41,659 bases of DNA from a virus (lineage: Duplodnaviria; Heunggongvirae; Uroviricota; Caudoviricetes). The DNA is taken from the IMG/VR virus record IMGVR_UViG_3300013307_000018, positions 144,312 to 185,970 of that record. The stretch is one strand, 5' to 3'. The notes under the pieces are model-generated. The model did not search any database, was not told where the DNA came from, and saw nothing but the letters and a program-made list of their open reading frames with translations. Of the stretch, positions 1-41,659 are shown in pieces. Each line of letters opens with the position of its first letter. Position 1 is the stretch's first letter. The translations under genes were made by a program, and so were the position numbers.

Positions 1-600
1 TTTAACAACAACCCCAATGAGAACGGGGCTGACAGCGTGGACCCGTCCCAGTCATATTTCATGGAAGTCTCAACCCACACCGGGGTGATGACGTTGTTTA
101 CCGGCAAGTCCAATGGTGAGCCGTATGCCTACACGTTACAGCTCAATGCCCGGGCCGGTAATTTCACCATTGCCGATGATGAAGGTAATGAAGTCACCCT
201 GGACTCGGTTGCCAAACACATCTTTGCCAAACTCTCCACCGGGACCGAGTTCAACCTGGACGGCAACAACATCTACGGGTATGCGCCAGACACCATCAAC
301 TTCAAGGCAATGAAAAACATCCAGATGCTTTGTCAAAAGTTTTATCTGGAAGCCACGCAATCGTTTGAGTGTAAAACCGCGACCTTTGATGTGGTCGCCC
401 CAAAGGGGAGCTTCTCCGGGATTTGGACCGTTGGGGCATTGGCCACCAACTCCAAAGGCGGCTATTCCGGGAAGGCCACCATTGATGCGGAACTCGAGGT
501 CCTGAAAGATTTTACAGTGTCGGCTAATGCTACGGTAACCGGCACGTTACATGCCAACAAAGTCATTTCAGACCAGAACATCGACGCACCGAACGTGTAG
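1..600 (+). CDS. Partial (5'-truncated) baseplate central spike-like structural protein
   Basis: Frame 1 is open from base 1 (FNNNPNENGADSVDP...). The C-terminal half is short alternating beta-strand repeats (NEVTLDS, TEFNLDGNNI, DFTVSANATVTGTLHA) as in gpV/gp5/VgrG beta-helical spikes. Family assignment is inferred. Confidence 0.5.
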   Translation, partial: FNNNPNENGADSVDPSQSYFMEVSTHTGVMTLFTGKSNGEPYAYTLQLNARAGNFTIADDEGNEVTLDSVAKHIFAKLSTGTEFNLDGNNIYGYAPDTINFKAMKNIQMLCQKFYLEATQSFECKTATFDVVAPKGSFSGIWTVGALATNSKGGYSGKATIDAELEVLKDFTVSANATVTGTLHANKVISDQNIDAPNV

Positions 601-608
601 GAGGGAAT

Positions 609-1052
609 GTGTTACAAATCGTAGAGGGTACGGTATTTGACTACCCGGCACAGACTATTGTGAACACCGTAAACTGTGTAGGGGTGATGGGTGCGGGCTT
701 AGCCAAAGCCTGTAAAGACCGCTGGCCTGAGATGTTTCGGGAATACGTCACGCGGTGTCAGGACGGGCGGTTAGAACCGGGGGTGTTGCATTTATGGAAA
801 GGGGCTGACCAATGGGTATTGAACTTTCCCACCAAAGGCCACTGGAAATACCCCTCGCAGCTGAACTGGATTGTGAACGGGTTAGACAACCTTGAGCGGA
901 ACTACCGGGCCATGGGCATCACTGACATCAACATCCCGTTGTTGGGGTGCAGTAAAGGCAAACTCGACCCGGACGATGTGATTCCCCTCATCAAAGACAA
1001 ACTGGGTTACAAGCACGACTTGTCTGTCCGCCTGTGTATCAATCACGCATAA
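609..1052 (+). CDS. Macrodomain ADP-ribosylhydrolase, DarG/TARG1-like
   Basis: Signature motifs IVNTVNCVGVMGAGLAK, WVLNFPTKGHW and IPLLGCSKGKL. Stand-alone domain. Confidence 0.9.
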   Translation: MLQIVEGTVFDYPAQTIVNTVNCVGVMGAGLAKACKDRWPEMFREYVTRCQDGRLEPGVLHLWKGADQWVLNFPTKGHWKYPSQLNWIVNGLDNLERNYRAMGITDINIPLLGCSKGKLDPDDVIPLIKDKLGYKHDLSVRLCINHA

Positions 1053-1100
1053 CGGCATATTGCCCAGGTCAACGCCTGGGCAATTTACTTTATTTATTTT
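1053..1100. terminator. Hairpin terminator between convergent genes
   Basis: ATTGCCCAGG-TCAACG-CCTGGGCAAT (1059-1084) followed by a T-rich run on +, preceded by CGGCATA. Confidence 0.75.
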
Positions 1101-1443
1101 GTTCAGGAACAACCACGGGGGTGTTGATGTAGGTCCGGTCTGTGGTGGCCTGGGTCTGTAAGCCGCTGACCTGCACCGCCACGGAATCTGCTTCCCCGGC
1201 AAACAACGTCAACCACTCCGCGTCTCGTTGCGAGAAGCGAATCTGTCCGTCCTTGTTGCGGATGAACTGTTGCATGCGGGTATTGAAATTCATTTCACGG
1301 GGTTGGGTTAACTGGGCCGAAAGTGGTGCCAAAGACCGCTGGATAGTTACCGGCTTCTCCACAGTTACTGTTTTCGGCGTACACGCTGCGAGTAGGGTCA
1401 CGCAAAGTAGTGAGCAAGTCCAATGTAGCAGCTTGGTTCGCAT
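1090..1443 (-). CDS. Rz1: o-spanin (Rz1-like outer-membrane lipoprotein)
   Basis: ATG at 1443 with AGGAG SD. MRTKLLHWTCSLLCVTLLAAC is a lipoprotein signal with an LAAC lipobox. Starts inside the upstream i-spanin gene in another frame, downstream of the endolysin. Confidence 0.75.
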   Translation of the reverse strand: MRTKLLHWTCSLLCVTLLAACTPKTVTVEKPVTIQRSLAPLSAQLTQPREMNFNTRMQQFIRNKDGQIRFSQRDAEWLTLFAGEADSVAVQVSGLQTQATTDRTYINTPVVVPEQNK

Positions 1444-1717
1444 TGAGTCTCTCCTGTAGTAGTTTGTCGTTTTGACTGGTGGCAATGTCGAGCTTGTCAC
1501 GCAACGCGGCGTTCGCACTCACCAAATCCTGGTAGTCTTTCAAATACTGGTCTTTGCTCTCAAGCTGTTGCTTGAGTTGCCCGTTGTCGCTTCGGCTGTG
1601 AGCCAGTTCGGTGCGGGTCGTCGCGGTGGTCCAGATAAACAGCGACCAGGCCAACAACCCCAGCAGTAACCCACCCCATTTAATAGCAGTGGCGTATTTC
1701 TCAATCAGTGTAAGCAC
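1295..1717 (-). CDS. Rz: i-spanin (Rz-like inner-membrane protein)
   Basis: GTG at 1717 with GGAGG SD. A single N-terminal TM helix (WGGLLLGLLAWSLFIW) is followed by a helical/coiled-coil region. Lies between the endolysin and the lipoprotein. Confidence 0.75.
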   Translation of the reverse strand: MLTLIEKYATAIKWGGLLLGLLAWSLFIWTTATTRTELAHSRSDNGQLKQQLESKDQYLKDYQDLVSANAALRDKLDIATSQNDKLLQERLNANQAATLDLLTTLRDPTRSVYAENSNCGEAGNYPAVFGTTFGPVNPTP

Positions 1718-1730
1718 GGTACCCTCCACA

Positions 1731-1770
1731 AAATAAAAATAGCCCCGAGCATGGCCGAAGCCACACCCGA
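1731..1770 (-). terminator. Intrinsic terminator after the endolysin gene
   Basis: Minus strand CGGGTGTGGC-TTCG-GCCATGCTCG stem with a UUCG loop, followed by CTATTTTTATTTT. Confidence 0.7.
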
Positions 1771-1784
1771 CGCCATTCATACGA

Positions 1785-2423
1785 TTACAGAATGTTTTTA
1801 ACAATCAGACCTGCGTACAGGGCTTCGTTGTCATAGCCACGCTGCAACCAACCATTGGTGAATTCTTCGTTCGCTGCACGCGACTCGGAGATATCCACGT
1901 AGTAGCTGTTTTGCATTCCGGAGTGCGTGGTGATGATGTAACGCAACCCGGCTTTGCCCCGCACCTTAATGAAAGACGCCAGCGCACCCAGTGTCCCGGG
2001 ACCCATTGCCCCATCAACCCCGATGTCTTTGTAGTCACGCTGCTGACGGTTACACACGTTCAGTAAACGTTGCAGAGCGAACACACCACGTTGACGACCG
2101 GCGTTAATCCCCCAGTCGAACAAACGGTCACACAGCACCGGATGAATTGCCTGGACTTCATCCAGACGCAGTTTGTCCCACCACCCCTTCTTGTAGATTT
2201 CCATCGCGAGCTCAACCGGCAGGGTACGCATGTTACCGTCCCAGTTGTATTTGCTCCACAGGCTTTTCCACTCAGTTGCGGTCGCTTTGGTGATACCATG
2301 GTTAGTCTCACCGCCCAGGTCATTGCTGTTGTTGACATAACCGGATTCCACCGCAACACGATGGCGAACAATTCCGTCAAAGGTAAACTGTTCGACGGTG
2401 GGGTTGCGAATATCAATCGCCAT
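1785..2423 (-). CDS. Endolysin, glycoside hydrolase family 108 with C-terminal peptidoglycan-binding domain
   Basis: ESGYVNNSNDLGGETNHGIT matches the GH108 EGGY..DPGGET..GIT motif. Also LFDWGINAG, DGAMGPGTL and the terminal F..GWL.R motif. Confidence 0.9.
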   Translation of the reverse strand: MAIDIRNPTVEQFTFDGIVRHRVAVESGYVNNSNDLGGETNHGITKATATEWKSLWSKYNWDGNMRTLPVELAMEIYKKGWWDKLRLDEVQAIHPVLCDRLFDWGINAGRQRGVFALQRLLNVCNRQQRDYKDIGVDGAMGPGTLGALASFIKVRGKAGLRYIITTHSGMQNSYYVDISESRAANEEFTNGWLQRGYDNEALYAGLIVKNIL

Positions 2424-3010
2424 TACTCACTCCTCAGGTAGTTGTATTCCGACATAGTCATGCCTTTGTCCCGTGCGGCTTTCAGCATGAAGTCCGGCAA
2501 CGCCACAAACGGCACGTGCGGGAAGTCTTGCGCTGACGGTAAATCCCGCAAGGCCTGACGTACCGACTGCAGAGCAGCCCGGTCTTCTTTACTGAGAGGA
2601 TAGTCTGCCACGACCATAAAGTCAGTGGCGCCTAACACCAGTGTCCGCAACCGTTTCATCTTCAATGCCCGACCTGTATCGGTTTGCTGGATTTTTCCGT
2701 CTTTGTAGAACCAGGACTGGTCTTCATCGATTTCAAATCCACCAGGCACAGCATCCAACGGCACTTCGGTGATGACGTAGGCGGGACCCCCCATTGGCAA
2801 CATGAATTCCGCTGATGGGTCGGCTGAGACGATTTGGCCATTGGCGTCTTCATCAAAGACAATCTTCAACGTATCACTGCGAAACTTATATCGCCAGTAG
2901 TACCAGTCACGGCCCTGGTCATCACACAGATGCGGTGTGTTGGGATCGTAGGCGTTGTACTCAGGGGTGTAGAATTCAAACCCCCGCATGGTAAGCAGTT
3001 CTTGAGCCAT
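2423..3010 (-). CDS. Tail fibre assembly chaperone (Tfa-like)
   Basis: HLCDDQGRDWY N-terminal motif and C-terminal TDFMVVADYPL...RQALRDLP...FP motif of tail fibre assembly proteins. Directly follows a fibre gene. Confidence 0.75.
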   Translation of the reverse strand: MAQELLTMRGFEFYTPEYNAYDPNTPHLCDDQGRDWYYWRYKFRSDTLKIVFDEDANGQIVSADPSAEFMLPMGGPAYVITEVPLDAVPGGFEIDEDQSWFYKDGKIQQTDTGRALKMKRLRTLVLGATDFMVVADYPLSKEDRAALQSVRQALRDLPSAQDFPHVPFVALPDFMLKAARDKGMTMSEYNYLRSE

Positions 3011-3020
3011 CAGGTTATCC

Positions 3021-4304
3021 TTAGGTGTATGGCGCTAACACCCAGTTACCGTTGCTGAGGTAATAGAGTGGACGTAAACGAACCCAGTAGTTAGAGCCAC
3101 CGTAGTCAGCCCAACTGGTCATCACGCCCCCACTGAGACGTTCAGCAGTTGAGCGCTCTTTGACTGACGTACTCGGACCAAACTGAATGCGTCCACTGTT
3201 GCCGGCTGCGGCGTTGATTTTAGCATCAATGGTTCCCGCATCGTACGTCCCCACGTTGCCTGCACTGAGGTTGATGTCCCCGGTGAGAGCAATGCCGTTG
3301 ATGCGCCGTCCGGTGGGCACAGAGCCGGTTTGACTCCAGCTAACACCGTGGGGGTTATCGCGACGGTTGACGTGGGCGTTGATGTTGTTGTTCGCACCAT
3401 TGATGTTGTTCTGCAGCTGGGTATCGGCGTTCTGCAAGGCCACCACGCGGGTATCGGTTTCGGCTTTGCTGTACGCTCCCACATCCCCGGCACTGAGCAC
3501 GATGTTCTGCGTCAGGGCTTTTCCGTTCACTGTCCGTGATGTCGGTACCGACTGGGTTTGGGTCGACGTCACTTCGTGTGGGTTGTTTTTGTTGTTGATG
3601 TGCGTGGACACCACTGACGACAACGCATTCAATGCGGTGGTCAGGCGAGTATCGACGGCATCCAGGTCCGCTTCGAGCTGGTCCATGCGTTTGGTGTTCG
3701 CCAGCTGGTTCGCATCGATTTGGTCCTGGAGCTGTTTCTTAATCGTTGCAATGCGCAGATAGATTTGCTCATGCGACGCGGTATCCCCTAACAACACTGC
3801 ACTGGTGAGGTCATTGATGGCATCCACCAGATGCTCAAAGCCATACAGGTCCGTGGCGGGATGTAAGTGCGGAGCCGGTGGGAATGTCACCGGTTTGTTG
3901 GTGATGTTCAACCAGCTCACTGCCCGGTTGTCAATCTCCAGCAACGCAATCAGTTCTTCCAGCGCATACGCATTCGAACTGTAGAGCCCACCCACGACCT
4001 GGTAGTCAATCAACAAATCATCATTGATAGACTTATCCAGAATATGCAGCACCGCCGTCACGGGCTTGCCAGACGCTTGTGTGGCATCAGCGTAGAGATA
4101 CAAACATTCGAAGTCCACACCTTGGGTCAACGCAACCCCGGTGGATTTTAAACGTACCACAACGCTGTCCGAATAGAACGGCCCGTAGTTCGTTGCAAAG
4201 GCCCATTTGTTATCAAACGGTACCGTGTGGACTTCTCCACTGACTCGGTTGTCCGGGTTTTTACCGGTCAAGTCCAAGCCATATTTCCAAACTGCCATAA
4301 CCAT
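3021..4304 (-). CDS. Tail fibre protein
   Basis: N-terminal domain paralogous to 4320-6062 (PF..SVVV, DYQVVGG, HLH), then a coiled coil, two NPH/VPTxRxxNGxALTxxIxLSAGxVG repeats and a short tip. Followed by a Tfa-like chaperone. Confidence 0.8.
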   Translation of the reverse strand: MVMAVWKYGLDLTGKNPDNRVSGEVHTVPFDNKWAFATNYGPFYSDSVVVRLKSTGVALTQGVDFECLYLYADATQASGKPVTAVLHILDKSINDDLLIDYQVVGGLYSSNAYALEELIALLEIDNRAVSWLNITNKPVTFPPAPHLHPATDLYGFEHLVDAINDLTSAVLLGDTASHEQIYLRIATIKKQLQDQIDANQLANTKRMDQLEADLDAVDTRLTTALNALSSVVSTHINNKNNPHEVTSTQTQSVPTSRTVNGKALTQNIVLSAGDVGAYSKAETDTRVVALQNADTQLQNNINGANNNINAHVNRRDNPHGVSWSQTGSVPTGRRINGIALTGDINLSAGNVGTYDAGTIDAKINAAAGNSGRIQFGPSTSVKERSTAERLSGGVMTSWADYGGSNYWVRLRPLYYLSNGNWVLAPYT

Positions 4305-4319
4305 GGAGAATCCCCTTTA

Positions 4320-6062
4320 TTAGCTGACTTGATACCAGACGTGGCCATCACTGAACCCGCTGACATCCGCCGGCGGTGGATTGGTGGAAACCGTGACACG
4401 CGGTGGCTCAAAGAGGGTCACGAAAGCCGCAGGGTCATTGGTCTGGCATTTATACCCGACTTTGGTCACCGGGTTAAAATAGACTACCCCGCTCACCAAT
4501 CGTTCAGCCACGGTTACCCCGGCGGTGACCAGCCAACTCGCACTGTCGCCGTCGTATTCCCAGACCTGGTTCCCCGGGATATCAATCAACGACTCCTGGT
4601 ACACACTCTGGGCTTTGTACGCCGTGACTTGTGCAGCAGTCAGACACACGCCAGACAACTGCACCCCACCAAACAAATCCACGATGGTTTTGGTATCAAC
4701 CGGGGTCATGTAGGCAGTGTCGCCTACCGGGTTCACTAAATCAGAATAGTCAGCCAGTGGCAGGTTCTGCACTTTACCCAGTCGGCTAGTGACGTAGGTT
4801 TCCAGGTCTTGTTGGGTTAACCCGTCACCGGCGCCAGCTGCATCGAGGGCCCGTTGCACAATCATCGCCACGATTTCTGGGGTGGTGACCGTGTTATCCA
4901 GGTTGGCCTGATTGGTGATGTCCGCATCGACCGTGGGGCGGTAGTTAGCCACGTTGTCCAGGTCAAGGTCTTTGGCCGTCAGGGAATGCACGTTGCCAGT
5001 GGCATCGATGTGTGCCTGCAGAGCTTTACCCACACCTTCCGCCACATACTGCGCCACCCGAAGCGGTGACATCCATTTGGCCGTACTGGTGCCAGTTTCG
5101 GCTTCCTTCTGATTGGCCTGTGCCTGGTTATAGAGCGCGGTGTACGCATCGATCGCCAGCTGTGCCACATGGATAGCCACTTCCAGCGAAGCGTAGTGGT
5201 CCAGGTTAGTGTTGCCGTCCGCGTCCGTGGTGGTCGCCATGCCTACGTTTTTAACTTGACCCAAACCCACGTCATTGGCGTCGGTCTCATGCGGGTTGTT
5301 TTTATCCGCAATGTGTTGGGCTAACGGCTGCAGGACTTTGGACTCACCCCATTGCTGGGTACGTAACGAGGTCATGTACCCGTCGTTGTCGACGCCTTCA
5401 ATTGCCTGCTGCTGGGTGGCTTTGGGAATCGCTGTACCGCCTGAGCCACCCGGAATCATCTGCATGACGTGGTGCGGGTCATTGAAGTCATTCAGGTGTT
5501 CATTCAGTGCCTGGAACCATTTGCCACCACCGTTGAGTAACCCAGCGGTTAACGCTTTAATGGCCTCAACCACATCCTGCATGTCGGTGATGTTATCCAC
5601 ATCGTGCAGGTGTTGGGTCACCGGGAACTGTGACGGAATGTCGGTCACGGAATCCCATTGGGTGGTACGTGGGTCGATAGCCGCATTGGCTAACAGCGCC
5701 AGTGCTTTGTTCTGGTCGATTGCAAACTGACCCCCGATGGTCATGTAGTCAATCGTGAACTGTCCGGTGAGGTTGGTGTCGATTAACACAATCGCGCCGT
5801 ACACGGGGCGTAACGTTACCTGGGTGTTGAACTGGTGGTATTCCAGGCCCAGGTTATAGTCCACGCCACGTATTAACGTCTTGCCTGAAGCGACATGTTT
5901 TACGACAACACTAAAACCGAAAAACGGTGCCGCAAACGGAATGAACCAGTTGTAGTTCGCACTCGTTCCCGGCGTAATAGTGTGTGGTTCACCAATGATT
6001 TTACATTCATCCAATACCCCACTCGGGTTGTAGGGGTAGGTGAATTCATTCGTTGCGGCCAT
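4320..6062 (-). CDS. Tail fibre-like virion protein
   Basis: ATG at 6062 with GAGGA SD. N-terminus is paralogous to the next gene. Repeated HxxxxxN/DPH, LGxVxN and MT/SxLRxxQ fibre motifs; C-terminal GHVWYQV. Confidence 0.75.
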   Translation of the reverse strand: MAATNEFTYPYNPSGVLDECKIIGEPHTITPGTSANYNWFIPFAAPFFGFSVVVKHVASGKTLIRGVDYNLGLEYHQFNTQVTLRPVYGAIVLIDTNLTGQFTIDYMTIGGQFAIDQNKALALLANAAIDPRTTQWDSVTDIPSQFPVTQHLHDVDNITDMQDVVEAIKALTAGLLNGGGKWFQALNEHLNDFNDPHHVMQMIPGGSGGTAIPKATQQQAIEGVDNDGYMTSLRTQQWGESKVLQPLAQHIADKNNPHETDANDVGLGQVKNVGMATTTDADGNTNLDHYASLEVAIHVAQLAIDAYTALYNQAQANQKEAETGTSTAKWMSPLRVAQYVAEGVGKALQAHIDATGNVHSLTAKDLDLDNVANYRPTVDADITNQANLDNTVTTPEIVAMIVQRALDAAGAGDGLTQQDLETYVTSRLGKVQNLPLADYSDLVNPVGDTAYMTPVDTKTIVDLFGGVQLSGVCLTAAQVTAYKAQSVYQESLIDIPGNQVWEYDGDSASWLVTAGVTVAERLVSGVVYFNPVTKVGYKCQTNDPAAFVTLFEPPRVTVSTNPPPADVSGFSDGHVWYQVS

Positions 6063-6116
6063 GGTCAAAATTCCTCAAGGTTAATACCCCCACTGTTGTA
6101 ATAAAGGGTAGTGACA

Positions 6117-6124
6117 CATACTAT
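6117..6124 (-). promoter_or_regulatory. Putative late (nvRNAP) promoter, TATG type
   Basis: Minus strand AAAAATAGTATG upstream of the fibre genes. The same ATAGTATG lies upstream of the capsid gene. phiKZ late promoters use a TATG motif. Confidence 0.4.
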
Positions 6125-6151
6125 TTTTAATTTTTCCAAAGGTAGAGCCTT

Positions 6152-7390
6152 ATGTACACATATGTCAGTGCGCTCGCCCGTACTAAAGGAAGCAGCGGGA
6201 CGTGGAGTGCGGTAGATATTGCTACCCTACCACTCTACCAAATCTACGCGCTCTATTCCGATATCAAGGCGATTGTGACAAACCCGGTGATTACCGGAGA
6301 CCTGTCGGTGGATTTCGCGGATTTGCATGAACAACTGCGCGTGCTGACTATCACGTTCCCTCAGTGGTTGGTGATTAACGGCAACCGGACACTACCGACC
6401 TCAAACCAGATACCGACGACTACCCAGGCAACTGCCCGGCATTTAGATGCGTGGTATTGGGGGTTTGACATCAAGCCAGCAAATCATACTAAACACCCCG
6501 ATGTCGAACTGCTCCACGATGAACAGACGGACTTGTATCTTACCAAAGCCAACACCAATCCCCTGACCATTCAAACCTATTGCATCGCCACGGTCAACGG
6601 GTTCGCTCACCGGTTAAGTTCCAGTGAACTGGGTACGTTTGTACTGGGGGGTTGTACCAGTGGACGCATTGCCAACGACAACCAGGTTGGGTTGCTGGAT
6701 TTCTCAGCACTGGGTCCGACCGAAACGGTATCACTGCAATCGGGCATGCGGGTGAACCCGGTGGAGGAACTCCCGGTAAAAGATGCCCTCTATATCAACG
6801 TAGGCAAACCGTTGCTGGGTAAAACCGTGATGGTGAGTCTGGCTGGGTATTTGTTTGTGCTCGATGACTGCTACGACGTGGTGGGTGAGTCCACCATCAA
6901 ACTCAATATCCGCAACATGAATCTGCTGGCTCGGTATTACGAAGGTCGCCAATACGTGGACTGGTCTCAGGTATACCGTCCGGATGCTCGGGTACCAGGT
7001 GCTGTCGGTGTGGCGGAGTTCTTCAGTGACACTACCCTTAACGCGATACTGGACATGCCACAGTCGTTTGTGGTCATCCTCGATGCCCAGGATGTACAGG
7101 TGAGTTACGCAGCACTGGACATGGCACAACTGCCGGGAGTGTATTACGCTTACGGTGACGCCCCGGTTGCTCCCCTGCGTACCGGGTTAGGGCGCCTGGC
7201 CGAATACCTCAGCGTCAAAGAGGTTGACACCCACGTGGTGAAAATCAACGGGTACCGAACCCACGACCCCCACCGTGAACAGGTCAATCTCACGGACTTA
7301 ACCGTGGTGGAGAACGGTGACAAACCCGCAATGCACGAAGCCTACAGTCACGCTAAACTGATGTTGATTCAAAAACTGCAACTCGCATAA
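6152..7390 (+). CDS. Putative virion structural (baseplate-region) protein
   Basis: 412-aa ORF divergent from the fibre genes, with ATVNGFAH and VSLAGYL motifs that I recall from phiKZ-like structural proteins. Orthology not verified. Confidence 0.55.
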   Translation: MYTYVSALARTKGSSGTWSAVDIATLPLYQIYALYSDIKAIVTNPVITGDLSVDFADLHEQLRVLTITFPQWLVINGNRTLPTSNQIPTTTQATARHLDAWYWGFDIKPANHTKHPDVELLHDEQTDLYLTKANTNPLTIQTYCIATVNGFAHRLSSSELGTFVLGGCTSGRIANDNQVGLLDFSALGPTETVSLQSGMRVNPVEELPVKDALYINVGKPLLGKTVMVSLAGYLFVLDDCYDVVGESTIKLNIRNMNLLARYYEGRQYVDWSQVYRPDARVPGAVGVAEFFSDTTLNAILDMPQSFVVILDAQDVQVSYAALDMAQLPGVYYAYGDAPVAPLRTGLGRLAEYLSVKEVDTHVVKINGYRTHDPHREQVNLTDLTVVENGDKPAMHEAYSHAKLMLIQKLQLA

Positions 7391-7392
7391 CG

Positions 7393-7442
7393 AAAAAAAA
7401 GAGTAGGGTAGCCAACCGGCCGCCCCGCTCTTTGTTATGCCG
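7393..7442. terminator. Hairpin terminator between convergent genes
   Basis: A8 run, then an imperfect AAAGAG..GGG..CCCC.GCTCTTT stem, then TTATGCCG. Confidence 0.65.
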
Positions 7443-8018
7443 TTACGTCGGTGGAATACCTGACCCACCGCGACGACGCCCTGCGGCGACCGCCTGCACA
7501 ATCGTTGCCAAGAACCCACCTGGTACCGAGCCCAACCCTGCGGCAATCGCATCCCGGTTCTCTTTGGTCAACAATCCATTGTAGTTCCACACAACCGCCC
7601 CGAGTGTGACAAACGGAATAAAGATGTCTGTCCACTCCGGTAAAGTGAGGTTACGCCATGACACATAAATCACCAGGGCGATATAACACACCGCCATGGC
7701 CACAATTGCCACTGACATCATTACCGCAATAAAGGCACGGTAATCACTGTTGGGTCCGCCAGCCACAGGGGCCGTCAAATCCAAGGGAGTCCGACCGAAG
7801 TTGCTGATGACATAATCTTCCACCACTGCTTCAATCCGGGATTGCTCCTCGGGTTGCAGGGTATCAAACACCGCCAGGACTTCTTTCCCCGATGCCAGGG
7901 GTTCCAGTGTCGGGGTGGACTGCAGGGCATTGAGGGCAGCAATGAGCTGACTGCCATTGACATTCACCTCGGTTAACACCCGCTCCCCGACTTGTTCTAA
8001 TAAACGACGTACATACAT
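7443..8018 (-). CDS. Membrane protein with two TM helices (holin candidate)
   Basis: Hydrophobic segments AFIAVMMSVAIVAMAVCYIALVIYVSW and IFIPFVTLGAVVW, plus a basic C-terminus (GRRRGG). GAGGA SD. Confidence 0.6.
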   Translation of the reverse strand: MYVRRLLEQVGERVLTEVNVNGSQLIAALNALQSTPTLEPLASGKEVLAVFDTLQPEEQSRIEAVVEDYVISNFGRTPLDLTAPVAGGPNSDYRAFIAVMMSVAIVAMAVCYIALVIYVSWRNLTLPEWTDIFIPFVTLGAVVWNYNGLLTKENRDAIAAGLGSVPGGFLATIVQAVAAGRRRGGSGIPPT

Positions 8019-8081
8019 GGTTGTTTCCTCAGTAAACCCTCCTGCACATCATGGGGCTCTCGCCCCAGTCTGGTGATGGTG

Positions 8082-9212
8082 TTATGGACGATAACTGCCG
8101 ATGTCCAGTTTGATTTGACCCACTTTCTCATTCGACCATGCACCGCCATCCGGTGCTTTCATGGCCGCATAAGTTTTGCGAGTAGGGGCACCAACCAGAC
8201 CCGGTATTGTCCGGTCCAGGGGCAGTGACGCCGTACCCTGTTTGAGTTGCTGCTGAGTCCCTGCAGCAGCGGCTTGCAGTTTGTGGCTGAGGGTGGCGAC
8301 CTGTACTGCCACAATCGGCTGGGTTTCCGTTGGTAGCGCAGCAGACAACGTAGCAATCTCACCGTTCGGGGAAGTCTGTACGTTGTAATACCGGTTGTCC
8401 CAGTTGGACTGTTGACCAGACGCCGGAACTACCCCCAAATCAGTGTTGTTGGCATTGAACTGATCCAACACACTCAAGGTACCCGGTGGCGTAAAGCGTC
8501 CGGCATTGGCAATGGACTGCCTCGGCAGGGGTTTGACGATAATCGGCCCCAGTCGCCCGCCAATCGGGTTGGGCTCATTGGCTTCTTCCACAATGAAATA
8601 GAAATCAGTGAAACCAGCTTGCGGGCCAGTACCGGAGTAGCTACTGGTTGGACCAACATTAATCAACTTACCAGTATAGCTGGGTGTTAGATAAGCCGCC
8701 CCGGATACCGTGTTTTGCAATACACCGTTGAGGTAGGTTTTGATGGTCAGTGCCACCCAGTCAATCTCAACCTCCATGTACGACACGCCAGGGGTGTAGG
8801 TGACCGCGCTAACAATCAGACCATTGGAACCCAGGCGGATCTGTATTCCCGTACCTGGACTGCCGGCTTGAGGTCCGATGGCGTAGTAGATACGAGCCCC
8901 CAGGTACCACTTGCCGGTTTTAGGGAGGGCGTCAACTTGGGCATTGTTCATCTGCCAACGCATGTAAGAACTGGCCCCGGAGGTACAGAGAAACTTCCTG
9001 ACCTTACCGTTACTGAGCGTGACTTCGTTTACAAGCCAGGTGGAACTGTACGACGACAACATAGAGCCGAATGTCGTGGTGTCATTACCCGGAAGACCGG
9101 CCAGACCCGACGCCAGTGAACTGGCTGCTGCAAACAGAGCACCACCAGTGCCGGCGTTATAAGTAGGTACGGTTTTAAAATGGTCAAAGCCAATCAGGTT
9201 GACAAGAGCCAT
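8082..9212 (-). CDS. Putative lectin-like (beta-sandwich) receptor-binding protein, paralog 1
   Basis: Shares IGFD, KTGKWY.G, Y.E.EIDWVA.T.K.Y..GVL and GRLGPI motifs with 10414-11565. The Y.E.EID...Y.NG pattern is typical of ConA/LamG-like folds. Confidence 0.6.
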   Translation of the reverse strand: MALVNLIGFDHFKTVPTYNAGTGGALFAAASSLASGLAGLPGNDTTTFGSMLSSYSSTWLVNEVTLSNGKVRKFLCTSGASSYMRWQMNNAQVDALPKTGKWYLGARIYYAIGPQAGSPGTGIQIRLGSNGLIVSAVTYTPGVSYMEVEIDWVALTIKTYLNGVLQNTVSGAAYLTPSYTGKLINVGPTSSYSGTGPQAGFTDFYFIVEEANEPNPIGGRLGPIIVKPLPRQSIANAGRFTPPGTLSVLDQFNANNTDLGVVPASGQQSNWDNRYYNVQTSPNGEIATLSAALPTETQPIVAVQVATLSHKLQAAAAGTQQQLKQGTASLPLDRTIPGLVGAPTRKTYAAMKAPDGGAWSNEKVGQIKLDIGSYRP

Positions 9213-9228
9213 GTGAAATATCCTTTAA

Positions 9229-10404
9229 TTAAGTATCGCTGACCGCGTATTGCGCGAACGCAGAACGCACAGAAGTGCCGTAGTACTGTTGTACCAATGC
9301 GCGCCCGATAACATTCGACACGCTGGCTGCCGTGAGTTCTTTGGTGGCGTATTGAATATTGAGGCTGCGCAGTGAGGTAGGGTAGTACTGTTGTACAAGC
9401 GTGCGACCAAACACCCCGGAGACACTGGCCACTGAGATATCTTTGGTGGCCATTTGCGCAAACAAACTACGCAGGCTAACAAAGTCCGTTCCAGATTTCC
9501 ACAGTACGTGGGTTTGTGTGGTCCCTGTGAGGTTCAGTGACGTCTCTTTCACCGTAATCGGAACAGTAACGTCCTGACCGGTTGACCCGTAATCCACCAC
9601 GTCATCCACAATTTGTTCTGGCAGAACTTTATCCAGAACTTGTGGGAAGAACGCCTGGATGTAACTGAGTGTTGTGCCTTTGTACGGCGCGGTGCTGTAG
9701 ATATACAGGTCCGGGAACAAATCCACAATACTGTCACGGTTGAAATACAGATCCAACGTACCGGTGTATCCGTATTCCGGTTTGCCGGTAAAGGTCACCA
9801 CCGAGTTACCGAACGGTGAATTACTGTTACGTAACGCTCCCCAACTCACGGATTGCTTTTCCACAAACCGGCGGTTGATGGCGTTCGCCAACCCAATCAA
9901 ATCCCCGATACCGGCTAAGACACCGGTTCGTACCAATGCCTGGTTCATCCAGACCGAGGCGAGTTCAATCGGTTTACGAGCATGGAGGGTAATGACTTTC
10001 GAGCCCGTGCAGAGATTACTGCCGGGTTTCGCCGTCAGGGTGACAGTAATATCCCCGTTGGTGAAATCCAGTGGCTGGTTCTCCACGTCGTTCTCGGTTA
10101 ACACCACCCCCGTGATTTGCCCGATGCGCAACAATGCTTCATGCAACGTCGGCGCTTTGGGAATACGAATGATAGCTGGCCAGAATTGAGACAACTCCGC
10201 CAAAGTACGGCGGTGATAGCGGACCTGGGTTTTGCCTCGGTCAGCCAGTTCCCCCGTGGGCGTGCCTTTGATGTTACTGACACCAAACGTCGGGTCAGCC
10301 GTAGGGGTAAACCCACCCATCAACACATCCTGCGGGAGTACACTCGCCCCGTTAATCAGGTTGAGTTGTTTGACCACGGCCGCTTTATAAGGAATAGAAG
10401 GCAT
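9229..10404 (-). CDS. Fibre paralog-family adaptor: two family domains plus C-terminal 34-aa repeats
   Basis: Two copies of the family domain (VRYHRRTLAEL...; LDLYFNRDSIVDLF...), then SLRSLxxQxATK...VSxVxGRxLVQQYY repeats. Confidence 0.7.
   Translation of the reverse strand: MPSIPYKAAVVKQLNLINGASVLPQDVLMGGFTPTADPTFGVSNIKGTPTGELADRGKTQVRYHRRTLAELSQFWPAIIRIPKAPTLHEALLRIGQITGVVLTENDVENQPLDFTNGDITVTLTAKPGSNLCTGSKVITLHARKPIELASVWMNQALVRTGVLAGIGDLIGLANAINRRFVEKQSVSWGALRNSNSPFGNSVVTFTGKPEYGYTGTLDLYFNRDSIVDLFPDLYIYSTAPYKGTTLSYIQAFFPQVLDKVLPEQIVDDVVDYGSTGQDVTVPITVKETSLNLTGTTQTHVLWKSGTDFVSLRSLFAQMATKDISVASVSGVFGRTLVQQYYPTSLRSLNIQYATKELTAASVSNVIGRALVQQYYGTSVRSAFAQYAVSDT
9235..9480 (-). repeat. Tandem ~102-bp (34-aa) imperfect repeat, about 2.4 copies
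   Basis: SLRSLFAQMATKDISVASVSGVFGRTLVQQYYPT / SLRSLNIQYATKELTAASVSNVIGRALVQQYYGT / SVRSAFAQYAVSDT. The DNA string gtagtactgttgtac occurs twice. Confidence 0.85.
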
Positions 10405-10413
10405 GGTGGTTCC

Positions 10414-11565
10414 TTAGGTGTTAGGTTTACTGCCCACAGCAACCGCGTATTTAACGACTTCTTCCGGTGTCCAATTGCCTCCGGCATACGGCGCTGATAA
10501 GCACAGGAAATCACGACGTGGTACTTCGGTAGCCACCACTGAATAGTCCGGTGACGTTTTGGTGCCGTCGGTGAAAGCAAACACCGGCTGGGCGGCAGCA
10601 TCGTACTGCTTGAACGTCAGCAAGTCCATCTGAAACGCTTTGATGCTGTATTCGTTGGCATTCAACACCGGCTTTTTAAAGTGGAACTTGCCTTTTGCCC
10701 CACCGCTATCCAGCGATACACTCACCACAGGGATGGTACTTACGTTCGTCCCGGTATTCACTGCTGTTGCTGCATCCGCAGCACCGACGGCTTTCATGTC
10801 CCCAACCAGGTCTACCGTATCAACTGCCACCGTACGTACCCGAATCGGGCCCAGTCGTCCAGTGGGATTTGGGTCACCTGCTTTATCAATGACGAAATAG
10901 ACATGTGACACACCCAGTGAGTAACTAGAGCTGTTGGTGTATGATGAACTCAGTGGTGGCAACTGCATCCCGGTTGCCCAGTACTGGGCGGTTTGTGGAT
11001 TACCAAAGTACGCGATGGGCGTGGTGGCGAATGTCGTGGAAGCAATCAGTACCCCGTCGACATACCCCTTCACGGTTTTGGCGACCCAATCAATTTCAAA
11101 CTCCAGGTAATACGTCCCACTGCTAAAGTTTGCGGCGGTGTTTGTCGTACTGGCGTTAGCAATCACCGGGATGTTTTTGGTGGCGTCATCCATATCCCCC
11201 ACCATCGCCCATGCCGTATTCGCGCTGACGTTAAGTACCGGGGAGACACACATGCCGAAATACCATTTCCCGGTTTTATCCAGACCGGCAGCACTGAATG
11301 GTGGACCGTACAGATACTGCGCGGGCACCCCGCTGGCCTGTGTGCTTGACCACGGTAAGCAATAAACGGTCTGGTTACCATCTGGGTCGGCACGCGGCCG
11401 AAAATCCATGCGATTGTAAGCAGTGCCCACATACTGCATCAGTGAAATGTCTTTGTCGTTTACGGGTGAGCGCATCAGCCACGGGAACGACGCGGCGAAA
11501 GGCGCATCGGTGGTGAGGCTTTGCAACACCATATTGTCGAAGCCAATCATTGCTACAACGGCCAT
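10414..11565 (-). CDS. Putative lectin-like (beta-sandwich) receptor-binding protein, paralog 2
   Basis: MAVVAMIGFDN, KTGKWYFG, YYLEFEIDWVAKTVKGYVDGVL and GRLGPI. Clear paralog of 8082-9212. Confidence 0.6.
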   Translation of the reverse strand: MAVVAMIGFDNMVLQSLTTDAPFAASFPWLMRSPVNDKDISLMQYVGTAYNRMDFRPRADPDGNQTVYCLPWSSTQASGVPAQYLYGPPFSAAGLDKTGKWYFGMCVSPVLNVSANTAWAMVGDMDDATKNIPVIANASTTNTAANFSSGTYYLEFEIDWVAKTVKGYVDGVLIASTTFATTPIAYFGNPQTAQYWATGMQLPPLSSSYTNSSSYSLGVSHVYFVIDKAGDPNPTGRLGPIRVRTVAVDTVDLVGDMKAVGAADAATAVNTGTNVSTIPVVSVSLDSGGAKGKFHFKKPVLNANEYSIKAFQMDLLTFKQYDAAAQPVFAFTDGTKTSPDYSVVATEVPRRDFLCLSAPYAGGNWTPEEVVKYAVAVGSKPNT

Positions 11566-11592
11566 ATATCAGACCTCTTATTCAATATGAAC

Positions 11593-11626
11593 AAAATAAA
11601 AACGCCCCGTAAGGAGCATTTTTATT
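11593..11626 (-). terminator. Intrinsic terminator
   Basis: Minus strand ATGCTCC-TTAC-GGGGCGT followed by TTTTATTTT. Confidence 0.7.
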
Positions 11627-11628
11627 CA

Positions 11629-12525
11629 TTATTTTGTCGGGGGTTCTAACCCAGGCAGTTGCGTAACCGATACCAGGTCTTCGGTGGCCATCTTCGTGAT
11701 TTTATCAACATGCAAATAAATCGGCGAATACTGGTTGCCATAAACCGCAGGGGGTGATAGCAGCGCCACCCGACGATAACTCGGGTTGCTGTCCTGCAGG
11801 ACATCCGGCGTGGTAAAGGATAACGTAAAGCCCGACAGGTCATACGGGTCACTGCCCGGCACCAACGTGGACCCCAACGTCAATGGCATTGCGAGCTTGG
11901 CTTTTAAGGCCGCTACAATCGCCACAGCGGTACTGGAGGCCAACGAGAACCCAACGGTAGTGTCATGGGCTTGCAGCGTCGTGAGGATGTCACTGAAGTC
12001 CATCTGGAACGCTTTGAGCATCACATCCGGTAATGACACCGCCGTCAAATCACGTTGTGGGTAATACTCGGTGATTTGTTTGATGCCCCGCGTCCAGACA
12101 CAGTTAATGGTGCCCTCGTAGACAAACGACTTGTCAGTACCCACCGCAATGGTGATGTTACCTGAAGTCGCACTCGCCCCAATTGCAAAGCTCACCATCT
12201 CCGAGGCATCGAGGGTTAACCCATAACGCTCATTGATAGGAACAATCAAATCCAGGGATGTCGTGGCCACAAACTTCTGAATCAGGCACGTGGTATTACT
12301 GAACAACGTTGCGATATGGATACGACGGTAGGTAAACGCCCGCACCCCGGTAAACCCCGCACCCCGAATCCCACGCAACACCACTTTAACCATACTGTTC
12401 CCGATAGACACCGGCAACCCCACAAACTCGACGTTCACTCCCAGTACCGCCCCGGCTAACCCGGGGTTCTCCTGGATGAGTAAGTCCATCACCATTTGTT
12501 TCTGTGGTTTATTAAACAAGGCCAT
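11629..12525 (-). CDS. Virion fibre paralog-family protein with an extra C-terminal docking-like motif
   Basis: Family motifs FTYRRIHIATLF, INERYGLTL and PIYLH. Extra tail ATEDLVSVTQLPGLEPP. Confidence 0.75.
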   Translation of the reverse strand: MALFNKPQKQMVMDLLIQENPGLAGAVLGVNVEFVGLPVSIGNSMVKVVLRGIRGAGFTGVRAFTYRRIHIATLFSNTTCLIQKFVATTSLDLIVPINERYGLTLDASEMVSFAIGASATSGNITIAVGTDKSFVYEGTINCVWTRGIKQITEYYPQRDLTAVSLPDVMLKAFQMDFSDILTTLQAHDTTVGFSLASSTAVAIVAALKAKLAMPLTLGSTLVPGSDPYDLSGFTLSFTTPDVLQDSNPSYRRVALLSPPAVYGNQYSPIYLHVDKITKMATEDLVSVTQLPGLEPPTK

Positions 12526-12537
12526 TTAACACCTCGC

Positions 12538-13356
12538 TTAATTCATGTAGTGGTAATAGGCAACACCCACCACATTGCTGTTGTCGATACCGGTTTGCAC
12601 CACCACGCGGTCAAACGCTTTGTTGGCGTTACTCACCGCTGAGGTTGGTTGGTCTACCACGTAGTTACTGTTGAGTGGGGCGTCCCACTGCGGTAACCCA
12701 AACGTCGTGGTCATCACGTGTGACAAATCCGCAAAGCTCGGCATCCCCACCCCGGTGACAGACAGGAAGTTTTTAAACTCCGTGAAGTCCAACCCGATAG
12801 TGAGCATCTGGGCCGATTTGCGTTTGGTGTCCGTGACCGGGTGCTGGTAGGCATTCAGGTTGCGGTTGACCACAAACAAATCAAGCTTCGGTAAACCACG
12901 GTAGTAATACAGCGAGATGGAACTGGTTGTCAGCAACGGAGAATTTGCGTTCCCGCGAATGCTGGTTGACGCCGAGTAGTTCGCAGAGTTTACCCCACCA
13001 AACGCCGGGTTCGTCACATCCGCCTGTGTCAGCTTCAGACCATACCGGGTGTTGAACGCATCCAGCGTGTCAAAGAACTGTGTGGCACTGAAAGAATCTA
13101 CCCTGGCCTGAACCCCACTGAACAGCGTCGACAGACTCAGTCGGTTGTAATACACCGTTTTGTTACCGGTATAACCGGCACCCGCTAAGCCACGAATACG
13201 GGCTGAGGTGTTGTACTGCACCCCATCGATGGTGATGTTTACTGCCGTGATGGCTTCAATCGCGGTGTTGGTTTCTGAATACGGTATCTCGGACGGGTTC
13301 GCCTGGTTAATGAGGTCGAACACCATCTGCTTACCAGTTTTGGTATATAAAGGCAT
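12538..13356 (-). CDS. Virion fibre paralog-family protein
   Basis: YYNRLSLSTLF, FNTRYGLKL, linker LDLFVVNRNLNAYQHP and terminal GVAYYHY. Confidence 0.78.
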   Translation of the reverse strand: MPLYTKTGKQMVFDLINQANPSEIPYSETNTAIEAITAVNITIDGVQYNTSARIRGLAGAGYTGNKTVYYNRLSLSTLFSGVQARVDSFSATQFFDTLDAFNTRYGLKLTQADVTNPAFGGVNSANYSASTSIRGNANSPLLTTSSISLYYYRGLPKLDLFVVNRNLNAYQHPVTDTKRKSAQMLTIGLDFTEFKNFLSVTGVGMPSFADLSHVMTTTFGLPQWDAPLNSNYVVDQPTSAVSNANKAFDRVVVQTGIDNSNVVGVAYYHYMN

Positions 13357-13370
13357 GGGTTACGTCCTCA

Positions 13371-14276
13371 TTAAGTAACGGCGTTCGGGTCTTCCGGGTC
13401 ATTGTAGTGCAAATAAAGCAGACCCACGAACAACGTGTTATACACCGTAGTGGGTACTCCGTTGTTGCCTGTACCGTCAGGGAGTTGAATCATCGTTACG
13501 TATTTGTAGTTCTGATTCGTGGCGAACTCTGGTTTGTTCAGTCCAGCATACACCACTTTACCCATGTAGATATTGCGTTGTGCTGCCGAGGTTTGAGACG
13601 CCCAGCCATTGACATCCAGTGCAGTCATGGCTGCCGCCAGTTTCGCCGCTGAGGTATCAGCAGCGGTACCGTTTAATACGGTGTCTTTTGGCAAGCTGTC
13701 TAACAGGGTTTTGTACGGGGTGAAATCAAACCCATACAGTGCCAGCGGACCTTGAGACTTCGCCGTTTGACCGGTTGGGTAGTTCAGCCCATCAAGGGTG
13801 GTGTCCGTCAGGGCGAAGTCCACAATCGCATCGCCTTTCACCAACGTTAATGGATACGTGCCCACCCACCCGTATGACGCTGCTTTCGCCCGCACGGTGA
13901 TTTGTGCACCGCCGTTCTCGTCAAGGGTAATCGGGTCGTTTTCCACATCGTCTGTGGTGAGGACCATCCCGTAGAAATAGTTGAAGTAGTTAAGCAGGTC
14001 ATGTACCTGGGTAACTTTCGCTACCTTCAGGGTACTGCCTACCAGGGTTGCCAAATCTTTCAGGTCCAGACGGGTGTAGTTGACCACCACGGTACCGGAC
14101 CAGGTACTGCCATTTCCCGTCAGGCGGACAGACGAGTTCTTTCCAGACGCCGCAAGAACATCCGCTGAGGCTACAGACACTGCACCGAAGTTCACGTCCG
14201 TCAGCTTGAGGGCTGTGGCGTTGGCAGTGTTCGTGGCATCAATGATGCTCTGCTTGGGATCGACATAAAGGCTCAT
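13371..14276 (-). CDS. Virion fibre paralog-family protein
   Basis: NYTRLDL, SYGWVG, linker VDFALTDTTLDGLNYP, KSQGPL and terminal GLLYLHYN. Confidence 0.78.
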   Translation of the reverse strand: MSLYVDPKQSIIDATNTANATALKLTDVNFGAVSVASADVLAASGKNSSVRLTGNGSTWSGTVVVNYTRLDLKDLATLVGSTLKVAKVTQVHDLLNYFNYFYGMVLTTDDVENDPITLDENGGAQITVRAKAASYGWVGTYPLTLVKGDAIVDFALTDTTLDGLNYPTGQTAKSQGPLALYGFDFTPYKTLLDSLPKDTVLNGTAADTSAAKLAAAMTALDVNGWASQTSAAQRNIYMGKVVYAGLNKPEFATNQNYKYVTMIQLPDGTGNNGVPTTVYNTLFVGLLYLHYNDPEDPNAVT

Positions 14277-14285
14277 AGCCTATCC

Positions 14286-15110
14286 TCATAACAAATTGTA
14301 GTGTAAATAAATCGGGCCTTTGATGTTGTTGTCCACGATATCGCTGATAACCGTTACCTTTTGGTATCCCGGTCGTGCAGCAGCAACCACACCTTGTGCA
14401 TACGTTGCGATAGACGCTTTCGAATAATCGAAATTCGGGAAGCCGCGTCCGACTAACGTGGCAACTAACGCCGCACTGTTACCTGACGTGAAATTGGGAC
14501 CGGTCCCCATGGGGCCGTCCTTCATCGCCGTGAGCATGTTGAACTCATCGGTGAGGTCAAGACCAAAACTCAACATCGAAGCAGACCGTAATCCAGACTG
14601 AACATCAGCCGAACTCAGCGGGTGCCGGTAAGTATTGAGGTTACGTTCGTAGATGACATCGTTCAGTCGGTATCCGACGTTCACATACCGGGCGTTGGCG
14701 GTACCGACGTACTGCAGTGACTTAGGGTTTGCTACAACCGGAAAGTTGAGCTTGTCATAGAAACTGCGGTTGTTGAGGTCATCTGCGGTAAAGTTTAAGC
14801 CGTAACGGGCGTTGATGTTAGCCAACCCCTGAAGCACAGTACTGATAGCAGGCGCATCAAACGTCATCGTGAAGTTCTTGAACAACAAGGCCAAATCCAG
14901 GCGCTTGTAGCGAAACGTCACGCTGCCGATGTAACCGCGAAACTGAATACCCGACACCACGATTTCCGTGTTGTAGCCTTCAGGTGTGGTCGCAATCACC
15001 ACCGGGGAACCGACCTTACAGTTGTTCTCCGTAAGGGGGTACGGTGCTGCGTTGGCACGGTTCATCTCGTCTAACAACAACGCCTTGGGTGACTTGCTGT
15101 AAATAGCCAT
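14286..15110 (-). CDS. Virion fibre paralog-family protein
   Basis: ATG at 15110 (MAIYSKS) with GGAG SD. RYKRLDLALLF, INARYGL, linker LNDVIYERNLNTYRHP and terminal GPIYLHYN. Confidence 0.78.
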   Translation of the reverse strand: MAIYSKSPKALLLDEMNRANAAPYPLTENNCKVGSPVVIATTPEGYNTEIVVSGIQFRGYIGSVTFRYKRLDLALLFKNFTMTFDAPAISTVLQGLANINARYGLNFTADDLNNRSFYDKLNFPVVANPKSLQYVGTANARYVNVGYRLNDVIYERNLNTYRHPLSSADVQSGLRSASMLSFGLDLTDEFNMLTAMKDGPMGTGPNFTSGNSAALVATLVGRGFPNFDYSKASIATYAQGVVAAARPGYQKVTVISDIVDNNIKGPIYLHYNLL

Positions 15111-15136
15111 AGTGACTCCAAAAACGTTTATGGGAA

Positions 15137-15166
15137 AGAGTGGGCCGAGACCCACTCTCTATGCCG
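15137..15166 (-). terminator. Hairpin (terminator or processing site) inside the paralog array
   Basis: Minus strand CGGCATA-G-AGAGTGGG-TCTCGG-CCCACTCT-TT immediately after the 15170 stop. Confidence 0.6.
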
Positions 15167-15169
15167 CTA

Positions 15170-16063
15170 TCAGCTTGCGTTGTAACCCAGCGTCAGCACA
15201 CCACCCATGTTGGCGCACAGCGTGTCGTCGAGCTTGAACTGCACGATACGGTTGAACTTTTTGTTGGTGTCGCGTGGGTCGCCATTGGCATCCACGGCAT
15301 CGTTGACACCGGTGTAGACCACTTCCGCACTGGCGGTGTTGTAGTCTTTCGCTTCGTCGGCATCAAACACCCACACTTCCGGCACGATTTTGTTGAGTTC
15401 CACGGCCAATGAGTTATCGGCGATAACGTCGTTAAGCGCGCGGGCATCCAGCCATGCGGAGATGCTGTTGGCATCCACACCCCAGCTGTATTCACGGGCC
15501 TGGGCTTTGCTGGTATCAGCATTCGGATACAGCAGGCCGTTCAGGTTGGTGGTCAGAATCACCGTGTTCAGACGCTCACCGACTTCTGGGTCTGGACCCA
15601 CGGTCAGGGTCAGTTCACCGACGTAGGCCAGGGAGCCCGCAGCCGCTTTGATGGTTGTCGTCCACGGCGACGCACCTGTGGTATCGACAGGACCGTCCAC
15701 GATATCGCTTTCTTCAAGACCCATCCCGAAACGGGCATTGAGTGCCGGTAGCAGGCCTTTGATATCGGTCGGCTTAATTGGGTCGCCATTGCCATCTTCA
15801 CCCAAATCAAGGTTCACGGTGATTTTGGAGAACAGCAGCCCTAAGTCCAGACGGTTATAGGTAATGTCAACATTACCAATGTAACCACTGCCTTTAACCG
15901 ACAGCACACGGGCGCCGGTGTTGTGGTTGTTCGGGTCATCCGTCAGCGCAGTGGGATTGATGACGTTGATTTTGGTATCGTTCAGCGTGGTTTGGTTGGC
16001 CGCATTGATGAGGTCAATTACCAGGTCTAACGACGGTTTTGTCAAAATAGAGATGTCAGCCAT
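15170..16063 (-). CDS. Virion fibre paralog-family protein (possibly the most abundant member)
   Basis: YNRLDLGLLF, LNARFGM, SLAYVG, linker LNTVILTTNLNGLLYP and terminal GVLTLGYN. Followed by tandem stops and a hairpin. Confidence 0.8.
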   Translation of the reverse strand: MADISILTKPSLDLVIDLINAANQTTLNDTKINVINPTALTDDPNNHNTGARVLSVKGSGYIGNVDITYNRLDLGLLFSKITVNLDLGEDGNGDPIKPTDIKGLLPALNARFGMGLEESDIVDGPVDTTGASPWTTTIKAAAGSLAYVGELTLTVGPDPEVGERLNTVILTTNLNGLLYPNADTSKAQAREYSWGVDANSISAWLDARALNDVIADNSLAVELNKIVPEVWVFDADEAKDYNTASAEVVYTGVNDAVDANGDPRDTNKKFNRIVQFKLDDTLCANMGGVLTLGYNAS

Positions 16064-16081
16064 TTACAAGCTCCGGGAAAG

Positions 16082-16912
16082 TTAGGCGTTGTATTGCAGG
16101 TAGAGGTACCCGCCAAGTTTCAAACTGAATAAGGACAGACTGAGTACAAGAATCCGACTGTAGTTTTTGTTACCGGGATAAAGACTGTTGGTGTTCAGCC
16201 CGTTATACAAAAACTCTGCTTCTTTCAGGTTATAGTCCGCTGGGTTACGTCCTACTTGCCAGTCGTCACCGGTGACCGTTTTGAGTATCTGGGCCAGGCG
16301 CGTCAGGTCAAGGTTCTGGGTAGTAACCGTTTTGAGGTACGTACCATAATCTGAAAAGTCAAACCGGTAGGAGTAGACCTGGGCTTGTCCTAATTTGGTG
16401 TTGAAGTACGGGTAAAGGAAACTGTTGGTCAATCGCGTGGTAGCAAACGCATCACTGATGACCACGTCTCCCGGGGTAATAATGGCGGTGATTTCACCTA
16501 ACCATCCCAGGGATTCAGGTGCGGCTTTAATCAACACCCGACTGTTTACCCAGTCAATATCCGTGCGAACAATGTCGTCCACGCTGATATCCATCCCACA
16601 GAACTGCTTGATTTGTGCCAGCAAGTCATGAGACGTATTCGACAAATCCCCTGCAGGAAACCGCATGGGGTTGATGCCATCGAACTCCGTGAACACCGTG
16701 GTAAACGGTACCCGGTGATACTTCAGATTCATCGCCCCGCGAGCAGGCGCTTTCTGCGTCATGGTCATACGCACTTGCGTGTTATTCCCCTGAGCGTCAG
16801 TCTCGGGCAACGCCACCGGTAACCCAAACACGACGTCATCGTCTTGCAGGGCCAGTTGGGCAGTTGCGTTCACCGTGTCGATGAGATACTGACGTGCTGA
16901 TTTAATAAGCAT
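16082..16912 (-). CDS. Virion fibre paralog-family protein
   Basis: YHRVPF, SLGWLG, linker ISDAFATTRLTNSFLYP and terminal GYLYLQYN. Confidence 0.78.
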   Translation of the reverse strand: MLIKSARQYLIDTVNATAQLALQDDDVVFGLPVALPETDAQGNNTQVRMTMTQKAPARGAMNLKYHRVPFTTVFTEFDGINPMRFPAGDLSNTSHDLLAQIKQFCGMDISVDDIVRTDIDWVNSRVLIKAAPESLGWLGEITAIITPGDVVISDAFATTRLTNSFLYPYFNTKLGQAQVYSYRFDFSDYGTYLKTVTTQNLDLTRLAQILKTVTGDDWQVGRNPADYNLKEAEFLYNGLNTNSLYPGNKNYSRILVLSLSLFSLKLGGYLYLQYNA

Positions 16913-16913
16913 G

Positions 16914-17771
16914 TCACGTCCCCGACTGGTTAAAATGAAAGATAAGCTTACCGGTGTAGTTGGAGGCGGCGTCCAGCACTAACGTGTTGACGAACTCAAA
17001 GTTCTCGCTGTCATACTCGTCACTGGATTCTGCCCGCACTACCCCGCCCCATACGGCGTTGGCCAAAGAAACTTCTCCGTCCCCGACCGCATCCCCGGTA
17101 GCCAGGGTGTAACGTGTCGTGGTGACTGTGGTGATTTGGTCGAACTGATCTTGCGTTAACGTTTTCCCGGCATTCGCCGCTGCATTCGTTAACGTGGCAT
17201 AAATCGCCGTCCAGTCGTAACCGTATGCCAGGTATTCTGCACGGGGTTTAGTCGTGTAGGTCATATCCGGGTTAATGGCGTCGATGGTGCTGTTCGTTAC
17301 CAAATCGCTGATGTACGGCAATGTTTTTGCAAAGCGCACAGGTAAGCTACCTAACCAGGCCCAGTTGGTTGACTTCATCTCGATTGTGACAATCGCTGAT
17401 TCGGTCCCAGGCGCAATGGGTTGGTCCACAATGTCACCGACCTCCCATGCCAGACCGTAGAGGTCGTTCAGCAGGGGGAGGAGGTCGGAGTGTTTAGTTG
17501 GGCTTGGGTTAGCAATCACCAACGGGGTCAGACCCCTGAACATGTAGTCCAGGCGATAGCGCTGGTAGCTCAACTGGACGCTACCGTGATACCCTTTTCC
17601 ATACAGTCCGTAAACGGTGGAATAGGTGTTATAAAACGCCGTGTCTGCCCCGGTGGGAATGGGTAGGCCCATGCCAATTTGGTCAAGCGTAAGGGGGTTT
17701 GCCGTCAAGCCGTTATCACGATTAATAGCGTCCAGCAGCATCTGCTGAGACTTTCGTGCAATAGTTGCCAT
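16914..17771 (-). CDS. Virion fibre paralog-family protein
   Basis: YQRYRLDYMF, LNDLYGL, WAWLG, linker ISDLVTNSTIDAINP and terminal GKLIFHFN. Confidence 0.78.
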   Translation of the reverse strand: MATIARKSQQMLLDAINRDNGLTANPLTLDQIGMGLPIPTGADTAFYNTYSTVYGLYGKGYHGSVQLSYQRYRLDYMFRGLTPLVIANPSPTKHSDLLPLLNDLYGLAWEVGDIVDQPIAPGTESAIVTIEMKSTNWAWLGSLPVRFAKTLPYISDLVTNSTIDAINPDMTYTTKPRAEYLAYGYDWTAIYATLTNAAANAGKTLTQDQFDQITTVTTTRYTLATGDAVGDGEVSLANAVWGGVVRAESSDEYDSENFEFVNTLVLDAASNYTGKLIFHFNQSGT

Positions 17772-17816
17772 GTCGAACCCTTATGAATGAAGTCCCGCAT
17801 ACCATACCCTATAAAA

Positions 17817-19964
17817 TTATACAAGGCCTGTTACGGGGGTTTTATACACTGAACCCACACTGACGTAATCAGAAAGCTGAGTAACCCCAGCGACACACCC
17901 CTGGGTGGTGTCCGCATTCACCCAGTCCACCGAGGAGTCCGACAGCAGTGCTTTAAAGTCCCCTGCAAAGCTGCCAGTTAACCCCACGGTATTCTGGAAC
18001 ACCGCTGAAATATCCCGCAGACTCGCCCGGGACTGCATCGCCCGGAACACGCTGCCGATGTTGCCCGTGAGCCCGGTCGATGCAAAGGTCGCCCGCATAA
18101 CCGCAAGATTGACCGTGGTGGCGAACAACCCGGCCGGTAACTGGGTGAGTTGACCACAGCGATGGAACAAGTGCGCAACATTGACAAGCTTGGGTGTCTG
18201 ACTGAACAGTTCAGCAGGAACACTGGTGATTAGCGTCCCGGAAAATGCCCCAGCCACTGAGACCAGTTTTGCGAGGGTTGCGAACAACCTACCTGGGATG
18301 GCGGTGATACCAGTATTGGCAAACACCCAATCCAGACTGGAAACATTCACCGGTCCATCGAGGATGGTGTCCGGTAAGGTCGTGATACCCGTACACCCAT
18401 ACCACACACCGTTAGCTGATTGTAAACGCAGCAATGGCGATAACAACCCTGGGGGGATCTCTTTGAGTTTGGTACAGTGACTGAAAATGTAGTCGATGGA
18501 CAGCAAACGCCGTACCGGTGCAAACAGCACCGTGGGGGTGGTGAGTATCCCGGTGTCCGCAAAGGTGTACTGAGCATACTCCAGGTTCGGACAGTTTTGA
18601 AACAGACCCGGTGGCACGCTTTTCACTAACCCACAGCCCTGAAACAACCGGTCAACGTTCACTAAGTCCGCCAGTCCTGTTAACAACCCCGGTGGGATGG
18701 TATCCAGGTTCCGACACTGAGAGAACATGCCTGCAATCGATTTAAGGCGTGTGTTAGCCTGTAGGAAGCCTTGTGACACAACACTGACCCAACCACAGCC
18801 CGCGAACAGATAACTCGCGTCAGTGAGCTTGGGGAGCGTTACAAGCAGGGTTGCTGGGATAGCGTGCGTCACCGCCTGCGTGTTAGCAAAACACCGGTGC
18901 AGGGTCTCCAATGCCGTGGTGGTACGGAACACCCCCACTGGAATTTGCGTCAATGCCGTGCAGTGCTCAAAGGCCATATCCAGACGACGCAACCGACTGC
19001 ATGATTCAAACAGGTTTTCAGGTAACCGGGTGATGGCCGTGTTACGAAACACCGCAGTGGCGGTTTGTAATTGTGAACACGGTGAAAACAACCGGTCAGG
19101 CAAAGTAGTCAACCCCACACACCCATCAAACATGTAATCCGCTGAGACCAACCCTGGACACAGAGCAAAGCAGTCAGGGTCGATAACCGTCAGGGTTTTA
19201 ATCCCACTGAAATACCCGGTACCGTCCACACTGCCCCGGTACTGGGTCAGTCGGGTGATGGGGATATACCGTCCGGCATTGTCCACAACCCGCACGATGC
19301 CGCCTCGTACCCGAATAGCCCGGGCACCGACCGCTAACGATTGGGGAAAGCGGTGAGCCAGTTGTTTGGTGCGTTTGTTCAGTGTGGCGGTCAGAGTAAC
19401 CCAGGCATCGCCGTCTACCGAACCTTCCAGTGTCACCGGCGTATCGGTGTACGCCACCACGGGGGTGAGGTCATCAGCACTGACAGCAAACCCGTACGCC
19501 ATGCCATCTTTGACCTGCAACCCTGCATCGTGAGTATAGCTGACGTTGGCACTGCCGATATACAGCGGCGAGACCGCATCATTAATCTGTACGGTGGCCA
19601 CACCGCTACGGGGTAAGGTTGCCTCGGCATTGAGCAGTTCGCTGTCCAGGACATCTAACCCGTGACGGGTACGCAATATCGCCACCAGGTCTTTCACGGT
19701 AACGATGCTGCGGTCTTCAATGAGTTCCGGGACTTGCCAGTACTGGGCAATATCAATCCGGTCATAGTGGACGGTGGAGCTACCCACATACCGGACGATG
19801 TCACCAGTGTCGAGAGCATACATCGTGGCCTGGGTGTTGCGAGTACCTCGGGGTGTGGCAGTGATGTCATCCAAATCGATGTTATCGGTACTGAGTGGCA
19901 ACGGGAGTGTCGGGTTAGCGGCCCGTGCCAGTGCCAGGACTTTGTTAATACGGTCGGTATTCAT
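17817..19964 (-). CDS. Fibre-family N-terminal domain fused to BspA/TpLRR-type leucine-rich repeats (putative adhesin)
   Basis: ATG at 19964 with GAGG SD. N-terminal family domain (NTQATM..VHYDRIDI..HGLDV..SPLYIG), then many ~24-26-aa repeats FxxCxxLxxIPxxLF. Confidence 0.8.
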   Translation of the reverse strand: MNTDRINKVLALARAANPTLPLPLSTDNIDLDDITATPRGTRNTQATMYALDTGDIVRYVGSSTVHYDRIDIAQYWQVPELIEDRSIVTVKDLVAILRTRHGLDVLDSELLNAEATLPRSGVATVQINDAVSPLYIGSANVSYTHDAGLQVKDGMAYGFAVSADDLTPVVAYTDTPVTLEGSVDGDAWVTLTATLNKRTKQLAHRFPQSLAVGARAIRVRGGIVRVVDNAGRYIPITRLTQYRGSVDGTGYFSGIKTLTVIDPDCFALCPGLVSADYMFDGCVGLTTLPDRLFSPCSQLQTATAVFRNTAITRLPENLFESCSRLRRLDMAFEHCTALTQIPVGVFRTTTALETLHRCFANTQAVTHAIPATLLVTLPKLTDASYLFAGCGWVSVVSQGFLQANTRLKSIAGMFSQCRNLDTIPPGLLTGLADLVNVDRLFQGCGLVKSVPPGLFQNCPNLEYAQYTFADTGILTTPTVLFAPVRRLLSIDYIFSHCTKLKEIPPGLLSPLLRLQSANGVWYGCTGITTLPDTILDGPVNVSSLDWVFANTGITAIPGRLFATLAKLVSVAGAFSGTLITSVPAELFSQTPKLVNVAHLFHRCGQLTQLPAGLFATTVNLAVMRATFASTGLTGNIGSVFRAMQSRASLRDISAVFQNTVGLTGSFAGDFKALLSDSSVDWVNADTTQGCVAGVTQLSDYVSVGSVYKTPVTGLV

Positions 19965-19979
19965 GGACATCCTCTTAAT

Positions 19980-20007
19980 GGCATAAATGGGAGGCACTGC
20001 CTCCCAT
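19980..20007 (-). terminator. Hairpin after tmk
   Basis: ATGGGAGGC-ACT-GCCTCCCAT, followed on the minus strand by TTATGCC. Confidence 0.6.
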
Positions 20008-20018
20008 GATATTCGTTG

Positions 20019-20705
20019 TTATGCAGACAGGTGTTTCACCACCGCCATGTCGGAATCAGACAGGGTTGGGTCGAGTACGTGTTCAACTTCCATCATGACC
20101 GCAGTCATGACTTCTTCAAACGGTTTGTTCGCATCAATGATAGCGACGTTGTCATTACCACTGGTGGCCCACTGACGGTAAGCTTCACCCACGCGGGCAA
20201 AGAACTCCGGTCCACGACTATCGATGTTATCTGCCACTGGGCGAGCAGTACGCATACGGGCGGTTGCCACCTGTGGGTCGATATCCAGATACACATACAA
20301 ATCCGGCATCGGGACACCGTCCAGGAACTCTTTAATCAACGCCTGGACTTTCTCCACACGTTGTGCACCGTAACCCTGATACATCAGCGATGAAATCCAG
20401 TTACGGTCAGACACCACAATCGCCCCACGTTGCAACGCCGGGAGAATCACGTTGTGATACAACTGCACGCGTGCCGCGAAGAACATCAGGATTTCAGAGT
20501 CGATGTGGGTGTTCTCACCTTCTACACCGTAGACCACGAGGTCACGCAGTTTTTCGGCAATCGGTGTACCACCCGCTTCGCGACAATAAACAACCTGACG
20601 GTCAGGGTATAACGCTTCAATGCGTTTGCCCATCTCCGTACGGACCGTAGTTTTACCGGACCCGTCACGCCCTTCAACCACTAACCACTTCCCTTCAAAC
20701 AACAT
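20019..20705 (-). CDS. tmk: Thymidylate (dTMP) kinase
   Basis: P-loop VVEGRDGSGKTT, plus REAGGT, LMFFAAR, VVSDRNWISSLMYQG and PDLYVYLD. Confidence 0.95.
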   Translation of the reverse strand: MLFEGKWLVVEGRDGSGKTTVRTEMGKRIEALYPDRQVVYCREAGGTPIAEKLRDLVVYGVEGENTHIDSEILMFFAARVQLYHNVILPALQRGAIVVSDRNWISSLMYQGYGAQRVEKVQALIKEFLDGVPMPDLYVYLDIDPQVATARMRTARPVADNIDSRGPEFFARVGEAYRQWATSGNDNVAIIDANKPFEEVMTAVMMEVEHVLDPTLSDSDMAVVKHLSA

Positions 20706-21321
20706 ACTCACCTCGGACTTTCAGCGCTTTAGACATCCCGATGGCAATGGAATCCGAGCTGTGCTCATCCAAATCCTGCGGGTCTACATGCCATATGAGT
20801 CCGGGGTAATTTACTACACATTGTTTCACACCTTCTTTGTCCCCGCCTTTACCGCCTTTGTGTCCCACCGCCTTTTTGGCTTCCGATGGCCCAATGAGTT
20901 CCAGTACCATAAATCGATTGTAATCGAAGATGGCCCCTTTAATCATTTCCAGACCCACGGTTAACGAGGCAAAGGCATTGGCAAATTTCTTTTTCAAGAA
21001 AGCGGATTCAGCAATGATGGAATGCGGTTGAAACTCATGCATCATGCGCGTGAGCATTTGTCGGTGACAAAACATGCGAGAGAACATTGACCCATGCAGG
21101 TCTTCGTACCCGTTTGGTAAATAGCGCAGTTGACGACTGGCGTGGTGCGTGCTGGAGTACTCGATGGTGATGTCTCCGTTACGCAAATCAACCGTTAATA
21201 AGGATAACCCCAGAGTATCACTCCCGGGGTCAATGCTCATAATCCGGTATTGTGACCCGTAGTCACTAGATGCCAGTTGTGCGAACTGCTGCAAAGGAGG
21301 AACTTGCGGTTGCACTGACAT
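20695..21321 (-). CDS. ruvC: RuvC-like Holliday junction resolvase
   Basis: IMSIDPGSDTLG, IIAESAF, PSEAKKAVGHKG..DKE.V and DEHSSDSIAIG supply the RuvC catalytic D/E/D/D residues. ATG at 21321 with GGAGG SD. Confidence 0.85.
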   Translation of the reverse strand: MSVQPQVPPLQQFAQLASSDYGSQYRIMSIDPGSDTLGLSLLTVDLRNGDITIEYSSTHHASRQLRYLPNGYEDLHGSMFSRMFCHRQMLTRMMHEFQPHSIIAESAFLKKKFANAFASLTVGLEMIKGAIFDYNRFMVLELIGPSEAKKAVGHKGGKGGDKEGVKQCVVNYPGLIWHVDPQDLDEHSSDSIAIGMSKALKVRGEYVV

Positions 21322-22162
21322 TACCCTCCGCAGCCAATGGTTCGGTGAAACCAATGTCCACAGTAAATTCAAAGCCCTGATTCGCAAACCCGATGGCGTA
21401 GTACGCGGTGATGTGGGTGTAGATTTGCGTCATCAACACTTCGGTGAAAGAAACCTTACCGGCCGGGGTATCAACCTGAACTGGCTTGTCAATCCCGGTG
21501 GTCATCATGATTTCAGAAATCACAGCCTCGTTCTCATCACCATAGAGAATCTTCGCCACCTTCATCAGTTCAGCCGCATCGAACTGCGTGAACTGAATGT
21601 TAACCGGAGCTGAGGACATCACGAACTCACCGTCGGTGGTGGTGATGCTGACCGGGTCGATAGTCGGTTTGGCGGGATTGAGGTTGGACTCATTCGGTGT
21701 CAGGGCGGTGACCGTACTGGTACCGTCGGCAATCACCACGTGCTGCATGGTGACTTTGGAGTCGGTTAAATCCAAACGCTTGAGGTAATAGGCGTAATAC
21801 GTTTTTCCGTCATGCACTTCAGTACGACGCAGACCGTAGTTTTTACGGAGAGTGGCACTGAGGTCATCGGAAGGCAGGCGCAACACAAATGGAATTTGGT
21901 TGAAAGCTGCGAAGTCGGTTGGGCGGTGTTGTACAGGCGTCACATACGGACGACCATTACTGCCGGAAGTAAAGTTGTGACCGTTATCCCCGATAGCCCA
22001 ATATTTCATGGTCGGAGTCACCGTCGCATCATCACCTGTTACACCCGACTGAATACCCAATTTTTCATTCAGGGTTGTGTAAGGCACAAGTTCGTGCTTC
22101 AACCCCAAAAGCTTTGCCGTGAGTAAGGCAGATGCCAACACGGTACGTTGAATCGATTTCAT
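21266..22162 (-). CDS. Virion structural (baseplate-type) protein
   Basis: 298-aa ORF with TLNEKLGI, KYWAIG..GH, PFVLR..DDL and YYAYYLKRL motifs recalled from conserved phiKZ-like structural proteins. Confidence 0.65.
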   Translation of the reverse strand: MKSIQRTVLASALLTAKLLGLKHELVPYTTLNEKLGIQSGVTGDDATVTPTMKYWAIGDNGHNFTSGSNGRPYVTPVQHRPTDFAAFNQIPFVLRLPSDDLSATLRKNYGLRRTEVHDGKTYYAYYLKRLDLTDSKVTMQHVVIADGTSTVTALTPNESNLNPAKPTIDPVSITTTDGEFVMSSAPVNIQFTQFDAAELMKVAKILYGDENEAVISEIMMTTGIDKPVQVDTPAGKVSFTEVLMTQIYTHITAYYAIGFANQGFEFTVDIGFTEPLAAEGNVSATASSSFAAVRTTGI

Positions 22163-22305
22163 GAAAGTTTATCCTTGAAACATATCCGGGAGAAAGGGTC
22201 GCGGTGCCTATACGATAACCATATATTAATCAGCCCTTGTGATAAAAAACCCTGGTGTAAAAAAAGTGACGGTAGACATCACTTTAATAAAAAACCACTG
22301 CAATA

Positions 22306-22773
22306 CTATTTAACGATGTTAAATGTTGCAGAACCTGTTAACAGTAAGTTCTTCGAGGATGCGGCAAGCATTACGGTACGCATGGGCAACAACCCGAGTA
22401 ACCCGGTTGAGGTCAATGAATCCGTAATATCGGCTGCGACCAACTGGGTTTTTAACCACTGGTTGATACGCGGCAACAACGCACCTGTTGAACCCGGAAC
22501 CGTACTCAGTTCCGCGCCCCAGGCCACTTTACCGTCTGGCATACGCATCTTGAGGAACTCTGTTACAGTGCGGCGGTTGTAATAGATGTTGATGGTTCCT
22601 AAAACCGTGGGGTTTATCGGAGTCAACGTCACCACCGTATTTTTTCCATTGAGTGTGGTCGTGCTTGGATTCCCAAAAGTGTAAAAATCTCGATAGTTTG
22701 AGAATTTTGGATTCTTCGCTATGATGAGGTCTTTTACCACATTTAGCGGAGTTTGATTCCAGTTCTGTGCCAC
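22306..22773 (-). CDS. Single-domain fibre paralog-family protein
   Basis: GTG start with GGAGG SD. KNTVVTL..INIYYNRR..LLPRINQ..NLLLTGSATF. Ends without the linker motif or second domain. Confidence 0.7.
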   Translation of the reverse strand: MAQNWNQTPLNVVKDLIIAKNPKFSNYRDFYTFGNPSTTTLNGKNTVVTLTPINPTVLGTINIYYNRRTVTEFLKMRMPDGKVAWGAELSTVPGSTGALLPRINQWLKTQLVAADITDSLTSTGLLGLLPMRTVMLAASSKNLLLTGSATFNIVK

Positions 22774-22823
22774 GGCTAACCTCCATAAAGAGCAGCAGGA
22801 TCATAACCCCTGCAAACAATAAG

Positions 22824-22863
22824 CAGCATAAAGGGAAGCTTTCGCCTCCCTGGGGGTTATGCC
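22824..22863 (-). terminator. Hairpin with GCATAA/TTATGC flanks
   Basis: Minus strand GGCATAA..GGGAGGC-GAAA-GCTTCCC-TTTATGCTG. Confidence 0.6.
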
Positions 22864-23294
22864 TTGGTAAAGCGCAGGGTAAAAGAGCCGGTGATATACA
22901 GTGATGCGGGGTTCGCTGTCATCACCACATTGGCGTTGACGGCGTTCGGTGGCAGGGTCGCACTCAACACATCGGTCGGGGTGAGTGTGGTGCCGTACAT
23001 TGCATTGAGGATAGGAATCAAATCCCGGGTGGTCTGGGCATCGGGGTTGCGAATCACCACCGGGATAGCATAGAACAACCGGTCTAAACGAATGCGGCGC
23101 CAGCCAATCAGAATCGAATCCGTGAACCCGCTGTCCGGTAACGGACGCAGGGTCGCCTGGGTGTTAATCGTATCTTTGTCTGCCCCCAATACTTTCACCG
23201 CTTCCAGCACCACGTTCTCAACACTCAACGGTTTCTCAAGGGTGGTGGCATTCAACTGGGTGAAGCGGGCCAGAATGGTATCCAGGTTACTCAT
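22857..23294 (-). CDS. Single-domain fibre paralog-family protein
   Basis: NTQATL..WRRIRLDRLF..LNAMYGTTL..SLYITGSFTL. ATGA overlap with the upstream gene. Confidence 0.72.
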   Translation of the reverse strand: MSNLDTILARFTQLNATTLEKPLSVENVVLEAVKVLGADKDTINTQATLRPLPDSGFTDSILIGWRRIRLDRLFYAIPVVIRNPDAQTTRDLIPILNAMYGTTLTPTDVLSATLPPNAVNANVVMTANPASLYITGSFTLRFTKA

Positions 23295-24202
23295 GACAAC
23301 CCTACCTTACCAATGTCTTTGTTTACGAGAGACGCATCCAAATCCAGCGACGGGTCAGAGAAATGCAGCACGAGATAGCCGAACACGTCGGTACACAACA
23401 CCGCATCCAACACCACCACCACGATACGGTCAACGTTCAGTCGGTGGGTGAATTCCGCGAGCGGTCGACCCGCATAGAGAATCTGCAGGTTACCGCCAGG
23501 CTCAGCCAGATTGCGCACCGTCGGGGTGGTACTGACTCCCCACTGGTTTGCGGCAGGCAAGACCCCGTTGATAACACTCACCAGTGCTTGCGTGGTGGTA
23601 GGGTCAGTGACCCCGGCCTTGACCCCTTTTAACATCGGCCAATACGTATCAAAGTCATACGGTCGTAAATAGAGCGGACCTTGTGCTTTGGCGGACTGGG
23701 CTGTGGGGTAGTCAAAGACCGGGTCGAGCACCGTTTGCAATGCCGTGGTCAACGATTGACTGAATGCTTTAACCTCCACCGACAACGCCCCTACCCAGGC
23801 CAGCGAACTGTCCCGCATCTGAACGGTCACGGTGAGGGGTAAGGTGTTGGGATTGAAATACCGGACCTCGATATCCTCTTCCTCAAACACCGTCCCATAA
23901 AGCGCATTCACGGCTTGCATCACCGCCCAGGTATCGGACTCCCCATCCCAGGCAATCTCCACATTACATCGCGCAAAGACTTGAGCAATGTCCAGTCGTC
24001 GGTAACGTACCGTGACTTTGCCTGATACGCCTTCTTCATCGACGCCCACCACGTCCAGGGCCGTGTTACGTACGTCATTGGTTTTGCTGTCGGGTCTGAG
24101 GTTCGTCAGCACCACGTCATTGGGATTAAAGAACGTACCATTATCCCGGTTGATGAGGTTGTACACCAATGTCCGGGACGGGTAGATATACGGATGAGTC
24201 AT
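23291..24202 (-). CDS. Virion fibre paralog-family protein
   Basis: RYRRLDIAQVF, VNALYG, SLAWVG, linker LTTALQTVLDPVFDYP, KAQGPL and GYLVLHF. Extra tail LDASLVNKDIGKVGL. Confidence 0.78.
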   Translation of the reverse strand: MTHPYIYPSRTLVYNLINRDNGTFFNPNDVVLTNLRPDSKTNDVRNTALDVVGVDEEGVSGKVTVRYRRLDIAQVFARCNVEIAWDGESDTWAVMQAVNALYGTVFEEEDIEVRYFNPNTLPLTVTVQMRDSSLAWVGALSVEVKAFSQSLTTALQTVLDPVFDYPTAQSAKAQGPLYLRPYDFDTYWPMLKGVKAGVTDPTTTQALVSVINGVLPAANQWGVSTTPTVRNLAEPGGNLQILYAGRPLAEFTHRLNVDRIVVVVLDAVLCTDVFGYLVLHFSDPSLDLDASLVNKDIGKVGLS

Positions 24203-24217
24203 GTACTCAGTCTCCGG

Positions 24218-26485
24218 TTAGGTAGTTAGTTGTTGACTGACCGGTGGGAACACCGTGGGGTAATACAGTCCATTGAGGCCACGTACCACGATGACTTGTG
24301 CCAGCGGAATGCCTGACGGTTCTTGTTCCGGTAACGGGTCGATTTCATAAAACTCCAGCCCGTTCAGGTCGGTGACCGTTAACCGGTCAGCCAGTCCGTG
24401 TGTGCGGAACATCACCCCGGGGAGCGGTTGACGCAAGGCCGAATAGAGATAGCCGTTATGGCGAACCTGCATGTCCGGCACGACGTCCACGGCTTCACGT
24501 CCTTTAATCACAATCCAGGCCGACGTATCGGTCACACCCCCGACCAAATCCACAGCTTGGGATGCTTTTAACCGCATCCGGTCACGCAAGACCTCTGGAC
24601 CCGGGTGAGGAATGTGGTCAGACGCCAGCAGTTTGGTCTGGTCATCCCCCATGCGGATGTACCCATCGTTAATGGCTTTGACTTGCCCACTGTTGATGGT
24701 CTGAATCCACTGGGTTGAGTACGAGGACATCTGCGACATGAACTTAATCATCGCCCCTTGAATCTCAGCCAGGGATTTCACATCCGTTAAGTCCTGTCCG
24801 GTTGCCACCTTCAGGATTTCAGCACACAGTGTTGAGCTGTCTAAATCGTCGAGCTCCACCACGTACCAACCCCGGGCTTTGAAATAGTCTTCAAAGCGGG
24901 AGTGGTCGTTATCCAGCACACAGTTCACCCAGCCGTAGCAGCGTGTTACTGCTGCTTCACATTGTCCCCGTGCCACGTAGTTCTCGTGGGTGGTGTACAT
25001 GTAGTACTGATTAATGGCGGCGGTGTGGATGGCGTTGGTGGTGTTGAGGAAAGCTTCGGTTGAAAGCATCACCCCGACATCGGCATTCGACTCCAGAATC
25101 CACTGCAGTTCCTGGTCACTGACGTAAGCCGGTAAGGTTTGGTCTCGCAGGTCATAGAACGATGGCAGCGGCGTTAACCGAACCCGATTGGCCACCACAT
25201 CCGGAATGGTGTCCATCACCACCCCGTAGGTGCGGTTCACGGTATAGAGCCAGACCACAAACGCTTCCAGTGCCGACATGGACATCAGTGCCCCGGTGTA
25301 GGGGTTGGTGACCTGTATCTTTGCCCGGTAGTAGTTGTGGGTGGCTTTATGTACCCATTCGTTCAACGCAATCTCGGCCGACGGGTACACATCCGATGCA
25401 CTGGAGTCAATGACTGACGACTCCAGGATTTTGGTTGGCAGGATGTTGTTGGCTGAGACCTCCATGCGGTCGGTGATATCCACGGTATCCACATCGATAT
25501 CGTTGAGGTTATCGCGGGCTAACCGCGCTTCCCGACTCAGCATGTTCTGCACGGTATGGGTGGCTTTGCCGCCGGTGAGTTTATCCCGGTCGTTACGGGA
25601 AATGCGCTGCAAGGCAATCGCCGGGTACAGTGACTCACCGGTTTCGAACTCGGTGATGTCGTGAATCATTTTGTACCAGGCAACCGGCAACCCACGCTCA
25701 CTCATCACGTTTTCAATCAACGTGGTCTGGTTTGCTACCCGTCCGGCATTCATCTGCAAATACTTGACGTTACGGTACAACCACAGCGCTTGTTTGGTGG
25801 TGAAGAAATTGCGGTACTCGCCGAGGTTGCCGTTGGACTCTAAATATTCCCAGATGTGGTAAGAATGCGCAAACTCCGTTTTGCAATTCCCTAACCGCAG
25901 GGTCATGATAATCCCGGGCAGGTGTGCCAGATACCCACCCACCGTCGCCGGTCGATAGAGGTCGTCCACGACATCAAACGCGGGCGAGGCCCACCGACTG
26001 AACCAGGCATGGGTCCAGTCCTGTAACCGGGGAATCAGATTGACTTCCGTGGGTTCCACCAAATCGGCTTCATAGCCCAGAATAGTATTGTCCGGGGCTT
26101 TGATGGCTCGGGTCAGGTCGACCGGATTCAGAATACCGCGAATCAACAGTTCCTGCGTTGGGTATCGTTTGACTAACTCCTCGTAGTAAACACTACCAAA
26201 GGCATAGGCTTTCCGGGTTGCCCGGTTATCCTGTAGGGCCGCCGTGGTAAAGGAAATCGTTTCCAGACTGTCGAGTGATGTAACGGACATCATAGTGTCC
26301 GTAGAATGATACGCCCCAGATATATTTTTATAGTAGCGCCATGTGGTCGGGTCATCCGACACGGCATACCCTCTTTCCGTGAGATCGTTGTTCATCGCTT
26401 CAGCTGTAGCAACGTTCTTCACTACCAATGTCTTGGCGAGTTTGATGACGTCTGATACGTAAAGCCCATAAAGTGTATTGGACAC
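24218..26485 (-). CDS. Large virion structural protein, baseplate wedge-like (phiKZ gp128-like by position)
   Basis: GTG at 26485 with GGAGG SD; divergent from the portal gene. Motifs WRYYKNISGAYH, LIRGILNP, HSYHIWEYL and QALWLYRN. The C-terminus has two docking-like motifs. Confidence 0.7.
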   Translation of the reverse strand: MSNTLYGLYVSDVIKLAKTLVVKNVATAEAMNNDLTERGYAVSDDPTTWRYYKNISGAYHSTDTMMSVTSLDSLETISFTTAALQDNRATRKAYAFGSVYYEELVKRYPTQELLIRGILNPVDLTRAIKAPDNTILGYEADLVEPTEVNLIPRLQDWTHAWFSRWASPAFDVVDDLYRPATVGGYLAHLPGIIMTLRLGNCKTEFAHSYHIWEYLESNGNLGEYRNFFTTKQALWLYRNVKYLQMNAGRVANQTTLIENVMSERGLPVAWYKMIHDITEFETGESLYPAIALQRISRNDRDKLTGGKATHTVQNMLSREARLARDNLNDIDVDTVDITDRMEVSANNILPTKILESSVIDSSASDVYPSAEIALNEWVHKATHNYYRAKIQVTNPYTGALMSMSALEAFVVWLYTVNRTYGVVMDTIPDVVANRVRLTPLPSFYDLRDQTLPAYVSDQELQWILESNADVGVMLSTEAFLNTTNAIHTAAINQYYMYTTHENYVARGQCEAAVTRCYGWVNCVLDNDHSRFEDYFKARGWYVVELDDLDSSTLCAEILKVATGQDLTDVKSLAEIQGAMIKFMSQMSSYSTQWIQTINSGQVKAINDGYIRMGDDQTKLLASDHIPHPGPEVLRDRMRLKASQAVDLVGGVTDTSAWIVIKGREAVDVVPDMQVRHNGYLYSALRQPLPGVMFRTHGLADRLTVTDLNGLEFYEIDPLPEQEPSGIPLAQVIVVRGLNGLYYPTVFPPVSQQLTT

Positions 26486-26522
26486 GTAAATCCCTCCGCT
26501 CGACCTAAGGAGCTTTCCTAAA

Positions 26523-29201
26523 ATGCAGCATAAGAAAAATGAAGAATCGCTGGTAAGTGAATTCCAGCGGATGGATTTCTTCAAAAATAATGATGTCGCC
26601 CAGGCGATTGTGACCAAAATGGTTCCGCAGGTCGCACAATCCCGGACGCGGGGGAACGGTAACGACGACATCATCCCTGACCAATCCACACTGGAACGCA
26701 TCAGTAAAATGGTGGCATCGGATATCGATGACGCTCACAACATGATGCAAATCCACACGGACCTCGGTCTGGCAAAAGAAATCATGGTGTCGTTGATTAT
26801 CGCACCCAAAGACCTGTTAACCCACAAACTGATTTGGGGGACCGGCAAGTGCGATTTACCCACCGGTTTGGTCGGCGCAATCACAGACCACCTCTCAACC
26901 TATTTTGACCAGGGCTATAAAATTAACGACCTGTTAATTCCGGCCTGTGAAGATGCCCTGTTTAACACTGGCAGTTACCCGTTGGTTATCATCCCGGAAA
27001 GCTCACTGGATGACATCATTAACCAGAACGGTCGTATCTCAGTAGAATCCCTGCAGAGCGATACCCGTCTGTTTGAAGACGGCCACGCCAAAAACATTGG
27101 GATTCTGGGTCCGGGTAATGCGGTGGTGGGTGACGGTAAAGAACGCAAAGTCGTCCAGACGGTACGCAAGGGCTTTGGTCTGGAATCCCTCTCGGGGTTG
27201 TCACACGTCGATGTACGCTCCAGCCCGTGGTTTGATGACAAACTCCGTATTCTCGACTCCACCGATAACCTGAAATTCCCACTGCTGCAAGAACGCTTGA
27301 CGCAGGAGATGTTACGTGACCGCATGAACTACGGTAACGTGGCACTGGAAAGTCTGGAGCGGGATAAAGAACTCGAGTCCCTACAGGATGCGTTGTTTGT
27401 ACGGCGCCCGACCCGTAACATTCCTGTGATTGGGATTGACGCTGCGGGCAACAGCTCACGTCTGCCGAAAGGGCATCCGTTGGTGATGAAGCTGCCGTCG
27501 GAGTCGATTATCCCGGTTCACACACCAGGCAGTCCCACTGACCACCTGGGTTACTTTGTCATGATTGATGAGTTTGGTAACCCGGTGACGCGTGCACAGT
27601 CTCAGGACTACTACAAACAGCTCACGTCCAACATGAACTCCAAGCTTGACAACTACGGCAGTCAAGCCAAATCGTTGCTGAGTAACGTACAGGCGTTTAT
27701 GGGGCCGAACTGCGAGACCTCCAAGTTTGATGGCATGCAGCTTATCAGTGCCTATGGCGGGATGTTAAAGCATGAACTGCTGACTCGCCTCAAACGCGGA
27801 CTGTACGGTGAGAACGTGGAGCTGTCGGATATCGCCGGACAAATCTACACGGTGATGCTGTCTCGTACCCTGGCGAACCTGCACACGTCACTGCTTTACG
27901 TGCCGGTGGAACAATGTACCTACATCGCGTTCGACTACAACAATGCTGGGTGTGGGAAGTCACTGCTGAGTGATGTGAAAATCCTGGCTGCTCTGCGTTC
28001 CACGCTGTTGTTTACCGACACCATGATTGCGCTGAAGAATGCGGTTCCCCACCGTAAGGTTGCCCTGGCGCTGGATGAGACTGACCCAGACCCGGATAAA
28101 ACCATTTCCCTGGTGCAGAACGAGTTTGCCAAGACGTTGAACTACGCGTTCCCGTTAGGGGTGACTGACCCGAAAGAACAAATCGACATGTTACAAAAAG
28201 CAGGCGTGACCTGGGAAATTACGGGACACCCCCAATACCCCACCACGTCCCTGCAAGTCGAAACCACGAATTCTCAGTTTGCTCGCATCGAACCGGAGTT
28301 TGCTGAGAACATCCGTAACATGATGTTCATGGGGATTGGTATTCCTCCTGAAATCGTGGACTCCAGCCTGAACGTAGAATTTGCGGCCTCTGTGTATTCC
28401 AGCAACTTACTACTTGCTAAGCGTTCGGCACAGAAGCAACAAATCCTCACGGGCTTCATGGTGGATTTTGTCCGCAAATATGTCAGCAGTGACGGTACGC
28501 TGATGCAGGAACTGCGCGACATCATTGATGGTCACCGGGAAGACCTGAAGAAAATGCGAGAGGGGGACGAGGAGCTTCGCTATTCAAACGTGATTAAGAT
28601 GTACCTGGATGCGTTGAAACTGACGTTACCGGCTGCAGACCAAGCCCGTGTGAAAACGCAGCTCGAAGCAGTGAACGACCAGATTGCACTTTACGACGCC
28701 TTGTTGCCAGTGGCTATCAACGAAACCGTATTGCGCGAGATGATGGGTGAGGACTACGAGCAATACGCCGATGCCGTGATTCAGGCTGTTCGCAGTAATC
28801 TGCTGATGGACTGGATGGTACAGGAAAACATCGCCCCTGAGATTCAGAAGTTGGTCCGTAAAGCCGACGATGAAAACCCAGGCTACGACTTCCTGACCGC
28901 ACGACTGGAGCACGTCGAAGCCCTCTCTGTGACCATTGCGGAGTACGTGAAGAAGCTGGCTAATCGCAATGGCGGTACCGATGAGAACGCAGACGCAGGG
29001 GGTTCAGGTGACGCTGGCAACAACGACACTGATGGTGGCACCGCTGATTTTGATGATGGTATGGATTTTGGAGCTGGTTTTGACGAAACGACGCCAGGCG
29101 AAACGCCGTCCGATGACGGTAGCGACGCAGAAGGCGATACGACGACACCGCCAGAAGACGAAGAGAATCCTGACGGCACCACACCACCTACAACCTTTTA
29201 A
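26523..29201 (+). CDS. Portal protein (phiKZ gp129-like)
   Basis: 892 aa. Motifs GHPLVMKLPSESIIPVH.PG.P..HLGYFV.IDE.GNP and FDYN..GCGKSLL, protease-type S/A/G-x-E sites and an acidic tail. Size and synteny match phiKZ-like portals. Confidence 0.75.
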   Translation: MQHKKNEESLVSEFQRMDFFKNNDVAQAIVTKMVPQVAQSRTRGNGNDDIIPDQSTLERISKMVASDIDDAHNMMQIHTDLGLAKEIMVSLIIAPKDLLTHKLIWGTGKCDLPTGLVGAITDHLSTYFDQGYKINDLLIPACEDALFNTGSYPLVIIPESSLDDIINQNGRISVESLQSDTRLFEDGHAKNIGILGPGNAVVGDGKERKVVQTVRKGFGLESLSGLSHVDVRSSPWFDDKLRILDSTDNLKFPLLQERLTQEMLRDRMNYGNVALESLERDKELESLQDALFVRRPTRNIPVIGIDAAGNSSRLPKGHPLVMKLPSESIIPVHTPGSPTDHLGYFVMIDEFGNPVTRAQSQDYYKQLTSNMNSKLDNYGSQAKSLLSNVQAFMGPNCETSKFDGMQLISAYGGMLKHELLTRLKRGLYGENVELSDIAGQIYTVMLSRTLANLHTSLLYVPVEQCTYIAFDYNNAGCGKSLLSDVKILAALRSTLLFTDTMIALKNAVPHRKVALALDETDPDPDKTISLVQNEFAKTLNYAFPLGVTDPKEQIDMLQKAGVTWEITGHPQYPTTSLQVETTNSQFARIEPEFAENIRNMMFMGIGIPPEIVDSSLNVEFAASVYSSNLLLAKRSAQKQQILTGFMVDFVRKYVSSDGTLMQELRDIIDGHREDLKKMREGDEELRYSNVIKMYLDALKLTLPAADQARVKTQLEAVNDQIALYDALLPVAINETVLREMMGEDYEQYADAVIQAVRSNLLMDWMVQENIAPEIQKLVRKADDENPGYDFLTARLEHVEALSVTIAEYVKKLANRNGGTDENADAGGSGDAGNNDTDGGTADFDDGMDFGAGFDETTPGETPSDDGSDAEGDTTTPPEDEENPDGTTPPTTF

Positions 29202-29205
29202 AGCC

Positions 29206-29268
29206 AAAAAATAAAAGGGCATGCATAGGAGAGAGTCTACCCGTAGGTAGACTCTCTCTTTTATGCCG
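29206..29268. terminator. Bidirectional hairpin terminator
   Basis: GAGAGAGTCTACC-CGTA-GGTAGACTCTCTC with GCATA/TATGC outer arms, an A-run on the left and a T-run on the right, between convergent genes. Confidence 0.85.
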
Positions 29269-29272
29269 TGGA

Positions 29273-31576
29273 TTAACGTTTGAGGATAATCACTTTACCG
29301 TCACCCATCCAACCCTGGTGAATGGTAAAGCGGGTACCGTCTGCCAGAATCAGCACACGTTTGAAGAAGCCTGCTTTGCCATCTTCACGCAGCGTGGCTT
29401 TCATGATAGTGCTCACCAGATTGTACACTGTTGGTGCAGAGGTTTCGGTGATAACAAATTCTGGTTTGTCTGCAAACACGCCCAGTTCAGTACTGGTGTA
29501 GTTGAGACGCGCCAGCGTGGTTTCACGACGCAGTAAGACCGTCTGCTCAACCGCCGGGCCGTATTCACCCGCATCATCTTTACGTACCGAGATACAACGC
29601 AGTGGCGCCATGAACTCGGCGATGTTGCGACTCAGGGCCTGCAGGAACTTCTCTCCCTTGTTGGTTTTCAGGTATTCTGGCAGTGCTGCGCCATCTTCAG
29701 CAAAACTGGTGATGGTGACTTCCAGACCCAGTTCCGTGGTCAGTACGCTGTTGACGTACTCAGTGATTTGCCCATCAATCGCTGCCCACAAATCAGCAGG
29801 GATATCCCCGGCAATGCGTTCCAGCTCTTTGGCCATGTCTACCATGCTTTTCAGCTGAGACTGTTTGGTGAACGGTGTCAGGGTTTCAATCACGTCTTCA
29901 GCATCTTTCTCCACGAGATACGGGGTGGTTTCAACATAACGGGTAACCAGCAATGGCACGTCAGAGGCATCGAAGTTATCGTTGACCAGCGTTGACTGTG
30001 CAGAATACAGCGCATGTTGTTCAGAGAAAAACACGCCGTCTGCCAGGTCTACGTTGACGATTTGTTCCGCTGCTAATTTACCGAGTACCAGCTTTTTCTC
30101 AGCGTCGCTTTCGTTTGGCGTTGCGGTGGCCATGGCATCTTCACGTGAAGGTTCCAGTTCCGGTGCCACGTACGCTACACCGTCTTTGGCTTTTTCACGA
30201 GCTTGCTCTTCCTGAAGCTCCCAGGTTTCTTTGGCCGCTTCCAGACGTCCGTCGATAATTTTCTGACGGCCCTCAACCAGTTCACCGAGTGTATGGACCG
30301 CAGCAGTGGCTGGATCAAACATGTTACGGCGACCGTTGTTTTTCTCATGCGCCCGTGAACTCACAGTGGAGGATACGGCGGCAGATTTTTGTAAGATGGC
30401 GTGGTCATCGTAATTCACGCTGTTCTCCTCAATGCATTGGATGAAACACTGGCGTTTGGTGTCGTACGCAATCCGACGCGTACGGGTAGCCGGAGTATAA
30501 CCGATTTCCCAAGGGAAGTCTGGGTCCGGTTTGGTGCGCCAATCTTCAATGGTGAATTCCATATACCCGTCTGCGGTTTCTTTACCGAAAATCAGTGCGG
30601 GTACGTCGGGGTTACTGCTGATACGTTCCATGAATTGTGGTGTGCCGGAGGCATTGCCCTGCACCTGGCTTTTCGGTTGCTCAAACTCATCATCGAACGA
30701 CACCTTTGGATCGTCCCACTCAAAGTTACTGCTTTCCCAACTGCCTGCAGCGGTGGCAGCGGCTTCGTGCTGTTCCGCCACTTCACGACCCACCGGTGCA
30801 TGCTGTGGGTCTTCTGGGTTGAAGCGACCCCCGGTGCTGGTGTTGCTACGGCTACGCCAACCTCCTTCACGGACTTTCATGAACTGGGGTGTTTGTGATT
30901 CGGCTGCACGCAATACGGGATTAGGACGGGACTGGGCAGGCTCTTGATGTGCCGGTCCACTGTAACGTCCACCACTGCGCGGTTGGTAGTTGTTACCTAC
31001 TGGTGCCGCTGCCGCTTGACGTGGATTGGCGCCAGCGGGCTGTCCCGGTACGGCAAATGCTGCATTGTTGTTCGACGGATACCCGGGGGCTTGTGCCGGT
31101 GCGCCTGCATACGGTACAGCATCCCATCCATTCGCCTGCGGACGCGGCTGTGGTGCACCACGAGGCGCGGGGATACTGGTGTTGTACGCCGGTGCCGCAT
31201 AACGCGCATTCGCCTGGGCTTGCCATTGGTTGATTTGGTTAGACAGACCCTGCGCTTCCTGCGCCCACTGTAACCAGGCATTATAATCCGCCTGAGACAT
31301 GCGTTGTGCCAGATCAGGATAACGGGTGGCGGTCATACCACACGTACAGTAGTATACCGTTGAAATCGCTTGATTGATGTCAGCCTGTTGCCCACCGGCT
31401 GACCACATTTGCAGTACTTCAGTCAGAGTCGACACCATCCGCTGGAAGAACTCATTATTGTAAGTATTCTGCGTTGCTAACTGCCACACGTACTGTTGGA
31501 CCGGGCCGGCGTTAGCATTTTGTTGGATAAAATCAGCCAGATATTGTGGAAGATTCTGGTTAGGTTGTGCGTACAT
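29273..31576 (-). CDS. Hypothetical protein with a Q/P/A-rich disordered region
   Basis: 767-aa ORF with AGGA SD and biased codon usage. Appears co-transcribed after the nvRNAP subunit. Confidence 0.8.
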   Translation of the reverse strand: MYAQPNQNLPQYLADFIQQNANAGPVQQYVWQLATQNTYNNEFFQRMVSTLTEVLQMWSAGGQQADINQAISTVYYCTCGMTATRYPDLAQRMSQADYNAWLQWAQEAQGLSNQINQWQAQANARYAAPAYNTSIPAPRGAPQPRPQANGWDAVPYAGAPAQAPGYPSNNNAAFAVPGQPAGANPRQAAAAPVGNNYQPRSGGRYSGPAHQEPAQSRPNPVLRAAESQTPQFMKVREGGWRSRSNTSTGGRFNPEDPQHAPVGREVAEQHEAAATAAGSWESSNFEWDDPKVSFDDEFEQPKSQVQGNASGTPQFMERISSNPDVPALIFGKETADGYMEFTIEDWRTKPDPDFPWEIGYTPATRTRRIAYDTKRQCFIQCIEENSVNYDDHAILQKSAAVSSTVSSRAHEKNNGRRNMFDPATAAVHTLGELVEGRQKIIDGRLEAAKETWELQEEQAREKAKDGVAYVAPELEPSREDAMATATPNESDAEKKLVLGKLAAEQIVNVDLADGVFFSEQHALYSAQSTLVNDNFDASDVPLLVTRYVETTPYLVEKDAEDVIETLTPFTKQSQLKSMVDMAKELERIAGDIPADLWAAIDGQITEYVNSVLTTELGLEVTITSFAEDGAALPEYLKTNKGEKFLQALSRNIAEFMAPLRCISVRKDDAGEYGPAVEQTVLLRRETTLARLNYTSTELGVFADKPEFVITETSAPTVYNLVSTIMKATLREDGKAGFFKRVLILADGTRFTIHQGWMGDGKVIILKR

Positions 31577-31603
31577 GTCAGTTCCTGTGCTTTTGTAAAC
31601 CGG

Positions 31604-33226
31604 TTATCGCTGTATCTTACGCTGAATATCATCAAGCTGCTCAATACGTTCTGGGTCGCGTTCAATAGAGCCGTCTTTGCGGATATTGACATACGGGTTA
31701 GCGCGAGACCGGCCAGTGGGTTCAGACTTAGGCAGGTTTCGGATACTTCCGACCTCGAAGATGGAGCTGTGCATGAGCTTCGCGGGGTCGGATACAGACG
31801 ATTTCGGATTCTGCTTGCCTTTGTTAGAAGCATCCGTTTGTAGCACCAGGTTGGCTGTCATTCTGAAGAAATAGTTGTCGCCCGGTGTGGTGATGTTAGA
31901 GGACTCACCGTGTTCGCCTTTGCGTATATCCAAAACCGCACCCATGCGGAGTTGCTTGTTCAAGAAGGTATCGATATCTTTTTCGATGACTTCCTTTTTG
32001 TTGTAGTTGTTAAATTTCCAGGAGAAGTTGAATATCGAACTGACGATATCAAACAGCGAATAGCGCAGGACGGTCAATCGTTTCCCGTACATGTCTGCGG
32101 TGTCCGTGTTACGGATACGCTCTCCCATGGTCTCGATGATGTGCTGACAGAACTCGTAGATGTCTTCTACGATGATGTTGTCATCACGCAGCATTTGTTG
32201 TGATTTCAAGTCCAGATACGTATCGAGCGACCGTAAGTGAACATCGATGAGTTCCACGAGCTTGCCTTCGTTGTTGTTGCCCCGCCAGATGATTTTACCC
32301 AGCAGAATACACCACAACCGTTCTGACTCGGCATACTCTTTCGTGATGCGGTCAGGGAAGTGGTCAACCACGTAGAAGAAGCTCGCAATGTAACTGCGGG
32401 TAACGGCGTTGTAGTCCTCACGACGAATCGCCAGATGGATGTTGGATGGAATATAGTTCTTAGGGTTAACCTTCACTCCCTTTGGACGAATCCCGGTAGA
32501 CCGACAAATCACCCACTCACGCGGGTCGAATTCGCTCGGGTCAAACGGCCCGTCGTTCAATACCGGTATGGTGTTGGTGAATCGGGCAAAGGCTTCGGTG
32601 AACCCATACTTCGCAAAGAAGTAGTGGACTATCGAGGTCTTTGCATCAATGACCACGGTCTGGTCCTGCATCTGATTACGGGGAAGCTTTTTACCGAACT
32701 GGTTATGCAGTGCTGACCACACAACGTAATCGGTTTCATCTTCTTCGTTGGCTTTGAAGCTGTGCATGGTGCGCTGATAAATCAGACGGGCACAACTCAC
32801 CGGCATGAACACGGTGTCTTTCACCACGGAGATAGACACATCCGACAGCACCGGACTGATGTAATACACGGAATCGTAAATACGCATTGACCCTGCTTGC
32901 CCCACGAACGGCAGATAGATGTAGCGTGGCTTCAGGGCTTTCCCGTTAAAGGACAACAGGTATTTCACCATATAGACATCGGACTGGGTCAGCTCAAACA
33001 TCTGCTTGGTGCGTTTGCGGGTGATTTCCGAGTACTCTTCATTCGGTGTACAACGTACGTAACCTTTGTATTCCAGACCCGGTGGAAAACGTTTCGCTGC
33101 CGCTCGCCAGATGTCGTCGATATACTGCTCGACATAAGCCATCTGTGATACAGCAAATCCATCCACTACTAGCCGATTGAACTTCGGCATGCGTTCATGG
33201 ATTTTAGCGGCGAGTCTTGGCTCCAC
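31604..33226 (-). CDS. Non-virion RNA polymerase beta subunit, N-terminal part (phiKZ gp123-like)
   Basis: 540 aa. Motifs YIYLPFV..G....YYISPVLSD, MYGKRL.VLRY.L.DI and HSSIFEVGS..LPKSEPTGRSRANP. Position next to the capsid and helicase genes matches phiKZ. Confidence 0.8.
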   Translation of the reverse strand: MEPRLAAKIHERMPKFNRLVVDGFAVSQMAYVEQYIDDIWRAAAKRFPPGLEYKGYVRCTPNEEYSEITRKRTKQMFELTQSDVYMVKYLLSFNGKALKPRYIYLPFVGQAGSMRIYDSVYYISPVLSDVSISVVKDTVFMPVSCARLIYQRTMHSFKANEEDETDYVVWSALHNQFGKKLPRNQMQDQTVVIDAKTSIVHYFFAKYGFTEAFARFTNTIPVLNDGPFDPSEFDPREWVICRSTGIRPKGVKVNPKNYIPSNIHLAIRREDYNAVTRSYIASFFYVVDHFPDRITKEYAESERLWCILLGKIIWRGNNNEGKLVELIDVHLRSLDTYLDLKSQQMLRDDNIIVEDIYEFCQHIIETMGERIRNTDTADMYGKRLTVLRYSLFDIVSSIFNFSWKFNNYNKKEVIEKDIDTFLNKQLRMGAVLDIRKGEHGESSNITTPGDNYFFRMTANLVLQTDASNKGKQNPKSSVSDPAKLMHSSIFEVGSIRNLPKSEPTGRSRANPYVNIRKDGSIERDPERIEQLDDIQRKIQR

Positions 33227-33236
33227 GGTGTACTCC

Positions 33237-34472
33237 TCAATCTTTCTTCGTTTTTACATAAATACCGTACAGGGTTGCTGCACCGGTAACAATGATACCA
33301 ATCGCCTTCACGATATTACTGATGTTATCCAGGTCTCGTCCCGTCTCCTCTCTTTCCATCTTGCGCATGGTACTCTCGTGCTTGACTTCCTCAAGCCTGC
33401 GTCTTGCCTCAAACTCCTGCATCTTCATTTGATGTTCGAGTTCTTTCTTCTGTTGGTCTAATTCGTCTATGCGTCTCTCCCACATGCGTTTACGTTCATT
33501 CCACTCACGGTCACTCTCTTCAATGCGCCGTTTGAGTTGGTCGTTTTCCCGGTCGTTCTCAAGTTTCTGTCGTCTAAAGTCTTCCTCTTCTAACTTACGT
33601 TCATGGGCAATCCTGTCCAGCTCTTCCTTTCGTGCAGTCTGCATATCACCCAGAGTTCTGGCCAACTCAATCGTGGTAAACATCCGAAGCATCGTCAGGT
33701 CGTCTTTACAGGCTTGGTCGTAGTCATCCATCGTGTAATGTTTCAGCGTAGCCGGTGGTGGTAGTCCGACTGCACCTAACGCACGATTGTTGTCTTTGAA
33801 ATGCAACCCGTCAGGCAGGTCTGGTCTGCGGCAAGCCGGTACCAGATATATCCGCCCGTTGATGTTGACATACCGTGGCCCTATCCGTCCGTTGTTGTCA
33901 ACCAGTCGAATACCAAACACGAACTGGTCAGCTTCAACGAGTCCTGGTGTGGTCACCAGTTCATTGTGAAACGCCCCGTGGCGTTCATAAGGGTGGTGCG
34001 GTATCTCCGTCCTGGACAGACTCAACACCACATCCAGATTACGATAATACACACTGATATTCTGCCGGATGCTATCCAGCGGAATCTCATAGACTACCGT
34101 GGCACTCCTGGTTTGAGAACGATAGACCATAGGGGATGCAAATCGTGAATCCAGCGCCTCGATAAACGCAACGCGGTTGGGGTCACTATCTGATATGTCG
34201 GGTCTGTCAAGAATTACATCAGTACCAACCATCAGGTCGTCATACGTCACGGTAACGTACAGACTTCGATTAAGCTCCCGGCGCCGGCTCGGGATACTTT
34301 CTAATCTGCATGCTACCCCACGTCGGTCAACGACAGTGACTGCCTGACCGGTATGGTTGTAGTACGACACCCGAGTTGTAAGGCCTGGAGTATCATGATG
34401 AGTAAACAGGTTGTTCGCACCTGTTGGTACGCTGTCCTCAATCACAATGCCCCGGGAGTTAATAAAAGTCAT
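33237..34472 (-). CDS. Hypothetical protein with a long charged coiled coil and a C-terminal hydrophobic helix
   Basis: Likely ATG at 34472. E/R/K-rich heptad region followed by IVKAIGIIVTGAATLYGIYV and KTKKD. Confidence 0.8.
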   Translation of the reverse strand: MTFINSRGIVIEDSVPTGANNLFTHHDTPGLTTRVSYYNHTGQAVTVVDRRGVACRLESIPSRRRELNRSLYVTVTYDDLMVGTDVILDRPDISDSDPNRVAFIEALDSRFASPMVYRSQTRSATVVYEIPLDSIRQNISVYYRNLDVVLSLSRTEIPHHPYERHGAFHNELVTTPGLVEADQFVFGIRLVDNNGRIGPRYVNINGRIYLVPACRRPDLPDGLHFKDNNRALGAVGLPPPATLKHYTMDDYDQACKDDLTMLRMFTTIELARTLGDMQTARKEELDRIAHERKLEEEDFRRQKLENDRENDQLKRRIEESDREWNERKRMWERRIDELDQQKKELEHQMKMQEFEARRRLEEVKHESTMRKMEREETGRDLDNISNIVKAIGIIVTGAATLYGIYVKTKKD

Positions 34473-34519
34473 AGTCGCCACCCGACCTGTGAACAAAGAT
34501 AGTACTACCTACACATGCA

Positions 34520-34531
34520 AGTAATATATGT
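34520..34531 (-). promoter_or_regulatory. Putative early (virion RNAP) promoter, TATTAC type
   Basis: Minus strand AAACATATATTACT in AT-rich intergenic DNA upstream of the operon containing the nvRNAP subunit. TATTAC is the phiKZ early promoter core. Confidence 0.6.
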
Positions 34532-34579
34532 TTATGTTCTTTTTATTTGGTTAAATCCCAATGAGGTTTTTACTCAGCG

Positions 34580-34646
34580 AAAAAATAAAATAGACTGACG
34601 GCATAGCAGGCTCTCTACCCGCAAAGGTAGAGAGCCTGTATGTGTC
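34580..34646 (-). terminator. Terminator of the capsid gene
   Basis: CAGGCTCTCTACC-loop-GGTAGAGAGCCTG stem with outer arms. The minus strand continues CTATGCCGTC..TATTTTATTTTTT. Confidence 0.85.
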
Positions 34647-34682
34647 TTTCGCCGTTTACCGTTGGCTACGTACTTATCACGG

Positions 34683-34742
34683 CTACTCGAATGGAGTCGC
34701 GTGCAATCCGTCAAGTACGCGGTTACGGATTACGGTGCCCAG
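34683..34742 (-). other. In-frame readthrough extension of the capsid protein (LGTVIRNRVLDGLHATPFE*)
   Basis: Translated by hand after the TGA at 34743-34745; ends at TAG 34683-34685. Matches the fibre-family linker motif and overlaps a 9-bp hairpin. Confidence 0.6.
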
Positions 34743-36923
34743 TCAAGCTGCCAGCTCTTTGGTGTTGTAAATCGCTGCAGAGCGAGATGCTTTAACCAGG
34801 TTGGTTACGGACAGTTTGATGAGGATCGGCAGGTTGATGACGTGACGGAAACGCGGCTGAACCTGACGCTCCATGATGGTAGCACCGTTACGGTTCACCT
34901 GGGCAGAAATCGCCAGCTCAGGGATGTACAGCATGTTACCGAAGGTCAGTGGGTCGTGTTTGCCAGTGCCTTTGCGACCGAAGCTCAGGAAGATGGTGTC
35001 ACGCATACGCAGGTCGTTAACCGAAGTTACAGACATGGTAGCGTTGGCACCCAGGTAACGGTCGTCACCCTGAGTAATCAGGTACTTCGGCAGAACCGGG
35101 TCAGTTACCGCGATAACACGCAGCTGTTCAGTAGAACCGCCGTTGTTTGCACGCAGTGACACTTCGTAACCGGTTTCACGGCACGCACGTGCAATGACTT
35201 CACGGATTACAGAAACCAGCACGCCCTGGATATCGTCAACCTTGTTAGCAGAACTGGTAGAGTTCAGCTCGGCCTGGATATCAACCGGGATAGCTTCGTA
35301 GAACGGCGCAACCAGCAGCTCACCCGGAGTTTCGAATGAAGGATACAGGTTGATGGTTTCAGAAGACACGAACCAGTCGTTCAGCGTTTTGTCGAAGTCC
35401 AGCAGCGTGGTCACTGCGGCGTTTTCGATTTGCATGTGAACGCCCTGAACCAGCGCATTCAGGTCGAGACCCAGGTTTTCCTGACCGATTGGCGTCTGAG
35501 AAACCAGCGGTGCGTTCAGTGGAACGTAGTACGCACGGGTTTCCATATCCGGGTTCAGGATCAGGCCTTTGGTACGTAAGTTGCTGTTCGTGCGACGAGC
35601 ATCAACATCGTAACCAATCACTTCGAAGGTCAGGCCTTCCAGTGCGGTCTGTACAGCCGGGGTATCGATACCGACTTCTTTGCCGTCTTCGTCGAGGACA
35701 CGGATAATGTCAACGCCTGAAGAGAACACCACTTCGTTAGAAGTTTCCAGGTTGATGTTACCAGAAATGCTGGTACCCAGAACCAGGGTGTATTTACCGG
35801 CAGTAACGTCAGCCAGTGCAGCGCCTGCAGCGCCAGATGTATCGACCGCACCTGCTTTCAGCGTCAGAGAAGACGGGTTGAAGCTCAGGGTCATAGTACG
35901 CAGGTTACATTCCATCGGACGGAAGAAACCAGCGCCTGGCAGGTTCAGTGTACGGATACGGTACACAGACTCAGTTGGATCAGCACCCGCAGCGCCTGCT
36001 TTAGAAGCGGCGATGTAGATATTTTTCAGAGAGACTTTAGGCTCAACGGCATCAGTTTCACCGATAGCACCGGCCAGACGCAGAGCTTCGTTAGAAGACA
36101 GCGCGATCAGGCTGTGTTTGGTGTTGATGCGCAGTGGCGCCGTGGTCACAGTTACTGCACCCACTTTCGCAGAGGATGGAGCAACAGCTGCTTTGTCAAC
36201 GAACTTGTCGTTGTTCACGCCATCACGATAAATCGGCACCAGGTCGGTACTGTTGTTCATCAGGATGGTGTAGTCCAGCGCAGCGCGGATCAGGTTGTGC
36301 TTTTTGAAGTCAGCCGGGTCGCCAGACTGGTCAGGAGAGATATACTCGTTCTGCACCAGAATACGCGGGATGTTGATACGGAATACCACTTCATCAGGGG
36401 TACCGACAACAACCGGGAACCAGTCATCGTTGAACGGAGACTGACCGATGGCCAGGGCGTTGAACACCACAGACACGTCGATGCCTTTCTGCAGTTCCAT
36501 GTTATCAAACGCTTCCAGTGACACGAAGCGGTCAGATGGCTGACGATAACCGAAAGTACCTACAGAAGACGAGCTCGCTGGCATTTCAGTGCTTTCCAGC
36601 GATACGGTCTGCGATGCGCGTACGTAACCCAGTGGATCGCCGTAGGCAGATGCAGTGATGGTTGCTGCTTCCAGCTGCTCTTGGCTCAGCACGTAACCAC
36701 CGAACTCAGCGTCTTTAAAGATGGCGCCCAGGGTTTTGGACAGGGTCTGCGAATCACGTTGGTGATTAGCAAAGTTCTGGCCTTCCAGGGATTCCATCGA
36801 CACCATGTTCTGAGTCATGTTCTTTGGTACCAGTGCAGCACCCTCGCTTTTCAGGGTTGCACCGATTTCGTTGGCAGCCAAACGCGCAGCGGCGATGGTA
36901 TCTTTACCAGTAAGTCTTGACAT
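34743..36923 (-). CDS. Major capsid protein precursor (phiKZ gp120-like)
   Basis: ATG at 36923 with AAGGA SD and strongly biased codon usage. The propeptide has SME/SLE sites ending in VSLEAFD. Motifs IGYDVDARRTNSNLRTKG, PLTFGNMLYIPE and VQPRFRHVINLPIL. Confidence 0.9.
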   Translation of the reverse strand: MSRLTGKDTIAAARLAANEIGATLKSEGAALVPKNMTQNMVSMESLEGQNFANHQRDSQTLSKTLGAIFKDAEFGGYVLSQEQLEAATITASAYGDPLGYVRASQTVSLESTEMPASSSSVGTFGYRQPSDRFVSLEAFDNMELQKGIDVSVVFNALAIGQSPFNDDWFPVVVGTPDEVVFRINIPRILVQNEYISPDQSGDPADFKKHNLIRAALDYTILMNNSTDLVPIYRDGVNNDKFVDKAAVAPSSAKVGAVTVTTAPLRINTKHSLIALSSNEALRLAGAIGETDAVEPKVSLKNIYIAASKAGAAGADPTESVYRIRTLNLPGAGFFRPMECNLRTMTLSFNPSSLTLKAGAVDTSGAAGAALADVTAGKYTLVLGTSISGNINLETSNEVVFSSGVDIIRVLDEDGKEVGIDTPAVQTALEGLTFEVIGYDVDARRTNSNLRTKGLILNPDMETRAYYVPLNAPLVSQTPIGQENLGLDLNALVQGVHMQIENAAVTTLLDFDKTLNDWFVSSETINLYPSFETPGELLVAPFYEAIPVDIQAELNSTSSANKVDDIQGVLVSVIREVIARACRETGYEVSLRANNGGSTEQLRVIAVTDPVLPKYLITQGDDRYLGANATMSVTSVNDLRMRDTIFLSFGRKGTGKHDPLTFGNMLYIPELAISAQVNRNGATIMERQVQPRFRHVINLPILIKLSVTNLVKASRSAAIYNTKELAA

Positions 36924-36990
36924 AATCTTTAATTCCTTCGGAGGATTCAATACGTATTGAAAAAAGCTACATGACGTCGATGCTGTAGCG

Positions 36991-36998
36991 CATACTAT
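36991..36998 (-). promoter_or_regulatory. Putative late promoter (ATAGTATG) of the capsid gene
   Basis: Minus strand AGATAGTATGCG about 70 nt upstream of the ATG, followed by a GCTACA..TGTAGC leader hairpin. Confidence 0.45.
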
Positions 36999-37012
36999 CT
37001 AAGCCATAGCCG

Positions 37013-37567
37013 TTACTGGGGGTCTGCATCCTGCGATGCTCCCACGTACTTGTCAAAAACAGTGAACTGAGTTATGTCACTTACGCGCATAAATTTCGCG
37101 AGCTCCGCGATGATTGCATCATAATAATGACTCTTCTGTCCACTGTAGGGGTCCTCAGCACTGCCTGACATGTAAAGAACACCAGACGAGCCCGTGGGAG
37201 TGTAGAAACACCCAGACCCATAGTCAACAGCCAGTGCCCTGCGCGGACCACCACCTGCTATACTATATTTGGTTTCGCACTCTGCACATACTTTATCGTA
37301 CAAACTGCGGTGATTCGAAATCCAGGCCTGAAACGTCGGCTCATCAAATAATGATATCAAATCATCAGCCAGCTCTGGCACCCACTCTTTTGCCTTCGAG
37401 TTGTACCATAAGTAATAACTGACATCGGCATCCGATAGTATACCTGAGAGTTGGTCCAGATTAATAAAACCGTCGAGCGGAAAATCGCTTTCGGCAGCGA
37501 CGACGGCAAGGGATGGTGGAATAACAACCAATCCAATGCGTGGCTCGCTTGACGTAGAAATGAACAT
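37013..37567 (-). CDS. Hypothetical protein upstream of the capsid gene
   Basis: 184-aa ORF with GGGAG SD, filling the gap between the capsid and helicase genes. Confidence 0.75.
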   Translation of the reverse strand: MFISTSSEPRIGLVVIPPSLAVVAAESDFPLDGFINLDQLSGILSDADVSYYLWYNSKAKEWVPELADDLISLFDEPTFQAWISNHRSLYDKVCAECETKYSIAGGGPRRALAVDYGSGCFYTPTGSSGVLYMSGSAEDPYSGQKSHYYDAIIAELAKFMRVSDITQFTVFDKYVGASQDADPQ

Positions 37568-37613
37568 GTAATCGCTCCCGCTATAAAAGACAAGACTGAT
37601 ACGGAGTCAAATA

Positions 37614-39152
37614 ATGGATTCGAAATTGTTGTTGGTTCGTGGCATTACCCTTTTATACCTCGAATCAAAACGCTTAACCCAGAACGATAACTCGGCTATT
37701 CTCATCCGTGAGCTGGTCGGTGCCATGAAAGCACCCGAGAGCACGTATGAGACAGATGAAGGCTCTGTCACGCATACAGAATTACGCAACACATTATTGT
37801 GGATGACTAACCAGCCGCTCGGTCATAAGTACGACCATACCGCGCTGTTACAAAGAATACGTGTTAATATCAAGAACGACGATGGTTTATGGTCTGCGTT
37901 TGCTAACGGGATGAACGAACCCGATAACTACGAAGAGCTGTTAGCCAAAGTCGGTGAGATGCGTAACGAATTATTAGCACACCGGCAGAAGACCCGTTTA
38001 ACCGATGTGATTCGTAAAGCCTCTTTCCAGGTGCAGTTCAAACCCGATGAAGTCGATTGGGCACAACTCGTCCCGCAACTACAGCAGGAACTGGAAACCC
38101 ACAAACCCGGTGCGAAGGCCTCATTTGAAGCGGTCACCCGGTTTGGCAGCAATACCCGTAATGCCGTAGCAGAAGCGATTCAGAAAGCCGTCGAGCAGAG
38201 CTCACCAGAGGGTGTGTTGCGCTGGGGCTGGCAGGGCGTGAACCGGATGATGGGTGAACTCGGGGGACTACGACGCGGTGACATGGTGGTGGTGGGTGCC
38301 TTAACCAACAACTTTAAAACCGGCTTTACCTTAAACGGCTTCCGTCAGTTCTGCATGTGGAACAAACCGTTTATGCTCGACCCGTCTAAGAAACCGCTGA
38401 TGCTGCACATCTCTACCGAGAATGCGCAGGAGGATAACATGATTATCCTCTATGCTCAGATGTTCGAAGACGAGTTCCAAATTGCGATGGACGTCCCGGC
38501 ATTGAAGAAAGAAGCCCAGGACAATCCACAACGCTACCAGGAAATCGCCGACTACGTCATGGACAAACTCACCATGACCGGGTACGAAGTGGAGTTTGTG
38601 CGTCTCAACGGCCCGACCACCACGTACGACAAAATCCTGGAACTCATTGCCTTCTACGAAGCGTTGGGTTATGAAATCCACTGTATCGTGTTTGACTACC
38701 TCAACATGTGTTCGAAGTTGGGTTGTCATGCCTCGACCATTGGTGGGGACGTACGTGAACTGTTCCGACTGATTCGCTCGTACACCAACCCGAAAGCCAT
38801 CACCTTCATGACCCCGCATCAGATTTCTTCAGATGCGTATGCCCTGTTGCGTAACAACACCGATGACTTCGTGAAACAAATCGCGAAGAAAGGGTATTGG
38901 GATAGCTGTCGTGTTCTGCAACAAGAAGTCGATTTGGAGATGTTGTTGCACATCGAACACCTCTACGGTAAGTCCTACCTCACCATTGCGCGTGGGAAGC
39001 ACCGTAAGCCACTGGCGACGCCACTGGATGACTTGTATACGGTTTACGCGTTCGAGGAGTTTGGGTGCATCCCAGACGACCTGGAGAAGCCTGACAAGTC
39101 GATGAAGAAATTTGGCAGTGACGCTCCAGACCACCAGACCGAGTGGATGTAA
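37614..39152 (+). CDS. dnaB: DnaB-like (SF4) replicative helicase (phiKZ gp118-like)
   Basis: WQGVNRMMG..GLRRGDMVVVGALTNNFKTG (variant Walker A), HISTEN, IVFDYL (Walker B), TPHQIS, LQQEVD and RGKHR. Confidence 0.9.
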   Translation: MDSKLLLVRGITLLYLESKRLTQNDNSAILIRELVGAMKAPESTYETDEGSVTHTELRNTLLWMTNQPLGHKYDHTALLQRIRVNIKNDDGLWSAFANGMNEPDNYEELLAKVGEMRNELLAHRQKTRLTDVIRKASFQVQFKPDEVDWAQLVPQLQQELETHKPGAKASFEAVTRFGSNTRNAVAEAIQKAVEQSSPEGVLRWGWQGVNRMMGELGGLRRGDMVVVGALTNNFKTGFTLNGFRQFCMWNKPFMLDPSKKPLMLHISTENAQEDNMIILYAQMFEDEFQIAMDVPALKKEAQDNPQRYQEIADYVMDKLTMTGYEVEFVRLNGPTTTYDKILELIAFYEALGYEIHCIVFDYLNMCSKLGCHASTIGGDVRELFRLIRSYTNPKAITFMTPHQISSDAYALLRNNTDDFVKQIAKKGYWDSCRVLQQEVDLEMLLHIEHLYGKSYLTIARGKHRKPLATPLDDLYTVYAFEEFGCIPDDLEKPDKSMKKFGSDAPDHQTEWM

Positions 39153-39155
39153 GGC

Positions 39156-39209
39156 AAAAAAAAATAAGACGACATGACCGGGGAGGCGAAAGCCTCCCCT
39201 TATGCTGTC
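39156..39209. terminator. Bidirectional hairpin terminator
   Basis: A9 run, GGGGAGGC-GAAA-GCCTCCCC, then TTATGCTGTC, between convergent genes. Confidence 0.8.
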
Positions 39210-39214
39210 ATGGT

Positions 39215-39694
39215 CTATTTCGGACCGTACACCAGAACCACGAACGTTTGACCCACTTCCATGTTACTCAACCGGTACATGCCGTGGGTGTTGAGCATCA
39301 TCATAAAGGCCCGGGCCAGTGTCCGTGCGGCATCCACGATAGCCGGGTGCATGGAAATCACTTTGCTACCGTGGGCTGCCCGCCCCAGCAATACCCGGGT
39401 TTTGTTTTCCGACACACTTAACATGCTGGGTGGAACCCGTCCCAATGAAAAGCGGGACTGGAAGTCATCAAAGACTTCAATCAAAAAACTGTTGACGTGT
39501 ACTCCTTTGGGGAAATACTCCTCAGGGATATACAGCACCGATACCGACTCGTTGGCTTTGACGTTGGCATTGGTGCCCAACAACGTGTTGGGGGTGATGG
39601 TTAAGTCTTTCAGGAACGCATTGACGTAACGTTGAGCAGACAAAGTCGGGGTATGGGGCTGACCCGGAAGAAACACAGGAGTAAAGCTACGCAT
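39215..39694 (-). CDS. Hypothetical protein
   Basis: 159-aa ORF with AAGGA SD, bounded by hairpins. Confidence 0.75.
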   Translation of the reverse strand: MRSFTPVFLPGQPHTPTLSAQRYVNAFLKDLTITPNTLLGTNANVKANESVSVLYIPEEYFPKGVHVNSFLIEVFDDFQSRFSLGRVPPSMLSVSENKTRVLLGRAAHGSKVISMHPAIVDAARTLARAFMMMLNTHGMYRLSNMEVGQTFVVLVYGPK

Positions 39695-39712
39695 GGGGGT
39701 TCCTTATTGAAA

Positions 39713-39738
39713 CGGCATAAAGGGAGGTAAAACCTCCC
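39713..39738 (-). terminator. Hairpin with TTATGCCG flank
   Basis: Minus strand GGGAGGT-TTT-ACCTCCC-TTTATGCCG. Confidence 0.6.
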
Positions 39739-39753
39739 ATAAGATTATGTTGG

Positions 39754-40038
39754 TTACCACTTAAGCGGTGGAAAGCTGTCTAACAGTGCCAGAGATTCTG
39801 CTTCGAATTGTTCTTTATCGACATCGATAATCACTGAGTCCGACACCGCCGGAGAGCTCAGTTTCAAATCCAGTCGGTACTGGGTACGACATCGCCACAA
39901 ACCCGCAACCTCCACGACCAAATCCGGGACGGCCTCTGCAATTTCAGGGGCCAGGTTGAGCAGGGCGGTTTTACCCAGATCGTTAATAATCGAAACATAT
40001 TCGGCTGGCACCATGATGCGGGCAAGTTGCTCGGTCAC
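39754..40038 (-). CDS. Hypothetical protein
   Basis: 94-aa ORF with a GTG start just after the upstream stop; GGAG SD. Confidence 0.7.
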   Translation of the reverse strand: MTEQLARIMVPAEYVSIINDLGKTALLNLAPEIAEAVPDLVVEVAGLWRCRTQYRLDLKLSSPAVSDSVIIDVDKEQFEAESLALLDSFPPLKW

Positions 40039-40042
40039 GTTG

Positions 40043-40582
40043 TCACACTCCGTACAGTTCTTTATTGAGAATCAGTTTCAGGTTCGCTTTCACGATGTTG
40101 GACAGGGTTGGGGGTACACTGCCGACCGTGGCAGGGTAGACCAGCTGTGAGGGGACTGCATCTGCCAGGGGTTTGTCACCGAGGTAATGGGCTTCTGCGA
40201 CATTAACGTCACCGATTTTCAGTTTAACAATAACCATCCCCATGCCATCGTTCTGGTAGAACTCATACCCAATGGGCCCCACAATCACCGTGGCGGGCGC
40301 AACGTCGGTACCACCACCCAGATACAAATCCAGTAAGGCAGGCATGGACGTGGTGAGTTTACGTTTGGTGGCGCTGTCCACTGGAGAGTCCGCTGGGCTG
40401 AAGCGAATGTTCACCGAACTCATGACAATTTCGTTTTTTGTGGTCTTGATGCCGTCAACGGTGGTCGAGACCGGTGTGGTCACCGTATAAACCACCAGGG
40501 CACCGATGTCACCCACTTTCAACACATCCGTGGCATACACGGTGGGGAGGCCGGGGAGACTGAGTTTCTTTTCCTTTGCCAT
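40043..40582 (-). CDS. Hypothetical protein
   Basis: 179-aa ORF with GAGGT SD. Confidence 0.75.
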   Translation of the reverse strand: MAKEKKLSLPGLPTVYATDVLKVGDIGALVVYTVTTPVSTTVDGIKTTKNEIVMSSVNIRFSPADSPVDSATKRKLTTSMPALLDLYLGGGTDVAPATVIVGPIGYEFYQNDGMGMVIVKLKIGDVNVAEAHYLGDKPLADAVPSQLVYPATVGSVPPTLSNIVKANLKLILNKELYGV

Positions 40583-40690
40583 CGCGATATTACCTCAAAG
40601 TGAAATGACCGCCATTGTGTCATTTTTGTGTATAGGCTACACAGGATTAGCGTACTGGACAGCAATAGCGACCATGCGCTCTCAAACGCA

Positions 40691-40876
40691 TCAGGTGCGG
40701 TTTGCGGCATTACACTGCGCATCATAGCGACGTTGCCGTAAAGCTTCCATAACAGCCACTGTGTTGTCACAAACACGTCCCCTGGGGACTCCCGTCCAGG
40801 TTACCGTGTGTAGCAGAACAACGTTGCGGATATACGGTACGGTCTGGGTTGACGCCGTAGGCAGAACAGAAGTCAT
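40691..40876 (-). CDS. Small hypothetical protein
   Basis: 61-aa ORF with AGGTG SD, downstream of an early-promoter-like motif. Confidence 0.45.
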   Translation of the reverse strand: MTSVLPTASTQTVPYIRNVVLLHTVTWTGVPRGRVCDNTVAVMEALRQRRYDAQCNAANRT

Positions 40877-40914
40877 AGGTCACCTGTGAGGAGGAGTGCA
40901 TTTTCTAATAGATA

Positions 40915-40926
40915 AGTGATTTATGT
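40915..40926 (-). promoter_or_regulatory. Putative early promoter variant
   Basis: Minus strand ACATAAATCACT resembles ACATATATTACT at 34520-34531. AT-rich and directly after a terminator. Confidence 0.45.
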
Positions 40927-40947
40927 AAATTTTGCACACGTTTAAAC

Positions 40948-40979
40948 AAAAAAATAAAGAGGACCGAAGTCCCCTTTAT
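40948..40979 (-). terminator. Intrinsic terminator
   Basis: Minus strand ATAAAGGGGAC-TTCG-GTCCTCTTTAT-TTTTTT. Confidence 0.85.
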
Positions 40980-40984
40980 CTACA

Positions 40985-41437
40985 TTACGCGTAGAAATCC
41001 ACGATGGCTTTAGGAGCCACCGCGTTATACACCGCAACGAACAGACGGTAGACTTCACGTGCAGACAAATGCGCGAACAGGCCCATGATGTTTTTGTCTT
41101 TTGCATGCGCAACAAACTTGGCCCAGGCTTTGTTGGTGCTAGGAGCAACCATCATTGGCAGGATTTCACGTAACCAGTTGTACACCAGACCGATGTTGTC
41201 GCCTTTAACAGCCACACCACGGTACAGGTTAACAGCACGCTCAACGTCGGCCTTGGTGATGCTCACGTTGAACTCTGGTTTTGCCAGCACGTCACGGTTG
41301 AAGTTATGCTTTTCGTTGTAGCTGTACTGCAGCTGAACAGCCGCCATGTCAAGGGTGGTTGTACGAGACAGGGCAACTGCTTCAACGATGAAAGAAGAAG
41401 ACAGTACGTGTTCGATAGTTGCGATGTTAGTAGTCAT
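40985..41437 (-). CDS. Hypothetical protein with highly-expressed-type codon usage
   Basis: 150-aa ORF with GGAG SD, GCT/GTT/CGT/AAC codon bias and its own terminator. Confidence 0.8.
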   Translation of the reverse strand: MTTNIATIEHVLSSSFIVEAVALSRTTTLDMAAVQLQYSYNEKHNFNRDVLAKPEFNVSITKADVERAVNLYRGVAVKGDNIGLVYNWLREILPMMVAPSTNKAWAKFVAHAKDKNIMGLFAHLSAREVYRLFVAVYNAVAPKAIVDFYA

Positions 41438-41491
41438 GATAAATCTCCATAATTAAAAGGGGGTTAGATAACCCCCACTATGGAGATTATC
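41438..41491 (-). promoter_or_regulatory. Long hairpin covering the ribosome-binding site of 40985-41437
   Basis: Minus strand GATAATCTCCATA..GGGGGTT-ATCT-AACCCCC..TATGGAGATTTATC-ATG. Confidence 0.6.
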
Positions 41492-41493
41492 GA

Positions 41494-41658
41494 TTATGCG
41501 TGGCTAATCAGCGTCTGCACGTAGTTCTGCAAACGCGTCAGGGTTTCAGTTTTCAGTGGTGCTTTGATGGTCACGGTATCCAGCAGTGGATTGAAAATCC
41601 AACGACGGTCAAACGTCCCCATGATTAATTCATTGTCCAGCAGACAGAAGAAGTCCAC
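41494..41658 (-). CDS. Partial (5'-truncated) hypothetical protein
   Basis: Open frame from the window end: VDFFCLLDNELIMGTFDRRWIFNPLLDTVTIKAPLKTETLTRLQNYVQTLISHA*. Confidence 0.6.
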   Translation of the reverse strand: MDFFCLLDNELIMGTFDRRWIFNPLLDTVTIKAPLKTETLTRLQNYVQTLISHA

Positions 41659-41659
41659 G

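Follow-up and report, generated by a model that had tools for sequence, protein, structure and literature searches.

The DUF7941 genes and their neighbours

The window, by which the whole analysed stretch of 41,659 nucleotides is meant, is part of a 186-kb phage contig. Its minus strand carries an array of genes with a shared N-terminal domain (NTD), together with a spoke gene, a wedge gene and two genes of another kind:

8082..9212, minus strand: protein of no known family, paralog of 10414..11565 (BLASTP between the pair, E = 4e-17)
9229..10404, minus strand: DUF7941 protein with two tandem NTD-like domains (two Pfam stretches; two domains by the NTD HMM) at about 9967-10395 and 9493-9900, and C-terminal 34-residue repeats at 9232-9492
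10414..11565, minus strand: paralog of 8082..9212 (same BLASTP, E = 4e-17)
11629..12525, minus strand: DUF7941 two-domain subunit, linker motif at 12010-12087, second copy C-terminal at about 11632-11706
12538..13356, minus strand: DUF7941 two-domain subunit, linker motif at 12820-12897 (Pfam, 204 bits over the full length)
13371..14276, minus strand: DUF7941 two-domain subunit, linker motif at 13758-13835
14286..15155, minus strand: DUF7941 two-domain subunit, linker motif at 14604-14675
15170..16063, minus strand: DUF7941 two-domain subunit, the member that was folded, linker motif at 15506-15577
16082..16912, minus strand: DUF7941 two-domain subunit, linker motif at 16394-16471
16914..17771, minus strand: DUF7941 two-domain subunit, linker motif at 17247-17324
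17817..19997, minus strand: DUF7941 NTD with BspA-type LRR (PF25613, 51 bits; PF13306 LRR_5; phrog_9915)
21266..22162, minus strand: homolog of phiKZ gp139 and Goslar gp32, DUF7208 (Pfam, E = 8.6e-97)
22306..22773, minus strand: DUF7941, NTD only; the ORF stops where the NTD ends (Pfam, NTD HMM)
22857..23294, minus strand: DUF7941, NTD only, in the position of phiKZ gp126 (Pfam, NTD HMM, gene order)
23291..24202, minus strand: DUF7941 two-domain protein in the position of phiKZ gp127, linker motif at 23687-23764
24218..26485, minus strand: baseplate wedge protein, linker-like motifs at 24350-24391 and 24254-24307 in its C-terminal tail

Twelve genes (9229, 11629, 12538, 13371, 14286, 15170, 16082, 16914, 17817, 22306, 22857, and 23291) had been predicted to be paralogs with a common N-terminal domain. 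All twelve match Pfam family PF25613 (DUF7941) with 32-204 bits, above its gathering score of 27 bits, and the conserved positions are as described: in the alignment one Arg is invariant, and N, G, Y, and G positions are nearly so. The proposed two-domain, single-domain, LRR-fused, and tandem-domain classes are likewise borne out by Pfam and the NTD HMM. The whole contig has 14 DUF7941 matches, two of which (G000:C1:8143-8760 and 8736-9413) are outside the window. The interleaved pair 8082..9212 and 10414..11565 has no Pfam match at E<=1 and is not DUF7941.

Eight of the twelve genes have the layout NTD, linker, C-terminal domain (CTD). The linker motif consists of alternating hydrophobic residues followed by L-[N/D]-G-[L/F], often with Y-P next; it is central or C-terminal in position and is the most conserved portion of these proteins outside the domains. 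It is absent from 22306 and 22857, as well as from the LRR-bearing 17817. The extra C-terminal copy expected in 11629 is retained in the ortholog from a 278-kb relative (G001), and the weaker one in 23291, a short extension at about 23294-23356, is conserved in G001 and Eowyn. The C-terminal 34-residue repeats of 9229 are kept in five orthologs and are distinct from the linker motif; the branch points of the original prediction are hypothetical. The true start of 14286..15155 is probably the ATG near 15110, since the Pfam match begins at residue 16.

In the AF2 monomer model of 15170, blocks 1-15 and 19-30 (NTD and CTD) have a pLDDT of about 90, and linker residues 160-180 of about 53. The model of 9229 has two folded globular domains, with a pLDDT below 35 for residues 305-391. 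The motif is unstructured in both models. The sole PDB fold match of the 15170 model at E<=0.001 in Foldseek, with this one member as the query, is 9xqd_0, a chain of the phiKZ outer baseplate that represents the gp127 NTD (E = 5e-6, target TM 0.68). The kinship originally suggested, with phiKZ gp131-135, does not stand: the counterparts are gp126, gp127, and gp143, and the genes of gp131-135 type in the window are 3021-4304 and 4320-6068.

The DUF7941 genes adjoin wedge and spoke genes in synteny with phiKZ and Goslar (PHROG and Pfam context). The product of 21266..22162 is 39% identical to phiKZ gp139 (E = 8e-64), and proteins of the gp139/gp32 type are described in the Goslar paper as baseplate spokes resembling T4 gp8 (PMC13742148). 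Overall, the twelve genes encode virion proteins of the DUF7941 family, from which the phage, a phiKZ-like member of the Chimalliviridae, likely builds flexible fibres by head-to-tail assembly. Eight divergent two-domain subunits in tandem with an LRR tip suggest a modular, fast-evolving host-recognition kit, which is relevant to host range where jumbo phages are under consideration as therapy.

Proposed head-to-tail chaining and the wedge tail

For coliphage Goslar, a fibre model with the linker acting in trans appeared in 2026 (PMC13742148), and the chaining considered here is of this known kind. In AF3 head-to-tail dimers the linker extends a beta-sheet of the next subunit's NTD, and purified gp22 is reported to form filaments in negative-stain EM. 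In Goslar, the family also includes fusions to LRR, carbohydrate-binding, or glycoside hydrolase domains. By copy number, DUF7941 proteins rank near the top in the Goslar virion, with more than 2,500 copies (gp23 about 2,140, gp22 about 580). The trans binding put forward in the original prediction matches this model, and the AF2 architecture of 15170 agrees with it.

By analogy with Goslar, the short linker peptide of one subunit would dock on the NTD of the next; therefore, two-domain members would extend the chain. Domain-only members may cap it, and the two NTD-only proteins (22306..22773 and 22857..23294) are the predicted caps. The LRR-fused member would form the host-binding tip, so that 17817..19997, which lacks the linker motif, is predicted to be an adhesin tip.

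Poor resolution of the peripheral baseplate in the cryo-EM maps has kept the attachment site of DUF7941 proteins from being settled. One candidate is the wedge protein (24218..26485), which matches phrog_3222 (E = 7e-199) and aligns with phiKZ gp128 across 618 residues at 36% identity (E = 1e-119), the tail falling outside the alignment. Its gene is divergent from the portal gene, as in relatives, and the Goslar homolog gp35 is equated with T4 gp7 (PMC13742148). The occurrence of the linker motif on this protein had been anticipated: its tail scores 14.8 bits with the motif HMM, as high as none of 300 shuffles. The real score was likewise reached by none of 300 shuffles in Eowyn, L003, and L004, and by one of 300 in Goslar. 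The window protein has two copies and relatives have from two to about 11, the latter in tandem in Eowyn; copies are also present in MJ359, 2050HW, SPLA10, and SNUABM54. In phiKZ the wedge protein is without the tail motif and DUF7941 proteins are present. Wedge tails and linkers of the same phage show no specific match, 2,213 of 5,040 pairings scoring equally well, and for Goslar, shuffled tails come as close to the phage's linkers as the real wedge tail does (z = -0.2). Wedge tails may root DUF7941 fibres at the baseplate.

The capsid stop codon and the possible anchoring of fibres

A second candidate site lies behind the stop codon of the major capsid protein gene:

34743..36950, minus strand: major capsid protein gene (phrog_3231, E = 5.6e-149); stop TGA at 34743-34745, next base C
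34686..34742, minus strand: post-stop peptide, 19 open codons in the capsid frame, ending at TAG 34683-34685
34606..34639, no strand assigned: terminator-like hairpin with a 14-bp stem

Since the hairpin lies downstream of them, the post-stop codons are on the capsid mRNA. The claim that the linker motif recurs after this stop is upheld by a whole-genome search: an HMM of 13 motif instances, run against 7,702 six-frame fragments of the genome, gives the post-stop peptide as its top non-training hit (12.9 bits, E = 0.031), and the runner-up has 8.7 bits (E = 0.77). A BLAST comparison of the peptide with DUF7941 tails in its own genome alone is not significant (E = 4.9, about the tenth hit). G001 has almost the same peptide, with two synonymous changes and one replacement. 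In the genome at large, TGA ends 47 of 158 long ORFs, and at least 19 open post-stop codons follow 60 of the 158. The 186-kb contig yielded no suppressor tRNA.

Among 44 chimallivirus capsid gene ends, 34 show TGA with 16-55 open in-frame codons behind it, and 10, that of Eowyn among them, have TAA with at most 13 open codons and no extension. The association is perfect over the 44 ends. These do not count as independent cases: clustering the first 40 gives 16 groups at 90% identity and seven at 60%, and both states are found inside single 60%-identity clusters. Three of the ten TAA genes (L013, L014, and L100) carry the motif fused ahead of the TAA. The extension is dispensable, since ten of the capsid genes are without it. 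TGA with an in-frame motif-like peptide is common to phiKZ, Goslar, and most chimalliviruses examined. Of 17 phiKZ-like loci, every one has 26-31 open codons in frame 0, and stops occur in frame +1 in all 17 and in frame +2 in 14. The pN/pS of the phiKZ-like extension is 0.65 versus 0.38 for the last 30 capsid codons, a modest constraint.

The post-stop peptides resemble the tails of DUF7941 proteins of the same phage. The best non-self six-frame match of the Goslar peptide is the C-terminal tail of its own DUF7941 protein (E = 0.005; next 1.3), as is that of the phiKZ-like G004 (E = 2e-6; next 1.2). In a matrix of post-stop peptides against tails from six genomes the true pairing scores top, tied by 27 of 20,000 random pairings (about 1 in 720). 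There are three motif flavours, each matching the 'domain plus tail' protein of the same phage, and proteins consisting only of 'domain plus tail' are present in every genome examined.

In phiKZ the capsid C-terminal arm has been modelled to its final residue, at the hexamer centre, and in pentamers it contacts gp244 (PMC11297242), which is placed on the outer capsid surface (PMC13250141). One possible scheme is that occasional read-through of the capsid TGA would put a docking peptide on a few of about 1,600 subunits, at the capsomer centre, and that 'domain plus tail' subunits would start a fibre on it. The starter would be of the type of the abundant Goslar gp23 and of phiKZ gp143, represented here by the two contig members outside the window. 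Both the read-through and the docking of the peptide are inferred. The available portions of the Goslar and phiKZ structure papers hold no mention of capsid-borne fibres.

On balance, the evidence tips towards DUF7941 head-to-tail fibres rooted by the wedge-tail and capsid post-stop peptides, and comparison among relatives lends support to both as putative roots. A wider proposal, to which we give slightly less than even weight, is that in chimalliviruses including phiKZ and Goslar a programmed UGA read-through displays, on a small number of capsomer centres per head, a mimic of the DUF7941 docking peptide. Six peripheral-baseplate sites would then not be the only origin of the 'fibre cloud', a large part of which would arise on the capsid and on the multi-copy motif arrays of the wedge.

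It is rather unlikely that anchoring is confined to the baseplate as published, with DUF7941 proteins polymerising from the peripheral baseplate beside the gp139/gp32 spokes and the wedge-tail and capsid motifs serving another purpose or none. The gp127 NTD is indeed modelled at the far end of the gp139 band in phiKZ, off the wedge (PMC13250141), and the Goslar authors fit a gp126-gp127 dimer at this gp139/gp32-spoke site (PMC13742148); the missing phage-specific co-variation of wedge tails, the phiKZ wedge without a motif, and the weak match of the capsid peptide within the window alone also agree with such anchoring. However, by the Goslar authors' own estimate, six anchoring sites can accommodate more than 2,500 subunits only with fibres about 3 micrometres long (PMC13742148). 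The strict pairing of TGA with an extension and of TAA with none across the 44 gene ends, the fusion of the motif to the capsid protein in three records, and the own-tail matches of the Goslar and G004 peptides also speak against it.

Alternatively, the capsid extension may be translated without docking DUF7941, for example altering the capsomer-centre pore or binding an internal or decoration protein, its likeness to tails being convergent or a relic of recombination. The pN/pS value is compatible with this, as is the central bundle or barrel of the hexamer that the C-terminal arms are reported to form, but the fit of each of the three flavours to the 'domain plus tail' protein of the same phage and the Gly-rich spacer before the TGA in several capsid proteins, which suits a tether, make it quite unlikely. 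Very improbable is a purely interdomain linker in separate monomeric decoration or adhesin proteins that form no chains: it would accommodate the motif being unstructured in both monomer models, but not the gp22 filaments and AF3 contacts of Goslar, the superior conservation of the motif outside the domains, or the 'domain plus tail' only members of each genome examined.

On the favoured reading of fibres rooted at both sites, docking peptides in the wedge tail and past a leaky stop of the capsid gene would offer concrete attachment sites; estimates of fibre number and length would change, and well-studied model phages would provide a further case of translational recoding. The wider proposal, if true, would be a new mode of attaching host-sensing fibres.

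Comparison with known systems

The closest system is that of Goslar gp22/gp23 and eight paralogs (PMC13742148, Sci Adv 2026; preprint April 2026), which belong to the same Pfam family and are built alike, from an NTD, a disordered linker, and a CTD. LRR-fused members, 'domain plus tail' only members, and clustering beside wedge and spoke genes are common to both phages; the contig exceeds Goslar in number, with at least 14 members versus 10, and a single tandem array accounts for eight of its members. The available text of the Goslar paper has no mention of the wedge-tail motif or the capsid post-stop peptide, both of which are present in Goslar's own genome, and neither motif was found in print in the portions of the literature at hand.

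The gene order of phiKZ (PDB 9xqd; PMC13250141) is the same: portal, wedge on the opposite strand, gp127-like, and gp126-like. Its capsid gene likewise has TGA followed by an in-frame peptide, which resembles the gp143 tail. In contrast, phiKZ has only about three DUF7941 members (gp126, gp127, and gp143) versus at least 14 in the contig, and in place of L-[N/D]-G-[L/F] both its tail and its extension show a repeated motif of the R-Y-L-E-[D/N]-G type.

The likeness to donor-strand complementation in chaperone-usher pili, also part of the original prediction, holds as an analogy and not as a pilin fold. The logic is the same, as a strand completes the next subunit's sheet and donor-less subunits end the chain, but the donor is N-terminal in pili and central or C-terminal in DUF7941 proteins. 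With the 15170 model Foldseek found no pilin or Ig fold in the PDB at E<=0.001 (a fimbrial chaperone ranks 35th, E = 1.0), and no chaperone or usher family was matched by 20 proteins against Pfam or 30 against PHROGs. The wedge differs from the T4 gp7 type by its tail of tandem linker-like motifs, with from none (phiKZ) to about 11 (Eowyn) copies.

Q-beta A1 and the T7 capsid protein 10B are minor forms of the major capsid protein with a C-terminal extension, which arises from recoding where the coat gene ends, at a UGA in the small RNA phage Q-beta and by a frameshift in the podophage T7. The sequence arrangement of the Q-beta A1 type, a coat UGA with a conserved open in-frame extension, is found in 34 of 44 capsid ends, that of the window included; translation of the extension here is putative. 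To our knowledge, a read-through capsid extension would be the first in a dsDNA phage. Compared with A1 and 10B, the putative extension is short, of 16-55 residues, belongs to a T=27 jumbo dsDNA phage, and would mimic the docking peptide of a separate fibre family.

The phage and its DUF7941 genes

Core genes of phiKZ-like jumbo phages were found by PHROG and Pfam scans in the window, which forms the final 41.7 kb of an IMG/VR viral contig of 185,970 bp that was judged 69% complete. Besides the genes listed below, the same scans gave an RNA polymerase subunit, a DnaB-like helicase, a RuvC-like resolvase, a thymidylate kinase, and tail-fibre genes with a Tfa-like chaperone. Named phages gave no DNA-level match to the 16-kb region in a nucleotide search. 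By protein, Klebsiella phage Eowyn and Serratia phage KpHz_2 are closest, with about 50% amino-acid identity on the wedge protein. The phage is only distantly related to named phages. In G001, a complete IMG/VR relative of 278.5 kb, the wedge protein is 77% identical to that of the window, and the capsid protein shows 93% identity across its final 299 residues and 83% over the whole protein. The order of genes is as in phiKZ, with the portal gene and the wedge gene pointing apart and the genes at 23291, 22857, 22306, and 21266-22162 following the wedge gene.

Genes of the window (single numbers are start coordinates)
34743-36950, minus strand: major capsid protein
26523-29201, divergent from the wedge gene: portal-region virion protein
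24218-26485: wedge protein, 36% identical to phiKZ gp128 (E=1e-119)
23291, minus strand: gp127-like DUF7941 gene
22857, minus strand: gp126-like DUF7941 gene
22306, minus strand: second DUF7941 gene with the N-terminal domain (NTD) only
21266-22162: gp139 homolog, 39% identical to phiKZ gp139 (E=8e-64)
10414-11565 and 8082-9212, minus strand: paralogs of about 380 residues each (BLASTP E=4e-17), interleaved with DUF7941 genes
4320-6068 and 3021-4304, minus strand: tail-fibre-type genes with a common N-terminal domain (phrog_2163, phrog_13857; phiKZ gp131-135 type)
2423-3010, minus strand: Tfa-like fibre assembly chaperone, after the two gp131-135-type genes

Taken as its longest open frame, 24218-26701, the wedge gene reaches about 180 bases into the start of the divergent portal-region gene; its first approximately 72 codons are probably untranslated, since the start lies at about 26485 in relatives and in the representative of the protein cluster. 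The paralogs at 8082 and 10414 have alike N-termini and a common G-R-L-G-P-I stretch and are without a Pfam family; they were considered as gp139 homologs and rejected, the gp139 homolog being 21266-22162.

The twelve genes that the original prediction had grouped as paralogs do form one family, as all of them score above the Pfam cut-off for DUF7941 (PF25613), and the conserved positions that it had listed are present in the alignment. The classes it had drawn are also real: eight members consist of an NTD, a linker, and a C-terminal domain (CTD), 22306 and 22857 terminate with the NTD, 17817 joins an NTD to BspA-type leucine-rich repeats (LRRs), and 9229 has two NTD-like domains. Two further members with an NTD plus a short tail, of the type of Goslar gp23 and phiKZ gp143, lie far upstream in the contig (G000:C1:8143-8760 and 8736-9413). 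Just upstream of these, a 149-codon open frame outside the window (G000:C1:7664-8110, plus strand) has a hydrophobic N-terminal stretch resembling a membrane helix and a C-terminus like the linker motif (3.2 bits); judged from its sequence, it may be a third non-family carrier of the motif.

The same DUF7941 array is found in the same order in G001. There, a 1,564-residue protein (G001:C1:188157-192848) has four matches to the NTD HMM, two strong ones with E of about 1e-17 to 1e-19 and two weak ones at 7e-07 and 4e-04. Since it occupies the place of the 391-residue 9229, the position proposed for an 'adaptor' is highly variable between close relatives. The AF2 model of 9229, built from five sequences only, has a mean pLDDT of 68.7 and unstructured C-terminal repeats, and no docking of these repeats onto the protein's own domains was seen in this monomer model. 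The repeats were rejected as copies of the linker motif and represent a separate conserved repeat.

In the AF2 model of 15170, a member with NTD, linker, and CTD (42 sequences; mean pLDDT 86.8), both domains are confident, and the motif-bearing linker has a pLDDT of about 53. At E<=0.001 the model has a single match in the PDB, a chain of 150 residues from 9xqd, the entry for the phiKZ outer baseplate (E=5e-6), and no pilin-like fold was found among its PDB matches.

The in-frame extension after the capsid stop codon

In the window, the capsid gene ends with TGA followed by C, 19 in-frame open codons, TAG, and a 14-bp hairpin, and the peptide encoded after the stop resembles the linker motif. 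In a six-frame scan of the contig with an HMM of 13 linker or tail instances that lie immediately after an NTD, this peptide was the best non-training match (E=0.031; next 0.77), in agreement with the copy of the motif originally noticed there. With an earlier HMM of eight instances it was the top non-family match at E=1.7 only, and BLAST against its own six-frame translation reached a DUF7941 tail at E=4.9 only. Moreover, TGA terminates 47 of the 158 long ORFs of the contig, and at least 19 open codons follow the stop in 60 of the 158. On this genome alone the case for the peptide would be weak, and the comparison across phages carries the weight.

Capsid ends were compared at 24 IMG/VR loci, 12 metagenome loci, and in the window, G001, phiKZ, Eowyn, and four further named phages (44 in all). 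TGA is followed by 16-55 in-frame open codons in 34 of them and TAA by at most 13 in 10, with zero exceptions to this association in either direction. These ends do not count as independent cases, the first 40 forming 16 clusters at 90% identity and 7 at 60%; nine of the 90% clusters have TGA plus an extension, seven have TAA, and two 60% clusters contain both states. At three loci with TAA (L013, L014, and L100), the capsid protein is longer and has the motif at its end, fused without an intervening stop. Each of 17 phiKZ-like loci keeps frame 0 open for 26-31 codons, with stops in frame +1 in 17 and in frame +2 in 14; pN/pS is 0.65 in the extension versus 0.38 at the end of the capsid gene. 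A Gly-rich stretch lies directly before TGA and the extension in the capsid proteins of SNUABM54 (L121), SPLA10 (L120), and 2050HW (L118), and it would suit a tether. Capsid proteins with Gly-rich low-complexity ends also occur at L096 and L101, with TAA and no extension.

The motif differs in flavour by lineage: the window has L-[N/D]-G-[L/F], phiKZ-like phages have R-Y-L-E-[D/N]-G in repeated form, and Goslar, 2050HW, and SPLA10 have G-F-containing forms. In every lineage, the capsid extension matches the flavour of the 'NTD plus tail' protein of the same phage. When whole genomes were translated in six frames, the best non-self match of the Goslar post-stop peptide was the C-terminal tail of gp23 (E=0.005; next 1.3), and that of the peptide from the phiKZ-like genome G004 was the tail of its gp143 homolog (E=2e-6; next 1.2). 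In a matrix of extensions against tails from six genomes, the true pairing was the best of the 720 possible and was tied by 27 of 20,000 random draws, own tails being the row maximum in four of six rows.

A suppressor tRNA was not found in the contig, where tRNA-Ser is the only tRNA. G001 has a tRNA-Trp(CCA) (L106:9284-9359), as well as tRNA-Asn and a third, unassigned tRNA. When UGA is read by a near-cognate tRNA, this is usually tRNA-Trp.

Motif copies in the wedge-protein tail

The final approximately 140 residues of the wedge protein of the window lie outside the gp128 alignment and contain two linker-like motifs.

Motif copies in the tails of wedge proteins
Window: 2
G001 (L003): 2
L004 and L005 (33%-identical contigs): 3
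Goslar gp35: several looser copies
MJ359, 2050HW, SPLA10, and SNUABM54: 2 or more
Eowyn: about 11 in tandem
phiKZ, L006, and L007: none seen

Against the 13-instance HMM, none of 300 composition-matched shuffles reached the real score for the tails of the window, Eowyn, L003, and L004, and one of 300 did so for Goslar. In the genome-wide scan with the same HMM, a score of only 3.6 bits was obtained for the first wedge motif, and the best 45 matches did not include the second. No phage-specific co-variation between wedge tails and own-phage linkers was seen among seven phages, four of them represented by a 26-28-kb locus only, 2,213 of 5,040 pairings being equal or better. A complex prediction with two copies of the 15170 NTD and the wedge tail (residues 686-755), run without controls, scored 0.01, the mark being 0.32, and counts neither for nor against binding. 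In the phiKZ atlas, five gp139 dimers form a band that begins at the wedge protein gp128 and has the NTD of gp127 at its end, so that gp127 is not seated on the wedge (PMC13250141). Both this placement and the missing co-variation count against rooting by the wedge tail.

Eowyn (L090), with its approximately 11 wedge-tail copies, and MJ359 (L119), with at least four, have a capsid gene that ends in TAA without an extension. There is here a hint of a trade-off between anchoring at the capsid and at the wedge, the two cases being too few for testing.

A possible assembly scheme and the published fibre model

According to the Goslar study, this phage has ten DUF7941 proteins, with gp23 at about 2,140 and gp22 at 580 copies per virion (PMC13742148). 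In AlphaFold 3 head-to-tail dimers, the linker of one protomer extends a beta-sheet of the next protomer's NTD (PMC13742148), and purified gp22 forms filaments (PMC13742148). Some members also carry a fused LRR, carbohydrate-binding, or hydrolase domain, and the authors proposed a 'fibre cloud' with its root at the peripheral baseplate (PMC13742148). By analogy with this model, it is quite likely that in the present phage, too, each linker docks head-to-tail onto the next subunit. Members with the NTD only may cap the chains and the LRR member may form a tip, because they have no donor motif.

Partial read-through of the capsid TGA would give a minor extended capsid protein, and this is fairly probable. 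The capsid C-terminal arm of phiKZ is modelled to its last residue, with six arms bundled round a 9-angstrom pore at hexamer centres and the arm contacting gp244 in pentamers (PMC11297242). gp244 belongs to the outer capsid surface (PMC13250141, introduction), and the Goslar hexon has a six-stranded barrel of arms at its centre (PMC13742148). Therefore, an extension would begin at the capsomer centre, and it may point outward. The chances seem about even that the NTD of a gp23/gp143-type subunit would then bind it. With approximately 1,600 capsid subunits per head in the Goslar text (PMC13742148), even 0.5% read-through would provide several anchor points per head. Wedge tails may likewise anchor fibres as their roots, although the odds lie slightly against this.

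Literature searches on capsid read-through in phiKZ or jumbo phages, and term searches within the Goslar and phiKZ papers, gave nothing on translational read-through. Within the same scope, the motif arrays of the wedge tail were not found in print, nor was the arrangement of capsid TGA plus peptide. The original prediction that the peptide binds a family domain in trans and builds fibres is in substance the published Goslar model (PMC13742148). Its likeness to pilus donor-strand exchange stands as an analogy and fails as membership, as a pilin-like fold was not found. phiKZ gp131-135, which had been cited as a known paralog expansion, belong to a separate family, represented here by 3021-4304 and 4320-6068; the DUF7941 members of phiKZ are gp126, gp127, and gp143 (PMC13742148). 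Both the family of fibre proteins and the way its members link to one another have been published, so the DUF7941 set described here is a further member.

Follow-up and report, generated by a model that had tools for sequence, protein, structure and literature searches.

In the small ssRNA phage Qbeta, ribosomes occasionally read through the UGA that ends the coat gene. The resulting extended subunits (A1, with an extension of about 200 residues) number a few per particle, and their extension is needed for a virion function. Among dsDNA phages, T7/T3 (10A/10B) and the Listeria phages A118 and PSA also make a minor, C-terminally extended capsid form by recoding, and these extensions are displayed on the outside. 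We know of no partner for the T7 10B extension. In luteoviruses, readthrough of a stop codon yields the minor capsid species CP-RTD, which projects from the shell and mediates protein interactions.

A second relevant system is that of the DUF7941 filaments (Goslar gp22/gp23 and phiKZ gp126/gp127). In the available passages of a preprint on Goslar, the linker of one DUF7941 protomer is proposed to dock on the N-domain of the next, leading to head-to-tail filaments (bioRxiv 10.64898/2026.04.21.720040). The basis given there is AlphaFold predictions for all proteins and, for gp22 of Goslar alone, filaments seen in negative stain. The same passages place the DUF7941 proteins at the peripheral baseplate rather than the head, estimate more than 2,500 copies per Goslar virion, and assume six anchor sites. 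They mention neither the capsid stop codon nor readthrough. According to passages on the solved phiKZ baseplate, DUF7941 corresponds to PHIKZ127 (PMC13250141).

Here, we introduce a capsid gene whose end may connect these two kinds of system. The gene lies in a stretch of 41,659 nucleotides from a virus of the class Caudoviricetes (IMG/VR record IMGVR_UViG_3300013307_000018), which we call the window. It is somewhat probable, in our judgment, that low-level readthrough of the capsid UGA gives a minor tailed form of the capsid protein that anchors DUF7941 filaments to the head. We found no report in print of such a TGA-plus-tail arrangement of the capsid gene in these phages.

The capsid stop codon and the frame behind it

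The major capsid protein gene (34746..36923, minus strand, 726 codons) is of the phiKZ gp120 type. Its product gives a full-length match to Pfam PF25620 well above the curated cut-off (E 3.4e-188; a score of 627 bits, with the cut-off at 27, over positions 2-632 of the 635 in the profile). The N-termini of homologs match the ATG at 36923, and solved homologs are 11bt, 36za, 8bfl, and 8y6v (gp120). The preliminary description of this end of the gene was confirmed in the sequence. On the minus strand, the gene closes with TGA (34745-34743, context TGA-C), the candidate leaky stop, followed by 19 in-frame sense codons (34742-34686) that would encode the tail and by TAG (34685-34683). Same-frame back-up stops follow immediately (TGA, 34679-34677; TAA, 34676-34674), and the TAG-xxx-TGA pattern behind the tail is also seen in the close relatives L005 and L009. 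A repeat search found the tail element as a single copy in the genome to which the window belongs (G000). We rejected small ORFs that read this island independently, in another frame or on the opposite strand, because they are not conserved.

Beyond the stops lies an unexplained stretch of 28 nt (34646..34673, minus strand) that possibly pairs with the tail-coding RNA. It is conserved in L005, partly in a contig from wastewater, and not in L009. A 9-bp hairpin located 9 nt past the UGA and a possible helix between its loop and a downstream segment were seen by eye only. The capsid operon likely ends in a 14-bp GC-rich hairpin (34606..34639, minus strand), which places the terminator past the second stop, as had been proposed. 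Since the T-run on the capsid strand begins about 15 nt past the stem, a simple scan called this hairpin only on the plus strand. Canonical hairpin-plus-T-run terminators are present at the equivalent place in L005 and L009. The RNA-library contig X3 spans the capsid gene through the tail and ends at 34641, which is weak evidence for the transcript end because contigs cannot show true ends. With a terminator downstream of the tail, an RNA contig across this region is expected anyway. The short contigs X11, X12, and X14 differ from the window at 0 to 1 positions. Two other contigs, X18 and X19, depart from the capsid gene short of its end, and X8 contributed nothing.

The TGA, the frame, and the peptide are retained in all three close relatives compared, whose genomes are otherwise 65-80% identical in DNA. 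The capsid of L005 is 83% identical and the C-terminal part of that of L009 is 86% identical. The wastewater contig matches the tail region only, and is best read as carrying a 3-nt in-frame insertion before the stop. L010 is truncated ahead of the capsid end and falls outside this comparison. Between G000 and the complete relative G001, the 57 nt after the capsid stop are 91% identical, against a median of 35% for the flanks of 123 ortholog pairs. The capsid flank is one of the six most conserved. The other five are explained: four hold coding sequence of the next gene, and one belongs to a spurious ORF that runs antisense to the capsid gene.

The substitutions in the tail look like those of a coding sequence. 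One Leu codon alternates between CTG and TTA and another among CTT, CTA, and CTC; the changes in the Ile and Pro codons are also synonymous. Three amino-acid changes occur, all at non-motif positions. Third codon positions differ from those of L009 at 4 of 19 codons in the tail and at 114 of 299 in the capsid gene, so the tail is somewhat better conserved; the codon-position skew alone is not significant (about p=0.1, binomial calculated by hand). In L005, conservation extends about 35 nt beyond the tail stop, which indicates that some nucleotide-level constraint also exists. As judged from these alignments, in which changes among close relatives are mostly synonymous, the TGA and the in-frame peptide behind it are conserved under purifying selection at the protein level. 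The preliminary description had called for such a comparison of capsid 3' flanks, and its expectation of a conserved stop and in-frame motif is borne out in L005 and L009.

Searches for further close relatives gave little. Three DNA patterns taken from the element found only the L005 contig among viral contigs, and genome contigs gave no match by protein or DNA. In the nearest named relatives, Eowyn, KpGz_1, and KpHz_2, the capsid gene ends in TAA and has no tail. The tail is therefore dispensable or replaceable.

A wider view comes from 19 other chimallivirus capsid genes, hand-picked across genera from a list of 220 records. Eight end in TGA and 11 in TAA. An open in-frame run of 16-55 codons follows the stop in 8 of 8 TGA genes and in 1 of 11 TAA genes (Fisher p=1.2e-4, for genes that are not phylogenetically independent). 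The length of the open frame by itself is unremarkable; the 19 comparison loci contain 2,210 stop triplets, and at least 16 open codons follow 809 of them (background 0.366). A UGA of the leaky type thus closes the coat ORF in the window, in L005 and L009, and in 8 of the 19 distant phages. The last sense codon before the stop is mostly Ala, Gly, or Pro. The base after the TGA is not uniform, with TGAC in the window, TGAT in L009, TGAA in five distant phages, and TGAG in one. The argument for leakiness from the UGAC context, which the preliminary description had made, is lost with this variation. Nor is the stop unusual, as had been claimed, since TGA closes 62 of 217 ORFs in this genome and TGAC 17 of 217.

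The Xanthomonas phage RTH11 carries the motif fused inside the capsid ORF, before a TAA. This fused form speaks for the peptide as a genuine appendage of the capsid. It also makes too strict the earlier rule that a sense codon at this place in a relative would reveal a sequencing error.

Tails and linkers of the DUF7941 proteins

The window encodes a large set of DUF7941 proteins, all on the minus strand. Seven tandem genes (11629..17771) belong to the phiKZ gp126/gp127 family (PF25613, E 1e-22 to 4e-60). Each of their products consists of an N-domain, a disordered linker with the motif, and a C-domain. In the AF2 model of a DUF7941 protein, the N-domain is confident and the linker (residues 160-198) has a pLDDT below 50. 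The DUF7941 profile finds PHIKZ127 (9xqd, E 1.8e-18) in the PDB; a phmmer search of the PDB with one paralog gave no match. The AF2 model of the short DUF7941 protein, built from an alignment of four sequences, is of low confidence and uninformative, with a mean pLDDT of 52.8 and the tail below 50. Another gene (17817..19997) combines a DUF7941 N-domain (PF25613 on residues 20-155) with leucine-rich repeats (LRR_5), and its product is likely a host-recognition member of the filament system. A further DUF7941 gene (23291..24202; PF25613, E 1e-52) adjoins the wedge gene and is the gp127 counterpart by synteny. The wedge gene (24218..26701) encodes a homolog of the phiKZ baseplate protein gp128 (PDB 9xqs, PHIKZ128, E 6.5e-111, residues 75-698). 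The wedge protein has an extra C-terminal tail with two linker-like motifs, conserved in G001.

The capsid tail in the window carries a motif that we call class A, L-x2-h-h-x4-L-x-G-[LF]-x2/3-P. The four paralog motifs quoted for comparison in the preliminary description are real and lie on the minus strand at 15524-15571, 14619-14666, 12838-12885, and 24257-24304, the last being the second motif of the wedge protein. The claim that the tail aligns to the fibre-family linker without gaps holds in part. The likeness is far above chance, but the last proline lies one residue out of register. A profile of eight motifs from the window scores the tail at 7.7 bits, third among the non-training matches of 6,377 six-frame peptides of the genome; with the same profile, the tail is fourth of 9,711 in the independent relative genome. 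A second profile was made of 19 DUF7941 linkers, of which five other phages contributed 18, and the tail matches it significantly. It gives 21.9 bits for the window tail, 22.3 for L005, and 19.0 for L009, and places the window tail and the relative's copy first and second among the 16,088 six-frame peptides that G000 and G001 yield together. The capsid tails of PhiEaH1 (17.9 bits), Goslar (10.2), and SPLA10 (8.8) and the fused C-terminus of RTH11 (7.7) follow, and that of 2050HW reaches only 1.7 bits.

A match to a second class of tails was predicted from this result and then tested. The class-B profile consists of four tails of short DUF7941 proteins, and its background maximum is 6.6. The capsid tails of four Pseudomonas phages score high on this profile (PA7, 42.5 bits; HPP-Temi, 35.0; Phabio, 23.8; Noxifer, 18.4), and the remaining capsid tails score at most 1.1 bits. 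In Goslar, seven consecutive residues of the capsid tail are identical to the tail of a 201-codon DUF7941 frame with an N-domain plus linker. The appended capsid peptides thus fall into two classes, each matching the tail or linker of DUF7941 proteins. At the level of sequence, the class of the capsid peptide is that of the DUF7941 tails in the same phage, as seen from the class profiles and from direct reading of the sequences.

The window tail and the paralog motifs agree at 18-24 of 48 nt, which speaks against a recent DNA copy, and a recent duplication of a paralog motif was rejected on this ground. Since the capsid protein shares only the short tail motif and its Pfam match is to PF25620 alone, it is not a member of the DUF7941 family (PF25613).

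Possible decoding of the UGA and roles of the tail

The tail is probably translated and functional. In the proposed mechanism, ribosomes would pass the capsid UGA at a few percent, most simply by means of a near-cognate tRNA-Trp. The capsid has about 1,600 subunits, and at this level of readthrough each head would carry tens of them with a tail. The C-termini of HK97-fold proteins are generally external, as in T7 10B display and encapsulins, and the tail may likewise be exposed on the outside of the capsid. The published passages on these capsids at hand say nothing of the orientation of the C-terminus. The 19 residues of the tail copy the tail or linker motif found in the DUF7941 filament proteins that this phage encodes, and docking of the tail on a DUF7941 N-domain, as predicted, would tether filaments to the head. 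In that case, the frequency of readthrough would set the number of anchor points. The core of the preliminary description, namely a peptide predicted to be translated by readthrough and to dock the fibre family, gains support from the comparison of phages. We give about an even chance to anchoring of DUF7941 proteins on the capsid as the function of the tail.

A translated tail may serve in other ways. It could cap or limit the growth of filaments, tether procapsids to DUF7941 assemblies during maturation, or mark special capsomers. The evidence for translation and mimicry fits these roles equally, and the published maps, in the passages available, put DUF7941 proteins at the peripheral baseplate and describe no head fibers there. 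However, no observation prefers capping or tethering to anchoring. Furthermore, the mismatch between the more than 2,500 DUF7941 copies estimated for Goslar and the six anchor sites assumed, as given in the preprint passages, is easier to accommodate with extra anchors. We regard a role other than anchoring filaments on the mature head as rather unlikely. A quite different possibility is that the conserved stretch is not translated and acts as an element in the 3' UTR of the capsid gene, either RNA or DNA, with a function in stability, processing, or termination. Such an element would agree with the conservation past the tail stop in L005 and with the well conserved third positions. A possible helix between the Leu codon region and the segment after the stops, with one compensatory change in L009, was also noted by eye. 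Distant phages, however, share no nucleotide sequence there and yet keep the TGA, the frame, and a peptide of their own DUF7941 class, and RTH11 has the motif within the ORF. The folding energies are ordinary, no better than those of shuffled sequences (z -0.46; -1.3, -0.2, and -1.4), MFE structures differ among relatives, and folding revealed no conserved stimulatory structure after the UGA. A search of Rfam with 34400-34900 found no family, only eight sub-threshold matches at chance level. These points make a purely non-coding element very improbable.

Least credible to us is a tail on every subunit, either because a suppressor tRNA, selenocysteine insertion, or another code decodes the TGA efficiently or because the TGA is an assembly error. 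G001 does encode a tRNA-Trp(CCA), a near-cognate reader of UGA, and, as RTH11 shows, a capsid protein can bear a constitutive tail. But G000 has no tRNA-Trp at the syntenic site, and a search of both genomes revealed no tRNA with a UCA anticodon. TGA is an ordinary stop in both, closing 98 of 329 ORFs in the other genome in addition to the count given above for G000. Within 34400-34900, the Rfam matches up to E 10 include no SECIS-like element, and the sequence behind the TGA differs widely among phages. The TGA is seen in independent assemblies and runs, which argues against an assembly error. The 12 capsid homologs in the protein collection (717-754 aa) all lack a fused tail.

Readthrough at a low level, with the tail as an anchor, may extend well beyond this phage. 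Programmed readthrough of the capsid UGA could be a widespread device of the Chimalliviridae, including Goslar and phiKZ-type phages, by which each head receives mimics of the DUF7941 tail in a set number. The DUF7941 subunits, thousands in each virion, would then make up a filament coat anchored on both capsid and baseplate, and the class of the tail would co-evolve with the phage's own short DUF7941 protein. We propose this generalization tentatively and rate it a little short of even.

Relation to known systems

If the proposed readthrough occurs, a recoding event would be added to the best-studied jumbo phages, since Goslar and PA7 of the phiKZ genus share the TGA-plus-tail arrangement. 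It would be a rare instance of stop-codon readthrough in a structural gene of a dsDNA phage, with its rate as a dial for the stoichiometry of a virion appendage. The puzzle of Goslar, that is, the many DUF7941 subunits and few assumed anchor sites of the preprint passages, would become directly testable. The tail behind the leaky stop would also mark a capsid site that tolerates sub-stoichiometric C-terminal additions, which may be useful for display and labeling in jumbo phages. A readthrough product of this kind is currently missed by gene callers and proteomic databases.

The arrangement resembles that of Qbeta in the UGA that ends the coat gene and in the few extended subunits predicted per particle. 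Unlike Qbeta, this virus has dsDNA and is a jumbo phage; its HK97-fold capsid comprises about 1,600 subunits, and its readthrough is a prediction from sequence. Furthermore, the capsid tails here are 16-55 residues long and copy the docking tail of another virion protein. The minor extended capsid forms of T7/T3 and of the Listeria phages A118 and PSA are closer with respect to the type of virus. These phages shift frame by -1 or +1 at slippery sites, whereas the tail described here continues in frame 0 right after the stop, which points to readthrough and not to a frameshift of the T7 10B type. Unlike the T7 10B extension, the capsid tail has an indicated partner family. Luteovirus CP-RTD shares the proposed mechanism, but it belongs to a eukaryotic plant RNA virus, follows a UAG stop, and adds a large domain with no mimicry of a partner's tail. 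With the DUF7941 filaments of Goslar and phiKZ, the capsid tail has in common the motif of the docking linker or tail. The capsid protein differs from the filament proteins in having no DUF7941 N-domain, and it would be a pure anchor that gives a tail and receives none.

The capsid stop codon and its in-frame tail

An IMG/VR phage record of 185,970 bp, with an estimated completeness of 69%, ends with the 41.7 kb of the window. The window encodes a phiKZ-type major capsid protein of 726 residues (34746-36923, minus strand; PF25620, E = 3.4e-188), whose solved homologs include phiKZ gp120 (entry 8y6v). The ORF is closed by a TGA (34745-34743, minus strand), directly followed by 19 sense codons in the capsid frame (34742-34686, minus strand), hereafter the tail. 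The same frame then reads TAG, one codon, TGA, and TAA, and a 14-bp hairpin (34606-34639, minus strand) lies downstream of these stops. The preliminary description had transcribed this 3' end correctly, and the four paralog motifs that it quoted are found where it placed them in the window. From a soil metatranscriptome library, one contig of 1,935 nt spans the 3' part of the capsid gene and the tail with three differences. It stops at 34641 (minus strand), immediately ahead of the hairpin, which would fit a transcript end at that position, although contig ends cannot show true ends.

Among named phages, the closest are Klebsiella phage Eowyn and Serratia phages KpGz_1 and KpHz_2 (DNA identity about 75%). 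In all three, the capsid gene ends in TAA and is followed at once by a terminator, and the tail is absent. Comparison of the capsid 3' flanks with those of two closer relatives, proposed earlier as a check, shows that the TGA and the in-frame peptide are kept in L005, the capsid-bearing IMG/VR contig of the complete 278,524-bp genome G001 (capsid 83% identical to that of the window), and in the metagenome contig L009 (C-terminal 300 capsid residues 86% identical). In each of the two, TGA occupies the codon that it has in the window, an 18-19-codon peptide continues in frame, and the next stop falls at that of the window or one codon away. The DNA of G001 and of the full record (G000) is just 65-80% identical where alignable. 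Among 123 ortholog pairs of these genomes with alignable C-termini, the 57 nt after the stop have a median identity of 35%, whereas the capsid flank reaches 91%, tied for second. The other five of the top six flanks are accounted for, four as coding sequence of the next gene and the fifth because its ORF is spurious and lies antisense to the capsid gene. On these grounds, the tail stretch, as judged from the alignments, is under purifying selection.

Substitutions within the tail look like coding changes. One Leu is CTG or TTA among the relatives, another is CTT, CTA, or CTC, and one Ile and one Pro vary synonymously; three amino-acid replacements all fall at positions not used by the motif described below. 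Third positions account for 4 of 8 and 3 of 5 changes, a skew that is weak by itself (p about 0.1, hand calculation), and the third positions of the tail are, if anything, better conserved than those of the capsid gene. Two 109-nt contigs from a wastewater run match the tail region only and have different flanks; one of them reads on with a difference best taken as an in-frame insertion of 3 nt ahead of the stop. A fused tail is absent from all 12 capsid homologs (717-754 residues) in the protein collection. Behind the tail stops, L005 and, in part, a wastewater contig also match a 28-nt stretch of the window (34646-34673, minus strand), which L009 does not conserve. Inspection by eye shows that the tail's Leu-codon region can pair with the first bases of this stretch, one change in L009 being compensatory; folding gave nothing significant.

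Likeness of capsid tails to DUF7941 proteins

The window contains seven tandem genes (11629-17771, minus strand) and a separate gene (23291-24202, minus strand) of the filament-protein family DUF7941 (PF25613), composed of an N-domain, a linker, and in some members a C-domain. Their profile matches PHIKZ127 (E = 1.8e-18) in entry 9xqd, a solved phiKZ baseplate. In an AlphaFold2 model of one paralog, the N-domain (residues 1-158) is confident, and the linker that holds the motif (160-198) has pLDDT below 50. The paralogs at 11629-12525 and 23291-24202 (minus strand) bear extra short, motif-like C-terminal tails (L-x-G-L type) past the domain. Outside the window, two adjacent short genes with N-domain and tail and without C-domain (G000 8188-8760 and 8865-9413, locus L088) encode products ending in L-D-G-L-x-x-P, a pattern common to the capsid tail. 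The pair corresponds to the gp23 type that is very abundant in Goslar, and its C-termini are the closest in likeness to the capsid tail. An 827-codon ORF (24218-26701, minus strand) encodes a homolog of the phiKZ baseplate-wedge protein gp128; its true start probably lies downstream of the listed ATG 26701 (26480-26701, minus strand), homology to solved homologs running from residue 74. About 125 extra C-terminal residues of this homolog (noted at 24218-24445, minus strand) contain two linker-like motifs and are conserved in G001; they could anchor DUF7941 filaments at the baseplate, as the capsid tail would at the head.

The likeness between capsid tail and paralog motifs is at the protein level, with 18-24 of 48 nucleotides identical. 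A profile of eight window motifs gives the tail 7.7 bits, third among non-training matches in the six-frame translation of G000, where two junk-frame matches score higher; in G001, the tail is fourth of 9,711 peptides, above three true linkers. With a broad 19-row linker profile (18 rows from Goslar, PhiEaH1, 2050HW, SPLA10, and RTH11, and one window paralog), the tails of the window, L005, and L009 score 21.9, 22.3, and 19.0 bits. Of 16,088 six-frame peptides from G000 and G001, the top two are the own-clade tails, and true linkers score below them (17.7, 13.9, and lower).

Distant relatives gave the deciding comparison. A tblastn search with the capsid C-terminus found 220 phage records; 18 were chosen across genera from an evenly spread listing of 60 before their stops were known, and Eowyn was added. 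The sample spans at least five to six lineages, with capsid proteins 23-40% identical to that of the window. Eight of the 19 genes end in TGA (Goslar, PhiEaH1, 2050HW, SPLA10, the phiKZ-genus phage PA7, Phabio, HPP-Temi, and Noxifer), all with 16-55 open codons in frame after the stop. The 11 others end in TAA, with 0-10 open codons in ten and 52 in Phobos (AT-rich, without the motif). Stop codon and open frame are associated (Fisher's exact p = 1.2e-4) in these 19 hand-picked genes, which are not independent by kinship, Phabio and HPP-Temi being close; the background chance of at least 16 open codons behind a stop triplet in the same loci is 0.366. After TGA, five sequences have a Thr codon, five a Leu codon, and one an Ala codon; most of the last sense codons before it encode Ala, Gly, or Pro.

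Two classes of tail can be told apart. Class A (L-x2-h-h-x4-L-x-G-[LF]-x2-P) comprises those of the window clade, PhiEaH1, Goslar, and SPLA10, the last three scoring 17.9, 10.2, and 8.8 bits with the linker profile; 2050HW has the motif by eye only (1.7 bits). Goslar has a 201-codon DUF7941 frame whose tail is identical to the capsid tail over seven consecutive residues. Xanthomonas phage RTH11 carries the class A motif inside the capsid ORF, ahead of a TAA (7.7 bits). Erwinia phage Ea35-70 has a weak motif-like L-G-G-L-x3-P (1.0 bit) in a long Thr/Pro-rich capsid C-terminus. Class B, a repeated R-x-L-E-[DN]-G, is found in the four Pseudomonas phages. Class B ends were predicted for DUF7941 proteins of these phages and then found on the 180-188-residue proteins (N-domain and tail) of PA7, Phabio, and Noxifer, and on one in PhiEaH1. 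A profile of these four DUF7941 tails gives the capsid tails of PA7, HPP-Temi, Phabio, and Noxifer 42.5, 35.0, 23.8, and 18.4 bits, against at most 1.1 bits for all other capsid tails and a background maximum of 6.6. PhiEaH1 has short DUF7941 tails of both classes and a class A capsid tail; therefore, both classes can coexist in one phage.

Proposed readthrough and docking

The simplest account of these sequences is that the tail peptide is made by low-level UGA readthrough. UGA is the leakiest stop in enterobacteria, where it is read by near-cognate tRNA-Trp. Low-level readthrough would yield a minor capsid form with a C-terminal tail, which would mimic the DUF7941 tail and bind a DUF7941 N-domain. 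At 1-5% readthrough, a head of about 1,600 capsid subunits (1,615 in Goslar) would carry about 16-80 tailed ones. By analogy with T7 10B display and encapsulins, the capsid C-terminus is probably exposed outward. That readthrough appends a docking peptide for the fibre family was the core of the preliminary description, and it is supported by the conserved TGA and frame, the distant TGA genes, and the DUF7941-tail classes. The accompanying argument from an unusual UGAC context fails because TGA (62 of 217 ORFs) and TGAC (17 of 217) are ordinary stops in the window genome; the base after TGA also varies (C, T, A, or G) among the capsid genes.

The tailless Eowyn clade counts against a readthrough tail. 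A purely nucleic-acid element is the alternative, and the conservation past the tail stops, seen in L005 and to some extent in the wastewater contig, points to some constraint on the nucleotides as well. Such an element cannot explain that distant phages with unrelated DNA still keep the TGA, the frame, and a peptide of their own DUF7941-tail class, and it leaves the fusion of the motif within the RTH11 capsid ORF unexplained. Chance was excluded as the source of the likeness and the arrangement.

As for UGA readthrough, folding and Rfam demonstrated no stimulatory RNA structure at the stop or tail, and no suppressor tRNA was found in G000 or G001. G001 has tRNA-Trp(CCA), a near-cognate UGA reader, which G000 does not have at the syntenic site. 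The G001 locus (47303-49159) also holds tRNA-Asn(GTT) and an odd tRNA with a two-base anticodon (ARAGORN), whose G000 counterpart at 31466-31542 is called tRNA-Ser(GCT).

This DUF7941 module is described in a 2026 Goslar preprint (bioRxiv 10.64898/2026.04.21.720040). Its AlphaFold predictions have each linker docking on the N-domain of the following protomer, and filaments of purified gp22 are seen by negative stain. By mass spectrometry, a virion holds about 2,140 copies of gp23 (N-domain and linker only) and about 580 of gp22. The authors derive a filament length of nearly 3 micrometres because they assume six baseplate anchor sites. Against docking on the head, published maps site DUF7941 proteins at the baseplate.

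Relation to known systems

The titles and abstracts searched describe no readthrough of a capsid gene in jumbo or phiKZ-like phages; "readthrough" in one phiKZ paper has the transcription sense. The words readthrough and stop codon are absent from the main text of the Goslar preprint (bioRxiv 10.64898/2026.04.21.720040). The arrangement reaches well past the window, into model phages, and is unexpected, general, and directly testable.

Qbeta A1 is the classical readthrough product of a coat gene's UGA, and T7, T3, and some Listeria phages make minor C-extended capsid proteins via frameshifting. As in Qbeta, a coat-gene stop would be read through here. In contrast to Qbeta, the hosts of the arrangement are dsDNA jumbo phages, and the appended peptide would mimic the docking tail of a filament protein, a combination that appears new.
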